This document shows positions 1 to 64,000 of a stretch of 64,000 bases of DNA, one piece after another (position 1 is the first letter of the stretch; every line of letters begins with the position of its first letter). Source of the stretch: Terriglobia bacterium (lineage in GTDB: Bacteria; Acidobacteriota; Terriglobia; Bryobacterales; UBA6623). The notes under the pieces are model-generated. The model did not search any database. It was not told where the DNA came from and saw nothing but the letters and a program-made list of their open reading frames with translations. Where the stretch lies: NCBI GenBank assembly GCA_009841225.1, contig VXMF01000008.1, positions 17,763 to 81,762 on the forward strand, given 5' to 3'. The position numbers were made by a program, and so were the translations under genes.

Positions 1-114
1 TGCGCTGATCAGCCAGACGGCGGCATGCACAACGTTGCGGCGCGTGATCGTCATGATCGCGCTGCCTAGGACGAGAGCCGCCAAGACGTAGAACAGTACT
101 GAATCGAGCGACAT
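1..114 (-). CDS. nuoJ: NADH-quinone oxidoreductase subunit J, N-terminal part (runs off window edge)
   Basis: Manual translation from ATG at 114: MSLDSVLFYVLAALVLGSAIMTITRRNVVHAAVWLISA (typical NuoJ first helices, RNxVHAA motif); directly downstream of nuoI. Confidence 0.88.
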   Translation of the reverse strand, partial: MSLDSVLFYVLAALVLGSAIMTITRRNVVHAAVWLISA

Positions 115-204
115 GAGTGGTCAGCGCAAGCTTGGCGGGAATATGAACCCTACAGCATATCACCTGCCGGAGCTGCTCCCCGCGAAACGCCCGGGCGGCG
201 CGCG

Positions 205-660
205 TCAGTGCGTGTAGCGCACCGGCAGCGGCCCCTCTTCCAGCATCTGGCGGTCCCAGATCTGGCCCTCGCGGGTGTACGTGGCAAGTTCGAAGTCCTG
301 GGTCAGTTCGAGCGCATCGACCGGGCAGGCGTCCTCGCACAGGCCGCAGAACATGCAGCGCGAAACGTCGTAGGTGAAGGTGGTCAGATCCTTGCGCTTG
401 GTCTCGGGATTGCGCTCTGAGGTGACGACGATCAATTGCTCCGGACAGGCCAGTGCGCAAAGGTTGCAGGAGATGCACAGGGTCTCGGAGGTCTCCGGGT
501 GCGTGTTCAGCCGGGGAGCCCCGCGGTAGCGCTCCGCGACCGGCGGCCGGTTGAGAGGGTACTGCTCGGTGATGACCTTGGACGGCTTCTGGTTCTTGAA
601 GGTCGTCCAAAGGCCCTTGAGCAGGTCGGTCAACAGGAAGGTCTTGATCAGGCTGGCCAT
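205..660 (-). CDS. nuoI: NADH-quinone oxidoreductase subunit I
   Basis: Two 4Fe-4S motifs CISCNLCALACP and CMFCGLCEDACP; T-x-QYP and RYRG motifs; operon context. Confidence 0.97.
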   Translation of the reverse strand: MASLIKTFLLTDLLKGLWTTFKNQKPSKVITEQYPLNRPPVAERYRGAPRLNTHPETSETLCISCNLCALACPEQLIVVTSERNPETKRKDLTTFTYDVSRCMFCGLCEDACPVDALELTQDFELATYTREGQIWDRQMLEEGPLPVRYTH

Positions 661-697
661 CGGTCGTCTCCCCCAATTATCGCATCCGGTCCGGTCG

Positions 698-1879
698 CTA
701 GCCGCGGGCGAATAGCTGCACGACTCCGTTGAGGATCAGGCCGAACATGCTGATCGGGATCAGCCACTTCCAGCCCACGTCCATGAGCTGGTCGTAGCGG
801 AACCGTGGGAACGTGCCGCGGTACCAGATGAACATGTAGACCATCACCGCGAGCTTAAATCCGAACCAGAACAGCCCGATCATCAGTTCGTTGGCGGCTG
901 GCAGGGCAAACGCCGCGGCCACCAGCAGAAACAGTCCGGTCAAGGCGGCCATCACGAGGCGAAAGCCGACCAGCGCCTGGCGGAACACCCCCTTGGAGCA
1001 GCCCAGAGCGATGAGGGCGAACAGCGCAGCCGGGAAAGCCGTGTTGAGCGGCATCTCCAAGGCGGCGACGTTCGGAAACGGGCGCAGCCAGCCGCCGAAG
1101 AAGAGCGTCACGCAGAGCGAGCTGATGACCACGATGGCGGCGTACTCGGCCAAGAAGAACAGGGCCCAGCGGAAGCCGGAGTACTCGGTGTGAAAGCCGG
1201 CCACGAGTTCGGACTCGGCTTCCGGCAAGTCGAACGGCGCACGGTTGGTCTCGGCGGTGCCGGCGATGATGAACAGCACGGTGGGAATCAGCATCAGCCC
1301 GTAGTTGTCGAACGCTCCCCACACGCCGCGCTCGAGCTGCGAGGCGATCACGCCCTGCATCGAGAGCGTGCCGGCGCACATGATGGCGGTCACGGTCGCG
1401 AATCCCAGCGGCACCTCGTAGCTGACCATCTGGGCCGCTGCGCGCAGCGAGCCCATCAGCGAGTACTTCGAATTCGCCGACCACCCTCCCAAGATCAGCC
1501 CTAGGGCCCCGATCGAGGACATCGCCAAGATGAACAGGATGCCGATGTTGACATCGGCGACAAAGAACCTGTCGCTCAAGGGCAGCACGGCGAAGGCCGA
1601 CAGGGCCGTGAAGGTCGACAGCACCGGTGCCAGCCAGAAGATCCACTTGTCGGACTGCGACGGGATGACGTCCTCCTTGAGCATCAGCTTGAGGGCGTCG
1701 GCCAGCGGCTGCAGGACGCCGTACGGGCCGACCCGCATCGGCCCCAGCCGGACCTGCAGGTCGGCGAGCACCTTGCGCTCGGCGAGCACGATGTAGCCCG
1801 CGATCAGCGGGAACACGAGAATGATCACCGCCGTCAGGATCAGGGGCGGCACGTAGGGGTTCGCGAGCAGTTGTTCCAT
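698..1879 (-). CDS. nuoH: NADH-quinone oxidoreductase subunit H
   Basis: ERKVLA..QVRLGP, LQPLADALKL, AETNRAPFDLPEAESELVAGFHTEYSG, RFRYDQLM motifs; hydrophobic; carries an extra TM-hairpin-sized insertion near the C-terminus. Confidence 0.97.
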   Translation of the reverse strand: MEQLLANPYVPPLILTAVIILVFPLIAGYIVLAERKVLADLQVRLGPMRVGPYGVLQPLADALKLMLKEDVIPSQSDKWIFWLAPVLSTFTALSAFAVLPLSDRFFVADVNIGILFILAMSSIGALGLILGGWSANSKYSLMGSLRAAAQMVSYEVPLGFATVTAIMCAGTLSMQGVIASQLERGVWGAFDNYGLMLIPTVLFIIAGTAETNRAPFDLPEAESELVAGFHTEYSGFRWALFFLAEYAAIVVISSLCVTLFFGGWLRPFPNVAALEMPLNTAFPAALFALIALGCSKGVFRQALVGFRLVMAALTGLFLLVAAAFALPAANELMIGLFWFGFKLAVMVYMFIWYRGTFPRFRYDQLMDVGWKWLIPISMFGLILNGVVQLFARG

Positions 1880-1887
1880 GGCCAGTC

Positions 1888-3030
1888 CTAGCGGTCTACC
1901 TCGCCCAGCACGATGTCGATGGTCCCGATGATGGCGACCACGTCAGCTACCAGGCTGCCCCGGCACATCTTGTCCAGCGCGCCCAGGTTCACGAAGGAAG
2001 GGGGGCGGACTCGCACGCGGTAGGGATTCAGCGAGCCGTCGCTGACGATGTAGTACCCGAGCTCGCCCTTGGGCGCCTCGATGGACACATAGGCCTCGCC
2101 CGGCGGGGGCTTGATGACCTTGCCCACCTTGCCCTTGATCGGGCCCTCCGGCAGAGCATCGACCGCTTGGCGGATGATGCGGCAGGACTGGACCATCTCT
2201 TCCATCCGCACCATGTACCGGTCGAACGTGTCGCCCGTCTTGGCGGTCGGAATGTCGAAGTCGTAGTTCTCGTAGCCGCAGTAAGGCTGCGCCTTGCGCA
2301 AGTCCCACTCAACGCCGGCCGCGCGGATCAGGGGCCCGGTGACCCCGTAGTCCTTGCAGTCGGCAGCGTTGAGGATGCCGACGCCCTTGGTGCGCCTGAC
2401 CCAGATCCGGTTTCCGGTCAGCAGGTCGTGGTACTCCTTGAGCTTCTGCTCCATCAGGTCGCAGAAGTCCAGGCACTCCTTCTCGAAAGTGTCGTAGGTC
2501 TCGTACTGCAGCCCGCCGATGCGAAAGGCGTGCGTGGTCAAGCGCGCGCCGCAATAGTTCTCGAAGATCTTGAGGACCTCTTCCCGCTCGCGGAAGCAGA
2601 GGAAAACGGGCGTGATCGCACCGATGTCGAGCGCGTGGGTCCCGAGCCAGAGCAAGTGCGAGGCGATACGGTTGAGCTCGGTCAGGATCACGCGCACGGC
2701 TTGCGCTCGTGGCGGGACCTCGACGTCGAGCAACTTCTCGACGGCCATGCAGTAGCCGAGCCCGTTGGACACGGCAGCCACATAGTCCATGCGGTCCACG
2801 TAGGGCGCGAATTGCTGGAAGGTGCGGTTCTCCGCGATCTTCTCCACGCCTCGGTGCAGATAGCCGATCACGCAGTCGGTGCCGAGCACGGTCTCGCCGT
2901 CCAGCTTCAAGATCACGCGCAGGACGCCGTGAGTAGAGGGATGCTGCGGCCCCATGTTGAGGACCAGCTCGTTGCTGTCCAGCAGGGTCTCTGCCTGGAC
3001 CTCGGGCGGGGCGAGTGTCGTCTCTGCCAT
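1888..3030 (-). CDS. nuoD: NADH-quinone oxidoreductase subunit D
   Basis: [41 protein letters not shown]; start placed at ATG 3030, overlapping the nuoC TAA. Confidence 0.97.
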
Positions 3031-3653
3031 TACTGCGCGCTCTCGATCTTGAGGTTCTCGCGAACCCAATCGGAATCCTGCTGCACGATGCCGTACTCCT
3101 TGCGCAGGGGGAAGCCCTCCCATTCGTCCGGCATCAGGATGCGGCGGAGGTCGGGATGGTCCTTGAACTCAATGCCGAACATGTCGTAGACCTCGCGCTC
3201 GAGCCAGTTGGCCGAACTGTAAAGAGCCGTGACGCTGGGGGCCAAGTCACCCTCGGCAAGCCCTGCCTTGAGCCGGACGCGCTCGTTGGCTGAGAACGAG
3301 TAGAGAGTCCAGACGATCTCGAACTGCTCGGGCTTGTCGGGCCAGTGGACAGCGGTCACGTCAACGAGGTAGTCGAAGCCGTGCTCCTGCTTGAGGCAGG
3401 AGAGGACCTCGAACGCCGCCGCGATGTCGGCGACCAAGAGCTTCTGTCCACCCAGCAGCACGGCCCTGCTGAGGCGGTCGCCGAATCGCTCTTGCAGGGC
3501 GGAGGGCAGGGTGCCCTCCCAAGGCTCGCAGGGCATCTCCGCGGGTTTCTTGGGCACAGGCCGGCGAACCGGGCGGTCGGCACCTGCGGCCGCCGGCGGG
3601 CGAGGGCTCGGCGCCGGACGCGGCTTGTCGTCCGAATTTGGGGTATCAGGCAT
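3030..3653 (-). CDS. nuoC: NADH-quinone oxidoreductase subunit C
   Basis: [40 protein letters not shown] signature; Pro/Arg-rich N-terminal extension. Confidence 0.95.
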
Positions 3654-3893
3654 GGTTGCGGCGGGCCTCGCTATCGGAGCGTGGAGGGGCGCAAGACCCT
3701 AGTGGAACATAGCAGCCTCTGCGCTCGCAACCGCGCCACCGGACGGCCAGGAGGCGGAAGCGACCGCCGGTCCACTGCAGGGCGCGGGAGCTGGCATCGG
3801 AACCCGCGCGATTCGGTTCGAGGCCAGCCTGATGCGACCCCGCTGGCAGTCAACCGGATTGCTCGATTGGTGCCCGCGTACGCGCAACGCCGA

Positions 3894-4865
3894 TCATGGG
3901 CTAGCGGAGATCTGAGTGAGAGGCCGAACAGCCTGCAGCTCCGGAGGAAGCGGGAAGTGAACGTTCTCTTCAACCGCCTCCACCTCCACGACCGTTTGGA
4001 ATCCCATCGAATTCAAGCGGCGCACTACTCGCTGGACCAGCGACTCTGGTGCCGACGCTCCGGCGCTGACCGCAACATTCCGCGCGTCTTCCAGCCACTC
4101 CCAGACGATTTCGCTCTCGTCGTCGATCAGGTAGCCGGGCAGGCCCCGCTGTTGGCCAACTTCGACCATGCGGCGCGAATTGGAACTGTTCTGCGACCCC
4201 ACGACTAGGAGGAGATCGGCTTTCGGCACGACCTTCTTGACCGCCATCTGACGGTTCTCGGTGGCGTAGCAGATGTCCTTGGCCGGAGGCGCCTGGATGC
4301 GGGGGAATCGCCGTTTGAGCACGTCGATGATGGAGTTGGCCTCGTCAAGACTGAGCGTGGTCTGCGTGAGGTAGGCGACACTCCCAGCCGGCACCTGCAC
4401 AGACTCGGCCTCTTCCGGCGAGGAAACCACGATCGTCTGGCTGGGTGCCTCACCGACCGTACCGATCACTTCACAGTGATCGCGGTGCCCTACGAGCAGG
4501 ATCGTGCAGTGCGCCTTGGCAAACCTGATGGCTTCAAGATGGACCTTGGTGACGAGCGGACAGGTCGCGTCAATGACCCTCAGGTTTCGCTCGGCTGCGA
4601 TCGCCCGCACCGACGGGGCCACGCCATGTGCGCTGAAGACCAAGCGTGCTCCGGAAGGCACTTCGTCCACGGAGTCGACAAAGACCGCGCCGCGCGAGGC
4701 GAGCTCGCGCACAACATTTCGGTTGTGGACGATCTCTTTTCGCACATAGATGGGCGGCCCGTAGGCCTGCAGGGCTAACTCGACGATATCGATCGCGCGG
4801 ACGACGCCGGCGCAGAAACCGCGCGGTTTGAGCAGTAAGACAGACCTGTCGCCTACTGAAGACAT
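3894..4865 (-). CDS. ispH: 4-hydroxy-3-methylbut-2-enyl diphosphate reductase
   Basis: PRGFCAGV, IVHN, SAHGV, DATCPLVTKVH, TQTTLS, ICYATENRQ, VGSQNSSNS, SAGASAPE; start uncertain (4865 or 4892). Confidence 0.96.
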   Translation of the reverse strand: MSSVGDRSVLLLKPRGFCAGVVRAIDIVELALQAYGPPIYVRKEIVHNRNVVRELASRGAVFVDSVDEVPSGARLVFSAHGVAPSVRAIAAERNLRVIDATCPLVTKVHLEAIRFAKAHCTILLVGHRDHCEVIGTVGEAPSQTIVVSSPEEAESVQVPAGSVAYLTQTTLSLDEANSIIDVLKRRFPRIQAPPAKDICYATENRQMAVKKVVPKADLLLVVGSQNSSNSRRMVEVGQQRGLPGYLIDDESEIVWEWLEDARNVAVSAGASAPESLVQRVVRRLNSMGFQTVVEVEAVEENVHFPLPPELQAVRPLTQISASP

Positions 4866-5082
4866 ATCGAAGCCCCCACGCACCCCCATCATAGCCGCTC
4901 AAGCAGGCGCGCCAAGATGTCGATCCGGGAAATCAACAAAGGCGCGTTCGAGCCGAGCTCCCAGCAGCTAGGCTTGGCGAGGGTGGGACAATATGGAGCA
5001 GAGCTGGACCCCGCGCCGCGCTCTTCGCCGCAAAGGTGTCGACCTTGACAGCCTCGAGCGCGGGTGGCAGCCCAAGCAGCCC

Positions 5083-7785
<2,703 letters not shown>

Positions 7786-7803
7786 ACCGGAAGCGGCAAG
7801 CGC

Positions 7804-8610
7804 ATGGATGCATGGAAGGACAACCTGCGGGTCGTTCTAGTCGAGTCGCGCAACTCGCTGAATATCGGCGCGGCGGCGCGCGCCATGTACAACTTCGGGT
7901 TTGCAGACTTGTGGTGCGTGCGCCCCTACGAGCCATCGTTCCGCTCGGCGCGGTCCTCGGCAGGCGCAGCTGCGGTGATGCAGCAGGCACGAGTTACGGA
8001 CGACTTGGCCGAAGCAGTCTCGGAGGCTGAGCTCGTGGTGGCCTGCAGCGGCTTGGAATCTCGCAAGCAGCGCCACGTGCAACGGCGGCTGCCTGCGGGC
8101 GGGGACGCCATCCGGACGCACATCGAAGACCGCAAGGCGGCGCTGGTGTTCGGCTCGGAAAAGTTCGGGCTCTCCAACGACGACCTCAGCCATTGCGACT
8201 GGGTGTTGTCAGTCCCCACAGACGAAGCGTGCCCGTCGATGAACCTAGGCCAAGCGGTCGCCGTGTGCTGCTACGCGATCGCCCGCACTGCCGTGCCTCA
8301 GGAGAGCCTGCAGACCCCGGCCACCGTGCCAGCAGGAGTCCGCGAGCGCATTCTCGCCCTACTCATGCCCATCCTCCAGGAGTCCGGGTTCCTCCACGAC
8401 GACGGCATCGAGGAACGGACCCGCAAGCTACGGCGCTTCGTGAGCCGCCTGCGGCTCGCGCCGGAAGACGGTCGCATGCTGCTGGCCATCCTGCGACAGA
8501 TCGATTGGAAACTCGCCCACCCAGGCTCGCCAGCCAGCGAGGCAGAATCGAGCAAGGGACCGGCTTCCCAGATGCCCGCCTCACAGCAGGTGGTCGGAAA
8601 AGGACGGTGA
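7804..8610 (+). CDS. trmJ: SPOUT RNA methyltransferase, TrmJ/LasT family
   Basis: VVLVESRNSLNIGAAARAMYNFG, LVFGSEKFGLSN, SMNLGQAVAVCCY. Confidence 0.8.
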   Translation: MDAWKDNLRVVLVESRNSLNIGAAARAMYNFGFADLWCVRPYEPSFRSARSSAGAAAVMQQARVTDDLAEAVSEAELVVACSGLESRKQRHVQRRLPAGGDAIRTHIEDRKAALVFGSEKFGLSNDDLSHCDWVLSVPTDEACPSMNLGQAVAVCCYAIARTAVPQESLQTPATVPAGVRERILALLMPILQESGFLHDDGIEERTRKLRRFVSRLRLAPEDGRMLLAILRQIDWKLAHPGSPASEAESSKGPASQMPASQQVVGKGR

Positions 8611-9774
8611 TGGCCGTCGCCGGGGCTTAGTGCTAGGTGGCGGTGGACTCGGTCGCCTCGGCCTGCTAGCGGCGCGGCGACGCGGCGGCTTGCTGGCGGC
8701 GGGGCGACGCGGCGGCTTGGAAATGGGGCGTGGCGCGCGGCGCTCCGGAGCCGGGTCCGCGGTCGCGTCGGGATCGAAAACGCGCACGTATGGACCGTAT
8801 TGGAATCGGCGGTTGCGGCGGTAGCCCGTGATCTCGTCCAAGATGCCCATATCCACGAACCTCGCGACGAGCTGGTTCGTAGCCACATACGAGGTTCCGG
8901 TGATGGCCTGAATCTCGCTCACCGTTGCGACCGGCTCTGTCGTCAATCGCCCGTACACCCGCAGGCCTCGCCCGACAGCGTGTCCCAAGCCGGCCGATAT
9001 GGCCTCGCGATGCTCGCGGGTCAGGATGGCGCAGCGTCGGATCATGCCCGCCGCCTCGGTTGCCGATTCGGCCACTCCCCTGACGAAGAAGTCCAGCCAC
9101 GCTGCCGTCGGGCCGCGGAGCTGTGCCTGGTACTCGCCGCGGCTGGATTGGAAGTATGGGGACATCGCAAGCGCGCTGGCACCCGGGACGCCAACGCGTC
9201 GGAACATCGCCAGCCCGGCGATACGCTCTAGGCGACCGTCCTCCAAGCCGCTCGGGAGCAGCTGCGCGAGCTGCGCCTGCGCTATGCCGATTCGCACTAG
9301 GTCGGGCAGCCCCCCTTGCGCGACCAGGAACTCGTCCATCTCGACCAGCGCTGCCGCTAACTTCTCCGCCCGCCCCGCTTCAGCGCGATCGGCAAGTCCA
9401 CCGTTGCTCGCGCCGTCCGCGGCTAGCGCTGCTTGAACAGCGGCCAAGCGGTCGAGAGTGAGTGGCTCTTCGCCGGCTCCGGCAAGGCCGCGCTCGAGCG
9501 CCTTACAGCAGCGCACGGGCGCAATCGCGCCGGAGCCCGGCTCGTCGTCATCTAGGTCGGCGGCAGCAGCAAGGACGACGGCGAAGCCACCGGACTCGCT
9601 CTCGATGCGACACGACAGCACGGCTTCCCGAAGCAGTTGCATCGTTTCGAAAGCCGCGGCGTCCGAATGCGCGCTGAAGGCCCCGTCCAAGCGCCACAGG
9701 GCCAGTCGGGCCTGATCGAGCAGGGCGCTCAGGTCAGCGGTGACGGACGGAGCGGGGATGGGCGGGAAAGCCAT
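8581..9774 (-). CDS. Fic-family-like protein (N-terminal DUF4172-like region, degenerate Fic motif, C-terminal wHTH, low-complexity tail)
   Basis: N-terminal ARLALWRLDG..EAVLSCRIES; Fic motif position reads LLPSGLEDGRLER; C-terminal ATNQLVARFVDMGILDEITGYRRNRRFQY matches the wHTH of Fic/DOC-HTH proteins. Confidence 0.75.
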   Translation of the reverse strand: MAFPPIPAPSVTADLSALLDQARLALWRLDGAFSAHSDAAAFETMQLLREAVLSCRIESESGGFAVVLAAAADLDDDEPGSGAIAPVRCCKALERGLAGAGEEPLTLDRLAAVQAALAADGASNGGLADRAEAGRAEKLAAALVEMDEFLVAQGGLPDLVRIGIAQAQLAQLLPSGLEDGRLERIAGLAMFRRVGVPGASALAMSPYFQSSRGEYQAQLRGPTAAWLDFFVRGVAESATEAAGMIRRCAILTREHREAISAGLGHAVGRGLRVYGRLTTEPVATVSEIQAITGTSYVATNQLVARFVDMGILDEITGYRRNRRFQYGPYVRVFDPDATADPAPERRAPRPISKPPRRPAASKPPRRRAASRPRRPSPPPPSTKPRRRPSPSFSDHLL

Positions 9775-10032
9775 TAGCTCGGCAGTCTCGCATCCAGGCC
9801 TGGCATGCCGACAGCCTCAGCCAGAGCTTGCTGACGATGCAGGCTGGAACAGTTCGCTGACGATGAAGGCACCTGTGCAGATCCGTCGACGCAGGTCGTC
9901 AGTGCAGCATCGGGCCGACGGTGTGGCACAGCCAAACTTTAGCATGTCGCGCAGATCCAAATCGGCTCGAAGCGCTCAACCTTCCACGTCCAAGGCGCGG
10001 GTGGGCGGGCATGTACAATGGCCTAGTTTCTA

Positions 10033-11223
10033 ATGACCAGACTTCAAGACACACCTGGCGAAGCTGCCTTCCGCGAACGCCTTCGCACATGGCTTGAGGC
10101 GAATACGCCCAGCATCGGCAAGCACGATGTTGACGCGCTCAAGGCTTGGCAGCGGACGTTGCACGAAGCAGGCTGGCTTGGCTTGACCTGGCCGGCTGAA
10201 TACGGCGGACAAGGGCTGGGCTTTCGCGAGCAGGCAATCTTTAACGAAGAGGCCGCCCGCGCCAGGATCCCGCCGGGCATCAACAACATTGGCCTGATGA
10301 TCGCGGGGCCCGCCTTGATTGCGGTCGGCAGCGAGGAGCACAAGAAGCGCTACCTGCCGAAGATCTTGAGCGCGGAAGAAATCTGGTGCCAAGGGTTCTC
10401 CGAGCCCAACGCCGGCTCCGATCTGGCGGCATTGCAAACCCGCGCCGTGGACGATGGCGACGACTATGTCATCACCGGCCAGAAGATCTGGACTTCCAAC
10501 TCGCTGATCGCCGACTACATCTGGCTCCTCGTGCGCACGGACCCCGATGCACCGCGGCACAAAGGCATCACCGCCCTGGTCGTCGACATGAAGAGCCCCG
10601 GCGTGACCGTCAAACCGTTGCTCCAGATCACGGGCGAAGCCGAGTTCGGCGAAGTTTTCTTCGATGAAGTGCGCGTGCCGAAGGCCAATCGCGTGGGCGC
10701 CGAGAACGACGGCTGGATCATCGGCATGAAGACCTTCACTCGAGAGCGGGCCAACATTTCGGTGTCCCTGAGCGTGCGCCTGCAACAGCAATTCGACCGC
10801 TTGCTGGATACCGTGCGCAACCGGGACGTGCCGCTGGATCCCCAACAGGCGCGCGAAGTGGCGCAAGCCTACGTGGACAGCCAGTGCCTGACCCAGACCT
10901 GCGAACGCATGGCCGACAGGCTGTTCGGCTTCGAGTCATCTGTTGTCAAGGTCGCTTGGGCAGAAATGAACCAACGTCTACAAAGGATCGGGCTCGACAC
11001 GCTCGGCCCCGACGCCCCGCTGCTGTCGGCCGGGGGTTTCGATCAAGTTGGCGACACCACTGCCACGTTCGGCACGGAAGCCCTGGCGGAAGACGACGAA
11101 TCGTATGCCAAGAGCTGGCAGTTCGGATATCTGCGGGCACGCGCCAATTCGATCGAGGGCGGAACGTCCGAGATCTTGCGCAGCGTCATTGCCGAGCGCG
11201 TGCTCGGCCTGCCACGCAAGTAA
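10033..11223 (+). CDS. Acyl-CoA dehydrogenase (alpha-type subunit of a probable heteromeric ACAD)
   Basis: WCQGFSEPNAGSDLAALQT, GQKIWTS, EVFFDEVRVP, SIEGGTSEILRSVIAERVLGLP. Confidence 0.92.
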   Translation: MTRLQDTPGEAAFRERLRTWLEANTPSIGKHDVDALKAWQRTLHEAGWLGLTWPAEYGGQGLGFREQAIFNEEAARARIPPGINNIGLMIAGPALIAVGSEEHKKRYLPKILSAEEIWCQGFSEPNAGSDLAALQTRAVDDGDDYVITGQKIWTSNSLIADYIWLLVRTDPDAPRHKGITALVVDMKSPGVTVKPLLQITGEAEFGEVFFDEVRVPKANRVGAENDGWIIGMKTFTRERANISVSLSVRLQQQFDRLLDTVRNRDVPLDPQQAREVAQAYVDSQCLTQTCERMADRLFGFESSVVKVAWAEMNQRLQRIGLDTLGPDAPLLSAGGFDQVGDTTATFGTEALAEDDESYAKSWQFGYLRARANSIEGGTSEILRSVIAERVLGLPRK

Positions 11224-11234
11224 GGAGCGCACCA

Positions 11235-12320
11235 GTGGACTTCAGTCTTAACGAAGAACAGGTTCTCCTGCGCGATTCGGCGCGCGAGTTTCTCGGCGAG
11301 GAGTGGCCCAGCACCGAACTGCGCCGGATGCTGGATGCGGCCGATGGTGCCGCGGCAGCCCAAGCGCTCTGGTCAAAGATGTCTGATCTGGGTTGGCCCG
11401 GCCTGCTGGTCAGCGAGGACTACGACGGCCTCGGACTAGGCATGTTCGATCTGGCTGTGCTAATGGAAGAGACGGGCGCGGCTCTGATCCCGGGCACCCT
11501 ACACGCCAGCGGCCTGCTGGCGGTCAGCGCACTCGAGACGATGGCCAACGAGGACAGCTGCCAGAAATACCTGCCCGACATCGCAGAAGGCAAGCTAAAG
11601 GCCACGGCCGGGATCTACGAGCCGGGCTCGGGCTGGACGCCGATGATGCTGGCACCGGAAGCTGGCGAGGTGGTGACGAAGCGCTACGTGCCGGATGCGG
11701 CCAGCGCCGATCTGATCCTGTTCGTGAATCGGACGGGCGGAAACGGAGCCCAGATCGCCATCGCGCACGAAGCCCAGATCGAAGACATCTATTCGATGGA
11801 CGTGACTCGAAGCCTGAGTCAAGTGACCTGCTCGGCAGGCCAGCTCGAAGTGCTGGGCGAGGGCACGATCGCCGACGTCCAGGCGGTCGTCGACCGGGCC
11901 ACGATCGGCCTGGCAGCCGAATTGATCGGCGGCTCAGCGCGGGTGTTGGACATGACGGTCGAATACGTCAAGAACCGCAAGCAGTTCGGGCGTGCCGTCG
12001 GCAGCTTCCAAGCGGTCCAGCACAAGGCGGCCGACATGCTCATCGGGATCGAAAAGGGCCGTACTGGCGTGTACTACGCCGCTGCGGTGGCAGACGAGCG
12101 GCCCGACGATCTGGCCCGAGCCGCCTCGGTGGCGAAGGCGACTGCCAACCAGACCGCGGTCAGTGTCGGCGAACTCGGCATCCAGTTGCACGGCGGTCTC
12201 GGGTTTACGTGGGAACAGGACCTGCACCTGTATCTCAAGCGCGCCAAGGCGGCCGAGTTCACCTACGGCGACACGAAATGGCACCTTGATCGGATTGCGC
12301 ACGGACTCGGGCTGTCCTGA
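11235..12320 (+). CDS. Acyl-CoA dehydrogenase (beta-type partner subunit)
   Basis: GTG start 11 bp after the previous stop, preceded by AAGGAG; DFSLNEEQVLLRDSAREFL, RKQFGRAVGSFQAVQHK, LHGGLGFTWE. Confidence 0.9.
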   Translation: MDFSLNEEQVLLRDSAREFLGEEWPSTELRRMLDAADGAAAAQALWSKMSDLGWPGLLVSEDYDGLGLGMFDLAVLMEETGAALIPGTLHASGLLAVSALETMANEDSCQKYLPDIAEGKLKATAGIYEPGSGWTPMMLAPEAGEVVTKRYVPDAASADLILFVNRTGGNGAQIAIAHEAQIEDIYSMDVTRSLSQVTCSAGQLEVLGEGTIADVQAVVDRATIGLAAELIGGSARVLDMTVEYVKNRKQFGRAVGSFQAVQHKAADMLIGIEKGRTGVYYAAAVADERPDDLARAASVAKATANQTAVSVGELGIQLHGGLGFTWEQDLHLYLKRAKAAEFTYGDTKWHLDRIAHGLGLS

Positions 12321-12377
12321 CGCCAAGGCCTCCGGCTCGGCCCCAGAGCGCGGCGGTGTTACGCTCAGATCGCCGTC

Positions 12378-13952
12378 ATGCCAAGACTTCTAGCCGCCTG
12401 TACCGCGATCCTCGCATTGCTGGGTTCCTGCACGGAGGCCCACGAGACGCCGTCAGGGAAGCCCAACATCCTGTTCGCCATCGCGGACGATGCTTCCTTT
12501 CCCCACATGGGCGCCTATGGTACGGAGTGGGTCAACACGCCGAATTTCGACCGTGTCGCACGCGACGGCGTGCTGTTCTGGAACGCATACACCCCCAACG
12601 CCAAGTGCGCCCCCTCGCGCGCGGCGATCCTCACGGGCCGCAACTCCTGGCAGCTCAACGCCGGTGCGAACCACATGGCGTTCTTTCCTCCGGAGTTCAA
12701 GAGCTACCCCGAGGCGCTCGGCGAGAACGGCTACTTCGTGGGCATGACCGCCAAGGGCTGGAGCCCCGGCGTCGCCGTCGACGCCGCAGGCAACCCGCGC
12801 AACCTCGCCGGCACTCCGTTCGACGACCGAGAGACCGACCCGCCGACCTCCAAGATGAGCCGGACTGACTACGCGGCCAACTTCGCTGACTTTCTCGCCG
12901 CCGCTCCCGCAGACCAACCCTGGGCGTTCTGGTACGGCTCCCGCGAACCGCACCGCGCCTACGAGTTCCGCTCCGGCGCGGAATTGGGCGGCAAGAGTCC
13001 AGCCGACATCGAAGATGTCTTCGACTTCTGGCCGGATACCGAAACGGTGCGCCACGACATGCTCGACTACGCCTACGAAATCGAGTACTTCGACGCGCAC
13101 TTGGGCCGGATCCTCGCAATGCTCGAGGAACACGGGCAACTCGCCAACACGCTGGTCATCGTCACTTCCGACAACGGCATGCCGTTCCCCCGCGTGAAGG
13201 CCCAGGAATACGAACTCTCCAATCACCTGCCATTGGCGATGATGTGGCTCGACGGCATACCGCGTCCTGGCCGCTCGATCCAGGACTTCGTGAGCTTCGT
13301 CGATCTGGCACCCACGATCCTTGACGCAGCCGGGGTCGAGTGGGATGCGACCGGAATGCAGCCGCCCGCAGGTCGGAGCCTGCTGGGCGTGCTCAGGTCC
13401 GACAAAGACGGCCGGGTCGAAGCCGACCGAGATCACGTCTTGATCGGCAAGGAACGGCACGATATCGGCCGCCCGAACGACGCCGGCTATCCGATCCGCG
13501 GCATCGTTCAGGGCGATCTGCTGTACCTGCGCAACTTCGCTCCGGAGCGCTGGCCGGCAGGCAATCCGGAAACGGGCTACCTAGCGGTGGACGCGAGCCC
13601 GACCAAGACGGAGATTCTCGAGCTCCGCCGCGCTGGCGGCGAAACCAGATTCTGGGAACTGGCGTTCGGCAAGCGCGGCGCGGAGGAACTCTACAACATC
13701 GCCGAAGACCCCGGCTGCCTGAACAACCTTGCCGGGGACCTGGAGTACGCTCCGGCCAAGGCCGAACTGGCGGCGCGGCTCGTCTCTGAGCTCGAAGCCC
13801 AAGGGGACCCGCGCATGGCCGGGCAAGCAGACTATTTCGAAGCCTTCCCGGTCGCCACGCGCTGGGCCGGCTACTACGAGAAGTTCATGGCGGGTGAGAT
13901 CGACGTGGCCGTCTGGATCCTGCCCAGCGACATCGACCCAGCCATGGACTGA
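12378..13952 (+). CDS. Cys-type sulfatase, predicted lipoprotein
   Basis: [22 protein letters not shown] formylglycine motif, TSDNG; lipobox LLGSC. Confidence 0.92.
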
Positions 13953-13966
13953 GGCGCAAGCCAGAA

Positions 13967-15304
13967 TCAGGCCGCAGTCTCGTCGTGCATCGCCGAGGCG
14001 CTGGTCTCTGCCTTGTCCCGCAGCTCGGGAATCTGGACGCGCACCCTCACGCCGCCTCCCGCTCGCGGCTCCAGCGAGAACTGAAAGTCCGTTCCGAACA
14101 GCACTCCGAGTCGCTCGCGCACGTTTCCGAGGCCGATGCCCCGATTGAACACCGTTGGCAAATCTTCGATGGGTATGCCGACGCCGTCGTCCTCGATTTC
14201 GATCTGCAAACGCCCGCCTCCCAGCGCACCGGCGAGGCGAATCGTGCCGTCGCCCGTCTTTGGCCCGATGCCGTGCTTGATGCAATTCTCCACGATGGGC
14301 TGCAAGATCATGCTTGGCACCAGGACGTCCGCGATGCCGTCATCGACGTCACGCGCGATGCGCAGCCTCGAACCGAAGCGCACCTGCTCGATCTGAAGGT
14401 AGTCGTCGATGACCGACAACTCCTCCCTCAGCGGCACGAAGGCCTCCTGCTTGCGCAGCAGGCGGCGGAGGATCGTCGAGAGGCGATAGACCATCTGGCG
14501 CGCCTGTTCCTGGTCGCTGCGGATCAGCGACGCCACCGAGTTGAGGGTGTTGAACAGAAAATGCGGGTTCATCTGGCGCGTCAGGTTTTGCAGGCGGGCC
14601 TCGGTCAGCAAGCGCTGCTGGTTTTCGATCTTCCACTCGTTGCGCGTGTTGTTCCAGACCTTCAGCGTCAGCCCTACCCCCATCACGGTCGCCACATAGG
14701 CGAGCAGCATCGCCAGAGGGCTTGGCCCGGCCGGGTCCTGATGCAGGTCAAACACCAGTCCTCGCCCGGCGATCTGCGTACGAACGAATTCCACCAGCGC
14801 ACAGGAGAGGAGCATCACGACTTGGAAGACGCCCTCTGAATTCGGGATGCGCCGACGGGTCCAAGCCACCAGCGAGAACATGAAGAAAGGCGAGAACCGC
14901 CAGACGTCCTCGGGGTCGCGAGCCCCGGACCGCAGCAGCCCGCCCAGTGCGCCGAACCCTACGAGCATGGGCAGCATGGCCCACTCGAAGTCGGGTCCCA
15001 GCACCGCCGGAATCGAGATCAGCGCACCGGCAATGGCGCCTGGGACGAATCCCCCGACCAGTCCCGAGACAAACGCCCCTTCCACGCCGACTTCGGCTGC
15101 CCGGTAGCCGAGCACCACCCTAACCAGCGAGCCGCTGGCGAACACCACGCCGAACAGGACCGCCAGTTCCAAGCGCTGCCTGAAAGTGCGTTGCTCGCGC
15201 AGGAACAGACGCTTGGCGAAGTTCGGGCGCAAGGCGATGCTGGCCATCGAGGCCAGCACGGCGACCTTGACGAGCAGCGTGACTAGCAGGTCGGCGTCGG
15301 CCAT
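13967..15304 (-). CDS. LytS/YehU-family sensor histidine kinase
   Basis: Multiple N-terminal TM helices; RQMNPHFLFNTLN, YLQIEQVRFG, LQPIVENCIKHG, DDGVG, GIGLGNVRERL; start placed at MADADLL (15304). Confidence 0.9.
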   Translation of the reverse strand: MADADLLVTLLVKVAVLASMASIALRPNFAKRLFLREQRTFRQRLELAVLFGVVFASGSLVRVVLGYRAAEVGVEGAFVSGLVGGFVPGAIAGALISIPAVLGPDFEWAMLPMLVGFGALGGLLRSGARDPEDVWRFSPFFMFSLVAWTRRRIPNSEGVFQVVMLLSCALVEFVRTQIAGRGLVFDLHQDPAGPSPLAMLLAYVATVMGVGLTLKVWNNTRNEWKIENQQRLLTEARLQNLTRQMNPHFLFNTLNSVASLIRSDQEQARQMVYRLSTILRRLLRKQEAFVPLREELSVIDDYLQIEQVRFGSRLRIARDVDDGIADVLVPSMILQPIVENCIKHGIGPKTGDGTIRLAGALGGGRLQIEIEDDGVGIPIEDLPTVFNRGIGLGNVRERLGVLFGTDFQFSLEPRAGGGVRVRVQIPELRDKAETSASAMHDETAA

Positions 15305-15333
15305 GTCGCGAGGCGTGCGCAACGCCCTCCGCC

Positions 15334-15360
15334 TTGCGAATCGTCGCGCCCGCCTATAAT
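15334..15360 (+). promoter_or_regulatory. Possible sigma70 promoter for ribA
   Basis: Perfect TATAAT at 15355-15360 and TTGCGA at 15334-15339, but the spacer is only 15 bp. Confidence 0.3.
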
Positions 15361-15434
15361 AAATCTCTTGGGACCTCGGGCGTTTTTGACCCGTTCCACG
15401 CCCCGGCGACAGCCCGTCACCGGCAGCAATCCCG

Positions 15435-16070
15435 ATGTCCGGCAGCCAGCCAGCAGCAGTTGAGCATTCGGTCGAATTGGTAGCCGAAGCGGACTTCCCA
15501 TGCCGCCACGGCGACTTCCGGATCTTTGGCTTTCGCGGCTTCGGGCCCGGCGGCGAGCGGGAGCTGGTTGTGCTCAAGAAGGGCGACTTCTCGGCGGCGG
15601 GCGAGGCACCTCTGCTGCGCATCCACTCGCAGTGCCTCACAGGCGAGGTTTTCCGCAGCTTGCGCTGCGATTGCGGCCCCCAGTTGGCGCTGGCGCTGGA
15701 AATGATCTCGGCAGCCGGCTGCGGCCTGCTGATCTATGACCCCCAAGAAGGTCGCGGCATCGGTCTCCTCAACAAGCTCATGGCATACCAGCTGCAGGAC
15801 GAGGGCGCGGACACGGTAGAGGCCAACCAGAAGCTCGGCTTCGGCGCTGACGAGCGCGAGTACGGCCACGCGGTTGCGGTGTTGCGCCACTTCGGCCTGC
15901 AAAGCGTGCGCATGCTCTCCAACAATCCGGCCAAGGTAGAAGCGCTGGAACGCGAGGGGATTCGGGTCGTCGAGCTCGTACCTTGCGCACCGCAAGATGC
16001 CGGTGATTTGGCACAGTCCTACCTGCGCACCAAGCGGGACAAGCTAGGGCATTTGGTCAAGGGCGTCTGA
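15435..16070 (+). CDS. ribA: GTP cyclohydrolase II (stand-alone)
   Basis: LRIHSQCLTGEVFRSLRCDCGPQL, QEGRGIGLLNKLMAYQLQDEGADTVEAN, SNNPAK, YLRTKRDKLGH. Confidence 0.95.
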   Translation: MSGSQPAAVEHSVELVAEADFPCRHGDFRIFGFRGFGPGGERELVVLKKGDFSAAGEAPLLRIHSQCLTGEVFRSLRCDCGPQLALALEMISAAGCGLLIYDPQEGRGIGLLNKLMAYQLQDEGADTVEANQKLGFGADEREYGHAVAVLRHFGLQSVRMLSNNPAKVEALEREGIRVVELVPCAPQDAGDLAQSYLRTKRDKLGHLVKGV

Positions 16071-16919
16071 GCCGGCAGGCACTCTTGCCAGATTCGGCGC
16101 TTCGGCGGCATCAGCCGCCAAGTCTCTGAACGACAGCAATTCGATCCCGCGCTCTGCAACCGCCTGCCTGACTTCGTCCGAGCAAAGGGCGCGCATTTCT
16201 CTCTCGCGGCTCTGCTTGAGCCTGGTGTCCGCTCGTCGCAAGTAGGGACCGCAGATGCCCGGGTGGCACATGAGTTCTCCGGTCCCGCCAGGCAGCCCGG
16301 TGAGTAGCGCCACCAGCCAGCGGGCATCCATGGCGCCAGTGCCGACGAAACCGGCGAAGTAGTCGCTCGTCCGACACCGCGCTCGCCGCAGGCGCTCCTC
16401 GAAAGGTATTCGCCAGGGTCGGATGGCGAGGGCCAAGCCTGCGCGCAGCACAGGCGCCATGCCAAGAGGCGTATCGAACGGCTTGCGGATCCACGGAATC
16501 CGAAAGCGGTCGGCCAGGGTCACCACTGCCTCCAGCACCACCGGTAACAGGTGGACGTGCTGGTGCGTGTCAAGATGGCTCGGCCGGACCCCGTGAGCGA
16601 GCAGGGCTTCGATCTGGGCCTGCAGCTCGCGCAGCGCCTCCCGCAACGTGGGAGGACTGGCCAGCAGCCTGCCCGCCGAGCGCGGCAGCCGAGTTCCCGG
16701 TGACGCGACGGACTCGCCTTGCACCAGCGTAAGGTGGCATCCTACGCCCAGACTCGGGTGCTGATGGGCGATTCGCACGGCGTGCTCGAAGGCCGGGCCG
16801 TTCGCCATCAGGGACGTCGAGCGGACGATCCCTTCAAGGTGGCTGCGCAGGATGCCTTCGTTGACGTCGGGCGTGAAGCCGAAGTCATCGGCGTTCACGA
16901 CGAGGCGCTTTACCGCCAC
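16044..16919 (-). CDS. ChbG/HpnK (YdjC) family carbohydrate deacetylase
   Basis: LVVNADDFG, VRSTSLMANG, GCHLTL, HLDTHQHVH, ELMCHPG; GTG start at 16919. Confidence 0.88.
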   Translation of the reverse strand: MAVKRLVVNADDFGFTPDVNEGILRSHLEGIVRSTSLMANGPAFEHAVRIAHQHPSLGVGCHLTLVQGESVASPGTRLPRSAGRLLASPPTLREALRELQAQIEALLAHGVRPSHLDTHQHVHLLPVVLEAVVTLADRFRIPWIRKPFDTPLGMAPVLRAGLALAIRPWRIPFEERLRRARCRTSDYFAGFVGTGAMDARWLVALLTGLPGGTGELMCHPGICGPYLRRADTRLKQSREREMRALCSDEVRQAVAERGIELLSFRDLAADAAEAPNLARVPAGSDALDQMP

Positions 16920-16935
16920 GCGTCTATACAAACTG

Positions 16936-16965
16936 AAAGCGGCGGGACCGTCGCCCCGCCGCTTT
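16936..16965 (-). terminator. Intrinsic terminator-like hairpin
   Basis: 11-bp perfect stem AAAGCGGCGGG / CCCGCCGCTTT with 8-nt loop; followed on the minus strand by TTTCAGTTTGT. Confidence 0.65.
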
Positions 16966-17107
16966 GGTCAACCACAGGTTCACAAGGAGAAGGAATTCGA
17001 ACCGTAGTTTTTGTCAGCACTCCCTAAGACGATTGAGTGCTGCGTTCTTACGGCAAGAAATTTGAATCTGCGAAATTTCTCTCTATCCGCCATCTGCCGG
17101 ACTCCGA

Positions 17108-18796
17108 TCAGAAGCGGTCGGCGAACAGCCCGTAACTGAACAATAGCCCGAGCAAGCCGGCCGCGACGACGTAGTACAGCATCGGGTAGATCGTCCGGCG
17201 GATCAGCAGCCCCTCGCGGCCAACCAGACCGACGGTCGCGCTGGCGGCCACTACGTTGTGCACGGTAATCATGTTGCCAGCTGCACCACCGAGCGCTTGC
17301 AGACCCAGCACGACGAGGTGCGAGACGCCGATGCGGTCGGCGACGCCGTACTGGAAGTGACTGAACATCAGGTCGCTGACCGTGTTCGACCCGGCCACGA
17401 ACGCGCCCAGCGCTCCGATCATGGCGGCGAAGAAGGGCCAAGCCTGGCCGGCGACCGCCGCCGCAAACCCGGCCAGTTCAAGCGGCATGCTCTGCAGCCC
17501 CGAAGCATTGGCGTTGGAGTCGATGAAGACCCGTACCAGCGCCACCGCGAAGACGAGAGCAAAGGCGGGCCCGGCCAACATGCGAGCGGACGCCGAGAAA
17601 GCACTCTTGACCTGGGCTCCCGACATGCTGTGGATCGCCGCAGTGACCAAGCAGACGACGAGAAAGATCGTGCCCGGCAGGTAGAGCGGCTGGATGCCTT
17701 GGCTCAGGTCGGTGCCTAGGATCCCGGTCCAAGTGACCTGCACGCCGGCGAGCCAAGCCTTGAAGGGCAAGCCGGGCAGTCGGGTGATCACTAGCAGCGC
17801 GGCGACCAAGACGTAAGGCATCCATGCCCGGACCAGCGACATGTGCTGCTCGTCGGGCTTGGGATCTCCGCTGAAGGTGCCCATCCATTCTTTCTCCCAG
17901 CCCTCCCTCGGAGGGAAGTCCCAGGGCGCGACACCGGAGAGCAGGAAGCCCTTGCGGGCCGCTGTCACGACAATGCCCAGGCCGATCAGCGCGCCTAGCA
18001 GGGTGGGAAACTCCGGCCCGAGGGCAATCGCGACAAGGACGTAGGGCACGGTGAAGCAAAGACCGGCGAAGATCGCGAATTTCCAAATGCTCAGCCCGTC
18101 TCTGAAGGAGCGGCGAGCGCCGAAGAAGCGGGTTAGCATGCCGCAAATGATGAGCGGGATCAGCGTCCCCACGATGGCATGCGGGATCGCCGCGAAAACA
18201 CCGATCTGATAGATGAACTCGGCGTACGGGATCGAGGCCTGCGCCAACGCGGCCTCGACGTCAGGGACGTTGAGGGACTCGGCCATGCCGACGAGGATCG
18301 GCGTGCCCACCGCTCCGAATGTCACCGGCGTGCTCTGGATGATGAGCGTGCACATCACAGCCGCCAGTGCCGGGAAGCCCAGCGCGAGCAGCAGCGGGCC
18401 GGCCACAGCAGCCGGCGTCCCAAAGCCGGACGCCCCCTCGATGAACGCGCCGAACATCCAGGCCACGATGATCAGCTGGACGCGGCGGTCGCGCGAGACG
18501 TTCATGAAGCCCTGGCGGATCGATGCCGCCGCTCCGCTCTCCGAAAGAGTTTGCAGCAGGAGGATGGCTCCGAAGATGATCCACAGAAGCGAGACCGCGA
18601 TGATGACACCTCGTATTGAGGCGGCGGCGACATGGACAGGCGCGACATCCCAGAGGAAGAGCGCGAACGCCGCTGTCATCACATAGGCCACCGGCATTGC
18701 CCTCGTGGCAGGCCAGCGGAGGACGACAAGGAAGAACATCACCGCAACGATGGGCAGGAGTGCGACAAGTGCATAGAATCCAGATGTTTCCGGCAT
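17108..18796 (-). CDS. lctP: L-lactate permease (LctP family)
   Basis: [51 protein letters not shown]; highly hydrophobic 562 aa. Confidence 0.9.
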
Positions 18797-19108
18797 GAGC
18801 GAATCAAGCCTACTGAGCCGACAGCTTAAGTGTCAAGGAAGGGTGCCGACAACCGGCGGCCTGCGGGCTCGCGCCCGCCGCGGTCATAGCAATGCCAGTA
18901 CTCCGAGCCCGGGATCGCAGAGGCGCGGGTCGGTCACACCTCTGACTGCCTAGCGCTTGATGCGCGGCACCTACGGCTCGGTCCCCGCAGCAGCTTCTAT
19001 CCGAGGTGGACTTGCCGCGTACAGACGCGTTACACGCACGGCGCTAATCGGCGTCGCGCGCACCAGGTGGGATGCCCGGACCAGCAGGGCAACTAGAGCG
19101 ACGCGCCC

Positions 19109-21592
19109 TTAGAACGAATACAGCAGTGTTTCTGCCGCCACGGCTACGCCGCCATCACCCTCATCGAGACCGTCGTCGCCTTCGGACAGATCCAGCTGCC
19201 GATAGTACAAGCCATCCTTGCCGCGGAAAATCTCGATGTCGGACGGCCGGGGGAGCCGATCCTGGATCAGGGCCTCGGAAAGCGGATCCTCGACACAGCG
19301 CTGCAGCGCCCGCCGCAACGGGCGGGCTCCGTAGCTGCGATCTCCCAGCGTCTCGTCCAAGATGTACTGCGCTGCATCCACGCTAAGCCGGATCTGCAGC
19401 CCCTTGCTGAGCAGATTGGCGTTGATCTGGCCGACCAGCATCTGGACGATCTCCAGCAAGTCCTCGTCGCTCAGCGAGCGGAAGATGATCGTCTCGTCGA
19501 GTCGGTTGAGGAACTCCGGGTTAAAGGTCCGCTTGACCTCGTTCATGACCTCCTGCTCGGCTTTGGTGTCACTGTACGCCTGCGACGCGTCTTGAAAGCC
19601 CATTGCCTTCTTGAGCTGCAGGTGGCGGGCGCCGATGTTCGAGGTCATCACGACGATCGTGTTCTTGAAGTCGACCGTGCTGCCCAACCCATCGGTCAGC
19701 TGGCCGTCCTCGAAGACCTGCAGCAGGATGCTGAACAGATCGGGATGCGCCTTCTCGATCTCGTCCAACAGGATGATCGAGTAGGGCGCGCGCTTGACAC
19801 GCTCGGTCAGCTGGCCGCCCTCTTCGTAGCCCACGTAACCGGGCGGAGAGCCGATCAGCTTCGACACCGAGTGCTTCTCCATGAATTCGGACATGTCGAA
19901 ACGGATCAGCGACTTCTCGCTGCCGAACAGACAATCGGCGAGCGCGCGCGCCACCTCGGTCTTGCCGACGCCGGTGGGACCGAGGAAGAGAAACGACCCT
20001 GCCGGTCGATTGACCGGCTTCAAGCCGGCCCGCGAGCGGCGGATCGCGCGGGCAAGGGCCGAAATGGCGCTGTCCTGGCTGACGATGCGCCGGTGGAGGT
20101 CCTCCTCGAGCCGCAGCAGCTTGGCCATCTCTTCTTCCTTGATGGAAGTCATGGGCACGCCGGTCCAGCGGGCGACGACCTCTTCGATATCGTCCTTGCC
20201 CACCGTTGCCGTCACGGCCTGATCCTGCTCTTGCTCGCTCTGCAAGCGGCGCAGGTTCTCGCGCTCCTTGCGCTCCTCGTCCGAATAGAACCGCGCCTTT
20301 TCGAACTCGTGGTTGGCGATCGCGTTCTCCATGCGATGCACGATGTACTTGATCCGCTTGTGGATCTCGGCAGACTCGTCCGACATCTTGGTCTGCTCGA
20401 GCTTCACGCGCGCCCCCGCCTCGTCGAGCAGGTCGATCGCCTTGTCGGGCAGGAACCGGTCTGGGATATATCGGATCGAGCTGTGCACCGCGGACTCGAT
20501 GGCGCTGTCGGTGTAGACCACAGCGTGGAATTTCTCGTAGCGCTCCTTGATTCCGAGCAGCACCTGCACCGCCTCGTCCTCCGATGGCGGGCTGACCTTC
20601 ACAGCCTGGAAGCGGCGTTCCAGCGAACGGTCCTTCTCGATCGATTTCCGGAACTCGTTGGGCGTCGTCGCCCCGATGCACTGGATCTCGCCCCGTGACA
20701 GCGCCGGCTTGAGGATGTTGGCGGCGTCCAGCGAGCCCTCTGCCGAGCCGGCCCCGACCAAGGTGTGCAATTCGTCGATGAAGATGATGGAATTCTGGTT
20801 TTCCATCAGCTCCTTCATGATCGTCTTGAGGCGCTCTTCGAACTGGCCGCGGTACTTGGTCCCGGCGACGATCAAGGACAGATCCAGCGACAGGATGCGC
20901 TTGTCGGAAAGAAACGGCAGCACCACGCCGCTGGCGATGCGCTGCGCAAGGCCCTCGACGATGGCTGTCTTGCCCACGCCCGGCTCGCCGATGAGCACCG
21001 GGTTGTTCTTGGTCCGGCGGCACAGGATCTGCACCACGCGCTCGAGCTCGTGCTCCCGCCCTACGAGGGGATCCAGCTTTCCGTCGGCCGCTTCCTGGGT
21101 CAGGTCGCGGCTGAACTCCGCCAGCATGGAGCTCTCTTTCGGCCGGTTTGACAACAGCTTCTCGGACTGGACGCGAGCCAGCTCCTCGCGGATCGTGGAC
21201 AGGCGCAGGCCGCGCTCGTGCAGGATCTCAGCCGCGAAGCACTTCTCCTCGCGCAACAGGCCCAACAGCAGGTGCTCGGTGCCGATGTGCTTGTGCGAGA
21301 GCCGCTCCGCCTCTTCGGCGGCATAGGCCAGGACGCGCTTGCACTCATGGCTGAGCGGCAGGTCTACCGACGTGGAGACCTTTTCGCGAATTGTCGTATG
21401 GGCCTCGATCTGCTTGCGTATGGAGTCGACGGCAGCGTGCGACCGCAGGAACCTGTTGGCCAGCGCCTTGTCCTCGCGGATCAAGCCCAGCAGCAAGTGC
21501 TCGGTCTCGATGTACGGGCTGCCAAACTGGCTTGCCTCGTAGCGGGCGAAGAAGATCACCCGCCTAGCCTTTTCGGTGTAACGCTCAAACAT
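19109..21592 (-). CDS. clpC: ATP-dependent Clp protease ATP-binding subunit ClpC
   Basis: [17 protein letters not shown]-domain; two AAA+ modules ([27 protein letters not shown]); short UVR-type middle domain; MGF ClpP-docking motif. Confidence 0.93.
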
Positions 21593-21643
21593 GCGGTTTG
21601 CCTCAGCTACCCGCAACGTGACGGCCGCCGCTTTCTGCCGATC

Positions 21644-21652
21644 ATCATACCA
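21644..21652 (-). promoter_or_regulatory. Possible extended -10 promoter of clpC
   Basis: TGGTATGAT (TGn-TATGAT) about 50 bp upstream of the clpC ATG; no good -35. Confidence 0.3.
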
Positions 21653-22450
21653 GCACGTTCCTTCGCAATAGATCTAGACCTGTGAGTGGTCGTGCCCGTT
21701 TCCAAGCCTCCGTTCACGTGCAGGTTCCGAACTGTTCGAATTATGGGCTACGAACCGAAGCCTGGCGCGATTCGCTGCTCAGTGGACGAAGTAGTGGAGT
21801 TAGCAGCGGGCTGGGGCTTGTAGCTTAGGTAGGGGTAGCGCGGGAAGAACCGGTTCTAAGAGCGGCTGCGTAGGTCGGCCGGGTGCAGCGGGGCTAACAG
21901 GCCGTCGCGCCTAATGCGCAGCAGGGACGCACGGGCGCTCATCCCCTTGAGGCCACCACCGTGCTTGCGCCAATCTAGCGCCTCGCTAACCGCCCGGGAC
22001 AGCGCCGTGCGAACTCAGACCAACCAAGACAAGATCGACTCAGCCAGCGAACGAACCCAAGGAGGCCCAGCCAAAGACCAATGGTAGACAGCCACGCACT
22101 CCATCCCTTGCCGGGCACTGCCTGCCCTGACGAATACTAGACCAAACCGTTGACCGCGCACAGAATCAGCAACCCAAAGAGCATTTGGGCTGCCGTCCCT
22201 AGCGTATCCACTGCTAGTCCGCGATGCCCCCTCAGCGCATCACGAGGGATAGGCTAACGCTCCCCAGCCTGTCAACCTATCGCAACCGTCCACGAAGGCG
22301 ACGCCACCCTAGATCCCTTGTCTGGGTGCAAGGTTGATGATCGAGTCAAGTTTGGAATCTGGCGACTGCCCTTTTCGGTCCGAGGCAAGGACAAGGCCGC
22401 TAATGAAAGCTAGTGCGTGCCGGAGGAAACGAAGAAATGAGTCAGTCTTC

Positions 22451-23386
22451 TTATTCCGTCTGTCCTGTGTAGGTCACTTTCGATTCAATGCTTTCGAATA
22501 GCAGATCTGACTCGACGTCAAACTTCTTGTAATTCCGATACTGTGAACTCTGCCTCAGTTTGAATTCGCCAGCATTATGAGCTATCGATTCAGAAGAGCT
22601 TGGCAGTAGCAACGTTTTCCCATCTATGGGAGTTTCTGAGAAGACGACGCTCCGCGACGCCATTTCTATTCCATAAGAGAGGGGAATATCAACAGCTTCC
22701 AACGCAATTGCTAGCGTATGGTTTGACTCTTCTTCTATGCAGATGAGTCCTCTCTCTGCGACCAATCCGCCCGGCCGGTCGCCCCGCCTAATCCACGGGC
22801 CGAAAATCTTTGCAACTGCAACATTAAACACATAGACTGATTTGGTTCCGAGCCTTGCTCTTCCGAGCCATCGAAATTCCATGTCTTTTACAAGATTGAG
22901 GAGCCCCCCGAACTCACCCAACGTCCTTAGGCTTGCTTTGCCGATAGACTGGAACGGCTCCCCAGACCGGTGCCGCCCGATACTAAGCGTCTTGTAATCT
23001 TCACGCCAGCCGACGAACCGCAGGCGAACAAGGATCTCCCCGGTGATCGGTTCCCACATCTCTCGTCTCGATTTGACTTGAAGCCGTAATCGCTGAACCG
23101 TCATGTCACAGAAAAAGTTGGGCAGGTCGCGCGTGCGCTCATTCGCAAGTTGCTTAGCACTCGCTACGACAGACTCTCGTTCCGCGATTCCGAGGGGCTG
23201 GAGTGGAGTCGACGGTACGATCACGTAACCTGCCAAAGCTAGAAGCTGCCTTGGGCCGGACTGCGCAGCCAGAGTTAAGGAGGCGAGGTGCACGACCACC
23301 AAGACAGCGGATATCGATTTGCCGGAGCATACCCTACCGGTTGAGGCTGCCATCTCATGATTCTCCACAAACCGGAAGTACTTCAC
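22451..23386 (-). CDS. Hypothetical exported protein of an Acidobacteria-typical family
   Basis: Hydrophobic signal-like segment, LPNFFC, GEFGGLL, DIPLSY, LLLPSS, YRNYKKFDVES; resembles a paralog family I associate with Bryobacterales/Terriglobia; visibly AT-richer than flanks; start uncertain. Confidence 0.7.
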   Translation of the reverse strand: MKYFRFVENHEMAASTGRVCSGKSISAVLVVVHLASLTLAAQSGPRQLLALAGYVIVPSTPLQPLGIAERESVVASAKQLANERTRDLPNFFCDMTVQRLRLQVKSRREMWEPITGEILVRLRFVGWREDYKTLSIGRHRSGEPFQSIGKASLRTLGEFGGLLNLVKDMEFRWLGRARLGTKSVYVFNVAVAKIFGPWIRRGDRPGGLVAERGLICIEEESNHTLAIALEAVDIPLSYGIEMASRSVVFSETPIDGKTLLLPSSSESIAHNAGEFKLRQSSQYRNYKKFDVESDLLFESIESKVTYTGQTE

Positions 23387-23450
23387 AGACCGTTAGCATG
23401 AATGCTACCCGCGGGACCCGACCTATTCCTCGTTGTAGAATCTTGCTCGC

Positions 23451-23459
23451 TTGCCGTTC
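23451..23459. repeat. Left target-site duplication of IS256
   Basis: TTGCCGTTC, identical to 24886-24894. Confidence 0.92.
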
Positions 23460-24885
23460 GAGATATGCCCAGAAGTTGTGTATGCCCCGAATTCAGGCAG
23501 CGCGTTTGACCACTTGAATTCCGTCTTCGAATTTTACTCCTTCGATCACCTTGGGCAAGCTTTCCGTTCCGTTTAGCCTGCGCCATTTCCCCTGCGCCGA
23601 CAGCAACAGCCGGTACACCATCGCGAACGCCGTCTTCCGGCTCAGGCAGCCTCGCGTCTTGACTGTCCTCAGCCGCACTGTCGCGAACACGCTCTCGATC
23701 GGGTTCGTCGTCCGCAAGTGCCGCCAGTGCTCGGCCGGGAAGTCGTAAAACGCCAGCAGCTCCTCGCGGTCCTTCGTCAGGCACTCTGCCGCCCGCGGGT
23801 ACTTCGGCCCCCACACGCGCTGGAAATGCTGGAACGCCGACTCCGCCTCCCGCTTGGTCGCCGCCATCCAGATCGCCTGCAGCGCGGCCTTCGCCTTGCT
23901 CTGCCCGCCCTTGGGCAGCTTGTCCAGCACGTTGCGCGTCTTGTGCACCCAGCAACGCTGCGTGCGCGTCTGTGGGTACACCTTCCGGATGGCCTTCCAG
24001 AACCCCAGCGCCCCGTCCCCGATCGCCAGTTCCGGTCCTGCCTCCAGGCCGCGCCGCTGCAGGTCCAGCAGCAGCTCCAGCCAGCTCTGCTCGCTTTCCC
24101 GGTACCCGTCCGTCAGGCCCACCAGCTGCTTGCGTCCCTCGGCGTCCGCCCCGATCGCCACCAGCAGGCATTGCTTTTCCTCCTCCAGCCGGGCTTGGCA
24201 GAAGATTCCGTCGATCCACAGGTAGACGAAGCGCTGCCCGCGCAGATCCCGCTGGCTCCACTCCTCGTATTCCTGCGCCCACACCTGCTTCAGCCGGCTG
24301 ATCGTGCTCGAGGACAGCCCGCGCGCCTGCGGGCCCACCAGCGCTTCCAGGGCCTCGCCGAAATCCCCCGTCGAAATGCCCTTCAGGTGTAGCCACGGCA
24401 GCAGTTCGTCCATCGCGGCGCTGCGGCGCAGGTAGGGCGGCAGCAGCGTCGAGCGGAACTGGATCGGCCCGCCGGCAGCGTGCGGCTCCTGGTCCCGGGC
24501 GCGCGGCACCTGCACCTCCACAGGCCCGACCCCGGTTTGCAGCTCGCGCTGCGGCAGGTAGCCGTTGCGCACGATGCGCTGCCGGCCCTGGCTGTCCTGG
24601 AGGGACTCGTAGCTGGCCAGGTGCGCCGCGATCTCGGCTTCCAAGGCCTTTTCCAGCAGCGCTTGCGCGCCGTTGCGGAGAAGCTCCGCGACCACGTCCC
24701 CGGGCCGCGGCACCGCCGCGGGCATCGCGAGGACGTTGCCGCCTGCCGGCGGCATCTGCTCGTTGTCTCTTGTACTCTTGTTCATGGCGTATCTCTCCTT
24801 CCTTTACGGGAAACAAGTTCAACGACTATCGTCGCTGAGATACGCCACCTTCCTTCAGCTCATACACAACATTCGGGCATTACCC
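23460..24885 (-). mobile_element. Intact IS256-family insertion sequence, 1426 bp
   Basis: Imperfect 25-bp terminal IRs (23460-23484 GAGATATGCCCAGAAGTTGTGTATG; 24861-24885 reverse complement GGGTAATGCCCGAATGTTGTGTATG, 19/25 identical); 9-bp direct repeat TTGCCGTTC on both flanks. Confidence 0.95.
23493..24785 (-). CDS. IS256-family (mutator-type) DDE transposase
   Basis: VRNGY, WIDGI (D), AIGDGALGFWKA (D), QRCWVHK, TTNPIES (E). Confidence 0.96.
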   Translation of the reverse strand: MNKSTRDNEQMPPAGGNVLAMPAAVPRPGDVVAELLRNGAQALLEKALEAEIAAHLASYESLQDSQGRQRIVRNGYLPQRELQTGVGPVEVQVPRARDQEPHAAGGPIQFRSTLLPPYLRRSAAMDELLPWLHLKGISTGDFGEALEALVGPQARGLSSSTISRLKQVWAQEYEEWSQRDLRGQRFVYLWIDGIFCQARLEEEKQCLLVAIGADAEGRKQLVGLTDGYRESEQSWLELLLDLQRRGLEAGPELAIGDGALGFWKAIRKVYPQTRTQRCWVHKTRNVLDKLPKGGQSKAKAALQAIWMAATKREAESAFQHFQRVWGPKYPRAAECLTKDREELLAFYDFPAEHWRHLRTTNPIESVFATVRLRTVKTRGCLSRKTAFAMVYRLLLSAQGKWRRLNGTESLPKVIEGVKFEDGIQVVKRAA

Positions 24886-24894
24886 TTGCCGTTC
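24886..24894. repeat. Right target-site duplication of IS256
   Basis: TTGCCGTTC, identical to 23451-23459. Confidence 0.92.
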
Positions 24895-25544
24895 TCGAAT
24901 TCGTCACTTCGCGGTAGCGGATGTCGCAAAAAGGTTGCATTAGCACCGCGCGGCTCTTCTGGGATTTGTGTGGTCTCACAGCCCGTCTGCGTGAGCCCCT
25001 CGCAGGGCCGTCGCTGATTCGCATCGAATATACTACGGTACGCGAGTCTCTCCAAGCATGGCGCAGCAGCGTGTCGGAACGGTGCACGGCGCTTATCTGG
25101 GCCGGTAGGCCGCGGAAGGCGCGGGCGGGGCGCGCGAGGTGCCTTTGCTGGGGGCTACTCCTCGCGCGTCCGCTGGAACTCGCTCACCGGCCGGCTCGCG
25201 AACTGCCCCGGCCGCCGCAAGGTGCGCATGAGCTTGCACCTCGGACCCAGCCCCGTCTTGCCGTACGCAGTCCATATCCGACATAACCGTCCACAAGCTG
25301 AGGGTCTTGAACGAGGATCTCCAGGATGTCAAGAGCTTCCACCGTCGCTTCAAGGACCACCTGATGTGGCTTCGCAGTGCTGACCCAAAGGCAGCTACCT
25401 AGACTGGTGCCACAGGGCAGATCACTCATCGGCCCCATGGGTGGGTCTGTCTCCGAGCCGCCTCAACGAAACGGCGGACAGCGCCTAAGAAAAGAGCCTT
25501 ATCAACGCTGACGGTCGACCTGAGAATTCGGACTGTGCCGCAAC

Positions 25545-26105
25545 TCAGTCTTCCAATAGCTCGCCCAGCGTGAACAGCGCCTCGAAATCGCAGCCCAAAT
25601 CGGCAAACCTAGCGGCAGCGCCCTGCTCGCGATCCACGAGGCAGCACACACCCAGCACTTCCATGCCGGCCTCTCTGGCCCGTTCAATAGCCTGCACGCT
25701 CGAATTCCCAGTGGTACAAACGTCTTCCAGCACGACGCAGCGGACACCCTGGGTACTCGCAAGGCCCTCCACGTAACGCTTTCGCCCATGTCCCTTCTCG
25801 GCCTTCCGGACTACGAACGCATCCACCGGAGAATCGGTCTCCTGAGACTCATGTGCAACGGCACAGGAGAGTGGGTCGGCACCCATGGTGAGGCCCCCGA
25901 CGGCCTGCGGCCGCCAGCCGCGCGCTTCGATCCGATCCAGCAGCAGGCGACCGATCAGCGGCATGGCCTCGCCGCGCAGCGTGGTGAGCCTGCAGTCCAC
26001 ATAGAGATTGCTCGTCTTACCCGAAGCGAGCACGAAGGAGCCGCGCAGGACGGAATGCCGGAGCAGCAGGGCCTTGAGACGCTCGCGGTCTCCAGTTGCT
26101 GCCAT
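25545..26105 (-). CDS. pyrE: Orotate phosphoribosyltransferase
   Basis: FVLASGKTSNLYVDCR, VRKAEKGHG, VVLEDVCTTGNS PRPP-binding loop. Confidence 0.93.
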   Translation of the reverse strand: MAATGDRERLKALLLRHSVLRGSFVLASGKTSNLYVDCRLTTLRGEAMPLIGRLLLDRIEARGWRPQAVGGLTMGADPLSCAVAHESQETDSPVDAFVVRKAEKGHGRKRYVEGLASTQGVRCVVLEDVCTTGNSSVQAIERAREAGMEVLGVCCLVDREQGAAARFADLGCDFEALFTLGELLED

Positions 26106-26117
26106 TGGGCCTAGATC

Positions 26118-27290
26118 CTAGTACGAGCGGACTTGCTGTAAGTAGCCGCCGTAATTGCGCCGCACCTCGCCCAGCGAATCGCCGCCGAACTTCTCCAAGA
26201 ACGCGGCAGCAATGGTCAGCGCGACCATCGCTTCGCCGATCACGCCCGCCGCTGGGATGACAGCGACATCGGAGCGCTCATAAGCAGCGCTGGCAGGTTC
26301 CCGGGTGGAAAGATCGACCGACTCGAGGGGGCGCCGCAAGGTCGAAATCGGCTTGAGATACCCGCGCACGACAACATCCTGCCCGTTGGTGATGCCGCCT
26401 TCCAATCCTCCCGCGGTGTTGGAGCCACGAGTGAATTCCCTCGCCTCCCTGTCGTAGTGGATGGTGTCCTGCACCTTCGAACCGGGAGAAGCCGCCGCCA
26501 CGGCTGCAGATCCGATCTCGACGCCCTTCACGGCCTGCATCGACACAATCGCCTGCGCCAGCCGACCGTCCAACTTGGCATCCCAGCTGGCATGCGAGCC
26601 CAAGCCGATGGGCGCGCCGCGAACGACAACCTCGAACACGCCCCCGCACGTGTCCTTGGTACGGATAGCTTCGTCGACCACTGCTTTCATGCGCTGCTCG
26701 ACCTCTGGGTCGACACAGTTCAGCAAGACCTCGTCCTTCGCTGCTAGCGCCTGGAGCTCCGTCCAAGCGGCTTGGCGTCCCAGCTTGACATCGCCGACAG
26801 CTACGACATGGCTGAGCACCTCTATACCGAATTCGGACAGCAGCAGCTTAGCTAGGGCACCCGCCGCTACGCGGGCGGCGGTCTCGCGGGCGCTGGCGCG
26901 TTCCAAGATGTAGCGCGCCTCGGGATAGTTGTACTTGATCGCGCCGGCCAAGTCGGCATGTCCCGGGCGAGGACGGTTGACCGGCCTAGCGTGCTCGCTC
27001 GAACCCTCGTAGTCCTCGACGGGCAGCGTCTCGGTCCAATTCTTCCAGTCTCGGTTCTGAAGCAAGACCGCGATGGGAGAGCCGATCGTGCGGCCGTGGC
27101 GGACGCCGGATACGATATGCGCCTTGTCCGTCTCGATCTTCATCCGGCCACCGCGGCCGAATCCCTGCTGCCGGCGCCAGAGGTCGCGATTGATGCGCCC
27201 GAAGTCGACCGGCACTCCCGCAGGCATGCCGGAAAGGGTCGCGACGAGCGTCTCGCCATGAGACTCGCCTGCTGTGACGAAACGCAGCAT
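26118..27290 (-). CDS. aroC: Chorismate synthase
   Basis: TAGESHG, RRQQGFGRGGRM, RPRPGHAD, ERASARETAARVAAG, GGLEGGITNG, YERSDV. Confidence 0.97.
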   Translation of the reverse strand: MLRFVTAGESHGETLVATLSGMPAGVPVDFGRINRDLWRRQQGFGRGGRMKIETDKAHIVSGVRHGRTIGSPIAVLLQNRDWKNWTETLPVEDYEGSSEHARPVNRPRPGHADLAGAIKYNYPEARYILERASARETAARVAAGALAKLLLSEFGIEVLSHVVAVGDVKLGRQAAWTELQALAAKDEVLLNCVDPEVEQRMKAVVDEAIRTKDTCGGVFEVVVRGAPIGLGSHASWDAKLDGRLAQAIVSMQAVKGVEIGSAAVAAASPGSKVQDTIHYDREAREFTRGSNTAGGLEGGITNGQDVVVRGYLKPISTLRRPLESVDLSTREPASAAYERSDVAVIPAAGVIGEAMVALTIAAAFLEKFGGDSLGEVRRNYGGYLQQVRSY

Positions 27291-27335
27291 CCGGGGAAGC
27301 GGAAGGGGCGGAGGGAGAAGTCCTTATTATAGCAA

Positions 27336-28103
27336 GTGATGCGGACCCTGATCGGCATCCACGCAGTGGCGGCAGCTGTGCTCTCGGCACGCGGGTCAGG
27401 CCCTGGCTTGGAGCGCGTCATCGTGGCCCAGGGTACGCGCAACAGCCGCCTGAAGGCGGTGATCGACGATTGCCGGAAGGCTGGTATTCCGGTGCGTTTC
27501 GAGCCGAAGGCGGCACTGAGGAGGGTCGCCGGCACCGACAGCCACCAGAACATCATCGCGATCTCGTCCGCGGAGCGCTACAGGACGATCGACGAGGTCT
27601 TGGAGAACGCCTCCGGCCAGTCCACGGTCGTAGTGCTGGATTCCGTCCAGGATCCGCACAACCTTGGAGCCATCATCCGCTCGGCCGATGCGGCGGGGGC
27701 GTCAGCGGTAGTAATCCCGGAACGCCGCTCCGCGAGCCTCACGGAAGCGGCCGCCAAAGCGGCTTCAGGGGCCTTGGAATCCGTTCCTGTCGTGCGCGTC
27801 AAGAATCTGGGCCGGGCGCTCGATCAGCTCAAGGAGTCCGACTTCTGGATCTACGGATTCGACGCGGCGTCCGCCGCCAACTATGATGCCATCGAGTACG
27901 CAGACCGTTGCGCTCTAGTCATGGGGGGAGAGAGTCGCGGACTGCGGGACAAGATCGCGGAGCGATGCGATTTCTTGGTCCGCATTCCCCTGGCAGGCAC
28001 GGTCTCCTCGCTCAATGTATCTGTAGCGGCCGGAATCGCGCTGTTCGAAGTCGGGCGGCAGCGGCGCTCGCAGGGCCAGATCGAGAGTGGACGGCACACT
28101 TGA
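27336..28103 (+). CDS. rlmB: 23S rRNA (G2251-2'-O)-methyltransferase
   Basis: GIHAV, HQNI, LDSVQDPHNLGAIIRSA, VMGGESRGL, SSLNVSVAAG. Confidence 0.92.
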   Translation: MMRTLIGIHAVAAAVLSARGSGPGLERVIVAQGTRNSRLKAVIDDCRKAGIPVRFEPKAALRRVAGTDSHQNIIAISSAERYRTIDEVLENASGQSTVVVLDSVQDPHNLGAIIRSADAAGASAVVIPERRSASLTEAAAKAASGALESVPVVRVKNLGRALDQLKESDFWIYGFDAASAANYDAIEYADRCALVMGGESRGLRDKIAERCDFLVRIPLAGTVSSLNVSVAAGIALFEVGRQRRSQGQIESGRHT

Positions 28104-28141
28104 GTGCCGCGCGCCGTGCGAAGGCACGCGGAGGTACGGCA

Positions 28142-28375
28142 ATGATCGAATCTAGCATTGGGGCAAAGGGACAAACTACGCTTCCCAAGCAAGTTCGCGA
28201 GGCGCTTGGCGTGGGGACCGGTGACAGGGTGCGCGACGTCATTGCTGACGGCGAGGTGAGGATCTTGGCCGTGCGACCTGTCGGCCGACTGTTCGGAGCC
28301 CTTCGGCACGATGGGCAGCCAGTGCCGTTGGAGCAAATGGAGAAGGCCGTGGCCGACGGACCGGCTCAGGAATGA
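28142..28375 (+). CDS. AbrB/MazE/SpoVT-fold antitoxin (VapB-like)
   Basis: MIESSIGAKGQTTLPKQVREALGVGTGDRV; preceded by GGAGG; ATGA overlap with a downstream PIN fragment. Confidence 0.85.
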   Translation: MIESSIGAKGQTTLPKQVREALGVGTGDRVRDVIADGEVRILAVRPVGRLFGALRHDGQPVPLEQMEKAVADGPAQE

Positions 28376-28494
28376 TCGCACTCGGCACCAACGTGCTCGT
28401 CCGGTATCTGAATACACTCTACCGAGCACTTGCCAACGCTCGGAACGCCAGTCCTCATGCGCGACCGGCGGCACACACAACGCAAGAATCGTAG
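28372..28494 (+). pseudogene. Truncated VapC/PIN toxin remnant
   Basis: Manual translation MIALGTNVLVRYL then unrelated sequence, stop after 40 codons; PIN consensus MIALDTNVLVRYL has Asp replaced by Gly. Confidence 0.8.
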
Positions 28495-28534
28495 CCTCGC
28501 ACTAGCAAACTCGAAGAGACCGTATAATCCCGCT

Positions 28535-29047
28535 ATGCGAATCGCAGAAGGCTACATCATCGAATTCGATGCGGAAATGGCAAACACGCGCCGGATACTC
28601 GAGCTCGTACCGGAGGCCCTGCTCGACTTCCAGCCTCACCCGAAGTCCATGACCATGTCCCGCCTAGCCGGCCACATTGCCGAAATGGGGGCATGGGGCA
28701 CCTCGACAGCCAGACTCGACAGCCTCGATATCAGTCCAGTCGACGGACCGGCGTTCGAACCATACCTCGCCAAGAGAACCGCCGACCTGGTGGACTTCTT
28801 TGACAAAGGCACCGCTGGCGCTAGGGAAGCGGTATTGGCATTGAGCGACGAGGCGATGATCAAGCCTTGGACGCTGTATCGCGCTGGCCAAGAATTGTTC
28901 ACGATGCCCCGCATCGCAGTGTTGCGCACGATGATCTTGAGTCACGTCATCCATCACAGGGCGCAGCTCGGCGTCTACCTGCGCATCAACGACGTACCGA
29001 TCCCCGGCATGTACGGCCCTTCGGCCGACGATGGCCCACCAAGCTAG
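28535..29047 (+). CDS. DinB/YfiT-like family protein
   Basis: EFDAEMANTRRILE, PHPKSM..LAGHIAE, SHVIHHRAQLGVYLRINDVPIPGMYGPSAD. Confidence 0.88.
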   Translation: MRIAEGYIIEFDAEMANTRRILELVPEALLDFQPHPKSMTMSRLAGHIAEMGAWGTSTARLDSLDISPVDGPAFEPYLAKRTADLVDFFDKGTAGAREAVLALSDEAMIKPWTLYRAGQELFTMPRIAVLRTMILSHVIHHRAQLGVYLRINDVPIPGMYGPSADDGPPS

Positions 29048-29176
29048 CACCTGCGATCGCACCGCTTGCGTCGGCGCTCACCCGTAATCGCCAACGCCGC
29101 ATAGCGTCCAAGTGCTGGCCCGCCGTACGGTTAGCGAGCGTGGCACTGGTACGCTGATCAGCACGGAGCCTCTTTC

Positions 29177-30412
29177 GTGGCCCGCCTCCTGAAGCTTTCG
29201 CTAACTTCGTGGATGCTCCTGGCAATGGTGTCGGGTGCGTGCCTAGGCCTGCTCGCTCCGCAATGGGGCGATCGACTGGAATTCCTCAGTACGATCTTCC
29301 TGCGGCTGATCCGCTCGATCATTGCGCCCGTGCTAGTGGGCGTCCTGCTGCGAGCAATCGCAGGTGCCGGGAGCCTTGGCTCTCTCGGCCGCATTGGCTG
29401 GAAGTCCGTTGTCTGCTTCGAGACCGCCACGACGATCGCACTCCTGCTGGGCTGGTTTGCCGTTGAATTGACCCAGCCGGGCGCTGGCTTCGCACTGGAG
29501 TCCGCAGCCTCCGCCGGAGCGGCGCCCAGTACTACATTGACCGAGGCTCTGGAATCGGCTGTCCCAACCAGCATCGTGGACGCGTTGGCCCGCGGAGATG
29601 TGGTCCAGATCGTAGTCTTCTGCTTCCTGTTCGGCATCGCCTGCCTATCCGTCGGCAAGAGGGCCCGTCCAGTGGTGGAGTTTGCCGACGCTCTCGCCGA
29701 GGTGGCGTTCCGCTATACCGCCTACGTGATGTACCTCGCGCCCCTCGCTGTATTCGCGGCCGCTGCCAACGCGTTCGCTCACGGCGGCGAAAGCGCCTTG
29801 GAGGGCTTGGTCTCGTTCTCGGCAGTGGCGTGGGCGGCGCAGGCTCTGTTCTTGGCTGTGATCTTGCTGGGCGCCCTACTTGTGCTGCAAGTGCCCGTCG
29901 GGCGCTTTGCCCGCTTCGCCCGTGAGCCCTTCGTGATCGGATTCGCGACGACTTCCAGCGCGGCCGCGCTACCGCAGACGTTGGAGAAGATCGAGCGCTT
30001 CGGCGTACCGCGCCGGATTCTCGGCGTGGTCGCTCCGCTGAGCCTGAGCCTGAACATGAACGGGAGCACGATTCATCTCGGAATGGCGACGCTGTTCATC
30101 GCGCAGGCAGCCGGAATCCAGCTCTCGCTGGAACAGCAGGTCGTGATCCTGCTGACGCTGAAGCTGACGAGCAAGGGAGTGGCCGGCGTGCCCCGGGCGA
30201 ATTTCGTGATCTTGGCAGCTGTGTTCGAAGCCCACGGCCTGCCCATGGAAGGCTTGGCGGTATTGCTGGGTATCGACGCGCTGATCGATCCGATCCGCAC
30301 CAGCGTCAACGTCGCGAGCCACTGCGTTGCGCCGGTGGTGGTGGCCCGGTGGGAGGGCAGCTCATTCGCCGAGGGTAGCGGTACTCCCGATGCAGCCGGG
30401 CCCCTGCCGTAG
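29177..30412 (+). CDS. Dicarboxylate/amino acid:cation symporter (GltP/DctA family)
   Basis: IFLRLIRSIIAP, FATTSSAAALP, LSLNMNGS, LTSKGVAGVP, GIDALIDPIRTSVNV. Confidence 0.92.
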   Translation: MARLLKLSLTSWMLLAMVSGACLGLLAPQWGDRLEFLSTIFLRLIRSIIAPVLVGVLLRAIAGAGSLGSLGRIGWKSVVCFETATTIALLLGWFAVELTQPGAGFALESAASAGAAPSTTLTEALESAVPTSIVDALARGDVVQIVVFCFLFGIACLSVGKRARPVVEFADALAEVAFRYTAYVMYLAPLAVFAAAANAFAHGGESALEGLVSFSAVAWAAQALFLAVILLGALLVLQVPVGRFARFAREPFVIGFATTSSAAALPQTLEKIERFGVPRRILGVVAPLSLSLNMNGSTIHLGMATLFIAQAAGIQLSLEQQVVILLTLKLTSKGVAGVPRANFVILAAVFEAHGLPMEGLAVLLGIDALIDPIRTSVNVASHCVAPVVVARWEGSSFAEGSGTPDAAGPLP

Positions 30413-30444
30413 CCGATTTGCGATGAGGAGGCCCTAGTCGAGCC

Positions 30445-31902
30445 TCACTGCGTCATCCACTGCTGTCGCCTCGGCCACTTGGGGCCGTCCTCGAAGAACC
30501 TTACGCCTGTGCCAATCCGGTCATAGTCGCCAAGCTCCTCGCGTCCGGCGTCGGCCAACGCCGTCAAGCGTTCCACTACGTCAGGATGGTCGGCGGCAAC
30601 GTTGGTGGTCTCGCCGATGTCGGACTCAAGGTTATACAGGGCCAGCTCAGTGACCGGCTCGAGCAGCTCGCCCAGGAAGGCACCGGCTTTGGAAAGCAGC
30701 CACTCCGATTCGTCGCGGCCCGGCCGCGGAAACACCAACTTCCAAGGGCCGCTCCTGACCGCGTCCAGATGCGTCTCGCGGTAGTAGTAGAACGCCTCGT
30801 GCGGGCTTTCCGCTCCAGGCTCGCCCCGCATCAGGGGCCCGATGTCCCGTCCGTCCAAGGTGCGGTCGGCAGGAAGCTCCGCTCCAGCCATTTGGATAAA
30901 CGTGGGCAGCAGGTCCATCGTAGTGGCCACTTCCGATGTTTCCGTTCCGGCGGGAATGCGCCCCGGCGCCCACATCACTGTGGGCACGCGGATGCCCCCT
31001 TCCCACGTCGTGGCCTTCTCACCCCGCAGCGGCCCGGATGATCCGGCGTGTTCGGTAATCGCAGCCGTGTACTGCGGCAACGAGTGATTGCTCCACGGCC
31101 CGTTGTCGGAGGTGTAGACCACGATCGTGTTCTGATCGAGCCCTAACTCGGTGAGTAGGTCGACGATCTCGCCAGTGCTGGCGTCAAGCTCCTCGATCAC
31201 GTCCCCGTATAATCCGCGCTCCGAGCGGCCCTTGAAGGGCTCGGTGACGCCCAGCACCACATGGGCCATCGTATGGGCGATATAGAGGAAGAACGGCCCG
31301 TCCTTGTTTCGCCTGATGAAGGCGAGGGCATCGTCGGTGAACCGTCGCGTCAGGTCATCGACTCCGGCAGACTCTTGGATGCGCTCCTCATTGCGGTAGA
31401 CCCAGCGGACCTCGCCGCTGTCGTTCGCGCCCACCACCCCAAACCAATGGTCGAACCCTCGCCGTACCGGGTTCAGTTCCGGCTTGAAACCGCGGTGGCG
31501 CAGGGTGATGTCCACCTTGCCGATCATGCCCGTGGCGTAGCCGGCCTCCTGCAGCACCTTGGGCAGCAGGATCTCCTTCTCGTGCACGTACGGGAAAGTG
31601 TTCTTTTCGTTGCCGTACTCTCCGACGCGGATCGGGTAGCTTCCAGTCAGCAGGGCAGTCCGCGACGGGCCGCATACTGGCTGGGCGTAGAAGTCTGTGA
31701 ATCGCATGCCCTCGCTGGCCATGCGGTCGATGCGCGGCGTCTTGAAGTCGGTCGCGCCGAAGCAACCGAGGTCACCGTAGCCCTGGTCGTCAGCGAAGAC
31801 GATGATGAAGTTCGGGCGCTGATCGGTCTCGACCGGCGGCGAGCCGCAGCCCAACATGCAAAGCGCCGCCAACAAGGCGGACAGGTTCGTTTTCAGACGC
31901 AT
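30445..31902 (-). CDS. Cys-type arylsulfatase-like protein, predicted lipoprotein
   Basis: PNFIIVFADDQGYGDLG, CGPSRTALLTG, TSDNG, WEGGIRVP; lipobox MLGC; start placed at MRLKTN (31902). Confidence 0.92.
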   Translation of the reverse strand: MRLKTNLSALLAALCMLGCGSPPVETDQRPNFIIVFADDQGYGDLGCFGATDFKTPRIDRMASEGMRFTDFYAQPVCGPSRTALLTGSYPIRVGEYGNEKNTFPYVHEKEILLPKVLQEAGYATGMIGKVDITLRHRGFKPELNPVRRGFDHWFGVVGANDSGEVRWVYRNEERIQESAGVDDLTRRFTDDALAFIRRNKDGPFFLYIAHTMAHVVLGVTEPFKGRSERGLYGDVIEELDASTGEIVDLLTELGLDQNTIVVYTSDNGPWSNHSLPQYTAAITEHAGSSGPLRGEKATTWEGGIRVPTVMWAPGRIPAGTETSEVATTMDLLPTFIQMAGAELPADRTLDGRDIGPLMRGEPGAESPHEAFYYYRETHLDAVRSGPWKLVFPRPGRDESEWLLSKAGAFLGELLEPVTELALYNLESDIGETTNVAADHPDVVERLTALADAGREELGDYDRIGTGVRFFEDGPKWPRRQQWMTQ

Positions 31903-31943
31903 CGCTGCACTCCTCGACTCGACCATGCCAGCTCGCTCGACTT

Positions 31944-33494
31944 CTACTTGCCCTTGAGGCCGAAGCAATAGACCACCGAGTCATAATCCACTGTATAGAC
32001 TTTCCCCTCGGCAATGGCGATGCCGCTGAAGTGCACCCACGTGCCCATGGCATCACCGCTGTTGTAGAGTTCGTCACCGGTTCGCGCATCGAGCGCATGC
32101 AAGACCGCCGGCTGGGTGTTCTTGGTCTGGCGCTTTTGCACCGAGGTGCGCTGCTCAGTGTTCTCGCCGTTGGCCAGCACGAACGCCACTCCGTTCGCCA
32201 AGGCGACAGGTTCCGGCACCTTCAGGTTGCCCGAAATCCACGCCGGAGTCAGCTCGGGCCTGCCTGTGCCCGGGTTCGCCGTCACCTCAAACGCCATTAC
32301 GCTGCCGTCGGTGATCGGCCCGTGGGAGCGTGGGAACGCCGGCGCCTCCTTTGACGGCGGGCCGTAGACGGGCGCATACACCCAGCGCCGGCCCTGCTCG
32401 TCAGCCCAGGTCGAAAGGCCGCCCCAGATTCCGTAAGAACCGATGTCCTTGGGATCATTGCCGAGCCGGATCCCCTCCAGCAGCGGCGTCTGATGGTCCC
32501 GCCCGCCCAACAGGTCGGCGTCCAGCAGGTAGATCACGCCCTCCTTGGCACCGGCCGCGAGGATGTTGTAGCCCTTCCACCCGAACCATACTGGGCTGGC
32601 CGCGCCGAAGTCCAGGTCAAGCTCGTACAGCTCCCAGTGATTGCGCGGCAGGAAATAGTCCACCAGCGAGAGGTCGTCCAACGACGCCGCCACCACCGCG
32701 TTGGAATAGTCCCCTACCCGCGCGTCGAACGGCCCGTCCGCAGTCGAGCCGTAGACGCGTCCGTTCTCTCCGACGACCGGCCCGCCCCTGCCCCAAATCC
32801 CGCCCGTGGAGGTGTTAGAGAGCAGGCGCTGGCGCACCACCGGGCTGTGCCGGTCGCTGATGTCAATGGAATAGAACCCCGAGAGGCTGCCGCCGCAACC
32901 TTGGGCCAAGGTCGTGTAGATCGTGTCGCCGACGAGGTTGAGGCTCCAGTTCTTGGAAAATGCCGGAACGAATTGCACCGGCCCGTAGCGAACCTTGCCG
33001 CTGCCCATGTCCAGCCCCCACAAGGCGCCGGATTCGGCAACGGTGTACAGGATGCCGCTGCGGACATCGAGAGTTGGCGTGGCGTTGACACCGTTCGGGC
33101 AGTAGACGCTGCCTTGCAGGCCGTTGTTCGTCGGCAACTGATACAGCGTCGGCTTCCAGTCCCAGAGCTGCTCACCGGTAGCAGAATCAAGGGCAAACAC
33201 GCCCCCCTGCTTGCCTGCCACGTAGACCACGTCGCGGACGCCGAGCCGCGTCGAGACGCCCGTGCCGACCACCGGCGCCGTCAGCGAGACCAGGTACTCG
33301 GATTCGTCGTCGACCTCGGTCTTCCACTTCAACTCCAAGTTCCCGACGTTCTCGGGGCCAAGCGTTCTCTCCGAGCGCGCCCAGCCCGTGCGAGCCGGAT
33401 CGTAGCCGAACGTGGGCCAGTCGCCGGCTGCCGCCCCATCGGCGAAGCTCAGCGCGAGGCAGATCGGCCCGAGCAGTGCAGCCAGCCTATGCAT
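31944..33494 (-). CDS. Exported PQQ-type beta-propeller repeat protein
   Basis: Signal peptide; DWPTFGYDPARTG, LELKWKT, repeated ALDSATGEQLW / ALDARTGDELY blades. Confidence 0.85.
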   Translation of the reverse strand: MHRLAALLGPICLALSFADGAAAGDWPTFGYDPARTGWARSERTLGPENVGNLELKWKTEVDDESEYLVSLTAPVVGTGVSTRLGVRDVVYVAGKQGGVFALDSATGEQLWDWKPTLYQLPTNNGLQGSVYCPNGVNATPTLDVRSGILYTVAESGALWGLDMGSGKVRYGPVQFVPAFSKNWSLNLVGDTIYTTLAQGCGGSLSGFYSIDISDRHSPVVRQRLLSNTSTGGIWGRGGPVVGENGRVYGSTADGPFDARVGDYSNAVVAASLDDLSLVDYFLPRNHWELYELDLDFGAASPVWFGWKGYNILAAGAKEGVIYLLDADLLGGRDHQTPLLEGIRLGNDPKDIGSYGIWGGLSTWADEQGRRWVYAPVYGPPSKEAPAFPRSHGPITDGSVMAFEVTANPGTGRPELTPAWISGNLKVPEPVALANGVAFVLANGENTEQRTSVQKRQTKNTQPAVLHALDARTGDELYNSGDAMGTWVHFSGIAIAEGKVYTVDYDSVVYCFGLKGK

Positions 33495-33585
33495 CGCCTC
33501 TCACCGCTACATATGCTAGTGAATTGAACGGCGGCGCCGTAGCCCGCGCCGCTGGTGGGCTTCACCAAGCCAGTCCGAGCCGGCG

Positions 33586-34668
33586 TCAATCCGACGACCG
33601 GACAGCTGGCCGCGCTTCGCCTCCGATGTGAAAGATCAGTTGCTTCGGCCGGCCATCTGCGGCGAGTTCGAATTCGACGGTTGCGGCCGTCCAGCGCAGC
33701 GAGAATTCCGTCTTCGAGTGGGGTAGCAGCTCCAGTGGCGGCAGCAGTCCGAACGTCGCGTACAACGTCGCGCCGTTACGCTTTATCACCGTCGGCAGGC
33801 CCCTGCCTTGGCTGTATGTACCGACGTAACGGTCCAGCATCACCGGCGTCATCGTCATCAGCGGCTTTGTCTGGTGGCGCCCCGGGCCGGGCCGCGGCTC
33901 CTCCTCGAGCTCCCGAATCCAGATGTTGCGGTACAGGACAGGATTGCCGTGATCCTGCAGTTGCAATGGCAAGCGGTCGGGGTGGGTCTCGTAGGGGAGG
34001 TGCTGTAGCCACGATGTGGGCCCCCAAGCCTTGGAGTTGTCCTGGACCAAGACTCCGTTGTGGAATACCGTCAGGCGAGCGGGCTGCGCGACCGACCCGT
34101 CAGGCTGGAACCGTGGCCGTCGGAAGACGATGTCGTAGGCCTGCCATTCGCCCGCGGGGCGGCTGGCATTCACCAGCGGCGGGTACTGGCCGTACAGAGC
34201 CGCAGCCTGACCGTCGGCGTAGGTAACGTTCTCGAAAGAATCGAGCACCTGGATCTCGTACTTGCTCATCAGAAAGACCCCGCTGTTGCCGCGGCCTTGG
34301 CCCTTGCCGCGACCCGGCGTGGGCGCGGCCCACTCGAGGTGCAGCTGAACGTCCCCGTAGCCATCGCGCGTGAAGACAGGACCGCCGCCCGGCACGGCCG
34401 CGAGATTGCCGTCCTTGATGATCCACTTGGCCGGACCGCCGTCCGCGGCCATCCACTTCGAGAGATCCGAGCCGTCGAAGAGGAGGATCGCGTCAGACGG
34501 GGGTTTCACCGGCAGCTGCATCTGAGACACGACCTTGCGCGGCACGGGCCGCGTCATGTCGTGAATCTTCCAGCGCACCGGCGACTGGGCAGACAGCGAC
34601 GGTGCCAGCCACGCCGTGGCAGCGATGAGGGAGAGAACTGGGATTCGTGCAAGCATCGGAACTTTCAA
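33586..34668 (-). CDS. DUF1080 (3-keto-glycoside hydrolase-like) protein with an extra C-terminal domain
   Basis: PPSDAILLFDG, LHLEW, GNSGVF, YEIQVLDS, GEWQAYDI, LQDHGNPV.YRNIWIREL; signal peptide. Confidence 0.88.
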   Translation of the reverse strand: MKVPMLARIPVLSLIAATAWLAPSLSAQSPVRWKIHDMTRPVPRKVVSQMQLPVKPPSDAILLFDGSDLSKWMAADGGPAKWIIKDGNLAAVPGGGPVFTRDGYGDVQLHLEWAAPTPGRGKGQGRGNSGVFLMSKYEIQVLDSFENVTYADGQAAALYGQYPPLVNASRPAGEWQAYDIVFRRPRFQPDGSVAQPARLTVFHNGVLVQDNSKAWGPTSWLQHLPYETHPDRLPLQLQDHGNPVLYRNIWIRELEEEPRPGPGRHQTKPLMTMTPVMLDRYVGTYSQGRGLPTVIKRNGATLYATFGLLPPLELLPHSKTEFSLRWTAATVEFELAADGRPKQLIFHIGGEARPAVRSSD

Positions 34669-34751
34669 ACCTCGTTAGATTCTAGCCGCACATGCGTGGC
34701 AGCCGGACCTCAAGACAATGGCTGGCCGTAACTTCCCGTCCCCGATCTCCG

Positions 34752-37385
34752 CTAGTCGACAAACAGGAACTCGTTGCTGGCGAGCATGGCCCGCAGATAA
34801 CCGGCGCGTCTCTGCTCTTGCGTGCCGTTAGCGGTGGCAAAGTAGCTCGCAGCTTGCTCAGCATCTTGCGGGCTTGGCGCGCGAGCGAAGATGGTTTCGG
34901 TCGCCCTCTCCAAGAAATCGTCCCGCACTGGAAGATCGGCGCTCCAGCGCTCCGCCATGGCCTGAGCCTGTTCGTGCATGAACTCCGAGTTCATCAGGTA
35001 CAGCGCCTGCAGGGTGGTAGTGGTTGACTTCCGCTCGCTCATTGGCAGATTGCCATCCGGCCCGTCGAACAAGTCCAAATACGGATTCTTCTGAATCCTT
35101 CCCTGCATGATGTACACGGAGCGCCGGTTGGTGGGGAAGTATTCCGCGAACGGTTCGTGCTGGCGGTAGAAGTAGGTCCGGCGGTGCGGGAAGGGGTGCC
35201 GTCCTCCTTTGGATAGATCGAGTTCTCCGCTGAACGCCAGAATCGAATCGCGAATCTGCTCCGCATCAAGGCGTCTGCGGTTGAAGCGCCACACGTGTCG
35301 GTTCTGGGGGTCCTTGTCGAAGTTGTGACCGCTGTCGGAGCTGACCTGGCGATACGCCCTCGAGTGGACGATCAAGCGGTGCATGGCCTTGACCGACCAA
35401 CCGCTGTCGATGAAGTAGCGGGCCAAATAGTCCAGCAGCTCCGGGTGAGTGGGAGGCGTGCCGCGCACGCCGAAGTCGCTGGTCGTGCTGACCAGTCCGG
35501 TGCCGAAGTGGTGATGCCAGATGCGGTTGACCATCACGCGAGCGGTGAGCGGGTTGTCTTCGTCAGCGATCCAATCGGCCAGCAAACTGCGCCCGCTGCC
35601 CTCGTAGCTCGGCGGCAGCTTGGCGCCGCCAAGGATCTGCAAGAAGCCGCGGCGAACTTCGGGCCCCTTTGAGCGCGGATCGCCAGCCTGATGAATGTGC
35701 GAATCCTTGCCGACGCCCTCACTGATGGCGTAGGCCGTCTCCAACGGAGGCTCCGTGCGGGCGAAGACAGCTCGCTCGGCCCGGAGCTCCTGCAACTCGG
35801 CCCACACAACGATCCGGTTGCGTCCGGGAGTGGTGATCAGCTTGTTTTGGAACGACTGGTACTCGCGAAACTTCTCCCGCTCGCGGTCATTCCAGTGCGT
35901 GATGCCCTGTTCGTACTCGGCCAAGACTTCGCGGGCCTTGTCCGCGCCGACTCGGTACACGAAGTTGCTGCGATAGGGCAGATGCTCCGCACCGGGGCTT
36001 GGAAAGACCGAGCTGTCCAGAATCCCATAGAGCGCGTAGTAGTCGGCGGTTGGGATCGGATCGAACTTATGGTCGTGGCAGCGGGCGCACTGCACGCTAA
36101 GGCCCAGGAAAGTCTTGCCTAGGTTGTCGATCGTATCCTCGAGAGTAATGTGGCGCAGCCGGTGGGGGCTAACCCCGATACGGCGGGAGATCGCTAGGTA
36201 GCCAGTGGCTACGATCTTGCTCCAACGCTCAAGCTCGCCATGCGACGGCAGTAGGTCGCCGGCGATCTGCTCACGGATGAACTCGTCATAGGGCTTGTCG
36301 CCTTGGAACGCGTCGATGACGTAGTTCCGGTACTTGTACGCCTCCGGGACTGGAAAATCCCCGGAATCGCCAGCCGTGTCGGCATAGCGCACCAAGTCCA
36401 GCCAGTGGCGCCCCCAGCGCTCGCCGTAGCGCGGCGATCGCAGGAGGCGTTCGACTAGGTCCGAATACGCGGTCTGGGATTCATCGGCTAAGAAATCCTT
36501 GATCTCCTGTGGTGTGGGTGGCAGCCCGGTCAAGTCGAAGGTCAGGCGCCGGATCATGGTGCGCTTGCTGGCGAGCGGAGACGGTTCCAAGCCCTCGCTC
36601 TCCAAGCGCGCAAGTAGAAAGCGGTCGGCGGCGTTGGCGGATTCGTAAACACCCGCCGGAGTTGGCACGGCGCCCTGCCAAAGTGGCTGGAAGGCCCAGT
36701 GCTGGCGATGCTCTTCGCTGATTTCGTATGGCTCCACCGCTTTCCCGGCACCCTGCCCCCAGACCGCCCCGTCAGAGATCCACTGCACGATGTCATCCAC
36801 CTCATTAGCCGGCAGCGCCCCCGTCGGCGGCATCTTCAGATCGTGCTCGTAGCGGACGGTCTTGACCAGCAAGCTAGCGTCTGCATTGCCCTTGACCAAT
36901 GCAGGACCTGATTTGCCGCCCTTGAGCAGAGCCTCTAGCGAGTCCATGCGAAGGCCGCCTTGCGGCTCCGTCAGGTGGCAACCGAAGCACTTCGACTCCA
37001 ACACGGGCTTGATACGCGCCTCAAAGAACTCTCGGGGAGACATCGGCCACGGCGCCCCCATCGCAATCCACTGCTCAAGCGCTTCAAACGCGTGGGGCTC
37101 GAGCCGCTGGCCCGCGGGCGGCATGGCCATGCGTCCCTTGATGCCTTGAATCGCGTGCAGCAGGATGCTGCCTTCCGGATCCCCGGGCTGGATCGCCGGG
37201 CCGGACCGGCCGCCCTTGAGCAATCCGGCGCGTGAATCGAGGCGCAGCCCCGCTGTAGCATTCTCGGCGTGGCAGCCGTAGCAGCGGGCGAGTACCGGAC
37301 GCACCTTGGATTCGAAGAACTCCGCTTCCGGTGTCGCTGCCGCCAACTGCGCGAGCGCTAGGAGCGCCATCGGCCAAAGACGCAT
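34752..37385 (-). CDS. Planctomycete-type cytochrome c protein (2x PSCyt1 + DUF1549 + DUF1553)
   Basis: CYGCH, CFGCH, CARCHDHKFDP heme motifs; RRLTFDLTGLPPT, YGERWGRHWLDLVRYAD, ARVMVNRIWHHHFG, RRLDAEQIRDS; signal peptide. Confidence 0.92.
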   Translation of the reverse strand: MRLWPMALLALAQLAAATPEAEFFESKVRPVLARCYGCHAENATAGLRLDSRAGLLKGGRSGPAIQPGDPEGSILLHAIQGIKGRMAMPPAGQRLEPHAFEALEQWIAMGAPWPMSPREFFEARIKPVLESKCFGCHLTEPQGGLRMDSLEALLKGGKSGPALVKGNADASLLVKTVRYEHDLKMPPTGALPANEVDDIVQWISDGAVWGQGAGKAVEPYEISEEHRQHWAFQPLWQGAVPTPAGVYESANAADRFLLARLESEGLEPSPLASKRTMIRRLTFDLTGLPPTPQEIKDFLADESQTAYSDLVERLLRSPRYGERWGRHWLDLVRYADTAGDSGDFPVPEAYKYRNYVIDAFQGDKPYDEFIREQIAGDLLPSHGELERWSKIVATGYLAISRRIGVSPHRLRHITLEDTIDNLGKTFLGLSVQCARCHDHKFDPIPTADYYALYGILDSSVFPSPGAEHLPYRSNFVYRVGADKAREVLAEYEQGITHWNDREREKFREYQSFQNKLITTPGRNRIVVWAELQELRAERAVFARTEPPLETAYAISEGVGKDSHIHQAGDPRSKGPEVRRGFLQILGGAKLPPSYEGSGRSLLADWIADEDNPLTARVMVNRIWHHHFGTGLVSTTSDFGVRGTPPTHPELLDYLARYFIDSGWSVKAMHRLIVHSRAYRQVSSDSGHNFDKDPQNRHVWRFNRRRLDAEQIRDSILAFSGELDLSKGGRHPFPHRRTYFYRQHEPFAEYFPTNRRSVYIMQGRIQKNPYLDLFDGPDGNLPMSERKSTTTTLQALYLMNSEFMHEQAQAMAERWSADLPVRDDFLERATETIFARAPSPQDAEQAASYFATANGTQEQRRAGYLRAMLASNEFLFVD

Positions 37386-37517
37386 CTCGGTAACATTCTA
37401 CAGTCGTAAATTCGCGCCGAAGCCAAGCCCTGCAGGATCGCGGCACATCCATAGCCGACACGAAGGCTCCATGGCCGGCCAGATATAGTATTCCCACAGA
37501 TACCCTCAATACTCCCG

Positions 37518-39092
37518 ATGCCGAAACATTCGACCCGCCGCCAGTTCGCCAAGAGTTCCGCCGCTGCACTGCTGGCTTCCTCGCCCGCCCTTTGGGGTTG
37601 CAAGGACAACGCTGCCGGACCTGCAGGACCCGCGCCGCTCAGCAGGCTCGCCCACGCCGGGCACACGCTTCATGGCCGAGAGCGCGTGTTTCGCCCGCCG
37701 ACTTGGGGGCCGGCCACGCGCCGCCGCTTCGATGGCAAGAACGTCATCGTCCTGATGCTGGACAGCTTTCGCTGGGACCATCTCGGCGCCTTCGGAAATT
37801 CCAAGGCACCCACCCCCAACCTGGACGAGTTCGCCTCCCAATCAACGTTCTTCACGCACTCCTACCCGGAAGGCCTGCCGACCGTCCCTGTGCGCACCAG
37901 CCTCCTCACGGGGCGCTTCACCTATCCCTACCGCCGCTGGCAGGTGCTCTATCCCGAGGATCACCCCCTGCTTCCGGAGATCCTCTGGAGCGAGGGCTTC
38001 CGCACTGCCTTGATCAGCGACACGTACCACCTCCACAAGCCGTCCTATGGCTTCTCGCGGGGATTCGACGATGTCAAGTGGCTGCGCGGCCAGGAGCAAG
38101 ATCCGTACGTGCGCGATCCGGCGATCATCGACTCGATCGATGTCTCACGCCGGTTCAAGCCTCGCGGGGAACGCCCCAACGAAGAGCGCGAGACCAGGAC
38201 TTACCTCGCCAACCGCCACGATTGGAAGACTGACGAGGATCACTTCACGCCGCGCATCATGCGCTCGGCGGTGGAGTGGCTGGAAAAGCAACCCCGCAAG
38301 GAGAATCTGTTCCTGTGGATCGACAACTTCTGCCCGCACGAGCCGTGGGATCCGCCGGAGAGCTATCTCAAGCAGGTCGATCCGGACTTTGCGAACTGGG
38401 AGGTGCGCAATATCTGTCCGGTGCCGGGCGACAGCGCCGGCTATCTGGATGCGGAAGAGCTACGCCAGGTGCTGGCACTCTATGCAGCCGTGGTCCGTTT
38501 TGTCGATGCGTGGGTGGGCTACTTTCTCGATGAAGTCAGGCGCATGGGCATGTACGACAACACGATGATCGTGGTCATGACCGATCACGGCGAGCCGTTC
38601 GGCGATCACGGCATCGTGCGCAAGGTCAGGCCATGGGGCTACGAAGAGCTGGCGCGGACCTTCCTGATGATCCGCGACCCCTCGGGCGGTGGGGTGGAGC
38701 GGGTCGACTCCTATGTCCAACAGACCGATGCCACAGCAACTATCCTCGACTGGCTGGGAATCGACAGGCCCGCCCACATGACCTCGGAGAGCCTGATGCC
38801 ACTGATCCGGGGCCAGCAGGAGAAGATCCGCGACGAGTCCGTGTGCTGCCACTACAACGAAAGCATCTCCGTCCGACACGACGAGTGGAGCTACCACTGG
38901 TTCGTCGAGAACTCGCGGGCCAGGGCCTCTGACCGGAGCTCGATCGTCAAGGAGGCACCGGAGCTCTACAACCTGCGCGAAGACCCCTCCGAACAGAACA
39001 ATCTGGCGCTTCAGGAACCTGAACGGGTCGCGGACATGGACCGCAGGATGCGAGCCTTCACCCAGGATCTGCTAGACCGCGAGCGAGCATAG
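37518..39092 (+). CDS. Sulfatase-fold hydrolase with Thr at the nucleophile position; Tat lipoprotein
   Basis: TRRQF Tat motif plus lipobox LWGC; NVIVLMLDSFRWDH, LPTVPVRTSLLTG, PHEPWDPP, TDHG. Confidence 0.85.
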   Translation: MPKHSTRRQFAKSSAAALLASSPALWGCKDNAAGPAGPAPLSRLAHAGHTLHGRERVFRPPTWGPATRRRFDGKNVIVLMLDSFRWDHLGAFGNSKAPTPNLDEFASQSTFFTHSYPEGLPTVPVRTSLLTGRFTYPYRRWQVLYPEDHPLLPEILWSEGFRTALISDTYHLHKPSYGFSRGFDDVKWLRGQEQDPYVRDPAIIDSIDVSRRFKPRGERPNEERETRTYLANRHDWKTDEDHFTPRIMRSAVEWLEKQPRKENLFLWIDNFCPHEPWDPPESYLKQVDPDFANWEVRNICPVPGDSAGYLDAEELRQVLALYAAVVRFVDAWVGYFLDEVRRMGMYDNTMIVVMTDHGEPFGDHGIVRKVRPWGYEELARTFLMIRDPSGGGVERVDSYVQQTDATATILDWLGIDRPAHMTSESLMPLIRGQQEKIRDESVCCHYNESISVRHDEWSYHWFVENSRARASDRSSIVKEAPELYNLREDPSEQNNLALQEPERVADMDRRMRAFTQDLLDRERA

Positions 39093-39187
39093 ACACTGGT
39101 CAATACAGCCGCGTGGTCCGGGATGATCATCTCCGCGCCATCGGTGCTGGGCGCGAAGAGCTGGTCTGCCCGGAATCGATATTCCTG

Positions 39188-40474
39188 TCAGCGCGGTTGC
39201 GCCAGCTTGCCGGCTTTGACAGCTCCGCCCTGCAGTACGGCCAAGAAGTTCGAGCGATCCTCCAGCAGCCGGATGTTGCCGAGGACATCGCCCTCAACGA
39301 CGAGTAGATCCGCCAGCTTGCCCTCTTCGACAGTGCCGATCTCATCCCCGCGACCCATGATTTCGGCTCCCGTCTTGGTGGCGCACTTGAGAGCCTCGAG
39401 CGGGGTTAAACCAACGTAGTTCACGAAGAACGAAATCTCCTTGGCGTAAGTGCCGTGGGGCGTCCATGCGAATCCGAAGTCGCCGCCGAGGCCCACGCGC
39501 CCGCCCGCTTTGAGGATTCGCCTGGCGCTCTCGGCGCCGGCTTCGAGAGTCTCCTGGTGGCCGTCGATGACTTCTTGCGACATGTCGAACTTCTTGCCGT
39601 TGTTGACCGATGACTGCTCGAACCAAAGCGCCGGGACAACCGGCGTGTCACTCGAGACGATCATCTCGATCGCCTCGTCGTCGACAAACGTGCCGTGCTC
39701 AAGGGTGTCGTAGCCGGCACGCAGCGCGTTCTTCACGCCTTCAAGCGCGCGGCAGTGCCCGGTGACTTTGAGACCGTGGTTGTGCGCCGTGCCAACGACG
39801 GCGTGCATCTCTTCGAATGTCATCGAGAGCGTGTGGTGGTCGTTGACGTTGGGCGCGGCGGCGTCCCCGGTCGGGTAGGTCTTTACCCACTCGATGCCGT
39901 CCTTGACGAGCTTGCGAACCGCCGCGCGCGCCTCCTCGGCGCCGTTGACGATCAGCACCAGGCCTTCCATGCCGATCTTGCGGTACTCCGGATTCCAGTC
40001 CATGATTCCCCCCGCACCGCAAATCTCCCGCCCTGAAGCCGCAAGGCGCGGACCGGGAATCATGTCTTCTTCGATTGCCTGCTTGAGCCAAACGTCGATG
40101 TTGAACAAGCTTCCGCCGCTCCGCGCCGCCGTATAGCCGGCCTCGAGTGCCGTCTGGACGTTCTTCACCGCCCGGATCGTCACATACTCGACTGGATATC
40201 GGATGTCGAGGTCCTGTAGCTCACGCACGTTAAAGTACGTCGGATGGAAGTGGGCCTCGACGAGCCCGGGCATGATCGTTCCGCCGGCAGCGTCGATGAT
40301 TTGGGTATTGGGGGGCGTTTCAGGCGCATCCACTTCCGGACCGGCGTAGGCGATCTTGCCATCTTGAACGACGACGGCGCCGTCGCGTATCGCCGTCGCG
40401 CCGGTTCCGTCGACGAGCTGGCCGTTTCGGACGAGCATCCAGCCGTGAGCTAGCTTCATCGCGAACAGCATCAT
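39188..40474 (-). CDS. Metal-dependent amidohydrolase (Xaa-Pro dipeptidase/imidazolonepropionase-like)
   Basis: MPGLVEAHFH (HxH), WVKTY, GHC, EHG, GGDFG, GKLADLLVV. Confidence 0.88.
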   Translation of the reverse strand: MMLFAMKLAHGWMLVRNGQLVDGTGATAIRDGAVVVQDGKIAYAGPEVDAPETPPNTQIIDAAGGTIMPGLVEAHFHPTYFNVRELQDLDIRYPVEYVTIRAVKNVQTALEAGYTAARSGGSLFNIDVWLKQAIEEDMIPGPRLAASGREICGAGGIMDWNPEYRKIGMEGLVLIVNGAEEARAAVRKLVKDGIEWVKTYPTGDAAAPNVNDHHTLSMTFEEMHAVVGTAHNHGLKVTGHCRALEGVKNALRAGYDTLEHGTFVDDEAIEMIVSSDTPVVPALWFEQSSVNNGKKFDMSQEVIDGHQETLEAGAESARRILKAGGRVGLGGDFGFAWTPHGTYAKEISFFVNYVGLTPLEALKCATKTGAEIMGRGDEIGTVEEGKLADLLVVEGDVLGNIRLLEDRSNFLAVLQGGAVKAGKLAQPR

Positions 40475-40498
40475 AACAACGGCCGGTATACTCTCGAC

Positions 40499-41386
40499 AT
40501 GCGATGCGTTGCGGCGGCTCTTCTAGTCCTTGCAGGTTGCGCCTCCGGTCCTAGTGAGCGGGAGTTGGCCGTGCCCGATCCGCTGGCGGATGCCGGCGTT
40601 TTCTCTCGGACGAACCTGGTCGCCTGGTGCATCGTGCCGTTCGACGCGGCGAAACGCGGCCCTGCCGAGCGCGCAGCGATGCTGGGACGTCTGGGACTGC
40701 GGGCGGTCGCCTACGACTATCGAGACGAGCATATCCCGAGCTTCGACGACGAGATCGCAGCATTGCGCGAGAACGACATCGAGCTGTCGGCCTGGTGGTG
40801 CGGCGGTGTCGACCCGCACGATCCGCTGGGCGGGTCGGTCGGCCTCGCTCTGGAGACTCTGCGCCGCAATCAAGCTTCGAGCGATTTGTGGGTCTCCATG
40901 CGCGAACAGGCGTTCGAGGGACTGTCCCAGCCCGAAAAGCTGACCTTGGCCGCCCAAGCCGTCGATGCGATCGCGTCGGAAGCGGGCAAGCTCAATGGCA
41001 GAGTCGGCCTCTACAATCACGGCGGTTGGTACGGAGAGCCGGAAAACCAGATGGCCGTCTTGGACGAAGCTGAGGCGGACAACGTAGGGCTCGTCTACAA
41101 CTTTCATCACGGCCACGAGCAACTCGATCGCCTAGGCGTGCTGTTTCCGCTGATGGCGCCGAACCTGCTGTGCGTGAACTTGAACGGCATGACTCCTGGC
41201 GGCGCAAAGATCGTGCCGCTAGGCTCCGGCGCTCGCGACCGCGAGATGATCGAGCTAATCCGGGCCTCCGGTTACGAAGGGCCAATCGGCATCTTGGACC
41301 ACCGCAACGAGCTAGACGCAGAGGACTCGTTACGCGAGAACTTGGAGGGGCTTGCCGGCCTAGTATCGACAATCCCTGGGGACTGA
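40499..41386 (+). CDS. Sugar-phosphate isomerase/epimerase-like TIM barrel, predicted lipoprotein
   Basis: Lipobox LAGC; LVAWCIVPFD, GLYNHGGW, VYNFHH, YEGPIGILDH. Confidence 0.72.
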   Translation: MRCVAAALLVLAGCASGPSERELAVPDPLADAGVFSRTNLVAWCIVPFDAAKRGPAERAAMLGRLGLRAVAYDYRDEHIPSFDDEIAALRENDIELSAWWCGGVDPHDPLGGSVGLALETLRRNQASSDLWVSMREQAFEGLSQPEKLTLAAQAVDAIASEAGKLNGRVGLYNHGGWYGEPENQMAVLDEAEADNVGLVYNFHHGHEQLDRLGVLFPLMAPNLLCVNLNGMTPGGAKIVPLGSGARDREMIELIRASGYEGPIGILDHRNELDAEDSLRENLEGLAGLVSTIPGD

Positions 41387-41749
41387 AGGCGCCCAACAGG
41401 ACCTAGCCTTGAAAGGACTACACGGTATTCGATTTGCTCCTGCCGGCGGCCGGGGTCGCCAGGCCCGTTGTTTCAACGGCTCAAGAGGAGCGGGTCCCTC
41501 TTGCTCAACATTCATGGCGGTCCTGGCCATCATATGATTCGCCAGGCTTGGCGATCTACAGGCTCTCTCAACTTCTTCTGACCTTCCCAGGCGCGGCCAG
41601 AGACCGTGGAAGACGAAGATCAGATGCGCCAGAGAAGGCAGAAACCGTTGCGCCACAGCCGCGTGCTCCGCTACGATCGGCTCGTTGGGATGGCCAAGAC
41701 GGAGATCCCAGAGCAGATGGAGAACGCTCCACGCTCGCCAATATTGTCC

Positions 41750-42676
41750 ATGAAACGAGCCCACCACCTCTTCCTCTTATCGCTCCTGGCCTCGGCGCTG
41801 TGCGCTCAGTCCAGCAGCGATCCGCGGAGTCGCCGTAACAAGGGAACGAATCTCAAGCCCGCAACCGTGGCCGTGTTCGCTTCCGGAGACTTCTACGGAA
41901 TGCCCTATCGACTGATCGAACCGCTAGAGATCAAGGATGGCGTTCGCTACCCGCTGATTCTGAACCTGCACGGCCGAGCGGGTATCGGGGACGACAATCT
42001 CAGCTCGCTGCGCCCTTGGTCAGCCACCTTCGCCGATCCGGAATGGCGCGCCGCGTTTCCCTGCTTCGTGGTCACGCCGCAATCCTGGTCATCCTGGTCG
42101 GCATTCAATGAGCGCCCTCCGGAAATGACGCCCGAAACCATCGCACAGTTTCCGAAGATCTGGCAGCGCCTGATTCAGGCGCGACTCTCTGACGTGTCTG
42201 AGTTGTCCACCGGCAGTCTGACCATGACATTTCTACTGCTGGATCAAATGGCGAGGGAGTTCCCGATCGATACCGACCGGGTCTACGTGTTGGGACATTC
42301 CATGGGAGGCTTTGGCAGCTGGAATGCGATTTGGACGGATCCAGAACGGTTTGCCGCAGCCATTCCAAGCGCCGGCGGGCTGACTCCATGGAAAGACCCG
42401 GCGAAGTTCAAGAACGTTCCAGTCTGGGCCTTCCATGGGACCGACGATCCGACCGTGCCGTACGCCTTTAGCCAACGGATCTTTGACCGGCTCGCTGAAG
42501 TCGGCGGCAACATCAAGCTGACCGCCATGGACGGCGTTAAGCACGGCTCCTCCGCCCACGCATTCGCCTATGAAGGCGATGATCCGGAGAAAGGCTGGAC
42601 AACCTCCAGTGCCAGCGAGAAATGCGACCCCACCCCCAGAATCTGGGACTGGCTTTTCCGGCAGAGACGACGGTGA
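41750..42676 (+). CDS. Exported alpha/beta hydrolase (predicted peptidase/esterase, COG4099-like)
   Basis: YPLILNLHG, GHSMGG nucleophile elbow, WAFHGTDD, GVKH; signal peptide; start placed at MKRAHH (41750). Confidence 0.85.
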   Translation: MKRAHHLFLLSLLASALCAQSSSDPRSRRNKGTNLKPATVAVFASGDFYGMPYRLIEPLEIKDGVRYPLILNLHGRAGIGDDNLSSLRPWSATFADPEWRAAFPCFVVTPQSWSSWSAFNERPPEMTPETIAQFPKIWQRLIQARLSDVSELSTGSLTMTFLLLDQMAREFPIDTDRVYVLGHSMGGFGSWNAIWTDPERFAAAIPSAGGLTPWKDPAKFKNVPVWAFHGTDDPTVPYAFSQRIFDRLAEVGGNIKLTAMDGVKHGSSAHAFAYEGDDPEKGWTTSSASEKCDPTPRIWDWLFRQRRR

Positions 42677-42900
42677 GCGCGGAGTTGATCGCCATTGTGA
42701 GCGTCGGAGTTGGCCTGGCAGGGTGAACCTCGGCACAGCCGCACTCCCCGTCCCGTGGCTCCGTGACATCGAGCGAGCGCCGGAAGGCACGCTGCTCGCC
42801 CGAGCTTTGATGGAGCCCGCGCAATGAGTGAATCAAAGAAGTCCGAGTCTCGCGAGATCACGCTCCCGCCGAGCGACTAGCAGCCAGGTCGGGTGGAACT
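42673..42900 (+). pseudogene. Chain of tiny, broken, translationally coupled ORFs
   Basis: GTGA overlap gives MSAELIAIVSVGVGLAG-stop (42673-42726); ATGA overlap gives MSESKKSESREITLPPSD-stop-QPGRVEL (from 42824). Confidence 0.35.
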
Positions 42901-43005
42901 GCGCGGGAGGGTGCCTTCGCCAGAGCGCCAGCCCCCGCCGGAGAATTCTCCCAGTCCCGGACCGGCGGGCTGCTAGGTCGGGCGCTTCGCTGAAGTGGCT
43001 TTAGG

Positions 43006-43755
43006 ATGGGGGATCGGCTCGAGAACATGGACGAAGGCTGGACAGAACAGGACAGCACCACGTTCCTGAGGGATGCCGAGTGCTTCGTGCCGGAGCGGGA
43101 GCTGCTGGTCGAGAGCGTTTGCCGGCTCATTCCGACCGGGATTGAATCCGACCTAGTCGTCGAGCTCTGTTGCGGCGACGGCGTACTTAGCGAGGCGATC
43201 CTTGACAACCTGGAACAGGTCCGGGTGCTTGCTCTCGACGCATCGGACGTGATGCTCGAGGCCTGCAGGCAACGGACCGAGCGCTACAAGAATCGAATCA
43301 GGGTCGGCCGGTTCGATCTCGGGAGCCCGGACTGGCGGAAGTTTGCCCAGCCGCCTCGAGCGATCGTGTCAACCTTCGCGATCCACCACTTGGCGGACAA
43401 CGCGAAGCGCAGGCTCTTCCGCGACATGGCAGGTCAGCTTGCCCCGGGCGGCGTACTGGCCACCGCCGACCTGATCCAACCGTCAAGCGAGGCTTCGACC
43501 CGGCTGGCTGCCTGGCAATGGGACGAAGCTGTCAAAGAGCGATCCATCCAATTACGGGGAGACTTGTCAGGGCTCGCGTCCTTTCGCGCCGAACGGTGGA
43601 ACCATCACGCGCTGGCAGACCCGGATCCGATCGACCAGCCCGCGCACCTGCTCGACCAGCTCCTCTGGCTGTCGGAGGCAGGACTGGAGAGCGTGGATGT
43701 GCATTGGTCGAAGGGCGGGATGAGCCTCTTTAGCGGCGTCAGGCCGTCAGCCTAA
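43006..43755 (+). CDS. Class I SAM-dependent methyltransferase
   Basis: VVELCCGDG motif I, LALDASDVML, STFAIHHL, LAPGGVLATAD. Confidence 0.88.
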   Translation: MGDRLENMDEGWTEQDSTTFLRDAECFVPERELLVESVCRLIPTGIESDLVVELCCGDGVLSEAILDNLEQVRVLALDASDVMLEACRQRTERYKNRIRVGRFDLGSPDWRKFAQPPRAIVSTFAIHHLADNAKRRLFRDMAGQLAPGGVLATADLIQPSSEASTRLAAWQWDEAVKERSIQLRGDLSGLASFRAERWNHHALADPDPIDQPAHLLDQLLWLSEAGLESVDVHWSKGGMSLFSGVRPSA

Positions 43756-45953
43756 CCAGCAGGTTCGGCTCGCCGCTCCGAGCTAGCCGGCGCTGTCGGC
43801 GCAGGCTCTACCGTCAGCCTGATCAGACCGCTCGCCACCCAGCGCTCTCGCACCAGCACTTCGGCCGAGATCTCGCAGGACCCTACAACAGCCTCTTGGG
43901 TCGCCGCCAGATCGACCGTGAAGCGCTGGCCATGCCTGCGCACCTCGGCAGACACTCCTTGCGGCAGTCCCTTGACGGTTAGCGGCGCATCCTCGGGCAA
44001 GTCCGCGCCATCCAACTCAAGTGTCGCGTGACCGCCCTGCGCCAAGGTCACGCTCTCGGTGGTCGTTGAGAGGCCGCCCTGCGACGGCTCGACTACCGTC
44101 ATCTCAACTGCTGGCAGCGGCCTGCGCACGAAATTCCAAAGATCGAGCAGCGGTCCCATGATGAGCGTGGAGCGGGCTTCCACCACTTGCCGGTCCGGAC
44201 TCGGCTCTTCAGCCGTCGGCGTGCCGAGAACTCGAATCGGATAGGTCCCCAGTGGCAGGGACTCCGGCACCCCGATCCGAAAGACGTGCTCCGGGATGAT
44301 CATGTCCGCACCGTCGGCGTTGGGCTCGAAGAGCTGGTCTGCCCGGAATCGAGCCCCGTGTCCAGCCACCCCGGGCGGCATCCCCTCGAGCCAGATCGAG
44401 ACCTCTCCCGAGAAACCCGCCTCGCGGACCAGGTGAACCTTGAGCTCGCCTTCGCCACCTCGCGCGACGGCGAAGTTCTCTGGCGTGGTGAAGAGTTGGA
44501 AACTTGGCCGCTCGCTGCGCACCTTCAAGCGGTAACGGTAGCTCGGGCCGCCGCGTGAGGTGCGATCCCTGATCTCGACAAAGAACACATCGTCCTGATC
44601 CGGCGTGTAATACAGGCTGCTGTCGGGATTGCCGAGCAACGTGCCCTGGCCGGCTACGACGTCGTCGTTCTCAGCGAGCCGCCGTCCCTCCGAATCGCGG
44701 ATCGTCAGAACGGGATCGAGGTGCGGCACGCCGAGTTGAGTCGCGAGGGTCCAGAACCGCAGAGGTACGCCGGCTACACCGTGAATGGCGAACACATCGC
44801 GCTCGCCCGGCGTTTCGAGCACGCCGTCGATCAGATAGCCGCCCTCGCGCCAGTCGGCGGAGGCCGCGTTGGACTCGCCGAATTCCTGCAAGCTGCCCAG
44901 CTCGATGATGGGCCCGTCGGCAATCCCGTTCGCTCCAGCGGCCCAGACCCGCCACAGTCCGGCCTCGGCATCGGCCGGGACGGCCAGCTCCACCACGACC
45001 TCGTCTTGGTCAACCTGCACGACCTTCCCTTCAATGCGGGGCACAAGCGGTCCGCTGGCGGGGTCCGGCCGGAAGTGTATCGGCATCGTGAACGGGTACG
45101 TCATACGGGCATATTCGGCCGCTCGCAGGGCGGTCACGAACACGCTCCGAACTGTGCCCAGCCCACTGCCATGCAGCGTCAGGCTTGAACTGCTGCCGAT
45201 CGCGACGCCCAATGGTGCCGCGTATTCGATCGTCGGCAACGAGCTTGTGCGCAGGATGTACGAGGAGTTCTTCCCGAAGTTAAATCCTCGCGGGCCGCGA
45301 TACTGATCAACCTTGATGTAATGCGTCCCGGCCTTCTGAAAGGTGTGCTCGATGAATGGCGTTTCAAGGTAGTCGTCTCGGTCATCGTTGAATCTCACGC
45401 TTCGGCCGTCCCGGTCCAGCAGGGACATCTTCGCCTCGACCGCCGAACCATACTCGATCGAGCGTAATTCGATGGCGAGTCGCTCGCCGGCGTGCGCATG
45501 GATCGCGAAAACATCGATGTCCTCGGACCCCTCTAGTACCCCTTGGACCTCCGTGGGCAGGCTGGCGATTTCTTGCGCCCGTCCTACAACGTCGTTCGGC
45601 TCGGCTTCACGCAGGTCCCGAAACTGGCCCACGTTGAACATCGCCGTTGTCGAGTACCCGTCCGCTGTCCGCACGCGAAATAGGTGCGGGCCGAGGGCAG
45701 CGTCGGCAGCGATAGACACGACCCCGCGAAGCTTGCCAGCGCTCGCGTAGGTGGTGGAGGTCCAGGCAATGTCTGCCGAGTCGAACTCCAGCCCCGAGAC
45801 ATTGGAGAGATGCCTGCCCAAGATTTCCAGCTCGACCTCGGTGCCTCGCTGTCCACCCAGCGGGTCGACCCTGCTAACGGCCGGGCTAGGCAGATCGCTT
45901 GCCAGAGCGTGCAATCCGAGCGCGCAGGCGACCAGCGGCCCGAGGCGTGGCAA
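43752..45953 (-). CDS. Exported PPC (pre-peptidase C-terminal)-domain / Ig-like repeat protein, copy A
   Basis: Signal peptide; PLGGQRGTEVELEILG, REAEPND, DIDVF, ENDD..NPDS, YRYRL. Confidence 0.85.
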   Translation of the reverse strand: MPRLGPLVACALGLHALASDLPSPAVSRVDPLGGQRGTEVELEILGRHLSNVSGLEFDSADIAWTSTTYASAGKLRGVVSIAADAALGPHLFRVRTADGYSTTAMFNVGQFRDLREAEPNDVVGRAQEIASLPTEVQGVLEGSEDIDVFAIHAHAGERLAIELRSIEYGSAVEAKMSLLDRDGRSVRFNDDRDDYLETPFIEHTFQKAGTHYIKVDQYRGPRGFNFGKNSSYILRTSSLPTIEYAAPLGVAIGSSSSLTLHGSGLGTVRSVFVTALRAAEYARMTYPFTMPIHFRPDPASGPLVPRIEGKVVQVDQDEVVVELAVPADAEAGLWRVWAAGANGIADGPIIELGSLQEFGESNAASADWREGGYLIDGVLETPGERDVFAIHGVAGVPLRFWTLATQLGVPHLDPVLTIRDSEGRRLAENDDVVAGQGTLLGNPDSSLYYTPDQDDVFFVEIRDRTSRGGPSYRYRLKVRSERPSFQLFTTPENFAVARGGEGELKVHLVREAGFSGEVSIWLEGMPPGVAGHGARFRADQLFEPNADGADMIIPEHVFRIGVPESLPLGTYPIRVLGTPTAEEPSPDRQVVEARSTLIMGPLLDLWNFVRRPLPAVEMTVVEPSQGGLSTTTESVTLAQGGHATLELDGADLPEDAPLTVKGLPQGVSAEVRRHGQRFTVDLAATQEAVVGSCEISAEVLVRERWVASGLIRLTVEPAPTAPASSERRAEPAG

Positions 45954-45956
45954 TCC

Positions 45957-47234
45957 TTAGCTCCAGAGCTCTTCGACGGGCTGGCCTTCCTTGTTGATGG
46001 CAATCGGTCGGCCGTTGGCGTGGTAGTTCTTGCGGTAGTCGATTCCCAGCGCTTCATAGACGGTCGCGCCGAGATCTTCGATGCTGACCGGGCGGCGAAT
46101 CGGCTCCGCCGCGTGCCCGTCGGTCTCGCCGATGACCGCACCGCCCTGTATCCCGGCACCGGCGAGCGCCACCGAGAAGGCGCCCGGCCAATGATCGCGG
46201 CCACCGGAGAAATTGATCTTCGGAGTCCGTCCGAAATCTCCGATCACAAGCACTAACGTCGAATCCAACAGCCCCCGCTGCTCAAGGTCTTCCAACAACG
46301 TGACGAATGCTCGGTCAAATTCCGGGACCAGCTTCTTGTGCTCGGGCTCGTTATTGACATGGGTGTCGTATCCCCACTGGAAGATGCTGGCTAGGCGAAC
46401 GCCCGCTTCTACTAGGCGGCGCGCCAGCAGGGCGCCCTGTCCGATGGTCGTGCGCCCGTAAGCGTCGCGCAGCTCGGCCGGCTCGGCCGAGATGTCGAAT
46501 GCCTGCTTGGCTGCCGGCGAAGAGATCAAGTCGAACGCCTTCTGGTAGAACTCGTCCATGGAGTCGATCAGCGGGGACTGTTCGACCCGCTGGAACTCTC
46601 GATTCAGCGCTCCCAGAAGCTCGGTGCGCGAGCGGGCCTCGGACAAGTTGATCCCGCCGGGCAGCGTCAGGTCCTGGACCGAGAAGTTCTCCGCCGTCGG
46701 CTCCCCGCTCACGAACGGATCGAAAGTCGGGCCGAGAAAGCCCGCCTCGGCCGACAAATCGGCCATTGGAATCGACACGAACGGCGGCAGGCCGTTCTTC
46801 GGGCCGAGCTCCTTTGCGAGCGTCGCCCCATAGCTCGGCTGCAGCACTTCGTTCCTGGGCTTGGTTCCGCTAAATACGTATTGCCGGGCACGCTCGTGGA
46901 TCGCTTCGTCGGAATGCATCGAGCGGATGATGGAGAACTTGTGGAGTGCCTTGGCGGAGCGCGGGAGCAGTTCAGACACCCGGACTCCCGGCACGGCGGT
47001 GGGAATCGCCTTGAAGCTGCCGCGAATGTCCGAGACGGCCTCGGGCTTGGGATCGAACGTGTCCAGCTGGCTGGCGCCGCCGGCTTGGAACAGTACGATG
47101 CAGGACCGCTCGCTACCTTCGCTGGCAGCAAGCAGCCTTGTCAGGTTGATGCCGGAGAACGCAAGCGATCCGACCTTGAGAAAGTCGCGTCGGCTAGCGC
47201 CGAACAGTGCTCTTGGAGGCCGGACGATTGGCAT
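45957..47234 (-). CDS. DUF1501 family protein, Tat substrate, copy A
   Basis: SRRDFLK Tat motif; GGASQLDTFDPKP, SIIRSMH, YDTH, GDFGRTP, GRDHWP. Confidence 0.92.
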   Translation of the reverse strand: MPIVRPPRALFGASRRDFLKVGSLAFSGINLTRLLAASEGSERSCIVLFQAGGASQLDTFDPKPEAVSDIRGSFKAIPTAVPGVRVSELLPRSAKALHKFSIIRSMHSDEAIHERARQYVFSGTKPRNEVLQPSYGATLAKELGPKNGLPPFVSIPMADLSAEAGFLGPTFDPFVSGEPTAENFSVQDLTLPGGINLSEARSRTELLGALNREFQRVEQSPLIDSMDEFYQKAFDLISSPAAKQAFDISAEPAELRDAYGRTTIGQGALLARRLVEAGVRLASIFQWGYDTHVNNEPEHKKLVPEFDRAFVTLLEDLEQRGLLDSTLVLVIGDFGRTPKINFSGGRDHWPGAFSVALAGAGIQGGAVIGETDGHAAEPIRRPVSIEDLGATVYEALGIDYRKNYHANGRPIAINKEGQPVEELWS

Positions 47235-47246
47235 CGTGACACCTTC

Positions 47247-49850
47247 TCAGTGATTGAGCTGGAACTCCTCGGAATTCAGCACCGCCCAGAGCACGTTCTC
47301 GAACGCCCTGCGGCGACTGCGCCCTGCGGCTCGCTCGGCGGCGACGAACCGAGCGATTCGGCCCTGCTCCCTCTGGCTGGGCGGGCGGGCATAGGCACGT
47401 TCGTAGAGCGTGGCGACCAGTTGCCCGTCGGCAATGCCCTGCCCCAGTAGATCGCCCAAGATGTTGCCTTCCGCCCCCACCTTGTCGCGCACCGTCGCAC
47501 CGTTCATTAGATGCAGCGCTTGACTCAGTGTGGGCTCTGGCACCCGATCCTTCAAGATGTCCCGACGCGGCAGCCCAAAAGCTACCAAGAAATAGTCCGG
47601 GCCGTCCGGTACATAGATGTCCTTTGCGGAGGTGCCCTCCGGGTAGCCGTCGAAGGGATGCGGGACGCCCGTGACTTGACCCAAGATGTCGAGTAGCACC
47701 TCCGCTGACAGCCGGCGCGGCTGGTAGCTGCCGAACAGCGTACGACGGACCGGGCTCGAATCATTCGCACGGGACGACAGCTGGTAGGTCCGCGAGTTCA
47801 AGATCGCGCGATGGAGGGGCTTGAGTCGGTATCCGTTGCGGACGAAGAACTCCGCCAGCCGATCCAGAAGCTCAGGGTTCGAGGGCTGGTTCGTGGAGCG
47901 AAAGTCATCGTACGGCTCCACGATGCCGGTACCGAAGTACTGGTGCCACACGCGGTTGACCGTGGCCTTTGCGAAGTACGGATTCTCAGCCGAGACGATC
48001 CAGTCGGCCAAGACATCGCGCCTATCGCGTCCCTTCGGGATGTCGGGCGCGGGGCCTCCCAAGAACTTTGGAGGCACCTGCCGCTTGGTCGCGGGATGCT
48101 CGACCTCGCCCTCCTCGTCGACGTACCAAGTGCGGCGGTACGCGCCGTAGCCGTGCTTGACCCGCAAGCGGGCGAAAAAAGCCGCCAAGCCGTAGAAGTC
48201 GTCCTGTGTGTAGTTCTCCAACGGATGGCTATGGCATTCGGCACACTCCATGCGCACGCCAAGGAACAACCGCGACACCGTTGGCGTCACCTTGGCAACG
48301 CTGAACTCCTTGAGCATGAAGTCCGTGGCGGGATGCCAGAAGTTGGCAGCCGGGTTGAGCATCGTGTCCCCGGTGCTCGTCAGCAGCTCTCGCGCGAATT
48401 CGTCATATGGCCGGTCGTCCGCCAGCCAATCCCGGACCCAGTCCTTGAAGACCCCCATCGAGCGGCCTTGCGAGTGCAGCTGGCAATTGCGGAACCAGTC
48501 CTCGAACCGCACTGTCCAATGCGAGGCGTGCTCCGGCCGCTCCAGCAATCTGTCGATCAGGTGCGACCGCTTGTCTGCTCTGCTGTCCTGCACGAAGGAG
48601 CGCACCTCATGCGGTTCCGGCAGCAGGCCGATGGAGTCCAGATAGACCCGCCGCACGAATTCCTGATCGGATGTCGGGGCGGACGGCCTGACATTCATCT
48701 GACGGAGCTTTGCGAAGACCGCTTCGTCGATGAAGTTGCCCGTCTCGTAGGCGGGATAGTCCGGTCCGGCCACCGCATCTAGGACGCCGATTTGCGAGGT
48801 CGCCACCTTGCCCATCGCACGCGCCGTGACAGTCACCAGTCCCCGGCTCTCTGCAGCCAAGGTGCCGTTGGGAGCGATCTCGGCGATGGCGCTGTCGCCC
48901 GAGAAGTAGCGCACCTCGCGAGTCATGTCTCGCGTGCTGCCGTCGGACAGACGTCCGATCGCGACCATCCTCTGTTCTGCACCCGAACCCACGAGCACGC
49001 GCTCGGACGGATACAACTCCAGCCGTTCCAACCGGGCGCCGTGGCTTCCGAACGGCGCTCCTTGGCGCAGCCAGCTGAGGATCGTCTCGTACTCTTCGGA
49101 ATCCCTTTCCATCAGCCGACCGCCGCCATGAGTCTCCTGAAAGGTGGGCTTGCGCAGGAGCAAGCTTTGCTCGGGGTTCTCCAAGTCGACCCGCTGCCCG
49201 TCGCGGCCCGCGACGATCGCATCGTGGTCAGCCCCGATGTCGTACCCGAACAGTGAGAGCTTGAATCCGGCTTGGCCGGCGGGAGATCCGTGGCACGCGG
49301 ATCCGTTGCACCCTTTCAACGTCAATATCGAGACGATATCCGTTGCAAAGCTGACCGCGACTTCGCGCTCGCCCGCTCCCACGCGCACCTCGGTCGTCGC
49401 GGAGAGCGAGCCGCACTGGGCCCGCACTTCGGCGCGACCCTGCGCAACACCGACCAGCCTCGCTAGAGCGGTGTCAACCCGAACCACTGCTGGGGCGGAC
49501 GAGGTCACGAAGCAATCGTGGCTGACGTCTGCCTCGTGGCCGGTGGCGTCCACGGCCGTCAGCAGGAAGCCCTGCGCGAGGCCCGGCTCGGCTAGAACGA
49601 TGCCCGTGGGCTCGAAGCGCAACGCTTGCCAGTCGGACTGCTGCGATTCAGCAGGGGCCGGCACCGCAAGCGCGGCGAATATGGCGACTGCAGCTCGGCC
49701 GGCAATCCCCCGCGCTTGAGCCGGGTCGCGGTCCCTCGCGGGGAGCCCGATCCGGCGACGGAGTCGCCAGCACGCCGCGACAGCTTGGCACCCCATGCCA
49801 CCTAGGATTCTACATCCCAGAAGCTGCGAGCGGTCCCTCCGCCAAGGCAC
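47247..49850 (-). CDS. Ig-like + DUF1549 + DUF1553 c-type heme protein, copy A
   Basis: GCNGSACHG, GFKLSLFG, FVRRVYLDSIG, RMECAECHSHP, TVNRVW, PRRLSAEVLLD; true start probably 49796 or later. Confidence 0.92.
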   Translation of the reverse strand: MPWRRDRSQLLGCRILGGMGCQAVAACWRLRRRIGLPARDRDPAQARGIAGRAAVAIFAALAVPAPAESQQSDWQALRFEPTGIVLAEPGLAQGFLLTAVDATGHEADVSHDCFVTSSAPAVVRVDTALARLVGVAQGRAEVRAQCGSLSATTEVRVGAGEREVAVSFATDIVSILTLKGCNGSACHGSPAGQAGFKLSLFGYDIGADHDAIVAGRDGQRVDLENPEQSLLLRKPTFQETHGGGRLMERDSEEYETILSWLRQGAPFGSHGARLERLELYPSERVLVGSGAEQRMVAIGRLSDGSTRDMTREVRYFSGDSAIAEIAPNGTLAAESRGLVTVTARAMGKVATSQIGVLDAVAGPDYPAYETGNFIDEAVFAKLRQMNVRPSAPTSDQEFVRRVYLDSIGLLPEPHEVRSFVQDSRADKRSHLIDRLLERPEHASHWTVRFEDWFRNCQLHSQGRSMGVFKDWVRDWLADDRPYDEFARELLTSTGDTMLNPAANFWHPATDFMLKEFSVAKVTPTVSRLFLGVRMECAECHSHPLENYTQDDFYGLAAFFARLRVKHGYGAYRRTWYVDEEGEVEHPATKRQVPPKFLGGPAPDIPKGRDRRDVLADWIVSAENPYFAKATVNRVWHQYFGTGIVEPYDDFRSTNQPSNPELLDRLAEFFVRNGYRLKPLHRAILNSRTYQLSSRANDSSPVRRTLFGSYQPRRLSAEVLLDILGQVTGVPHPFDGYPEGTSAKDIYVPDGPDYFLVAFGLPRRDILKDRVPEPTLSQALHLMNGATVRDKVGAEGNILGDLLGQGIADGQLVATLYERAYARPPSQREQGRIARFVAAERAAGRSRRRAFENVLWAVLNSEEFQLNH

Positions 49851-49902
49851 TAGCGGGCATCAAGCGGGCTCTCTTGCGGCGACGAGCCGCGACCTCGCCT
49901 GC

Positions 49903-52398
49903 TCAACGCACCGTGCCGGCGCTAATCAGATTGGCGAAGATCCGAAAAGCGCCCGGCACGCCTGCCGGCAGCTGCCGGAACCACGAATAGCCGGTGAACA
50001 CGTAAACACCCTTGCCGTAGCGTGCGTAGAGCATGCCCCCTGCCAAGGGATTCTCGCCCTCGTCGTTACATGCCAAGACCGCGTCGTAGCGCTCGTCCCA
50101 GTCCGACATGAAGTACAGGCCGCGTTCCTGCACCCAGCCCTTGAAGTCATCCGCGGTGATGCGATTCGGGACACTGAGCAGGGGATGTTCCGCTCCCGCG
50201 GGAAAGCTCACATCAGCGTGCTCGTCGGTGACGCGCAGCCTTGACTCTGTCATCGGATACGGCCCCAGCGTGGCCGCCGGCGCGCCGCCCGGCCCGCGTC
50301 GCCGGAACGAAGCGGTGTTGTACTGCACGACCAAAGTGCCGCCGTTCTCCACGTATTCCAACACCCGCTCGCGGGCCGCAACTAGGTCGGGCCTCGTATT
50401 GAGGGCCCGGACACCGGTGACCACGGCGTCGAAGCGGCCTAGGTCACCGGCTGCTAGATCCTCTGCGGACAGAAGCGTGACGTTCGCGCCGAGCTCGCGC
50501 AATGCGTCGGGTATCTTGTCGCCTGCTCCCATCACGTATCCGATCTCCCGCGCGAGCAGCTCGACATCAAGCCGCTCCACGCGCATGGCGGCGCGCGGGA
50601 ACACGGGCGTTGCAGGAATGTGGCCGTACTCGATGGTGCGCATGCCCGATCGGATCAGCCGGCCGTCAACCGTCACTGTGGCGGTCAGCTCGCCACCGGA
50701 CGCACTCCCAGGGGGAGTGAGCTGGAACTGAGCGGTCACTTCCTGGCCTCGGCGTTCGAATCGGACCTCCTTCTGCGCTGGCGAGACAGTCCAGCCGTCT
50801 GGCGCGGTCAGGGCCACCGAGGCATTCGCAGTCCCCAGATTCGAGGCCAAGCGCACCGCCACGTCCGTCGCTTCTGCATCGGTGAAGATGCGGTTCTCAC
50901 GGGCGAACGCGACCGTCACGGGAGGCACGACTGCGAGTGGCCTCGTGCGCTCTCCCAGCGAGGGGTCTACCCAGCGATACACGACCGGCTTTTCGATCTC
51001 GACTTCGATGCCACGCGGCGTCTCGAAAGAAAACACCGCCCGGAGCACAGTCTGCGGTCCGGGCGAATCCCCCAAGTCCGCGCACTGCGCATCACCCTGC
51101 GGGCGCTCGGGCAGCCAGTATGGCTGCGAGTAGCAGGCGTGGGCCGGGATCTCCACGCTCGCGGACCGCTGGGCGATCCGGTTGCGCTCCAAGTCCCCCG
51201 CGCTGCCGAGGTCGGCCGCCACCAAGCCCTCCAGCCTCGTGCCCGTCCACCTCCAAGCATGGGGAGCGCGCCACAAGACGCTGCCGGTAACCTCTATGTC
51301 ACCACCGGCCACGGCATCCCAGCGGTCCGCGGCGGCATCGACCCAAACGCCCGCGGCCAGTTCGATGGCCCGCACGAGCTCGGCCCGCTTGTACTCGACA
51401 TCCGGACCGCCAAGCGGCTTGAGCTCCTTGTAGGCTTCCAGCAGGTGAGTGAGCGTCTCGCCCGGCCGGTCGGGTCGGTAGCTGTCCCGAGCCAAGGCCA
51501 AGCTCTCGGCAACCCTCGCCGCGCCTTCGACACGTCCCCAAGTCGTGTCAATGCCGTCGAACAGGTCCTCGGATGCCCTGCTCCCTGCCACGTGCTCGAA
51601 AAAGGTCGGCACGCTGCCCTTGCGCTGGGACGCGCCCATTGCCTGGCTTCTGTGCATGCTGCGGCTTTCGCCCGCGATCTCGGCGTAGGACCTGCCCAGG
51701 ACCGGGTCGTACTCACCCAGTTCCACGCGCAAGCGCCCCGGTTGCTGCGAGGCCTGCTGCTCCATGCGTCGACCGAACGTGAAAACGTTGAAGTAATAGC
51801 GTTCAGCCCGCCATGGCGGAAGGCCCAGCTCCGGAAAGCGCCGCGGGTCCGCGGCGGCTTCGAAAGCGACTGGCCCCGTCCAGCCCACCGCTGTGTGGTG
51901 GCCGTGGCCGCCGCTCCCCGGATGGGGCGGGAACCGCGCTACGATCACATCGGGCCGGATCTTCCGGATGGAGCGCACCATGTCGCGCAGCAGCGTCTGC
52001 TCGCCCCATATGCTCAGGGCCTCCTCCGGCGTCTTGGTGTAGCCCAAGTCCACAACGGTGGCGAAGTCTTGCTCTCCGCCATCGATCCGGCGCGCTTCCA
52101 GCAACTCGTGGGTGCGTATGACGCCCATGAGATGCCCCTGCTCGGTGCCGATGCGGTTTTGGCCCCCTTCGCCGCGAGTCGCCGAAAAGTAGACCGTCCT
52201 AAAATGCCGGCCGCGGGCGAAATAGGCCATGACGGCGGTGTTCTCATCGTCGGGGTGCGCCCCCAGCATCAGCACGGTGCCGACCGTGTTGAGGCGGTCG
52301 AGGAGTTCGTGCAGCTCGGCCGAGCCGCCTGCCGGCGTCGCCGACGCCTGCGGCAGGCTGGCCAACAACAGCACCAAGACGGGCAAGCAACGGGCCAT
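49903..52398 (-). CDS. PIG-L/LmbE family deacetylase with C-terminal accessory domains
   Basis: Signal peptide; GAHPDDE, TRGEGGQN, ELLEARRIDG, HGHH, HRSQAMG, WVQERG. Confidence 0.9.
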   Translation of the reverse strand: MARCLPVLVLLLASLPQASATPAGGSAELHELLDRLNTVGTVLMLGAHPDDENTAVMAYFARGRHFRTVYFSATRGEGGQNRIGTEQGHLMGVIRTHELLEARRIDGGEQDFATVVDLGYTKTPEEALSIWGEQTLLRDMVRSIRKIRPDVIVARFPPHPGSGGHGHHTAVGWTGPVAFEAAADPRRFPELGLPPWRAERYYFNVFTFGRRMEQQASQQPGRLRVELGEYDPVLGRSYAEIAGESRSMHRSQAMGASQRKGSVPTFFEHVAGSRASEDLFDGIDTTWGRVEGAARVAESLALARDSYRPDRPGETLTHLLEAYKELKPLGGPDVEYKRAELVRAIELAAGVWVDAAADRWDAVAGGDIEVTGSVLWRAPHAWRWTGTRLEGLVAADLGSAGDLERNRIAQRSASVEIPAHACYSQPYWLPERPQGDAQCADLGDSPGPQTVLRAVFSFETPRGIEVEIEKPVVYRWVDPSLGERTRPLAVVPPVTVAFARENRIFTDAEATDVAVRLASNLGTANASVALTAPDGWTVSPAQKEVRFERRGQEVTAQFQLTPPGSASGGELTATVTVDGRLIRSGMRTIEYGHIPATPVFPRAAMRVERLDVELLAREIGYVMGAGDKIPDALRELGANVTLLSAEDLAAGDLGRFDAVVTGVRALNTRPDLVAARERVLEYVENGGTLVVQYNTASFRRRGPGGAPAATLGPYPMTESRLRVTDEHADVSFPAGAEHPLLSVPNRITADDFKGWVQERGLYFMSDWDERYDAVLACNDEGENPLAGGMLYARYGKGVYVFTGYSWFRQLPAGVPGAFRIFANLISAGTVR

Positions 52399-52448
52399 AG
52401 ATCATTTCGAGTGTAACGCCTGCGGCTGGCTATTCTGGAAGCTCGTCA

Positions 52449-52853
52449 ATGGATGACGGTGACGCGCAAGCGCTGTTCGATCGGGGCATCGACCTGTTCA
52501 ACAAGCAGGAGTTCTTCGAATGCCACGAAGTGCTTGAGGAGCTGTGGACGTTTTCTCAGCAGCCCGATCGGTGGTTCCTGCAAGCGCTGATCCACTTCGC
52601 AGTGGGCTTCTACCACGCCGGGCGGAGCAATCCTAACGGGGCGACACGCCAGCTGCGCAAGGGCTTGCGCAAGATTCAGGGCTATTTGCCGCAGTGGGAT
52701 GGCGTGGAAACCGGCAAGATCGCCGAAGCAGTGGAGCAACAGCTGCGAGAGATCGAGGCCGGCGGCACCGTCGCCAGCTACCCGCGTATCGTGATGTCCT
52801 CAGCCTGGCCAGGTTTGCGCTCGCCGTTGCGGAAGTGCCAAGGTAACGGGTGA
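52449..52853 (+). CDS. DUF309 family protein
   Basis: GIDLFNKQEFFECHEVLEELW, LQALIHFAVGFYH..N..GA. Confidence 0.85.
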   Translation: MDDGDAQALFDRGIDLFNKQEFFECHEVLEELWTFSQQPDRWFLQALIHFAVGFYHAGRSNPNGATRQLRKGLRKIQGYLPQWDGVETGKIAEAVEQQLREIEAGGTVASYPRIVMSSAWPGLRSPLRKCQGNG

Positions 52854-53644
52854 TGCACCCATCCGCAGAATTCCTCCACGGGCTGTTCGGTCTCGATTCG
52901 CAGGTCGCGATCGTCATCGGCGGCACCGGCGTGCTAGGCGGAGCGCTATGCGACGGTCTCGGCGGGGCGGGAGCCCACGTGATCGTGGCGGGACGCTCGC
53001 GGGAGCGCGGCGAGGCGCGGGCCGCGGCGATCCGAGACGCCGGCGGATCGGCTGATTTCGCGCCGGTTGACGTGACGTCGCGCCAGTCGTTCGAGCAGTT
53101 GCGCGACGGCGCGCAGTCCAAGCACGGACACCTGGACATCTTGGTGAACTGCGCGGGCGTCAATTCCGCTGTCCCCTACGAGGAGATCAGCGACGACGAC
53201 TGGCAGAGGGTGCTGGATACCAACCTAAAGGCCACCCACTTGGGTTGCCAGATCTTCGCGCCGGTGATGGCTGCTCAGCAGAGCGGGGGCTCGATCCTGA
53301 ACATCGGCAGCGTCACCGCGCACCTGCCGCTGTCCCGGGTCTTCGCCTATTCGGCTTCCAAGGCCGCGGTCAATAACCTGACCAAGAATGTGGCCCGCGA
53401 GTACGCTCAACAAGGGGTGCGGGTGAACTCGCTCAACCCCGGCTTCTTCCCCGCCGAGCAGAACCGCAAGATCCTCCAGCCGGAGCGCGTCCGGAAAATC
53501 ATGGACCAAACGCCCATGGCGCGATTCGGAGAGCCGCCCGAATTGGTCGGCGCGGCCCTGCTATTGGTGGCCCGGAACGCTGGCAGCTTCATGACCGGTG
53601 CCGAGGTCTTTGTTGACGGCGGCTTCACCGGGATGCGCTTTTAG
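52850..53644 (+). CDS. Short-chain dehydrogenase/reductase (sugar-acid oxidoreductase-like)
   Basis: GGTGVLG, LVNCAG, NIGS, YSASK, PGFF, DGGF; 4-bp overlap with DUF309. Confidence 0.9.
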   Translation: MMHPSAEFLHGLFGLDSQVAIVIGGTGVLGGALCDGLGGAGAHVIVAGRSRERGEARAAAIRDAGGSADFAPVDVTSRQSFEQLRDGAQSKHGHLDILVNCAGVNSAVPYEEISDDDWQRVLDTNLKATHLGCQIFAPVMAAQQSGGSILNIGSVTAHLPLSRVFAYSASKAAVNNLTKNVAREYAQQGVRVNSLNPGFFPAEQNRKILQPERVRKIMDQTPMARFGEPPELVGAALLLVARNAGSFMTGAEVFVDGGFTGMRF

Positions 53645-53674
53645 CCGCTCGTCCGATCTCCCGGCGACGCGATG

Positions 53675-54205
53675 TCAAGCCCGCTGCGTCGTCTCAGCGG
53701 CAGGTGCTCGGCCAGCCCGCCGGGCACTGAACCCGCTCTGTCGCTCTCCCTGCAACCCTTGCACGTAGTCTTCCACCCCGAAATCGGGCTTACGACACTC
53801 GGCACTGAAGGCAGCAAGCCAGCTTCCTGCCGACCGTTGGAGGCTGTGCTGCTCCCTGCGAACAAACGGGGACTTGGGCGGCCTGCTCGCGACGTCGGCA
53901 ATCACGTTCAGCAGGGCATTGCCGTTCTCACCCAGATCGCTGGAATACCGCTCTGAAATCGACTTCAAGCTGTCGGCGAGCCGCTCCCACGGCTCCTACT
54001 GCCGCTTCGCAATCCGCTCTGGCTTGTTGATGCACAGGACAGCAAGCGTCGCTGGAACGAACAACTCGAGCGGAACCTCGCATTTCCACGATGGTGCGAG
54101 AAACGACTGGAACCTCTTTCTGAGCTGTTTGAAGCTGTCCTTCTTCACTTCGAACCTGGATAAGCAGCACAGCACAAAGAGGGACAGTCCGGAGGGGCTG
54201 TCCAC
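53675..54205 (-). pseudogene. Unrecognised reading frame interrupted by one in-frame TAG
   Basis: ORFs 53996-54205 and 53675-53968 are in the same frame, joined by ..KRQ-TAG-EPWERLADSLKSISER..; codon third positions look GC-biased. Confidence 0.4.
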
Positions 54206-54509
54206 GCTGCAGCGATGAGCCTCTCGGGCCGGACCCAGAGGGCTCGAACCGGTGCAGATGCGAGGGGGGCGTGGCGGCGCGACGGGACATCGACAGGATC
54301 AGGCCGAAAAACCACTTGCGGGCCCGACGCCGGCAGCCTATTTTCAGCTCTCACGACGCCGAATCGGACGCGATCGCAACTTGGTGTAGAGTCGAGGAGA
54401 AGCGCGCTTGCCGTAGCGCGAGGGAGTAGCAGTTGGCCGGTTGCTTTCGCTTGCTACCGGCGCCTCAGTCTCGCGCACAGCCACGTTTCTTCTCCCCACT
54501 CATCGAACC

Positions 54510-54628
54510 GAGCGTGCGGGATTCCGCTACGCTGCTTCTTCGTGGGTAGACTGAACAGGCGGAATTCCAGCATTAAGCTGCACCGGGAGATCGGCGTATC
54601 GCAGAAGGCCGTGTGGTTCCTCGTGTGA
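54510..54628 (+). pseudogene. IS1595-family transposase remnant
   Basis: Translation NSSIKLHREIGVSQKAVWFL-stop resembles the IS1595 HTH consensus GISSxQLHRELGVTQKTAWF. Confidence 0.65.
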
Positions 54629-54764
54629 GCGCCTCGTAGAATCTGCCTGTGACACTCACGAACCCAAGCATCGTCGGTTGTCGGTATCGGCGTCGGGGCA
54701 CCTGCAGACATCGGCGCGCGCTTCGGCACTTACGGAATCAATACGCAAGAATGGAGGTCAAGTC

Positions 54765-55715
54765 ATGCCAAGTATTCTCACAGCAGAACTCGTTTCTCGA
54801 TGGATAGGAGTTGCTGCCCTGGTGGCCGTTTGCGCCGCCGCTCCCATGCCCGCAGAGGCACAGAGCCGGAATGATGGTGAACAGCCTTTCGTGGCCGGCG
54901 AGGCGCTCGACTTGTCGTCGAACGCCAAGACCTACGGAGGTTTCCGATTCGCCGAGAGCATTGTCTACGACGAGACGCGGGACCTGTACGTCGCGGTCAA
55001 TGCCGGAATCGCACAGAATCTCGTGCCCAACGACGGCTACGTCTCGCTGATCAACCCCGACGGCTCCGCCCACACCCTGAAGTGGATCGGTGTCAACCGC
55101 AACGGCCTGACACTGAACCACCCGCTCGGCAGCGATATCGCCAACGGCCTGCTGTATGTGGCTGACATCAACGTCGTGCGCTGGTTTGACATGCAGAGCG
55201 GCGAGCCGCGAGGCAGCGTCGCCGTGGAGGACGCGCTGTGGTTCAACGACATCGAGGTCGCCGATAACGGGACCATCTGGGCCTCGCAGACCGGGACCGG
55301 GGAGAGCGACACCTGGCGCCTCTATCGCATCTTGCCCGACGGCGGCTCGTCGGTTGTCGTCGAGGGAGCGCCGCTGGCCCGGCCCAACGGCGTCGCCTTC
55401 GATCCGGACGGTAACATCGTGGTGGTGAACATCAACGACAACGCGGTGCTCACCTTCTCCACCGACGGCGAGCTGGTCAAGACCGAGCACGCGGTCGATG
55501 GCGGCAACGACGGGCTGGTGATTCTCGAAGACGGCACAAAATACGTCTCCAGCGTCAGGATCGGCACGGTCTCGCGCATCCGGCCGGGACAGGAGGCCGA
55601 GGTCGTGGCGTCCGGTATCCCGAGCGCCGCCTCGATGTCGTACGACCCGAAGCGGAATCGTCTGCTCATCCCGATGAACAACTGGAACGCCATCACCATC
55701 GTCGAGCTCGACTGA
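54765..55715 (+). CDS. SMP-30/gluconolactonase/LRE-family six-bladed beta-propeller, exported
   Basis: Signal peptide; FAESIVYD, WFNDI, PNGVAFDPDG, GNDG; preceded by GGAGG; start placed at 54765. Confidence 0.85.
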   Translation: MPSILTAELVSRWIGVAALVAVCAAAPMPAEAQSRNDGEQPFVAGEALDLSSNAKTYGGFRFAESIVYDETRDLYVAVNAGIAQNLVPNDGYVSLINPDGSAHTLKWIGVNRNGLTLNHPLGSDIANGLLYVADINVVRWFDMQSGEPRGSVAVEDALWFNDIEVADNGTIWASQTGTGESDTWRLYRILPDGGSSVVVEGAPLARPNGVAFDPDGNIVVVNINDNAVLTFSTDGELVKTEHAVDGGNDGLVILEDGTKYVSSVRIGTVSRIRPGQEAEVVASGIPSAASMSYDPKRNRLLIPMNNWNAITIVELD

Positions 55716-55999
55716 GGAAGCGGCCCGCCGCTGCAATCCTTGCCCTGCGCAGTTCGACCAGCGTGCCGGCGGGCCTCCCCTGCCGGCACGCGGCGCTGCC
55801 GTTGGTTCCTACCCCGAAGCTCGTCAGCCACATCTTATTGTCCTGGTTGAGGCGGAATCGGAGAGGTTGGTGCCTGCTTCCACGTCCTGTGCAATCGGCG
55901 GGGGGCTTCGAAGGCCTGCCATGTGCTGTCCGGGCAGACGTTCCCGGCGTAGCCGACGGCTGGGTCGAACGTGCGGACGAAGCGGTAGGGCCCCAGGCC

Positions 56000-56270
56000 G
56001 GGCGGAAGAGTGTGGGTCAGCAGCAGGTCGATGCTCGTGCGGGCGGGCCGCGCAATGACGATTGGCCTCCGGCACTCAGCGGCACGCGGACTGGCAGCGG
56101 ATGATCGAGATCGCCGCATGGGTCAGGCAGGCGAGGTGGCGCGGCACGTCGCGCACCCACACCCGGCAGCGATCCTCGTCGTGCGTGAAGTCCCGCACGG
56201 AGTGCAGGCGGTACTCTCGATGTGCCAGTGGTTGCGGATCAGCGCCGCCAGCTGCGTGGGCGTGCTGATC
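56000..56270 (-). pseudogene. ISAs1-family transposase C-terminal remnant (frameshifted)
   Basis: Manual translation LAALIRNHWHIE / frameshift / RLHSVRDFTHDEDRCRV..PRHLACLTHAAISIIR matches the ISAs1 consensus IRxHWxIENxLHWVRDxxFxEDxxR. Confidence 0.75.
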
Positions 56271-56284
56271 CGGCAGCAGCGCGG

Positions 56285-57871
56285 TCAGGCGGCGACTCGC
56301 TCGGATCTGGCCGTTACGGGCGCGCCTTGCACAGGAGGATCGGGGCGACCGCGGCGATGGCGGCGGTGTTCTTCCAAGCCCTCCCTAATGATGCGCAAGA
56401 AGCTGGCCCGATTCTGCCACAGCAGCGCGACCCAGTGGCGCTTCTTCATCTGCGGGAAATAGATTCCGCGAAATGCCATCCGAGTGAAGAACATCACAGC
56501 CCGCTCGTGGTACGGCCGATGCTTGATCTGATCTAGCGCCCGCTCCGTCGATTCAGGGGAATAAGACTCCGTCCAAGCCTGATGAACCTCTTGCTCGGCC
56601 GCTTCGATGCTGATGTGTTCCGGCGTGTAGGCCATGCGGAACGGCCGGAAATCCAGCCAGTGCTTGGGACGCGTCAGCCGCCCCTGCTCCATCAGGCGGT
56701 CATACAGGGGTGTCGCCGGATACGGGGTCATCAGTCCGTACACCGGCAGCCCAGGAGGCCAGCTCGCAATCGCATCGAGCGTCTCTTGAGCCACGCCCGG
56801 ACGGTCGCCGTCCATCCCGAAGATGAACGAAGTGATCGAATAGATGCCCCGGCTGGCCAGTCTGTCCAAGACCTGTCCGTACAGGTCCGGCTTGTTGAAA
56901 CCCTTGTTGACGTCCTTGAGGCTGGCCGGGTCGATGGATTCCAAGCCCATGAAGATCCAGCGGCCGCCGCTCTCCTTGATCAGATCCGCCAGCTCTTCGT
57001 CCTTGAGCAAGTTCATGCTGATCTGCGCCACCCACGGTATCTGGGCGTCTTGGGCGATCATCTCCCGCAACAGCGATTTGGTGCGCTTGACATTAATCGC
57101 GAAGTTATCGTCGATGAAGAACACCGCGACCCGGCCGCCCTCGGCTCTTGCCCGCGCCTTCAAGCGCAGGATCTCGTCGATCACGCTCTGGTTGCTGCGA
57201 AAGCGGATCGAGTCTCCGAAGAAGCCTGTAACGGTGCAAAAGTCGCAGCCGTACGGACAGCCCCGCCCGGATTCGATCGGCACCACGTAGAGACTCTTCC
57301 AAGTGCTGCCCGCCTTCTCCAGCAGGTAGCGGCCCCACTTGGGAACCTTGGCAACCAGGTCGAACTGCCGCAAGTCCATCGTCTCCCAAGGGATCTGGGG
57401 ATAGTCTTCCAGCGACGGCTTGATCTCCGCGCCCGATTCGTCCACGGGCATGTAGACTTCCTGCAGCTGGCCAGCGGCGGCATCGTTCACGATCTTCGGC
57501 CACAGATCGTCGGCCTCGCCGAGGGCAACAGCGTCAGCGTGGCGCGGTTCGCCGTCCTTGCCGATCGGCTCGTTGGGCACCTCCGTGACATGCGGGCCGC
57601 CCATCACGACCTTGGCTCCGGCGGCCCGAATCGCGTCGGCCATGCGATAGGCCCGGGCGGCCATGCGCGTCATCGCGCCGATGCCTGCCAGCTCGATGTT
57701 GTTATCGCGGACAAACTGCGCGATGCTCTCCTCGGTCATGCTCTGGGCATTGCCGTCGATGAGGAACACCTTGTGACCGGCCGGCGTCACAGCCTGCAGA
57801 ACGAACATCCACAGGTGTGGCATGTAGTTCTTGGTGACTTGGTTGTCCGGGTTGTAGAGAAGAATGTTCAC
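56285..57871 (-). CDS. Cobalamin-binding radical SAM protein (class B methylase-like)
   Basis: N-terminal B12 domain (AYRMADAIR..VVMGGPH), SGRGCPYGCDFC CxxxCxxC, FFIDDNF, GLES, FIFGMD, TPYPATP; GTG start at 57871. Confidence 0.9.
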   Translation of the reverse strand: MNILLYNPDNQVTKNYMPHLWMFVLQAVTPAGHKVFLIDGNAQSMTEESIAQFVRDNNIELAGIGAMTRMAARAYRMADAIRAAGAKVVMGGPHVTEVPNEPIGKDGEPRHADAVALGEADDLWPKIVNDAAAGQLQEVYMPVDESGAEIKPSLEDYPQIPWETMDLRQFDLVAKVPKWGRYLLEKAGSTWKSLYVVPIESGRGCPYGCDFCTVTGFFGDSIRFRSNQSVIDEILRLKARARAEGGRVAVFFIDDNFAINVKRTKSLLREMIAQDAQIPWVAQISMNLLKDEELADLIKESGGRWIFMGLESIDPASLKDVNKGFNKPDLYGQVLDRLASRGIYSITSFIFGMDGDRPGVAQETLDAIASWPPGLPVYGLMTPYPATPLYDRLMEQGRLTRPKHWLDFRPFRMAYTPEHISIEAAEQEVHQAWTESYSPESTERALDQIKHRPYHERAVMFFTRMAFRGIYFPQMKKRHWVALLWQNRASFLRIIREGLEEHRRHRRGRPDPPVQGAPVTARSERVAA

Positions 57872-58254
57872 AGTGCATCCGGCCGCTTGGATTTCGAGGA
57901 CGCTTGCAGCCGAACGCCAACAAACCCGAGGCACTACACAGAGTGTCGTTGTGCTCCAAAGAGAGTAGCACGGAGTGCCCGCCGTGTGACGGCGAGCAAG
58001 GCCTATAACACTCCCTTGCCCGAAACGCGGCCGCGCGGCTAGGCTTGGCCGCTGAACACAATCAGGGCCTAGTCCGCCCGATCGCGGACTTCGCCTGCTC
58101 TGGGCGAAGCTCGCGAGGACTTCCAGCGCGCTGGCCAAGAAGATCAGCCGCCGCCCGAAGATGCCGCATGAGGTTCCGCAAGGGCAGCCGGGCCCAGATC
58201 TGTCGGACGGCCGCAACGGTTGCGGCAAGCACTTCCATCTACTACGCTTGCAGT

Positions 58255-60672
58255 GTGCGCTTGGCACGATTCGGAATCTGCATCTGCGCAGCCGTGCCGG
58301 CTTGGTCGGCACCTGCCGCAGTCCTGATCCAGCCCTCCGATATCAGGCTCCAGAGTCCGGGCGAATCCCAGCGCATCGTGCTGTCCGGAGGATCGGGCTG
58401 CGAGACATCCAGCACGGATCCAAGAGTGGCCGCGGTTGAAGGAAACCGCGTCGTGGCACACGCTCCGGGGCAAGCTCGAATCGACGTGCGCTGCGCCGAT
58501 GGATCGGCTGCGACCACCGTCCAAGTCGGGAACCGGCGCTCCGCTATGGGAGTCGGCTTCGAGCGCGACCTGCTTTCGATCCTTACCACCAAGGGCTGCA
58601 ACTCGTCCGCGTGCCACGGCTCGCCGGCCGGCCAGAACGGCTTCAGGCTTTCCCTGTACGGCTCGGACCCCCGCTTTGATTACGACATGATCGTGAACCA
58701 GCATGCGGGGCGGCGAATCTCGGCCGAATCGCCGGAAGACTCGCTACTGCTGGCCAAGCCGAGCTTCGCGATCGCTCACGGCGGGGGCCAACTCATGACA
58801 CCCGCGTCGGACGAATACGCAACCATCCTCGAATGGTTGCGGCAGGGTACGCCGTACGGTGCGGGCGGCACGCGGTTGGAGAGACTTGAGATCCATCCGG
58901 GCGAGCAGGTGCTGACCGGCGCGGGCCAGCGCCAGCCCGTCGTCGTGGTCGGCCGACTTTCCGACGGCTCGACGCGCGATCTGACCGCGGAAGTCCGCTA
59001 CGCCGTCAAGGACGAGGCCGTCGTGACACTCGAAGACGACTGGACCGTCACCGCGAAGGCTCCCGGCATGACAACCGTTATGGCCCGCGCAATGGGCAAG
59101 GCAGCCGCGGCACAGTTTATCGTCGTCGAAGAGTCGCCGAGCCGCGGCCTGCGGTTCCCCGATCCCGCCAATTTCATCGACGAGCATGTCTTCGACAAGC
59201 TCCGCGACGTCGGTGTCGAGCCGTTTCCGCTCAGTGACGACCGCACTTTCCTGCGTCGGGTGTACCTGGACACTGTCGGAGTCCTGCCAACGGCAGGGGA
59301 GGCCGAGGCCTTTCTTGCGAGCGACCGCCCCGACAAGCGCTCGGCCCTCGTGGATCGGCTGCTGGACAGCGAAGAGTACTCCACACAATGGCTAGTGAAG
59401 TTCGAGGACTGGTTCCGGAATTCCCAGTACTACTCCCAAGGCCGCACCAACGGCTCGTTCAAGCGCTGGCTGCACGACTCGATCCGCGAGGACTGGCCCT
59501 ACGACGAGATGGTGCGCGCGATGCTCACGGCCGAGGGCGACACCACGGTGCGCCCGGCCGGCAATTTCTGGCATCCAGCGATCGACTTCATGCTCAAGAA
59601 GTTCGAAGTCGAGAAGGCGGTGCCAACCATCACCCGCTTGTTCTTGGGCCAGCGGCTCGAGTGCGCCCAGTGCCACAACCACCCGCTGGAGAACCTCACC
59701 CAAGACGACTTCTACGGGCTGGCGGCCTTCCTGGCGCGCACGCGGGTCAAGCACGGCTATGGCCAGTACCGCAGGATCTGGTACGACGACCGGCGCGGAG
59801 AAATCGAGCATCCTGTCACCAAGCAATCGGTCAAGCCACGCTTTCTGGGCGGCGAACAGCCCGAGATCCCTACCGGAACGAGCCGCCGTGAGGTCCTGGC
59901 AGACTGGGTCACGCGCACCGAGCAAACTCAATTCGCCCGAGCCACCGTCAATCGCGTGTGGTACGAGTACTTCCAGCGCGGCATCGTCGAGCCCTTTGAC
60001 GACTTCCGCTCTACCAACCGGGCCACGCACCCGGCACTGCTGGACGATCTGGCGCGCTACTTCATCGATTCGGGCTTCCGCTTCAAGGCCCTGCACCGCC
60101 TGATCCTCAACTCCAAGACCTACCAGCTCTCGGCTCACGTGCCGGGCCGCCCGGGAGGCGAGCGGCCGCTCGAGGACGCGCTCTTCGCTCGCTACCTGCC
60201 GCGCAAGCTGCCCGCGGAAGTGCTGCTGGACGCGATCTCGCGAGTCACCGGCGTCGCAGAGGAATTCAACAACTACCCGGCCGGCACATCCCCCAAGGAA
60301 CTGATCGCGAGCATTGGCGCCACGCACTTCCTGACCACATTCGGCCATCCGCGCAGGGATATCATGGAAGCGCGTTCCAACGCGCCCTCGCTGGCCCAGG
60401 CCTTGCAGATGATGAACGGCGACGTGCTCGCCGGGCGCATGGAGGCGGAGGGGTTCGTGCTGGACACGCTGTTGCGGCAGGGGCTGAGCGATGGCGCGAT
60501 CATCGACACGCTATACGGACGGGCCTTCTCGCGCACTCCCGAGGCCGCTGAGCGCGAGGCTCTCGAGGCCTACCTCGCAGCCGAATCCGCGGCTGGACGA
60601 GACCGGCGGCAGGGCTTGGCAAACATGCTCTGGGCAATCCTCAACACGAAGGAATTCCAGATGAACCTCTGA
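58255..60672 (+). CDS. Ig-like + DUF1549 + DUF1553 c-type heme protein, copy B
   Basis: GCNSSACHG, GFRLSLYG, FLRRVYLDTVG, RLECAQCHNHP, TVNRVW, PRKLPAEVLLD; start placed at GTG 58255 by the signal peptide. Confidence 0.92.
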   Translation: MRLARFGICICAAVPAWSAPAAVLIQPSDIRLQSPGESQRIVLSGGSGCETSSTDPRVAAVEGNRVVAHAPGQARIDVRCADGSAATTVQVGNRRSAMGVGFERDLLSILTTKGCNSSACHGSPAGQNGFRLSLYGSDPRFDYDMIVNQHAGRRISAESPEDSLLLAKPSFAIAHGGGQLMTPASDEYATILEWLRQGTPYGAGGTRLERLEIHPGEQVLTGAGQRQPVVVVGRLSDGSTRDLTAEVRYAVKDEAVVTLEDDWTVTAKAPGMTTVMARAMGKAAAAQFIVVEESPSRGLRFPDPANFIDEHVFDKLRDVGVEPFPLSDDRTFLRRVYLDTVGVLPTAGEAEAFLASDRPDKRSALVDRLLDSEEYSTQWLVKFEDWFRNSQYYSQGRTNGSFKRWLHDSIREDWPYDEMVRAMLTAEGDTTVRPAGNFWHPAIDFMLKKFEVEKAVPTITRLFLGQRLECAQCHNHPLENLTQDDFYGLAAFLARTRVKHGYGQYRRIWYDDRRGEIEHPVTKQSVKPRFLGGEQPEIPTGTSRREVLADWVTRTEQTQFARATVNRVWYEYFQRGIVEPFDDFRSTNRATHPALLDDLARYFIDSGFRFKALHRLILNSKTYQLSAHVPGRPGGERPLEDALFARYLPRKLPAEVLLDAISRVTGVAEEFNNYPAGTSPKELIASIGATHFLTTFGHPRRDIMEARSNAPSLAQALQMMNGDVLAGRMEAEGFVLDTLLRQGLSDGAIIDTLYGRAFSRTPEAAEREALEAYLAAESAAGRDRRQGLANMLWAILNTKEFQMNL

Positions 60673-60683
60673 GGAAATCCGCT

Positions 60684-61955
60684 ATGCAGCTTTCCGAAAT
60701 GCGCGCACGCTACTCCCGCAGGGACTTCCTGCGCATGGGCGGATTCTCGATCGCCGGTATCTCGCTCCCTCAACTGCTCGCCGCCTCGCCAGGGCGTAGC
60801 GACATGTCGTGCCTCGTCTACTTCCACACTGGCGGGCTGTGCCAGCACGACTCGTTCGATCCCAAGCCTGACGCGCCGCGGGAGGTGCGTGGCGGATTCG
60901 GCACGATCCCCACGACCGTTCCAGGAGTGCGGTTCAGCGAACTGCTGCCACGCAGCGCGGCGAACTTCAAGCGCCTCTCTGTGATCCGGTCGATGTTCTC
61001 GCTGGAGGCCATCCACGAAAAGGCCAAGCAATACGCCTTTTCCGGGCAGCGGCCCAACAACGCCTACAAGCACCCGGTCTACGGCTCGGTAGTGGCGCAC
61101 GAATTCGGCACTCGCAACGGCCTGCCGCCATTCGTTGTGATTCCCAAGAAGGACATCTGCGCGGAAGCAGGTTTCCTAGGGTCGGCCTACGACCCGTTCA
61201 TAGCAGGAGATCCTTCCAAGGAGAAGTACTCCGTACAGGACTTGACCCTGCCGACAGGCCTGGGGCTGGAAGAAGCCCGCGGCCGCGCCCGCCTGCTCTC
61301 CGCGCTGGACGCACGGCTCGAGGCTGTCGAGAAATCCGGCGTGGTCGGCAGCATGGACCACTTCTACCAGAAAGCCCTCGACCTGGTCAGTTCGCCAGAG
61401 GCGAAGCGGGCATTCGACATCGGTTCAGAGCCCGACAAGGTGCGCGACGCATACGGGCGCACGACCGGCGGCCAGGGCGCCCTGCTGGCCCGGCGGCTGA
61501 TCGAGGCAGGCGTGCGATTGGTGACGCTCTTCCACGGCGGCTACGACACCCACTCCGACAACGACAAGACCAACAAGAAGCTGTACCCAGAGTTCGACCA
61601 ATCCTTCAACGCGCTCTTGGAAGATCTGGATGCTCGGGGGCTGCTCGATTCGACACTGGTCTTGGCGATCGGCGAATTTGGGCGCACTCCGGAAATCAAC
61701 CACTCGGCCGGGCGGGACCACTGGCCAAGCGTGTTCTCCATCGCGGTCGCGGGAGCGGGAGTGCCCGGCGGCCAAGTGATCGGCAGCTCGGACGCGATGG
61801 GTGCGGAACCGACGGAGCGGCCGATTTCCATCGAGGATCTGGGCGCGACGATCTACAGCAAGCTGGGTATTGACACGCACACGCAATACCACGCGCTCGG
61901 GCGGCCGATCAGGATCAACGATGGCGGGGAACCGATTCCCGAGCTCTTCGCGTAG
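60684..61955 (+). CDS. DUF1501 family protein, Tat substrate, copy B
   Basis: SRRDFLR Tat motif; GGLCQHDSFDPKP, SVIRSMF, YDTH, GEFGRTP, GRDHWP. Confidence 0.92.
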   Translation: MQLSEMRARYSRRDFLRMGGFSIAGISLPQLLAASPGRSDMSCLVYFHTGGLCQHDSFDPKPDAPREVRGGFGTIPTTVPGVRFSELLPRSAANFKRLSVIRSMFSLEAIHEKAKQYAFSGQRPNNAYKHPVYGSVVAHEFGTRNGLPPFVVIPKKDICAEAGFLGSAYDPFIAGDPSKEKYSVQDLTLPTGLGLEEARGRARLLSALDARLEAVEKSGVVGSMDHFYQKALDLVSSPEAKRAFDIGSEPDKVRDAYGRTTGGQGALLARRLIEAGVRLVTLFHGGYDTHSDNDKTNKKLYPEFDQSFNALLEDLDARGLLDSTLVLAIGEFGRTPEINHSAGRDHWPSVFSIAVAGAGVPGGQVIGSSDAMGAEPTERPISIEDLGATIYSKLGIDTHTQYHALGRPIRINDGGEPIPELFA

Positions 61956-63855
61956 CCGCTACGCCCCCGCGGCGCGGCTTGCGCACGCAAGCGTCCTGGC
62001 GCTAGCGGGTGCCCTGGCGGCCGAGGATCCGTCCGACCCGTGGATCGACCGCATCGAACCGCTGGGCGGACAGGTGGCTACCGCTGTCGATGTGACTCTG
62101 GTAGGCAGCAATCTCGAGCTTCCTGCGACGCTGGAATTCGATTCTTCTCACCTGACATGGCAGCCGGCAGGCTCTGACGGCCAGGGCGCCCTCACGGGCC
62201 GGATCTTGATCGGTGCGGACGCACCGCTAGGGCCTCATATCGCAACGCTGCGCACCCCGCGAGGGCTTTCAAACTCACGCATGTTCTACGTCGATGGATT
62301 TGCCTCGACGCTCGAGGTGGAGCCCAACGACACCATCGCCGGCGCACAGACGATCCGCCTCGGACCGCAAACGATCCAAGGCGGGATGCACCAGCTGAAG
62401 GATATCGACACCTATCAGTTTGAGGCCAGAGCCGGGGAGCGTTGGACGTTTGACCTGCGGTCGATCGAATACGGGGGATTTCTCGAAAACGACATGTCGC
62501 TGCTCGACAGCGCTGGCGACCGAGTCGCCTTCAACGACGACCGCGACGAATACTTGGAAACACCGTTCATCGAGCACACCTTCGAGCTCTCGGGCACGTA
62601 CTACCTCAAGCTCGACCAATACCGCGGCCCGCAGCGCGTCAATTGCCACAAGAACTGCGGGTATATGCTCCGCATCGGCAACCTTCCCGTGGCCCACGCG
62701 GCATTCCCTCTGGGAGCGCGCGCGGGCCAGCAGGTCGAACTCTCGCTGCGCGGGCGGTGGCTTCAAGACGTGGAGAGGATCTGGTTGGCACCAGTCCGTC
62801 GCGCCGAGTACTACCGGCTGACATTCCCGTACACGATTCCTCTGCGGGTCACGGATACGGCGCTTCGGCGCCTAGCGGTGGACATCGAAGAGCGGAACGG
62901 AGACCGCGTCACAGGCAGGCTGACCATACCCCGCGATGCTCCTCGAGGCCTGTGGCGCATCTGGGCAGAGTCGCCGGGCGGCAGTACGGATGCCATCAGC
63001 TTCGAGGTCTCGGACATGGCCGAGCCCGATTGCGCCGAAGCGATTTCGCCCTCGCCCGAGGGCGTCGCCTGCAACAGTGTTCTGCGCCGCCACGATGAGG
63101 AGCACGAGTATTGGCTCGAACTTCGGGCTGACCGACCGGTCGTGGTCACCACGCTGGCGGCACAGCTCGGGCTGCCCAATATCGACACCGTGCTCGAGCT
63201 GTTCGACAGCGACGGATCTTTGGTAGCCGAGCACGATGACCTGATGTCGGGCCAAGGCACGGTGATCGGCAATCCGGACTCGATGCTCTATTTCCGAGCG
63301 CCGGAGAGCGGCCGCTACCGCCTATTGGTGCGCGACCGAATTGACCGCGGCGGGCCCGACATGGCGTACCGGCTGCGCATCGAAGAGCGCGAGCCTCGCT
63401 TCGCCTTGCTGGCGGCGCCTGAAAACCTGAACGTAAATGCCGGCACGACGGAGCGCATTGACGTGCTGATGATGCCCGAACCGGGCTTTCGCGACGTGGT
63501 TGATGTCTGGATCGAAGGACCGCCGCAAGGTGTATCGGAGGCGCTAGGGCAGTTCCGGGCCGAGCAGTACTTCGGCCCTTCCGGTGATGGCGACAATGTC
63601 GTCATCCCGACTGCATTCTTGGATGTGGCGGTCGCAGCGGACCTGCCGGCGGGGGACTATCCGCTCCGAATCCTCGGAAAGGCGCACGGCAGCGACGAGA
63701 CGGTCAGAGCGTTCTCGACGCTCTGGATCGGACCTCCGCGGAAACGCAACGACGTTCGCCGCCCGTTGGAGTCCGTCCGGCTGACAGTGGTCGATCCACC
63801 AAAAGCGACAGAGGAAAAACCTGCCGGAGCGACACTAGCAGGCGGGTCTGAGTGA
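61921..63855 (+). CDS. Exported PPC-domain / Ig-like repeat protein, copy B
   Basis: PLGGQVATAVDVTLVG, LEVEPND, DIDTY, EHDD..NPDS; start uncertain (61921 to about 61980). Confidence 0.85.
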   Translation: MAGNRFPSSSRSRYAPAARLAHASVLALAGALAAEDPSDPWIDRIEPLGGQVATAVDVTLVGSNLELPATLEFDSSHLTWQPAGSDGQGALTGRILIGADAPLGPHIATLRTPRGLSNSRMFYVDGFASTLEVEPNDTIAGAQTIRLGPQTIQGGMHQLKDIDTYQFEARAGERWTFDLRSIEYGGFLENDMSLLDSAGDRVAFNDDRDEYLETPFIEHTFELSGTYYLKLDQYRGPQRVNCHKNCGYMLRIGNLPVAHAAFPLGARAGQQVELSLRGRWLQDVERIWLAPVRRAEYYRLTFPYTIPLRVTDTALRRLAVDIEERNGDRVTGRLTIPRDAPRGLWRIWAESPGGSTDAISFEVSDMAEPDCAEAISPSPEGVACNSVLRRHDEEHEYWLELRADRPVVVTTLAAQLGLPNIDTVLELFDSDGSLVAEHDDLMSGQGTVIGNPDSMLYFRAPESGRYRLLVRDRIDRGGPDMAYRLRIEEREPRFALLAAPENLNVNAGTTERIDVLMMPEPGFRDVVDVWIEGPPQGVSEALGQFRAEQYFGPSGDGDNVVIPTAFLDVAVAADLPAGDYPLRILGKAHGSDETVRAFSTLWIGPPRKRNDVRRPLESVRLTVVDPPKATEEKPAGATLAGGSE

Positions 63856-64000
63856 CGAGACTCGTATGCGTTCCGGAGCAGTTCACGCCGGGTTACGGAG
63901 ATTCTCGCAGGCCGGTGCGTGCGATTCGCGGATCTCTCACCGCGAGATTGCCCCGAGCGTGCACGGCGACAACCACACGGCGATTCAGTAGCGTCCTAGC

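Follow-up and report, generated by a model that had tools for sequence, protein, structure and literature searches.

A conserved threonine at the formylglycine position defines a sulfatase-fold family with a predicted exported lipoprotein clade in a sponge symbiont

The window analyzed here is a stretch of 64,000 nucleotides of contig VXMF01000008.1 (positions 17,763 to 81,762, assembly GCA_009841225.1), from a Terriglobia bacterium of the Bryobacterales. Positions 37518 to 39092 of its forward strand hold an open and intact ORF of 524 amino acids, whose product (P0001) has a sulfatase fold. Pfam assigns this protein to Sulfatase PF00884 (6.9e-36, 124.5 bits) together with SGSH_C; Phosphodiest (PF01663) is also matched, more weakly and above its cut-off, and the NCBIfam matches, of the arylsulfatase type, are all sub-threshold. 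The features of the gene and of one neighbor are the following.

34752..37385, - strand: divergent PSCyt1/DUF1549/DUF1553 neighbor of 877 aa (Pfam), given as context only
37518..39092, + strand: Thr-type sulfatase-fold protein P0001, whole ORF (PF00884, 6.9e-36; AlphaFold2 [AF2] pLDDT 92.5)
37533..37553, + strand: twin-arginine motif T6-R-R-Q-F-A-K12, read from the sequence; [ST]RRxF in orthologs
37590..37601, + strand: lipobox L25-W-G-C28 with predicted lipidated Cys28, read from the sequence; a Cys ends the h-region in all full-length orthologs
37602..37736, + strand: linker of about 45 aa, H..LPGR..VF.PP.WGP..R, present in the exported clade only (ortholog N termini)
37761..37766, + strand: Asp82-Ser83, with Asp82 as the conserved first metal ligand and Ser/Thr83 in place of the S1 Asp/Gln
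37881..37895, + strand: T122-V-P-V-R126, with Thr at the formylglycine position and the Pro and Arg of the sulfatase signature kept
38019..38030, + strand: D168-T-Y-H171, with Asp in place of the sulfate-binding Lys of G-K-x-H (alignment to 7oz8 and 4upi)
38322..38342, + strand: D269-N-F-C-P-H274-E275, a family-specific Asp and Glu flanking the conserved His
38583..38588, + strand: D356-H357, metal ligands of the DHG motif
38607..38624, + strand: H364...K369, with K369 as the retained Lys of the sulfatase His-Lys general-acid pair

In S1 sulfatases, the formylglycine (FGly) position is the first residue of the signature (C/S)-x-P-x-R, a Cys or Ser that becomes oxidized. In P0001, bases 37881-37895 (ACC GTC CCT GTG CGC, inside GLPTVPVRTSLLTG) encode T122-V-P-V-R126, surrounded by G-L-P-T-V-P-V-R-T-S-L-L-T-G, and phmmer and profile alignments place Thr122 in the Cys/Ser column of the solved S1 sulfatases (for example, opposite the S of S-T-P-A-R in 7oz8). 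In the same alignments, the first metal ligand corresponds to Asp82 and the DHG ligands to Asp356-His357. A previous sequence-only reading of the window had pointed to this Thr and to a first metal motif of LDS instead of ADD, and both are confirmed, the latter as L-D82-S83. The contrast that it drew with the other two sulfatases of the window also holds, as these have C-A-P-S-R, with an ADD motif (12378-13952, + strand), and C-G-P-S-R (30445-31968, - strand).

The Thr is a property of a large group of proteins. A word-indexed search for close homologs (42-92% identity) found Thr at position 122 in 119 out of 119, and representatives of 50%-identity clusters have Thr in 144/149 cases and Cys in 5/149. 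The sequence-only reading had asked whether TxPxR defines a clade of homologs or whether close homologs all carry Cys or Ser, and these counts, together with the tree presented below, answer in favor of a large clade. At 24 orthologous loci of related genomes the Thr is encoded by all four codons (ACC 14, ACG 6, ACT 3, and ACA 1), which shows that purifying selection acts on this residue. A misread or misassembled sequence, or a mutation peculiar to this strain in an otherwise ordinary Cys/Ser sulfatase, has virtually no probability as an explanation, since ACC and TGC are two substitutions apart, the frame and the Thr are kept at the 24 orthologous loci and in independent sponge metagenome contigs, and the wider family has the Thr too; the homolog counts and the codon turnover rule it out.

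The rest of the active site is conserved as a family-specific set, composed of D82-[ST]83-x-R85-x-D87, P121-T122-x-P124-x-R126, [ST]-D168-T-x-H171, D/E269-x-F-D-P-H274-E275-P-W-D, D356-H357-G358, H364, and K369. D82 is invariant, and position 83 is Ser or Thr in 148 of 149 representatives. The Lys of G-K-x-H, which in sulfatases binds the sulfate oxygens (K113 in PAS and K102 in SmCS), is replaced by Asp168, found in 143 of 149 representatives, and the same position is Lys in 129 sulfatase-like ORFs of this genome. The nearby His171 is less constant, with only 106 of about 150 representatives keeping it. Around the conserved His, D/E269 and H274 are present in all 150 cluster representatives and E275 in 148 of them, and K369, aligned to the DHG-x6-H-x4-K stretch of 7oz8, appears in 145/147. 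We mapped P0001 on SmCS using the residues Asp14, Gln15, Cys54, Lys102, His104, His201, Asp296, His297, and Lys309, among which His201 and Lys309 are the general-acid pair from which the role of K369 is taken (PMC5870055). By this mapping, the metal triad, the signature Arg, and the His-Lys pair are all retained, the Lys for the nonbridging sulfate oxygens becomes Asp168, the Gln/Asp after the first ligand becomes Ser/Thr, and Asp269 and Glu275 are new relative to the sulfatase. At 30-45% identity, D82, D356, H357, R126, H274, and K369 are conserved at about 97-100%, a near-invariance that implies selection on catalysis and argues for the Thr-type family being an active enzyme with Thr as its likely nucleophile. 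The substitution of Lys by Asp168 and the added Asp269 and Glu275 fit an altered chemistry.

When all ORFs of the genome were searched with the family profile, 197 matched, of which about 170 are Cys-type, with C-x-P-x-R, DD or DQ at positions 82-83, Lys, and A, G, S, or P at position 269. The combination of Thr, Asp168, Asp/Glu269, and Glu275 is found only in the P0001 gene and in a single paralog, which is encoded on contig C26 and likewise has a Tat leader with a lipobox, and D168, D/E269, and E275 co-occur in only 2 of about 174 sulfatase-like ORFs, both of them Thr-type. These two score 621 and 463 bits with the profile, and no other ORF exceeds 269 bits. A third Thr-type protein of the genome has T-G-P-S-H, with His at position 269, and is only 26% identical to P0001; it represents another Thr-type branch. 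The His at position 269 in this TxPxH paralog is again a residue of the metal-ligand type. A search for maturases found six FGE-domain genes in the genome but no anSME, so maturation is available for the Cys-type enzymes and is irrelevant to the Thr. The earlier suggestion that the Thr might carry a different modification finds no support in this repertoire, as FGE-domain genes act on Cys and anSME is missing. We also sought family-bearing genomes lacking maturases, and all five complete genomes had an FGE-domain gene or an anSME; maturase independence is therefore not shown by maturase absence.

In a FastTree phylogeny (LG+gamma) of 154 family members and the 12 best-scoring Cys-type sulfatases of this genome, the TxPxR family is monophyletic with a support of 0.94. 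The five members with Cys group together in one small clade (support of 0.96) nested deep in the Thr clade, from which it follows that Thr is ancestral for the family and Cys a secondary reversal, and this small clade keeps the D168/D269/E275 background otherwise unchanged. The family reaches up to 882 clusters at 50% identity with E ≤ 1e-30, with more than 597 loci among species-representative genomes. Its taxonomic spread, read from 80 loci in named genomes, includes Poribacteria, Armatimonadota, Planctomycetota, Chloroflexota, Bacillota, Desulfobacterota (including the cultured Desulfoluna), and Desulfovibrionaceae (Bilophila and Mailhella) among bacteria and Bathyarchaeia, Thermoprotei, Hadarchaeota, and an Asgard lineage (Promethearchaeota) among archaea. 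The closest named relatives of P0001 are Bryobacterales (Acidobacteriota) MAGs. The orthologs all come from the window's own family of genomes, and a phylum-wide sample of 200 Acidobacteriota genomes had no ortholog at E ≤ 1e-60. The host is a sulfatase-rich sponge symbiont, and sponge metagenomes of about a dozen studies contain P0001 DNA. One RNA-library contig spans the whole ORF at about 93.5% identity, which alone is no proof of transcription.

The N terminus of P0001 contains, in this order, TRRQFAK, AAALLASSPA, and LWGC28, and the full-length orthologs with at least 56% identity all have the RR motif, the lipobox Cys, and the conserved linker of about 45 residues. From this signal pattern, P0001 is predicted to be a Tat-exported lipoprotein. 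The linker is absent from the cytoplasmic majority of the family, whose proteins start with MNVIV..D[ST]. Of 217 proteins of the wider family, 190 (about 88%) begin at the first strand without a leader, and 17 have RR leaders. The clade of the window gene thus appears to be an exported lipoprotein branch within a family that is mainly cytoplasmic. Tat export had previously been read as a hint of special cytoplasmic metal loading or modification. This did not hold up, as strict Tat motifs are found on at least nine Cys-type sulfatase paralogs of the same genome and Tat export is therefore nothing special for P0001.

The divergent PSCyt1/DUF1549/DUF1553 gene and a DUF1080 neighbor are syntenic in four of six same-genus loci. 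Among more distant orthologs, a head-to-head arrangement with a DUF1549/DUF1553 and DUF1501 pair recurs once, independently, at locus L065. Since the genome codes for 63 DUF1553 genes, we did not accept a functional link from this adjacency. No conserved operon partner for the exported clade was found across the genera compared, its neighbors varying by genus (TctA, a split Cys-sulfatase, PhyH/SDR, lactonase/PQQ, and transposase), and the exported-clade neighborhoods examined contain no glycan-assembly or lipid-modification genes. A promoter and terminator scan at the gene gave nothing usable. A distant cytoplasmic branch, mainly of Desulfobacterota, has recurrent co-directional TRAP transporter genes and a sigma-54 activator, as well as thioredoxin or thioredoxin reductase neighbors (8 loci). 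Many of the distant cytoplasmic members come from organisms that respire sulfate or organosulfur compounds.

A model built by AlphaFold2 from a 140-sequence alignment reached a pLDDT of 92.5 and a pTM of 0.89. In this model strand 110-116 is followed by helix 123-131, and Thr122 caps the N-terminal end of this helix, the canonical place of the nucleophile. Asp82, Asp168, Asp269, and Asp356 each lie at the C-terminal end of a central-sheet strand, which puts all four on the active-site face of the model. The top fold matches are S1 sulfatases and phosphonate monoester hydrolases (PMHs), with VIA-align Z scores of 30 to 36, rmsd of 2.3 to 3.0 over 350 to 393 residues, and a Foldseek E value of 1e-25. 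They are followed by Thr-type PF00884 proteins (YejM, Z of 31; EptC, 28; LtaS/LtaP, 25 to 26; EptA/MCR-1, 25) and by NPP and PafA (Z of 22 to 23), and none of the solved structures belongs to the Thr-type family. From the alignment and the secondary structure of the model, Thr122 fits the placement of the Ser/Thr nucleophile of NPP, PafA, LtaS, and EptA, near the Asp/Asp-His site. Candidate ligands for a second metal are D269-x4-H274 and D168.

Thr cannot be converted to formylglycine (PMC5066984), which excludes the cycle of FGly gem-diol and elimination, and the conservation of Thr122 and the TxPxR clade support the earlier view that this is not a conventional sulfatase. The phosphodiesterase or phosphonate hydrolase activity suggested in the sequence-only reading is plausible. 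For the nucleophile role of the Thr, the second metal, and the substrate class, we infer a metallo-hydrolase that needs no maturation, uses Thr as its nucleophile, acts on phosphate or phosphonate esters, and possibly binds a second metal, at a probability of about 0.45. P0001 would then be a catalytically active, FGly-independent enzyme of the alkaline phosphatase superfamily on an S1-sulfatase scaffold, exported folded via Tat and tethered to the membrane as a lipoprotein. Thr122 would be activated by a divalent metal on Asp82, Asp356, and His357 and would attack an anionic ester, with the leaving group protonated by His274-Lys369, as in sulfatases. The three proposed changes of the site are the replacement of Lys by Asp168 and the addition of Asp269 and Glu275, and Asp269, five residues before His274, would occupy the topological position of the second-site Asp-x3-His of AP and NPP. 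As the Lys is lost and three carboxylates sit beside the anion site, the site would bind a second metal ion or recognize a cationic group of the substrate. PAS-type sulfatases are mononuclear while AP and NPP are dinuclear, and a Ser/Thr alkoxide with a bimetal center is the standard solution of the AP superfamily for phosphoryl transfer (PMC3693508), which, with the NPP-like ligand order, favors a phosphate or phosphonate ester hydrolase. In the periplasm of the sponge symbiont, the substrates that P0001 prefers would be mono- or diesters of phosphate or phosphonate and not sulfate esters.

The PF01663 match above its cut-off supports the phosphoesterase reading. Several observations go against it, namely, the sulfatase-type Arg126 and His274-Lys369 that are kept, the closest folds, all of them S1 or PMH, the sulfatase-rich host, the distant members in sulfur respirers near TRAP and thioredoxin genes, which would fit sulfur-ester chemistry, and the need for Agl30/Agl31 in glycan sulfation, which suggests that the fold can do sulfuryl transfer (PMC11980604). 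A maturation-independent sulfatase, in which Thr122 attacks sulfur and the sulfo-threonine is hydrolyzed by metal-activated water with no FGE or anSME, would make use of a scaffold, R126, H274, and K369 that are all sulfatase-like. It would also suit the sulfated-glycan diet to which the roughly 170 Cys-type sulfatases and the life in sponges point, and many distant members are from Desulfovibrionaceae and Desulfobacterota, with TRAP importers next to them. We consider it rather unlikely, however, as the sulfate-binding Lys is lost, three acidic residues lie next to the would-be sulfate site, and nothing forces FGly avoidance in a genome with six FGE-domain genes. To our knowledge, there is no hydrolytic S-O-cleaving sulfatase without FGly. 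The efficient S-O-cleaving sulfatases all use FGly, and an alkyl-sulfate enzyme intermediate is very inert (PMC5066984). That the TxPxR proteins form an FGly-independent sulfatase class, with a metal-activated Thr and a second metal on Asp168, Asp269, and His274, is unlikely; if true, it would break the rule that FGly is required for S-O cleavage by sulfatases of this fold and explain the abundance of the family in anaerobes, archaea, and sponge symbionts.

The Thr-nucleophile PF00884 members LtaS and EptA/MCR-1, structural relatives with Z scores of 25 to 31, are transferases, and P0001 could likewise pass a Thr-phospho (or Thr-sulfo) group to an envelope glycan or lipid, as LtaS, EptA, and OpgB do and as has been proposed for Agl30/Agl31. 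The lipoprotein tether would hold the domain at the membrane surface, and the genetics of Agl30/Agl31 go in the same direction (PMC11980604). Nevertheless, group transfer seems quite improbable for a family of which about 88% (190/217) is leaderless, soluble, and cytoplasmic, whose exported clade has no glycan-assembly or lipid-modification genes as neighbors, and which keeps the full S1 C-terminal subdomain and Arg126, unlike LtaS, EptA, and the TxPxH paralog of the genome; an activated donor is not evident in the periplasm either. Loss of FGly and of the key Lys, with His171 kept in only 106 of about 150 representatives, could also describe a descendant of a sulfatase that has lost catalysis, be it a pseudoenzyme or a ligand-binding protein. 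We regard this as very improbable, given that Thr, the three metal ligands, Arg, His, and Lys are near-invariant over hundreds of 50% clusters from bacteria and archaea and that the replacement residues are themselves conserved and not drifting. A Thr-nucleophile hydrolase of phosphate or phosphonate esters is thus the reading that we prefer.

Surveys of sponge symbionts, Planctomycetes, Poribacteria, and sediment archaea score every PF00884 protein as a sulfatase. As the TxPxR family cannot make formylglycine and has a remodeled anion site, its members are probably misannotated as sulfatases. The authors of SulfAtlas already pointed to many Thr-bearing sequences in the PF00884 seed, which cannot count as sulfatases (PMC5066984), and we found in the literature nothing on a TxPxR or Thr-type sulfatase and no characterized member of the family. 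The new elements are an exported Tat-lipoprotein clade, a signature of D168, D269, and E275 set against about 170 Cys-type paralogs of the same genome, and the nested Cys reversal. In biochemical terms, the TxPxR family would stand as an intermediate in evolution, with mononuclear FGly sulfatases on one side and Thr-based phosphoryl-transfer enzymes on the other, and it offers a system to study how the nucleophile, the Lys-to-Asp swap, and a possible second metal tune specificity for sulfate versus phosphate, with the nested Thr-to-Cys reversal clade as a natural control.

Among known systems, the S1 sulfatases and PMHs (6hr5, FA22250, S1_25; 4upl, SpAS2; 7oz8, BT1918, S1_46; 6g5z, SmCS; and 2vqr, RlPMH) match P0001 in both fold domains. 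Common to S1 sulfatases and P0001 are the two-subdomain fold, the x-P-x-R-xxxx-T-G frame, the Asp...Asp-His ligands, and the His-Lys acid pair. P0001 differs by having Thr instead of the FGly-competent Cys/Ser, Asp168 instead of the Lys of G-K-x-H, Ser/Thr and not Asp/Gln as the second residue of the metal motif, and the extra Asp269 and Glu275, and its family is a clade of its own. The NCBIfam "manganese-dependent arylsulfatase" (EfAS) was rejected as a counterpart, as EfAS uses Cys61 and not Thr. The LtaS/EptA type of PF00884 proteins has a Thr nucleophile and a metal site of Glu/Asp, Thr, and Asp-His. LtaS/LtaP, EptA/EptC/MCR-1, and YejM/PbgA have the core fold in common with P0001 (Z of 25 to 31), and the LtaS/EptA type resembles it also in the putative Thr nucleophile and the extracytoplasmic, membrane-tethered domain. 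Unlike P0001, these proteins have a 5-TM-helix anchor and lack the Arg of x-P-x-R and the S1 C-terminal subdomain; identity to P0001 is only 11 to 17%, and the NCBIfam match is marginal (31.6 bits against a cut-off of 970). NPP and PafA use a Thr nucleophile with the ligand order D(beta1) - Thr - D-x(3-4)-H - D-H, mirrored in P0001 by D82 - T122 - D269-x4-H274 - D356-H357, but P0001 has x4 and not x3 spacing, keeps the sulfatase K369 and R126, and no third ligand for a second metal site was found in it. Last, Agl30 (VNG1056C) and Agl31 (VNG1057C) of Halobacterium salinarum, described in 2025, are sulfatase-fold proteins genetically required for N-glycan sulfation (PMC11980604). They are an example of the sulfatase or AP-like fold in a nonsulfatase role, and Agl31 is soluble and cytoplasmic, like most of the TxPxR family.

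Besides P0001, the predicted Tat-lipoprotein of the window with Thr122 at the formylglycine position, the source genome (G000) carries the following Thr-type genes:

G000:C26:72466-73836, minus strand (L002): TxPxR paralog of P0001, reading M-P-T-I-P-I-R, with DT, Asp168, and Glu269
L014:985-2409 on G000:C51, plus strand: signal-anchored sulfatase-fold protein of 474 aa, in which T-G-P-S-H replaces C-x-P-x-R

The C26 paralog resembles P0001 in its RR leader and L-S-G-C lipobox, and paralogs of this type were found in all 30 same-genus genomes searched, a wider spread than that of the ortholog of the window's own gene. The C51 protein represents a second Thr-type branch within the same genome, with 26% identity to P0001, His where P0001 has Asp269, weak NCBIfam matches to EptA/MCR and PafA, and an F-D-P-H-E-P motif in common with P0001's family. 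In sponge and marine metagenomes, summed contig depth was maximal exactly at the FDPHEPW and SDHG codons (window 38324-38387 and 38580-38643), where short DNA stretches are common to sulfatase-like genes of many other organisms.

Five family representatives (P0183, P0195, P0207, P0246, and P0258) have Cys in Thr's place, keep the rest of the signature (D[ST]/D168/D-E269/E275) unchanged, and fall in one nested clade. This clade is a natural reversal from Thr to Cys, in which FGly might form.

Distant cytoplasmic members, from Desulfobacterota and one Phycisphaerae, lie one to three genes from co-directional thioredoxin and thioredoxin reductase genes (loci L125, L129, L141, L144, L146, L147, L149, and L150, among others), and TRAP transporter and sigma-54 activator genes also recur nearby. 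Beside a 78%-identical ortholog, a Cys-type sulfatase seems to be divided between two adjacent ORFs (L063:7264-9090, minus strand), one with the N-terminal half of PF00884 and the other with the C-terminal half, and may be a frameshifted gene.

Within the window, the minus-strand region 30445-37385 contains an 877-aa gene with two PSCyt1 domains, DUF1549, and DUF1553, with no adjoining DUF1501 partner there. After it come genes for a DUF1080 protein, a PQQ propeller, and a Cys-type sulfatase. Elsewhere in the window lies the canonical arrangement:

Window 45957-49850, minus strand: DUF1549/1553 and DUF1501 pair

The 5.7-Mb genome, in which the window is C31:17763-81762, contains 197 ORFs of at least 300 aa matching the sulfatase profile (C-x-P-x-R in approximately 170), 63 DUF1553 (PSD1) genes, six FGE-domain genes, and no anSME. 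The gene repertoire of this sponge-associated member of the Bryobacterales is Planctomycete-like.

Follow-up and report, generated by a model that had tools for sequence, protein, structure and literature searches.

Why does one bacterial genome keep two copies of the same three-gene operon, and what could the three encoded proteins do together? This question is raised by a window of 64,000 nucleotides, the whole stretch of DNA analysed here, from an uncultured Bryobacterales acidobacterium with a genome of 5.7 Mb. Operon A lies on the minus strand (43752-49850) and operon B on the plus strand (~58255-63855), so that the two, about 8 kb apart and inverted relative to each other, point in divergent directions. 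Each consists of a gene for a PSCyt2/PSD1 (DUF1549/DUF1553) protein with two Big_2 domains, a gene for a DUF1501 protein with a Tat signal and a gene for an Ig-rich protein with two PPC domains. The genes of the two operons and of the spacer between them are as follows (window positions).

43752-45953, minus strand: operon A gene 3, PPC/Ig protein, 733 aa; PPC (PF04151) 20.2 bits, below the cut-off
45957-47234, minus strand: operon A gene 2, DUF1501 protein, 425 aa; Pfam DUF1501 (PF07394) 360 bits
47247-49850, minus strand: operon A gene 1, PSCyt2/PSD1 protein, 867-aa ORF; Pfam PSCyt2 163 bits, PSD1 160 bits, Big_2
49903-58312: spacer between the operons, outside the conserved unit
49903-52398, minus strand: spacer gene upstream of A, PIG-L/NPCBM_assoc protein; lineage-specific
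within 49903-58312: spacer genes for DUF309, a short-chain dehydrogenase and an SMP-30/NHL-like protein
56285-58312, minus strand: spacer gene adjoining B, B12-binding radical SAM protein; lineage-specific
58255-60672 (ORF open from 58045), plus strand: operon B gene 1, PSCyt2/PSD1 protein; Pfam PSCyt2 157 bits, PSD1 153 bits
60684-61955, plus strand: operon B gene 2, DUF1501 protein, 423 aa; Pfam PF07394 328 bits
61921-63855 (ORF open from 61801), plus strand: operon B gene 3, PPC/Ig protein; PPC (PF04151) 25.7 bits

The six ORFs lie where a first-pass annotation of the window had placed them, and the gap sizes that it gave are also correct. In operon A, 12 nt separate gene 1 from the DUF1501 gene and 3 nt separate the latter from the PPC gene, which begins with a TTG 3 nt past the DUF1501 stop; in operon B, the first gap is 11 nt and the last 35 nt of the DUF1501 gene are shared with the PPC gene. 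This spacing supports operon coupling as predicted from the sequence. The PPC start of copy B had been regarded as uncertain, and it is best placed at ATG 61921, in line with the ATG found at -32 to -38 in six orthologs of the B clade. As for gene 1, the likely start is ATG 49796 in A, with AGGTGG upstream, and either GTG 58255 (leader MRLARFGICICAAVPAWSA) or ATG 58168 in B. The promoter and terminator scan revealed no promoter-like sites, and terminator-like sites were fewer than in shuffled sequence. Homologs of the spacer genes are confined to 6-10 closely related loci.

Could the likeness of A and B be trivial, in that the region was duplicated locally not long ago or was misassembled, or that such similarity is generic to the families? 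The copies are merely ~8 kb apart and inverted, as such an origin might lead one to expect. However, protein identity between A and B, over nearly full length, is just 51% for the PSCyt2/PSD1 protein, 62% for DUF1501 and 40% for the PPC protein. Moreover, A and B each have their own orthologs in other genomes at 57-99% identity, which form separate clades in all three trees, and the same divergent arrangement is repeated on four other contigs, where the PPC genes are 15-16 kb apart. The motifs quoted in the first-pass annotation all occur in both copies, and they are specific to the subfamily rather than generic, being found in no other paralog of the genome (2/62 PSCyt2/PSD1, 2/65 DUF1501 and 2/5 PPC-like proteins). 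A trivial origin is refuted by the divergence, the two-clade trees, the repeated arrangement and the subfamily-specific motifs, and we give it virtually no chance.

All three gene trees show the same split into 17 A and 27 B members, with SH-aLRT values of 98/95 for DUF1501, 100 for the PSCyt2/PSD1 protein and 98 for the PPC protein. Therefore, the triad was duplicated as one block long ago, and the conclusion that A and B are two ancient copies of a conserved three-gene operon is well supported. The order PSCyt2/PSD1, DUF1501, PPC is kept in 42 of the 42 complete related loci, all in Acidobacteriota, so the resemblance of the operons is far beyond chance, and the same order is present in one Verrucomicrobia locus. 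Only the three triad genes are common across the related loci; no conserved fourth or accessory gene was found in the 42. Purifying selection acts on each of the six genes, with dN/dS of 0.06-0.24, lowest for DUF1501 and highest for the PPC gene. Consequently, the view that the window holds two intact, diverged paralogous copies of one gene order, which belong to a distinct and co-inherited subfamily, is borne out by the identities, selection, motifs, trees and synteny alike.

The operons belong, with good support, to the large PSCyt/PSD1-DUF1501 system that occurs in dozens of copies in Planctomycetes, Verrucomicrobia and some Acidobacteriota. It is among the largest uncharacterised gene families of these bacteria, with more than 60 copies here, and knowing its function would help to understand how bacteria that abound in soil and water and in association with sponges process what surrounds them. 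The domains were reportedly described as 'planctomycete-specific' by Studholme in 2004. The genome studied here carries ~63-65 DUF1501 and ~60-62 PSCyt2/PSD1 genes, and 47 of 63 DUF1501 genes have a PSCyt2/PSD1 neighbour within 500 bp. Such two-gene PSCyt1-PSCyt2-PSD1/DUF1501 pairs are on record (He et al., 2017; PMC5615132). The window triad shares with ordinary pairs the adjacency of the two Pfam families, whereas its proteins score much lower (~153-163 against ~265-295 bits for PSCyt2/PSD1, and 328-360 against 450-545 bits for DUF1501), and it adds the subfamily motifs, the Big_2 domains and the obligate PPC/Ig gene. It is well supported that the window copies represent a divergent subfamily, in which the PSCyt2/PSD1-DUF1501 pair has a third obligate partner, the PPC/Ig protein.

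Is the system new? The first-pass annotation had singled out the locus as the best candidate for an uncharacterised system, and as a claim of novelty this does not stand, because clusters of this type were already published in 2012. In PVC bacteria, Kamneva et al. (2012; Genome Biol Evol 4:1375, PMC3542564) described clusters of DUF1501, a PPC protein and PSCyt1/Big_2/PSCyt2/PSD1 proteins (plus PSCyt1/WD40) and reported their function as unknown. The window triad is this cluster type minus the PSCyt1/WD40 gene. Both contain a twin-arginine DUF1501 protein (matching PF07394 here), a signal-peptide protein with weak PPC matches and otherwise unannotated conserved regions, and PSCyt2, PSD1 and Big_2 in one protein, and both are tightly clustered and multi-copy per genome. 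However, the host here is an acidobacterium of the Bryobacterales, the gene order is fixed, and the PSCyt1 position is highly diverged, with CX4CH instead of CXXCH. In addition, the PSCyt1/WD40 gene is absent beside A and B and is not conserved in the 42 related loci, whereas sister modules on C27 and C35 of the same genome include it. What is added here is a well-defined subfamily whose genes are strictly inherited together as one block, the DUF1501 site described residue by residue, and a natural A/B pair. The literature on DUF1501, DUF1549, DUF1553, DUF1800 and PSCyt yielded no functional study.

The DUF1501 protein is predicted to have a sulfatase/alkaline-phosphatase (AP)-superfamily fold with a His at the formylglycine position. 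Compared by hhalign with 42 sulfatases of this genome, its profile matches at 95-96% probability, and S1 sulfatases or AP-superfamily proteins make up the whole of the top 50 in a Foldseek search with its AF2 model (E ~1e-7). It should be noted that this model is moderate (pLDDT 66), with poorly predicted loops near residues 52-54 and 337-347; Pfam gives no PF00884 match in A or B, and a sequence search of solved structures returned nothing for DUF1501. In the profile alignment, H113 stands opposite the Cys of CxPxR and E/D333 opposite the Asp of the sulfatase SD(N/H)G motif. Compared with the S1 formylglycine sulfatases (PF00884; e.g., human arylsulfatase A and carrageenan sulfatases), DUF1501 shares the overall fold and equivalent TG, (D/E)-x-G and GG motifs, but lacks C/S-x-P-x-R, has GG-x-S/C instead of the N-terminal DD metal ligands, possesses its own invariant WD-x-H and GRDH motifs and carries a Tat signal. 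Only one canonical sulfatase ligand is retained; therefore, the chemistry could differ much from hydrolysis. The full invariant set in A is D58, D61, K63, H113, D290, H292, D307, D333, R336, R346, D347 and H348. All 63 paralogs of the genome, A and B included, have H113, D290, H292, D307, R336, R346, H348, E/D333 and D/E58. The Tat motif is SRRDFLK in A and SRRDFLR in B, and its RR is kept in 62/63 paralogs.

The gene 1 protein of A comprises, from the N-terminus onwards, a Sec-type leader, a Big_2 domain, a small helical PSCyt1-like domain with an invariant C181-x4-C186-H187 and H241-GGG, a second Big_2 domain and DUF1549/PSCyt2, with an invariant C536-x-x-C539-H540, followed by DUF1553/PSD1. 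Copy B agrees with A in its domain order and in both Cys motifs, CX4CH and CXXCH. In both copies PSCyt2 and PSD1 occur in one protein, at 163/160 bits in A and 157/153 bits in B, well above the Pfam gathering thresholds of 29.8 and 28.5 bits; the helical domain matches PSCyt1 (PF07635) only at E = 0.1, and the match of residues 546-865 of A to DUF1800, with 27.4 bits, narrowly exceeds the cut-off. None of the 44 orthologs departs from CX4CH, H-GGG or CXXCH-x-H. The AF2 model of the A protein (pLDDT 74.9, pTM 0.77) is of low confidence around both Cys motifs, and the CXXCH segment is at once the most conserved part of the protein, with 42 invariant columns in ~85 residues, and the least confidently folded one (pLDDT 25-45). 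This is the pattern expected if the segment folds around a cofactor or a partner. In structure comparisons, the top Foldseek matches (adhesins and S-layer proteins) all come through the two Big_2 domains, the top 50 contain nothing from the PDB that corresponds to the helical DUF1549/DUF1553 body, and a sequence search of solved structures gave Big_2 matches only (teneurin-like, LigA).

Does gene 1 encode a c-type haem protein, as the first-pass annotation had put it? The CXXCH/CXnCH motifs, a Sec-type leader and maturation genes (three PF01578 matches to cytochrome c biogenesis genes in the genome) are all found. However, when the CX4CH domain and the CXXCH segment were compared as profiles with the PDB, no solved cytochrome was matched (best E = 0.37 and 0.74). 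Judged from its motifs, the product is thus a putative haem-binding protein.

Going by its sequence pattern, the gene 3 protein of A reads as a series of Ig-like domains in alternation with two domains of the PPC (pre-peptidase C-terminal) type, the segments of which contain NDDRD.YLETPFIEHTF and ENDD...GQGT..GNPDS, followed by predicted beta-rich C-terminal domains. Copy B lacks the last ~100 residues of A. Both fall just below the Pfam PPC cut-off of 25.9 bits; each has two PPC-like segments and an N-terminal leader, and many orthologs have precomputed PF04151 matches. The B protein matches NCBIfam NF038127 (34.5 bits, cut-off 29 bits), which is the only NCBIfam model matched by the triad proteins. 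No catalytic signature was seen in Pfam or NCBIfam, and nothing for this protein in a sequence search of solved structures. Anchoring of the A protein as a lipoprotein through LVAC was considered and rejected, as too short a hydrophobic stretch precedes the Cys, which B lacks.

Then, how could the three proteins work together? All three carry predicted export signals, in agreement with the first-pass annotation: Sec-type leaders on the products of genes 1 and 3 and the RR Tat motif on DUF1501. From operon coupling and co-inheritance, we infer that the three proteins may form a physical complex. The best overall explanation, an ancient block-duplicated operon that encodes an exported substrate-capture/metallo-hydrolase complex, has in our judgement about an even chance of being right. 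The mechanism that we prefer, namely such a capture and hydrolase complex, is a tentative one, to which we would give rather less than that. The gene 1 and gene 3 products would leave by Sec and the folded DUF1501 protein by Tat, for joint action outside the cytoplasm. DUF1501 would be the catalytic subunit, with His113 at the formylglycine position of a rebuilt sulfatase-fold site, where the invariant Asp, His and Arg residues appear suited to one or two metal ions, and it would probably cleave or transfer an ester-type group such as phosphate, sulphate or a related one. The large helical DUF1549/DUF1553 protein would be its partner, whose CXXCH segment may hold haem or a metal, and the fast-evolving PPC/Ig protein may bind or select a macromolecular substrate.

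Alternatively, the triad might be a redox machine, in which the PSCyt protein is a dihaem c-type cytochrome exchanging electrons with a substrate that is bound to the PPC protein or acted on by DUF1501. Tat export, predicted for DUF1501, is typical of cofactor-bearing redox enzymes. CXXCH is present in 62/62 PSCyt2/PSD1 paralogs of the genome, and the invariance of both Cys motifs in the 44 orthologs, the cytochrome c biogenesis genes and the PSCyt1-WD40 protein of the C27 and C35 modules point the same way, as do the PSCyt1 domains of canonical family members in the window, which match Cytochrome_CBB3 at E = 2e-10. However, the N-terminal domain of the present subfamily is barely PSCyt1-like, neither motif region resembles a solved cytochrome, a Pfam domain search of DUF1501 showed no Fe-S, molybdopterin or flavin motif, and we know of no redox catalysis in the sulfatase/AP-superfamily fold to which DUF1501 is assigned. 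An electron-transport reading was proposed by Kamneva et al. (PMC3542564), against which stand the related DUF1800-DUF1501 pairs in Proteobacteria, such as the ones that were transferred together with bacterial chitin synthase genes (PMC5122149). These operons share with the window triad a helical partner for DUF1501 and Tat export, but a PPC/Ig third gene is not reported for them. The DUF1800 partner is not known to have either the haem-motif PSCyt2 CXXCH domain or Big_2 domains. On balance, we consider a redox role unlikely. A likeness to quinohaemoprotein amine dehydrogenase (haem, Ig and propeller, with PF09099 in some PPC orthologs) was discarded, since PF09099 denotes nothing more than an Ig-like domain and that enzyme has no equivalent of DUF1501.

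Kamneva et al. also linked the cluster to cell organisation (PMC3542564), and a non-catalytic envelope or surface assembly, structural, adhesive or scaffolding, with DUF1501 as a binding module, would account for the many Ig-like domains, the adhesin and S-layer matches of gene 1 and the PPC/Ig protein without a catalytic signature. However, the His/Asp/Arg set invariant in 63 paralogs, together with the strongest purifying selection being on DUF1501, argues for catalysis or tight metal binding, and a variety of substrates would better explain why a genome has dozens of diversified copies. Such an assembly is, in our view, very unlikely. As regards the substrate of the preferred hydrolase complex, the flanking genes, conserved only in close relatives, gave no clue. 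A link to sulphated-glycan use was rejected as context evidence: DUF1501 genes are no nearer to the ~194 sulfatase ORFs in the genome than random segments are (18/63 within 5 kb, 32% expected by chance).

That two versions were retained, perhaps with different specificities, as the first-pass annotation had it, fits the age of both and a difference at a family-conserved DUF1501 loop. The loop is GGASQLD in A (Ser55, Leu57) and GGLCQHD in B (Cys55, His57). Ser55 and Leu57 are each found in 17/17 sequences of the A clade, while the B clade has Cys55 in 24/26 and His57 in 25/26, a signature of that clade; clade A and most DUF1501 paralogs are Ser-x-aliphatic and clade B is Cys-x-His. In the preferred mechanism, A and B would be isoforms of differing specificity or chemistry marked by these residues. 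A bolder proposal, distinctly unlikely as it stands, is a three-subunit exported metalloenzyme of an undescribed kind, in which the CXXCH-x-H stretch of ~85 residues, disordered alone, would fold onto DUF1501 and complete or gate its His/Asp metal site, the PPC/Ig protein would deliver a polymeric substrate, and A and B would be isoenzymes differing in metal or nucleophile chemistry. If this were true, the isoenzymes would offer a ready comparative handle on a system for which Planctomycetes, Verrucomicrobia and Acidobacteriota have dozens of loci. The A/B pair may also guide mutagenesis at the loop. The B protein is the only one among the 63 paralogs of the genome with Cys at position 55, where seven others have Gly, Pro, Ala or Thr; a nucleophile at this position is thus not essential throughout the family, and the change between Ser and Cys may be non-catalytic.

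The ORF survey of the region recovered six long ORFs arranged as two divergently oriented sets, module A and module B, which are listed below.

47247-49850, minus strand: module A cytochrome-like ORF; Pfam PSCyt2/DUF1549, PSD1/DUF1553 and Big_2
45957-47234, minus strand: module A DUF1501 ORF; Pfam DUF1501, 360 bits
43752-45953, minus strand: module A PPC ORF; weak Pfam PPC match, 20.2 bits (cut-off 25.9)
58045-60672, plus strand: module B cytochrome-like ORF; Pfam PSCyt2/DUF1549, PSD1/DUF1553 and Big_2
60684-61955, plus strand: module B DUF1501 ORF; Pfam DUF1501, 328 bits
61801-63855, plus strand: module B PPC ORF; weak Pfam PPC match, 25.7 bits (cut-off 25.9)

The duplicated six-gene layout reported in the first-pass annotation is confirmed, since the ORFs, the Pfam families and the near-full-length alignments of A with B agree (identities of 51% for the cytochrome-like, 62% for the DUF1501 and 40% for the PPC proteins), and the shared motifs quoted there all occur in both copies. 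The only addition from NCBIfam is NF038127 on the module B PPC protein. The genes are as tightly coupled as had been claimed, with intergenic gaps of 12 and 3 nt in module A and 11 nt in module B; the doubtful start of the module B PPC gene is best placed, judging from the sequence, at ATG 61921, with a 35-nt overlap with the end of the DUF1501 gene. Among the orthologs of module B (B clade), an ATG at -32 to -38 is seen again in six, while in the A clade the PPC start 3 nt past the DUF1501 stop is kept in 12 of 17 loci. The export claimed for the triad proteins is borne out at the level of predicted signals: both DUF1501 proteins carry a twin-arginine motif (SRRDFLK or SRRDFLR), and the remaining four have Sec-type leaders. 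The GC content of the modules (0.63-0.65) is like that of the rest of the window.

Then, do the modules form a distinct, co-inherited subfamily, as was proposed? Within the window's own genome, the motifs are confined to the two modules, that is, to 2 of 62 cytochrome-like, 2 of 65 DUF1501 and 2 of 5 PPC-like proteins, and both modules score far below ordinary members in the family models; the canonical PSCyt1x2-PSCyt2-PSD1 gene (34752-37385, minus strand), taken as a reference, reaches 264-295 bits and matches Cytochrome_CBB3. Five of the genome's cytochrome-like proteins form a subgroup recognised by an N-terminal C-x4-CH motif. A locus scan covering one genome per species recovered 46 loci, 45 from Acidobacteriota and one from Verrucomicrobia (L056, with the same three-gene order); because two PPC motifs served as its seeds, distant relatives are under-sampled. 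The order cytochrome-like, DUF1501, PPC is found in 42/42 complete loci, and only these three genes are common to all loci, the flanks being kept in no more than about 12 close relatives. A maximum-likelihood tree was built for each protein, with the genome's more distant module, on contig C25, as the root; in every tree the same 17 rows fall on the A side and the same 27 on the B side, and this separation is supported at 98/95 (DUF1501), 100 (cytochrome-like) and 98 (PPC). Four further contigs show A and B pointing away from each other in the same way, their PPC genes being separated by 15-16 kb. Purifying selection acts on each of the six genes (dN/dS 0.06-0.24), most strongly on DUF1501 and least on PPC. 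These congruent trees, the recurring arrangement and the purifying selection indicate an ancient duplication of the triad as one unit, after which both copies were retained. Consequently, the distinct subfamily holds, and A and B are very probably an ancient block duplicate of a known module type.

The PPC protein was found at E <= 1e-20 in only 13 of 301 sampled genomes of the phylum, and its relatives in a large protein collection form at least 571 clusters, named only 'PPC domain-containing' or 'hypothetical'. Related loci come from Bryobacterales and Terriglobia MAGs, and the genome's nearest public relatives bear MAG names such as SB0664_bin_31 and RHO3_bin_36/37/40; the nearest, Terriglobia bacterium SB0664_bin_31, shows protein identities of 93-98% (A) and 99-100% (B). 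Two near-identical B-type triads lie 3.4 Mb apart in a single Bryobacterales genome (L023 and L037, both on OZ250179.1), with DUF1501 branch lengths of 0-0.003; this pair is a recent duplication, unlike the ancient A/B split.

The module type has been described previously. Among the DUF1501 neighbourhoods of PVC bacteria, the most complex is a four-gene cluster made up of DUF1501, which in some cases has a Tat signal, a protein that combines a signal peptide with weak matches to PPC, a PSCyt1/Big_2/PSCyt2/PSD1 protein and a PSCyt1/WD40 protein, for which a membrane-targeted electron-transport role was proposed and the function stated as unknown (Kamneva et al., 2012, PMC3542564); the same statement was made for Verrucomicrobia (He et al., 2017, PMC5615132). 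Three of these four parts have a counterpart in the window's triads, and no PSCyt1/WD40 gene is linked to them; the triads are therefore a WD40-less acidobacterial subfamily of that cluster type. Thus, the 'uncharacterised system' of the first-pass annotation is not a new type. Further literature searches found no functional study of these families. Related loci in the same genome are as follows.

C27:31855-37840 (L057 2353-8339), minus strand: sister module; PSCyt1-WD40 464 aa, PPC 839 aa, PSCyt2/PSD1 750 aa
C35:183765-188839 (L059 1266-6340): variant; DUF1501 457 aa, WD40 propeller 309 aa, PSCyt2/PSD1 953 aa
C25: sister locus; PPC-like, then cytochrome-like gene, then DUF1501

The C27 module is without DUF1501, and a CCG/4Fe-4S protein adjoins it divergently. 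The C35 variant has no PPC gene, and its 953-aa protein carries the C-x4-CH motif; its WD40 ORF and the next ORF, whose start it overlaps, may be one fused gene.

Aligned with a profile of 42 of the genome's sulfatases, the profile of its 63 DUF1501 paralogs gave 95-96% probability, with E/D333-Phe at the sulfatase Asp-Asn/His ligand pair and the GG-x-S loop at the place of the Asp-Asp ligands. The top 50 PDB matches of the AlphaFold2 model of DUF1501 (pLDDT 66, pTM 0.72; models of the triad proteins were built on 36-38 sequences) are all S1 sulfatases or members of the alkaline-phosphatase superfamily (E ~1e-7). Residues H113, D290, H292, D307, R336, R346, H348, E/D333 and D/E58 are invariant in 63/63 paralogs, D61, K63 and D347 are nearly so, and both A and B keep the full set. 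DUF1501 is therefore a sulfatase-fold protein with a rebuilt His/Asp-rich site that probably binds metal. A classical formylglycine sulfatase was ruled out, because the invariant His113 takes the Cys position of C-x-P-x-R in the profile alignment. The loop after the first strand is GGASQLD in 17/17 A-clade sequences, whereas the B clade has Cys55 in 24/26 and His57 in 25/26 (GG[AL]CQHD). Ser55 occurs in 55/63 paralogs and Cys55 only in copy B; the other seven have Gly, Pro, Ala or Thr, so Ser55 is not a universally required nucleophile.

The AlphaFold2 model of the module A cytochrome-like protein (residues 52-867; pLDDT 74.9, pTM 0.77) runs from a Big_2 Ig domain and a small helical domain with C181-x4-C186-H187 and H241-GGG to a second Big_2 domain and a large all-helical DUF1549/DUF1553 body. 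Across 44 orthologs there is no variation in either Cys motif or in the C536-x-x-C539-H540-x-H542 segment. The stretch around CXXCH is conserved more strongly than the rest of the chain, 42 columns being invariant over about 85 residues, and has the lowest model confidence (pLDDT 25-45), as would be expected if it folds around a cofactor or partner; the shallow 38-sequence alignment could also be the cause. Profiles of both Cys-motif regions matched no solved cytochrome, and a fold search with the model returned Ig-domain matches only. Haem binding, as in the c-type heme protein proposed earlier, is thus a plausible prediction from the invariant motifs.

Operon coupling, co-inheritance, export signals, a sulfatase fold bearing a set of invariant polar residues, and conserved Cys-His motifs form the established basis for any mechanism. 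We tentatively suggest that the three proteins would act jointly outside the cytoplasm, DUF1501 as a metallo-hydrolase or transferase, the helical DUF1549/DUF1553 protein as its cofactor-bearing partner and the fast-evolving PPC/Ig protein as the substrate-binding part, with A and B as isoforms; this whole reading is a reasonable possibility that falls somewhat short of even chances. A redox machine, to which the Cys-His motifs and the electron-transport proposal would be congenial and the sulfatase-like fold and cytochrome-free profile searches less so, appears unlikely. Less likely still is a non-catalytic structural role, for which the Ig domains might speak and the invariant polar residues of DUF1501 might not.

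Gene context provides no substrate clue: in this genome, DUF1501 genes are found close to a sulfatase gene no more often than chance would give (18/63 within 5 kb vs. 32% expected), and the genes that separate and flank the modules are specific to the lineage (among them PIG-L/NPCBM_assoc, DUF309, short-chain dehydrogenase, SMP-30/NHL protein, B12 radical SAM protein and methyltransferase). Neighbouring features are listed below.

49903-52398, minus strand: PIG-L (GlcNAc deacetylase-like) + NPCBM_assoc protein, 831 aa; found in only 6 related loci
56285-58312, minus strand: B12-binding radical SAM protein, 675 aa; adjoins module B divergently
30445-31968 and 37518-39092: sulfatases flanking the stretch 30445-39092

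About 50-100 bp separate module A from the PIG-L/NPCBM_assoc gene, its immediate upstream neighbour on that strand, which may be co-transcribed with it in this lineage. The B12 radical SAM gene is kept only in about 10 close relatives and so is probably unrelated to the triad. No DUF1501 adjoins the canonical PSCyt gene, and a PQQ-propeller protein and a 3-keto-disaccharide hydrolase/DUF3471 protein lie between it and the sulfatase at 30445-31968. GC dips to 0.566 at 22-24 kb of the window, vs. about 0.64 elsewhere; Pfam matched no family on the low-GC ORFs 22451-23386 and 23383-24822 (both minus strand), and the window contains no tRNA genes.

The genome (5.74 Mb, 98.6% complete) has about 63-65 DUF1501 genes, about 60 PSCyt2/PSD1 genes, 69 PSCyt1 matches, about 194 sulfatase ORFs and cytochrome c biogenesis genes, a planctomycete-like inventory in a Bryobacterales-type acidobacterium. 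Just past the window's right end (contig positions 84627-88868), an ORF of 936 aa that matches PSCyt1 internally precedes one of 467 aa that does not encode DUF1501; the pair may represent a PSCyt3-type protein and its partner gene.
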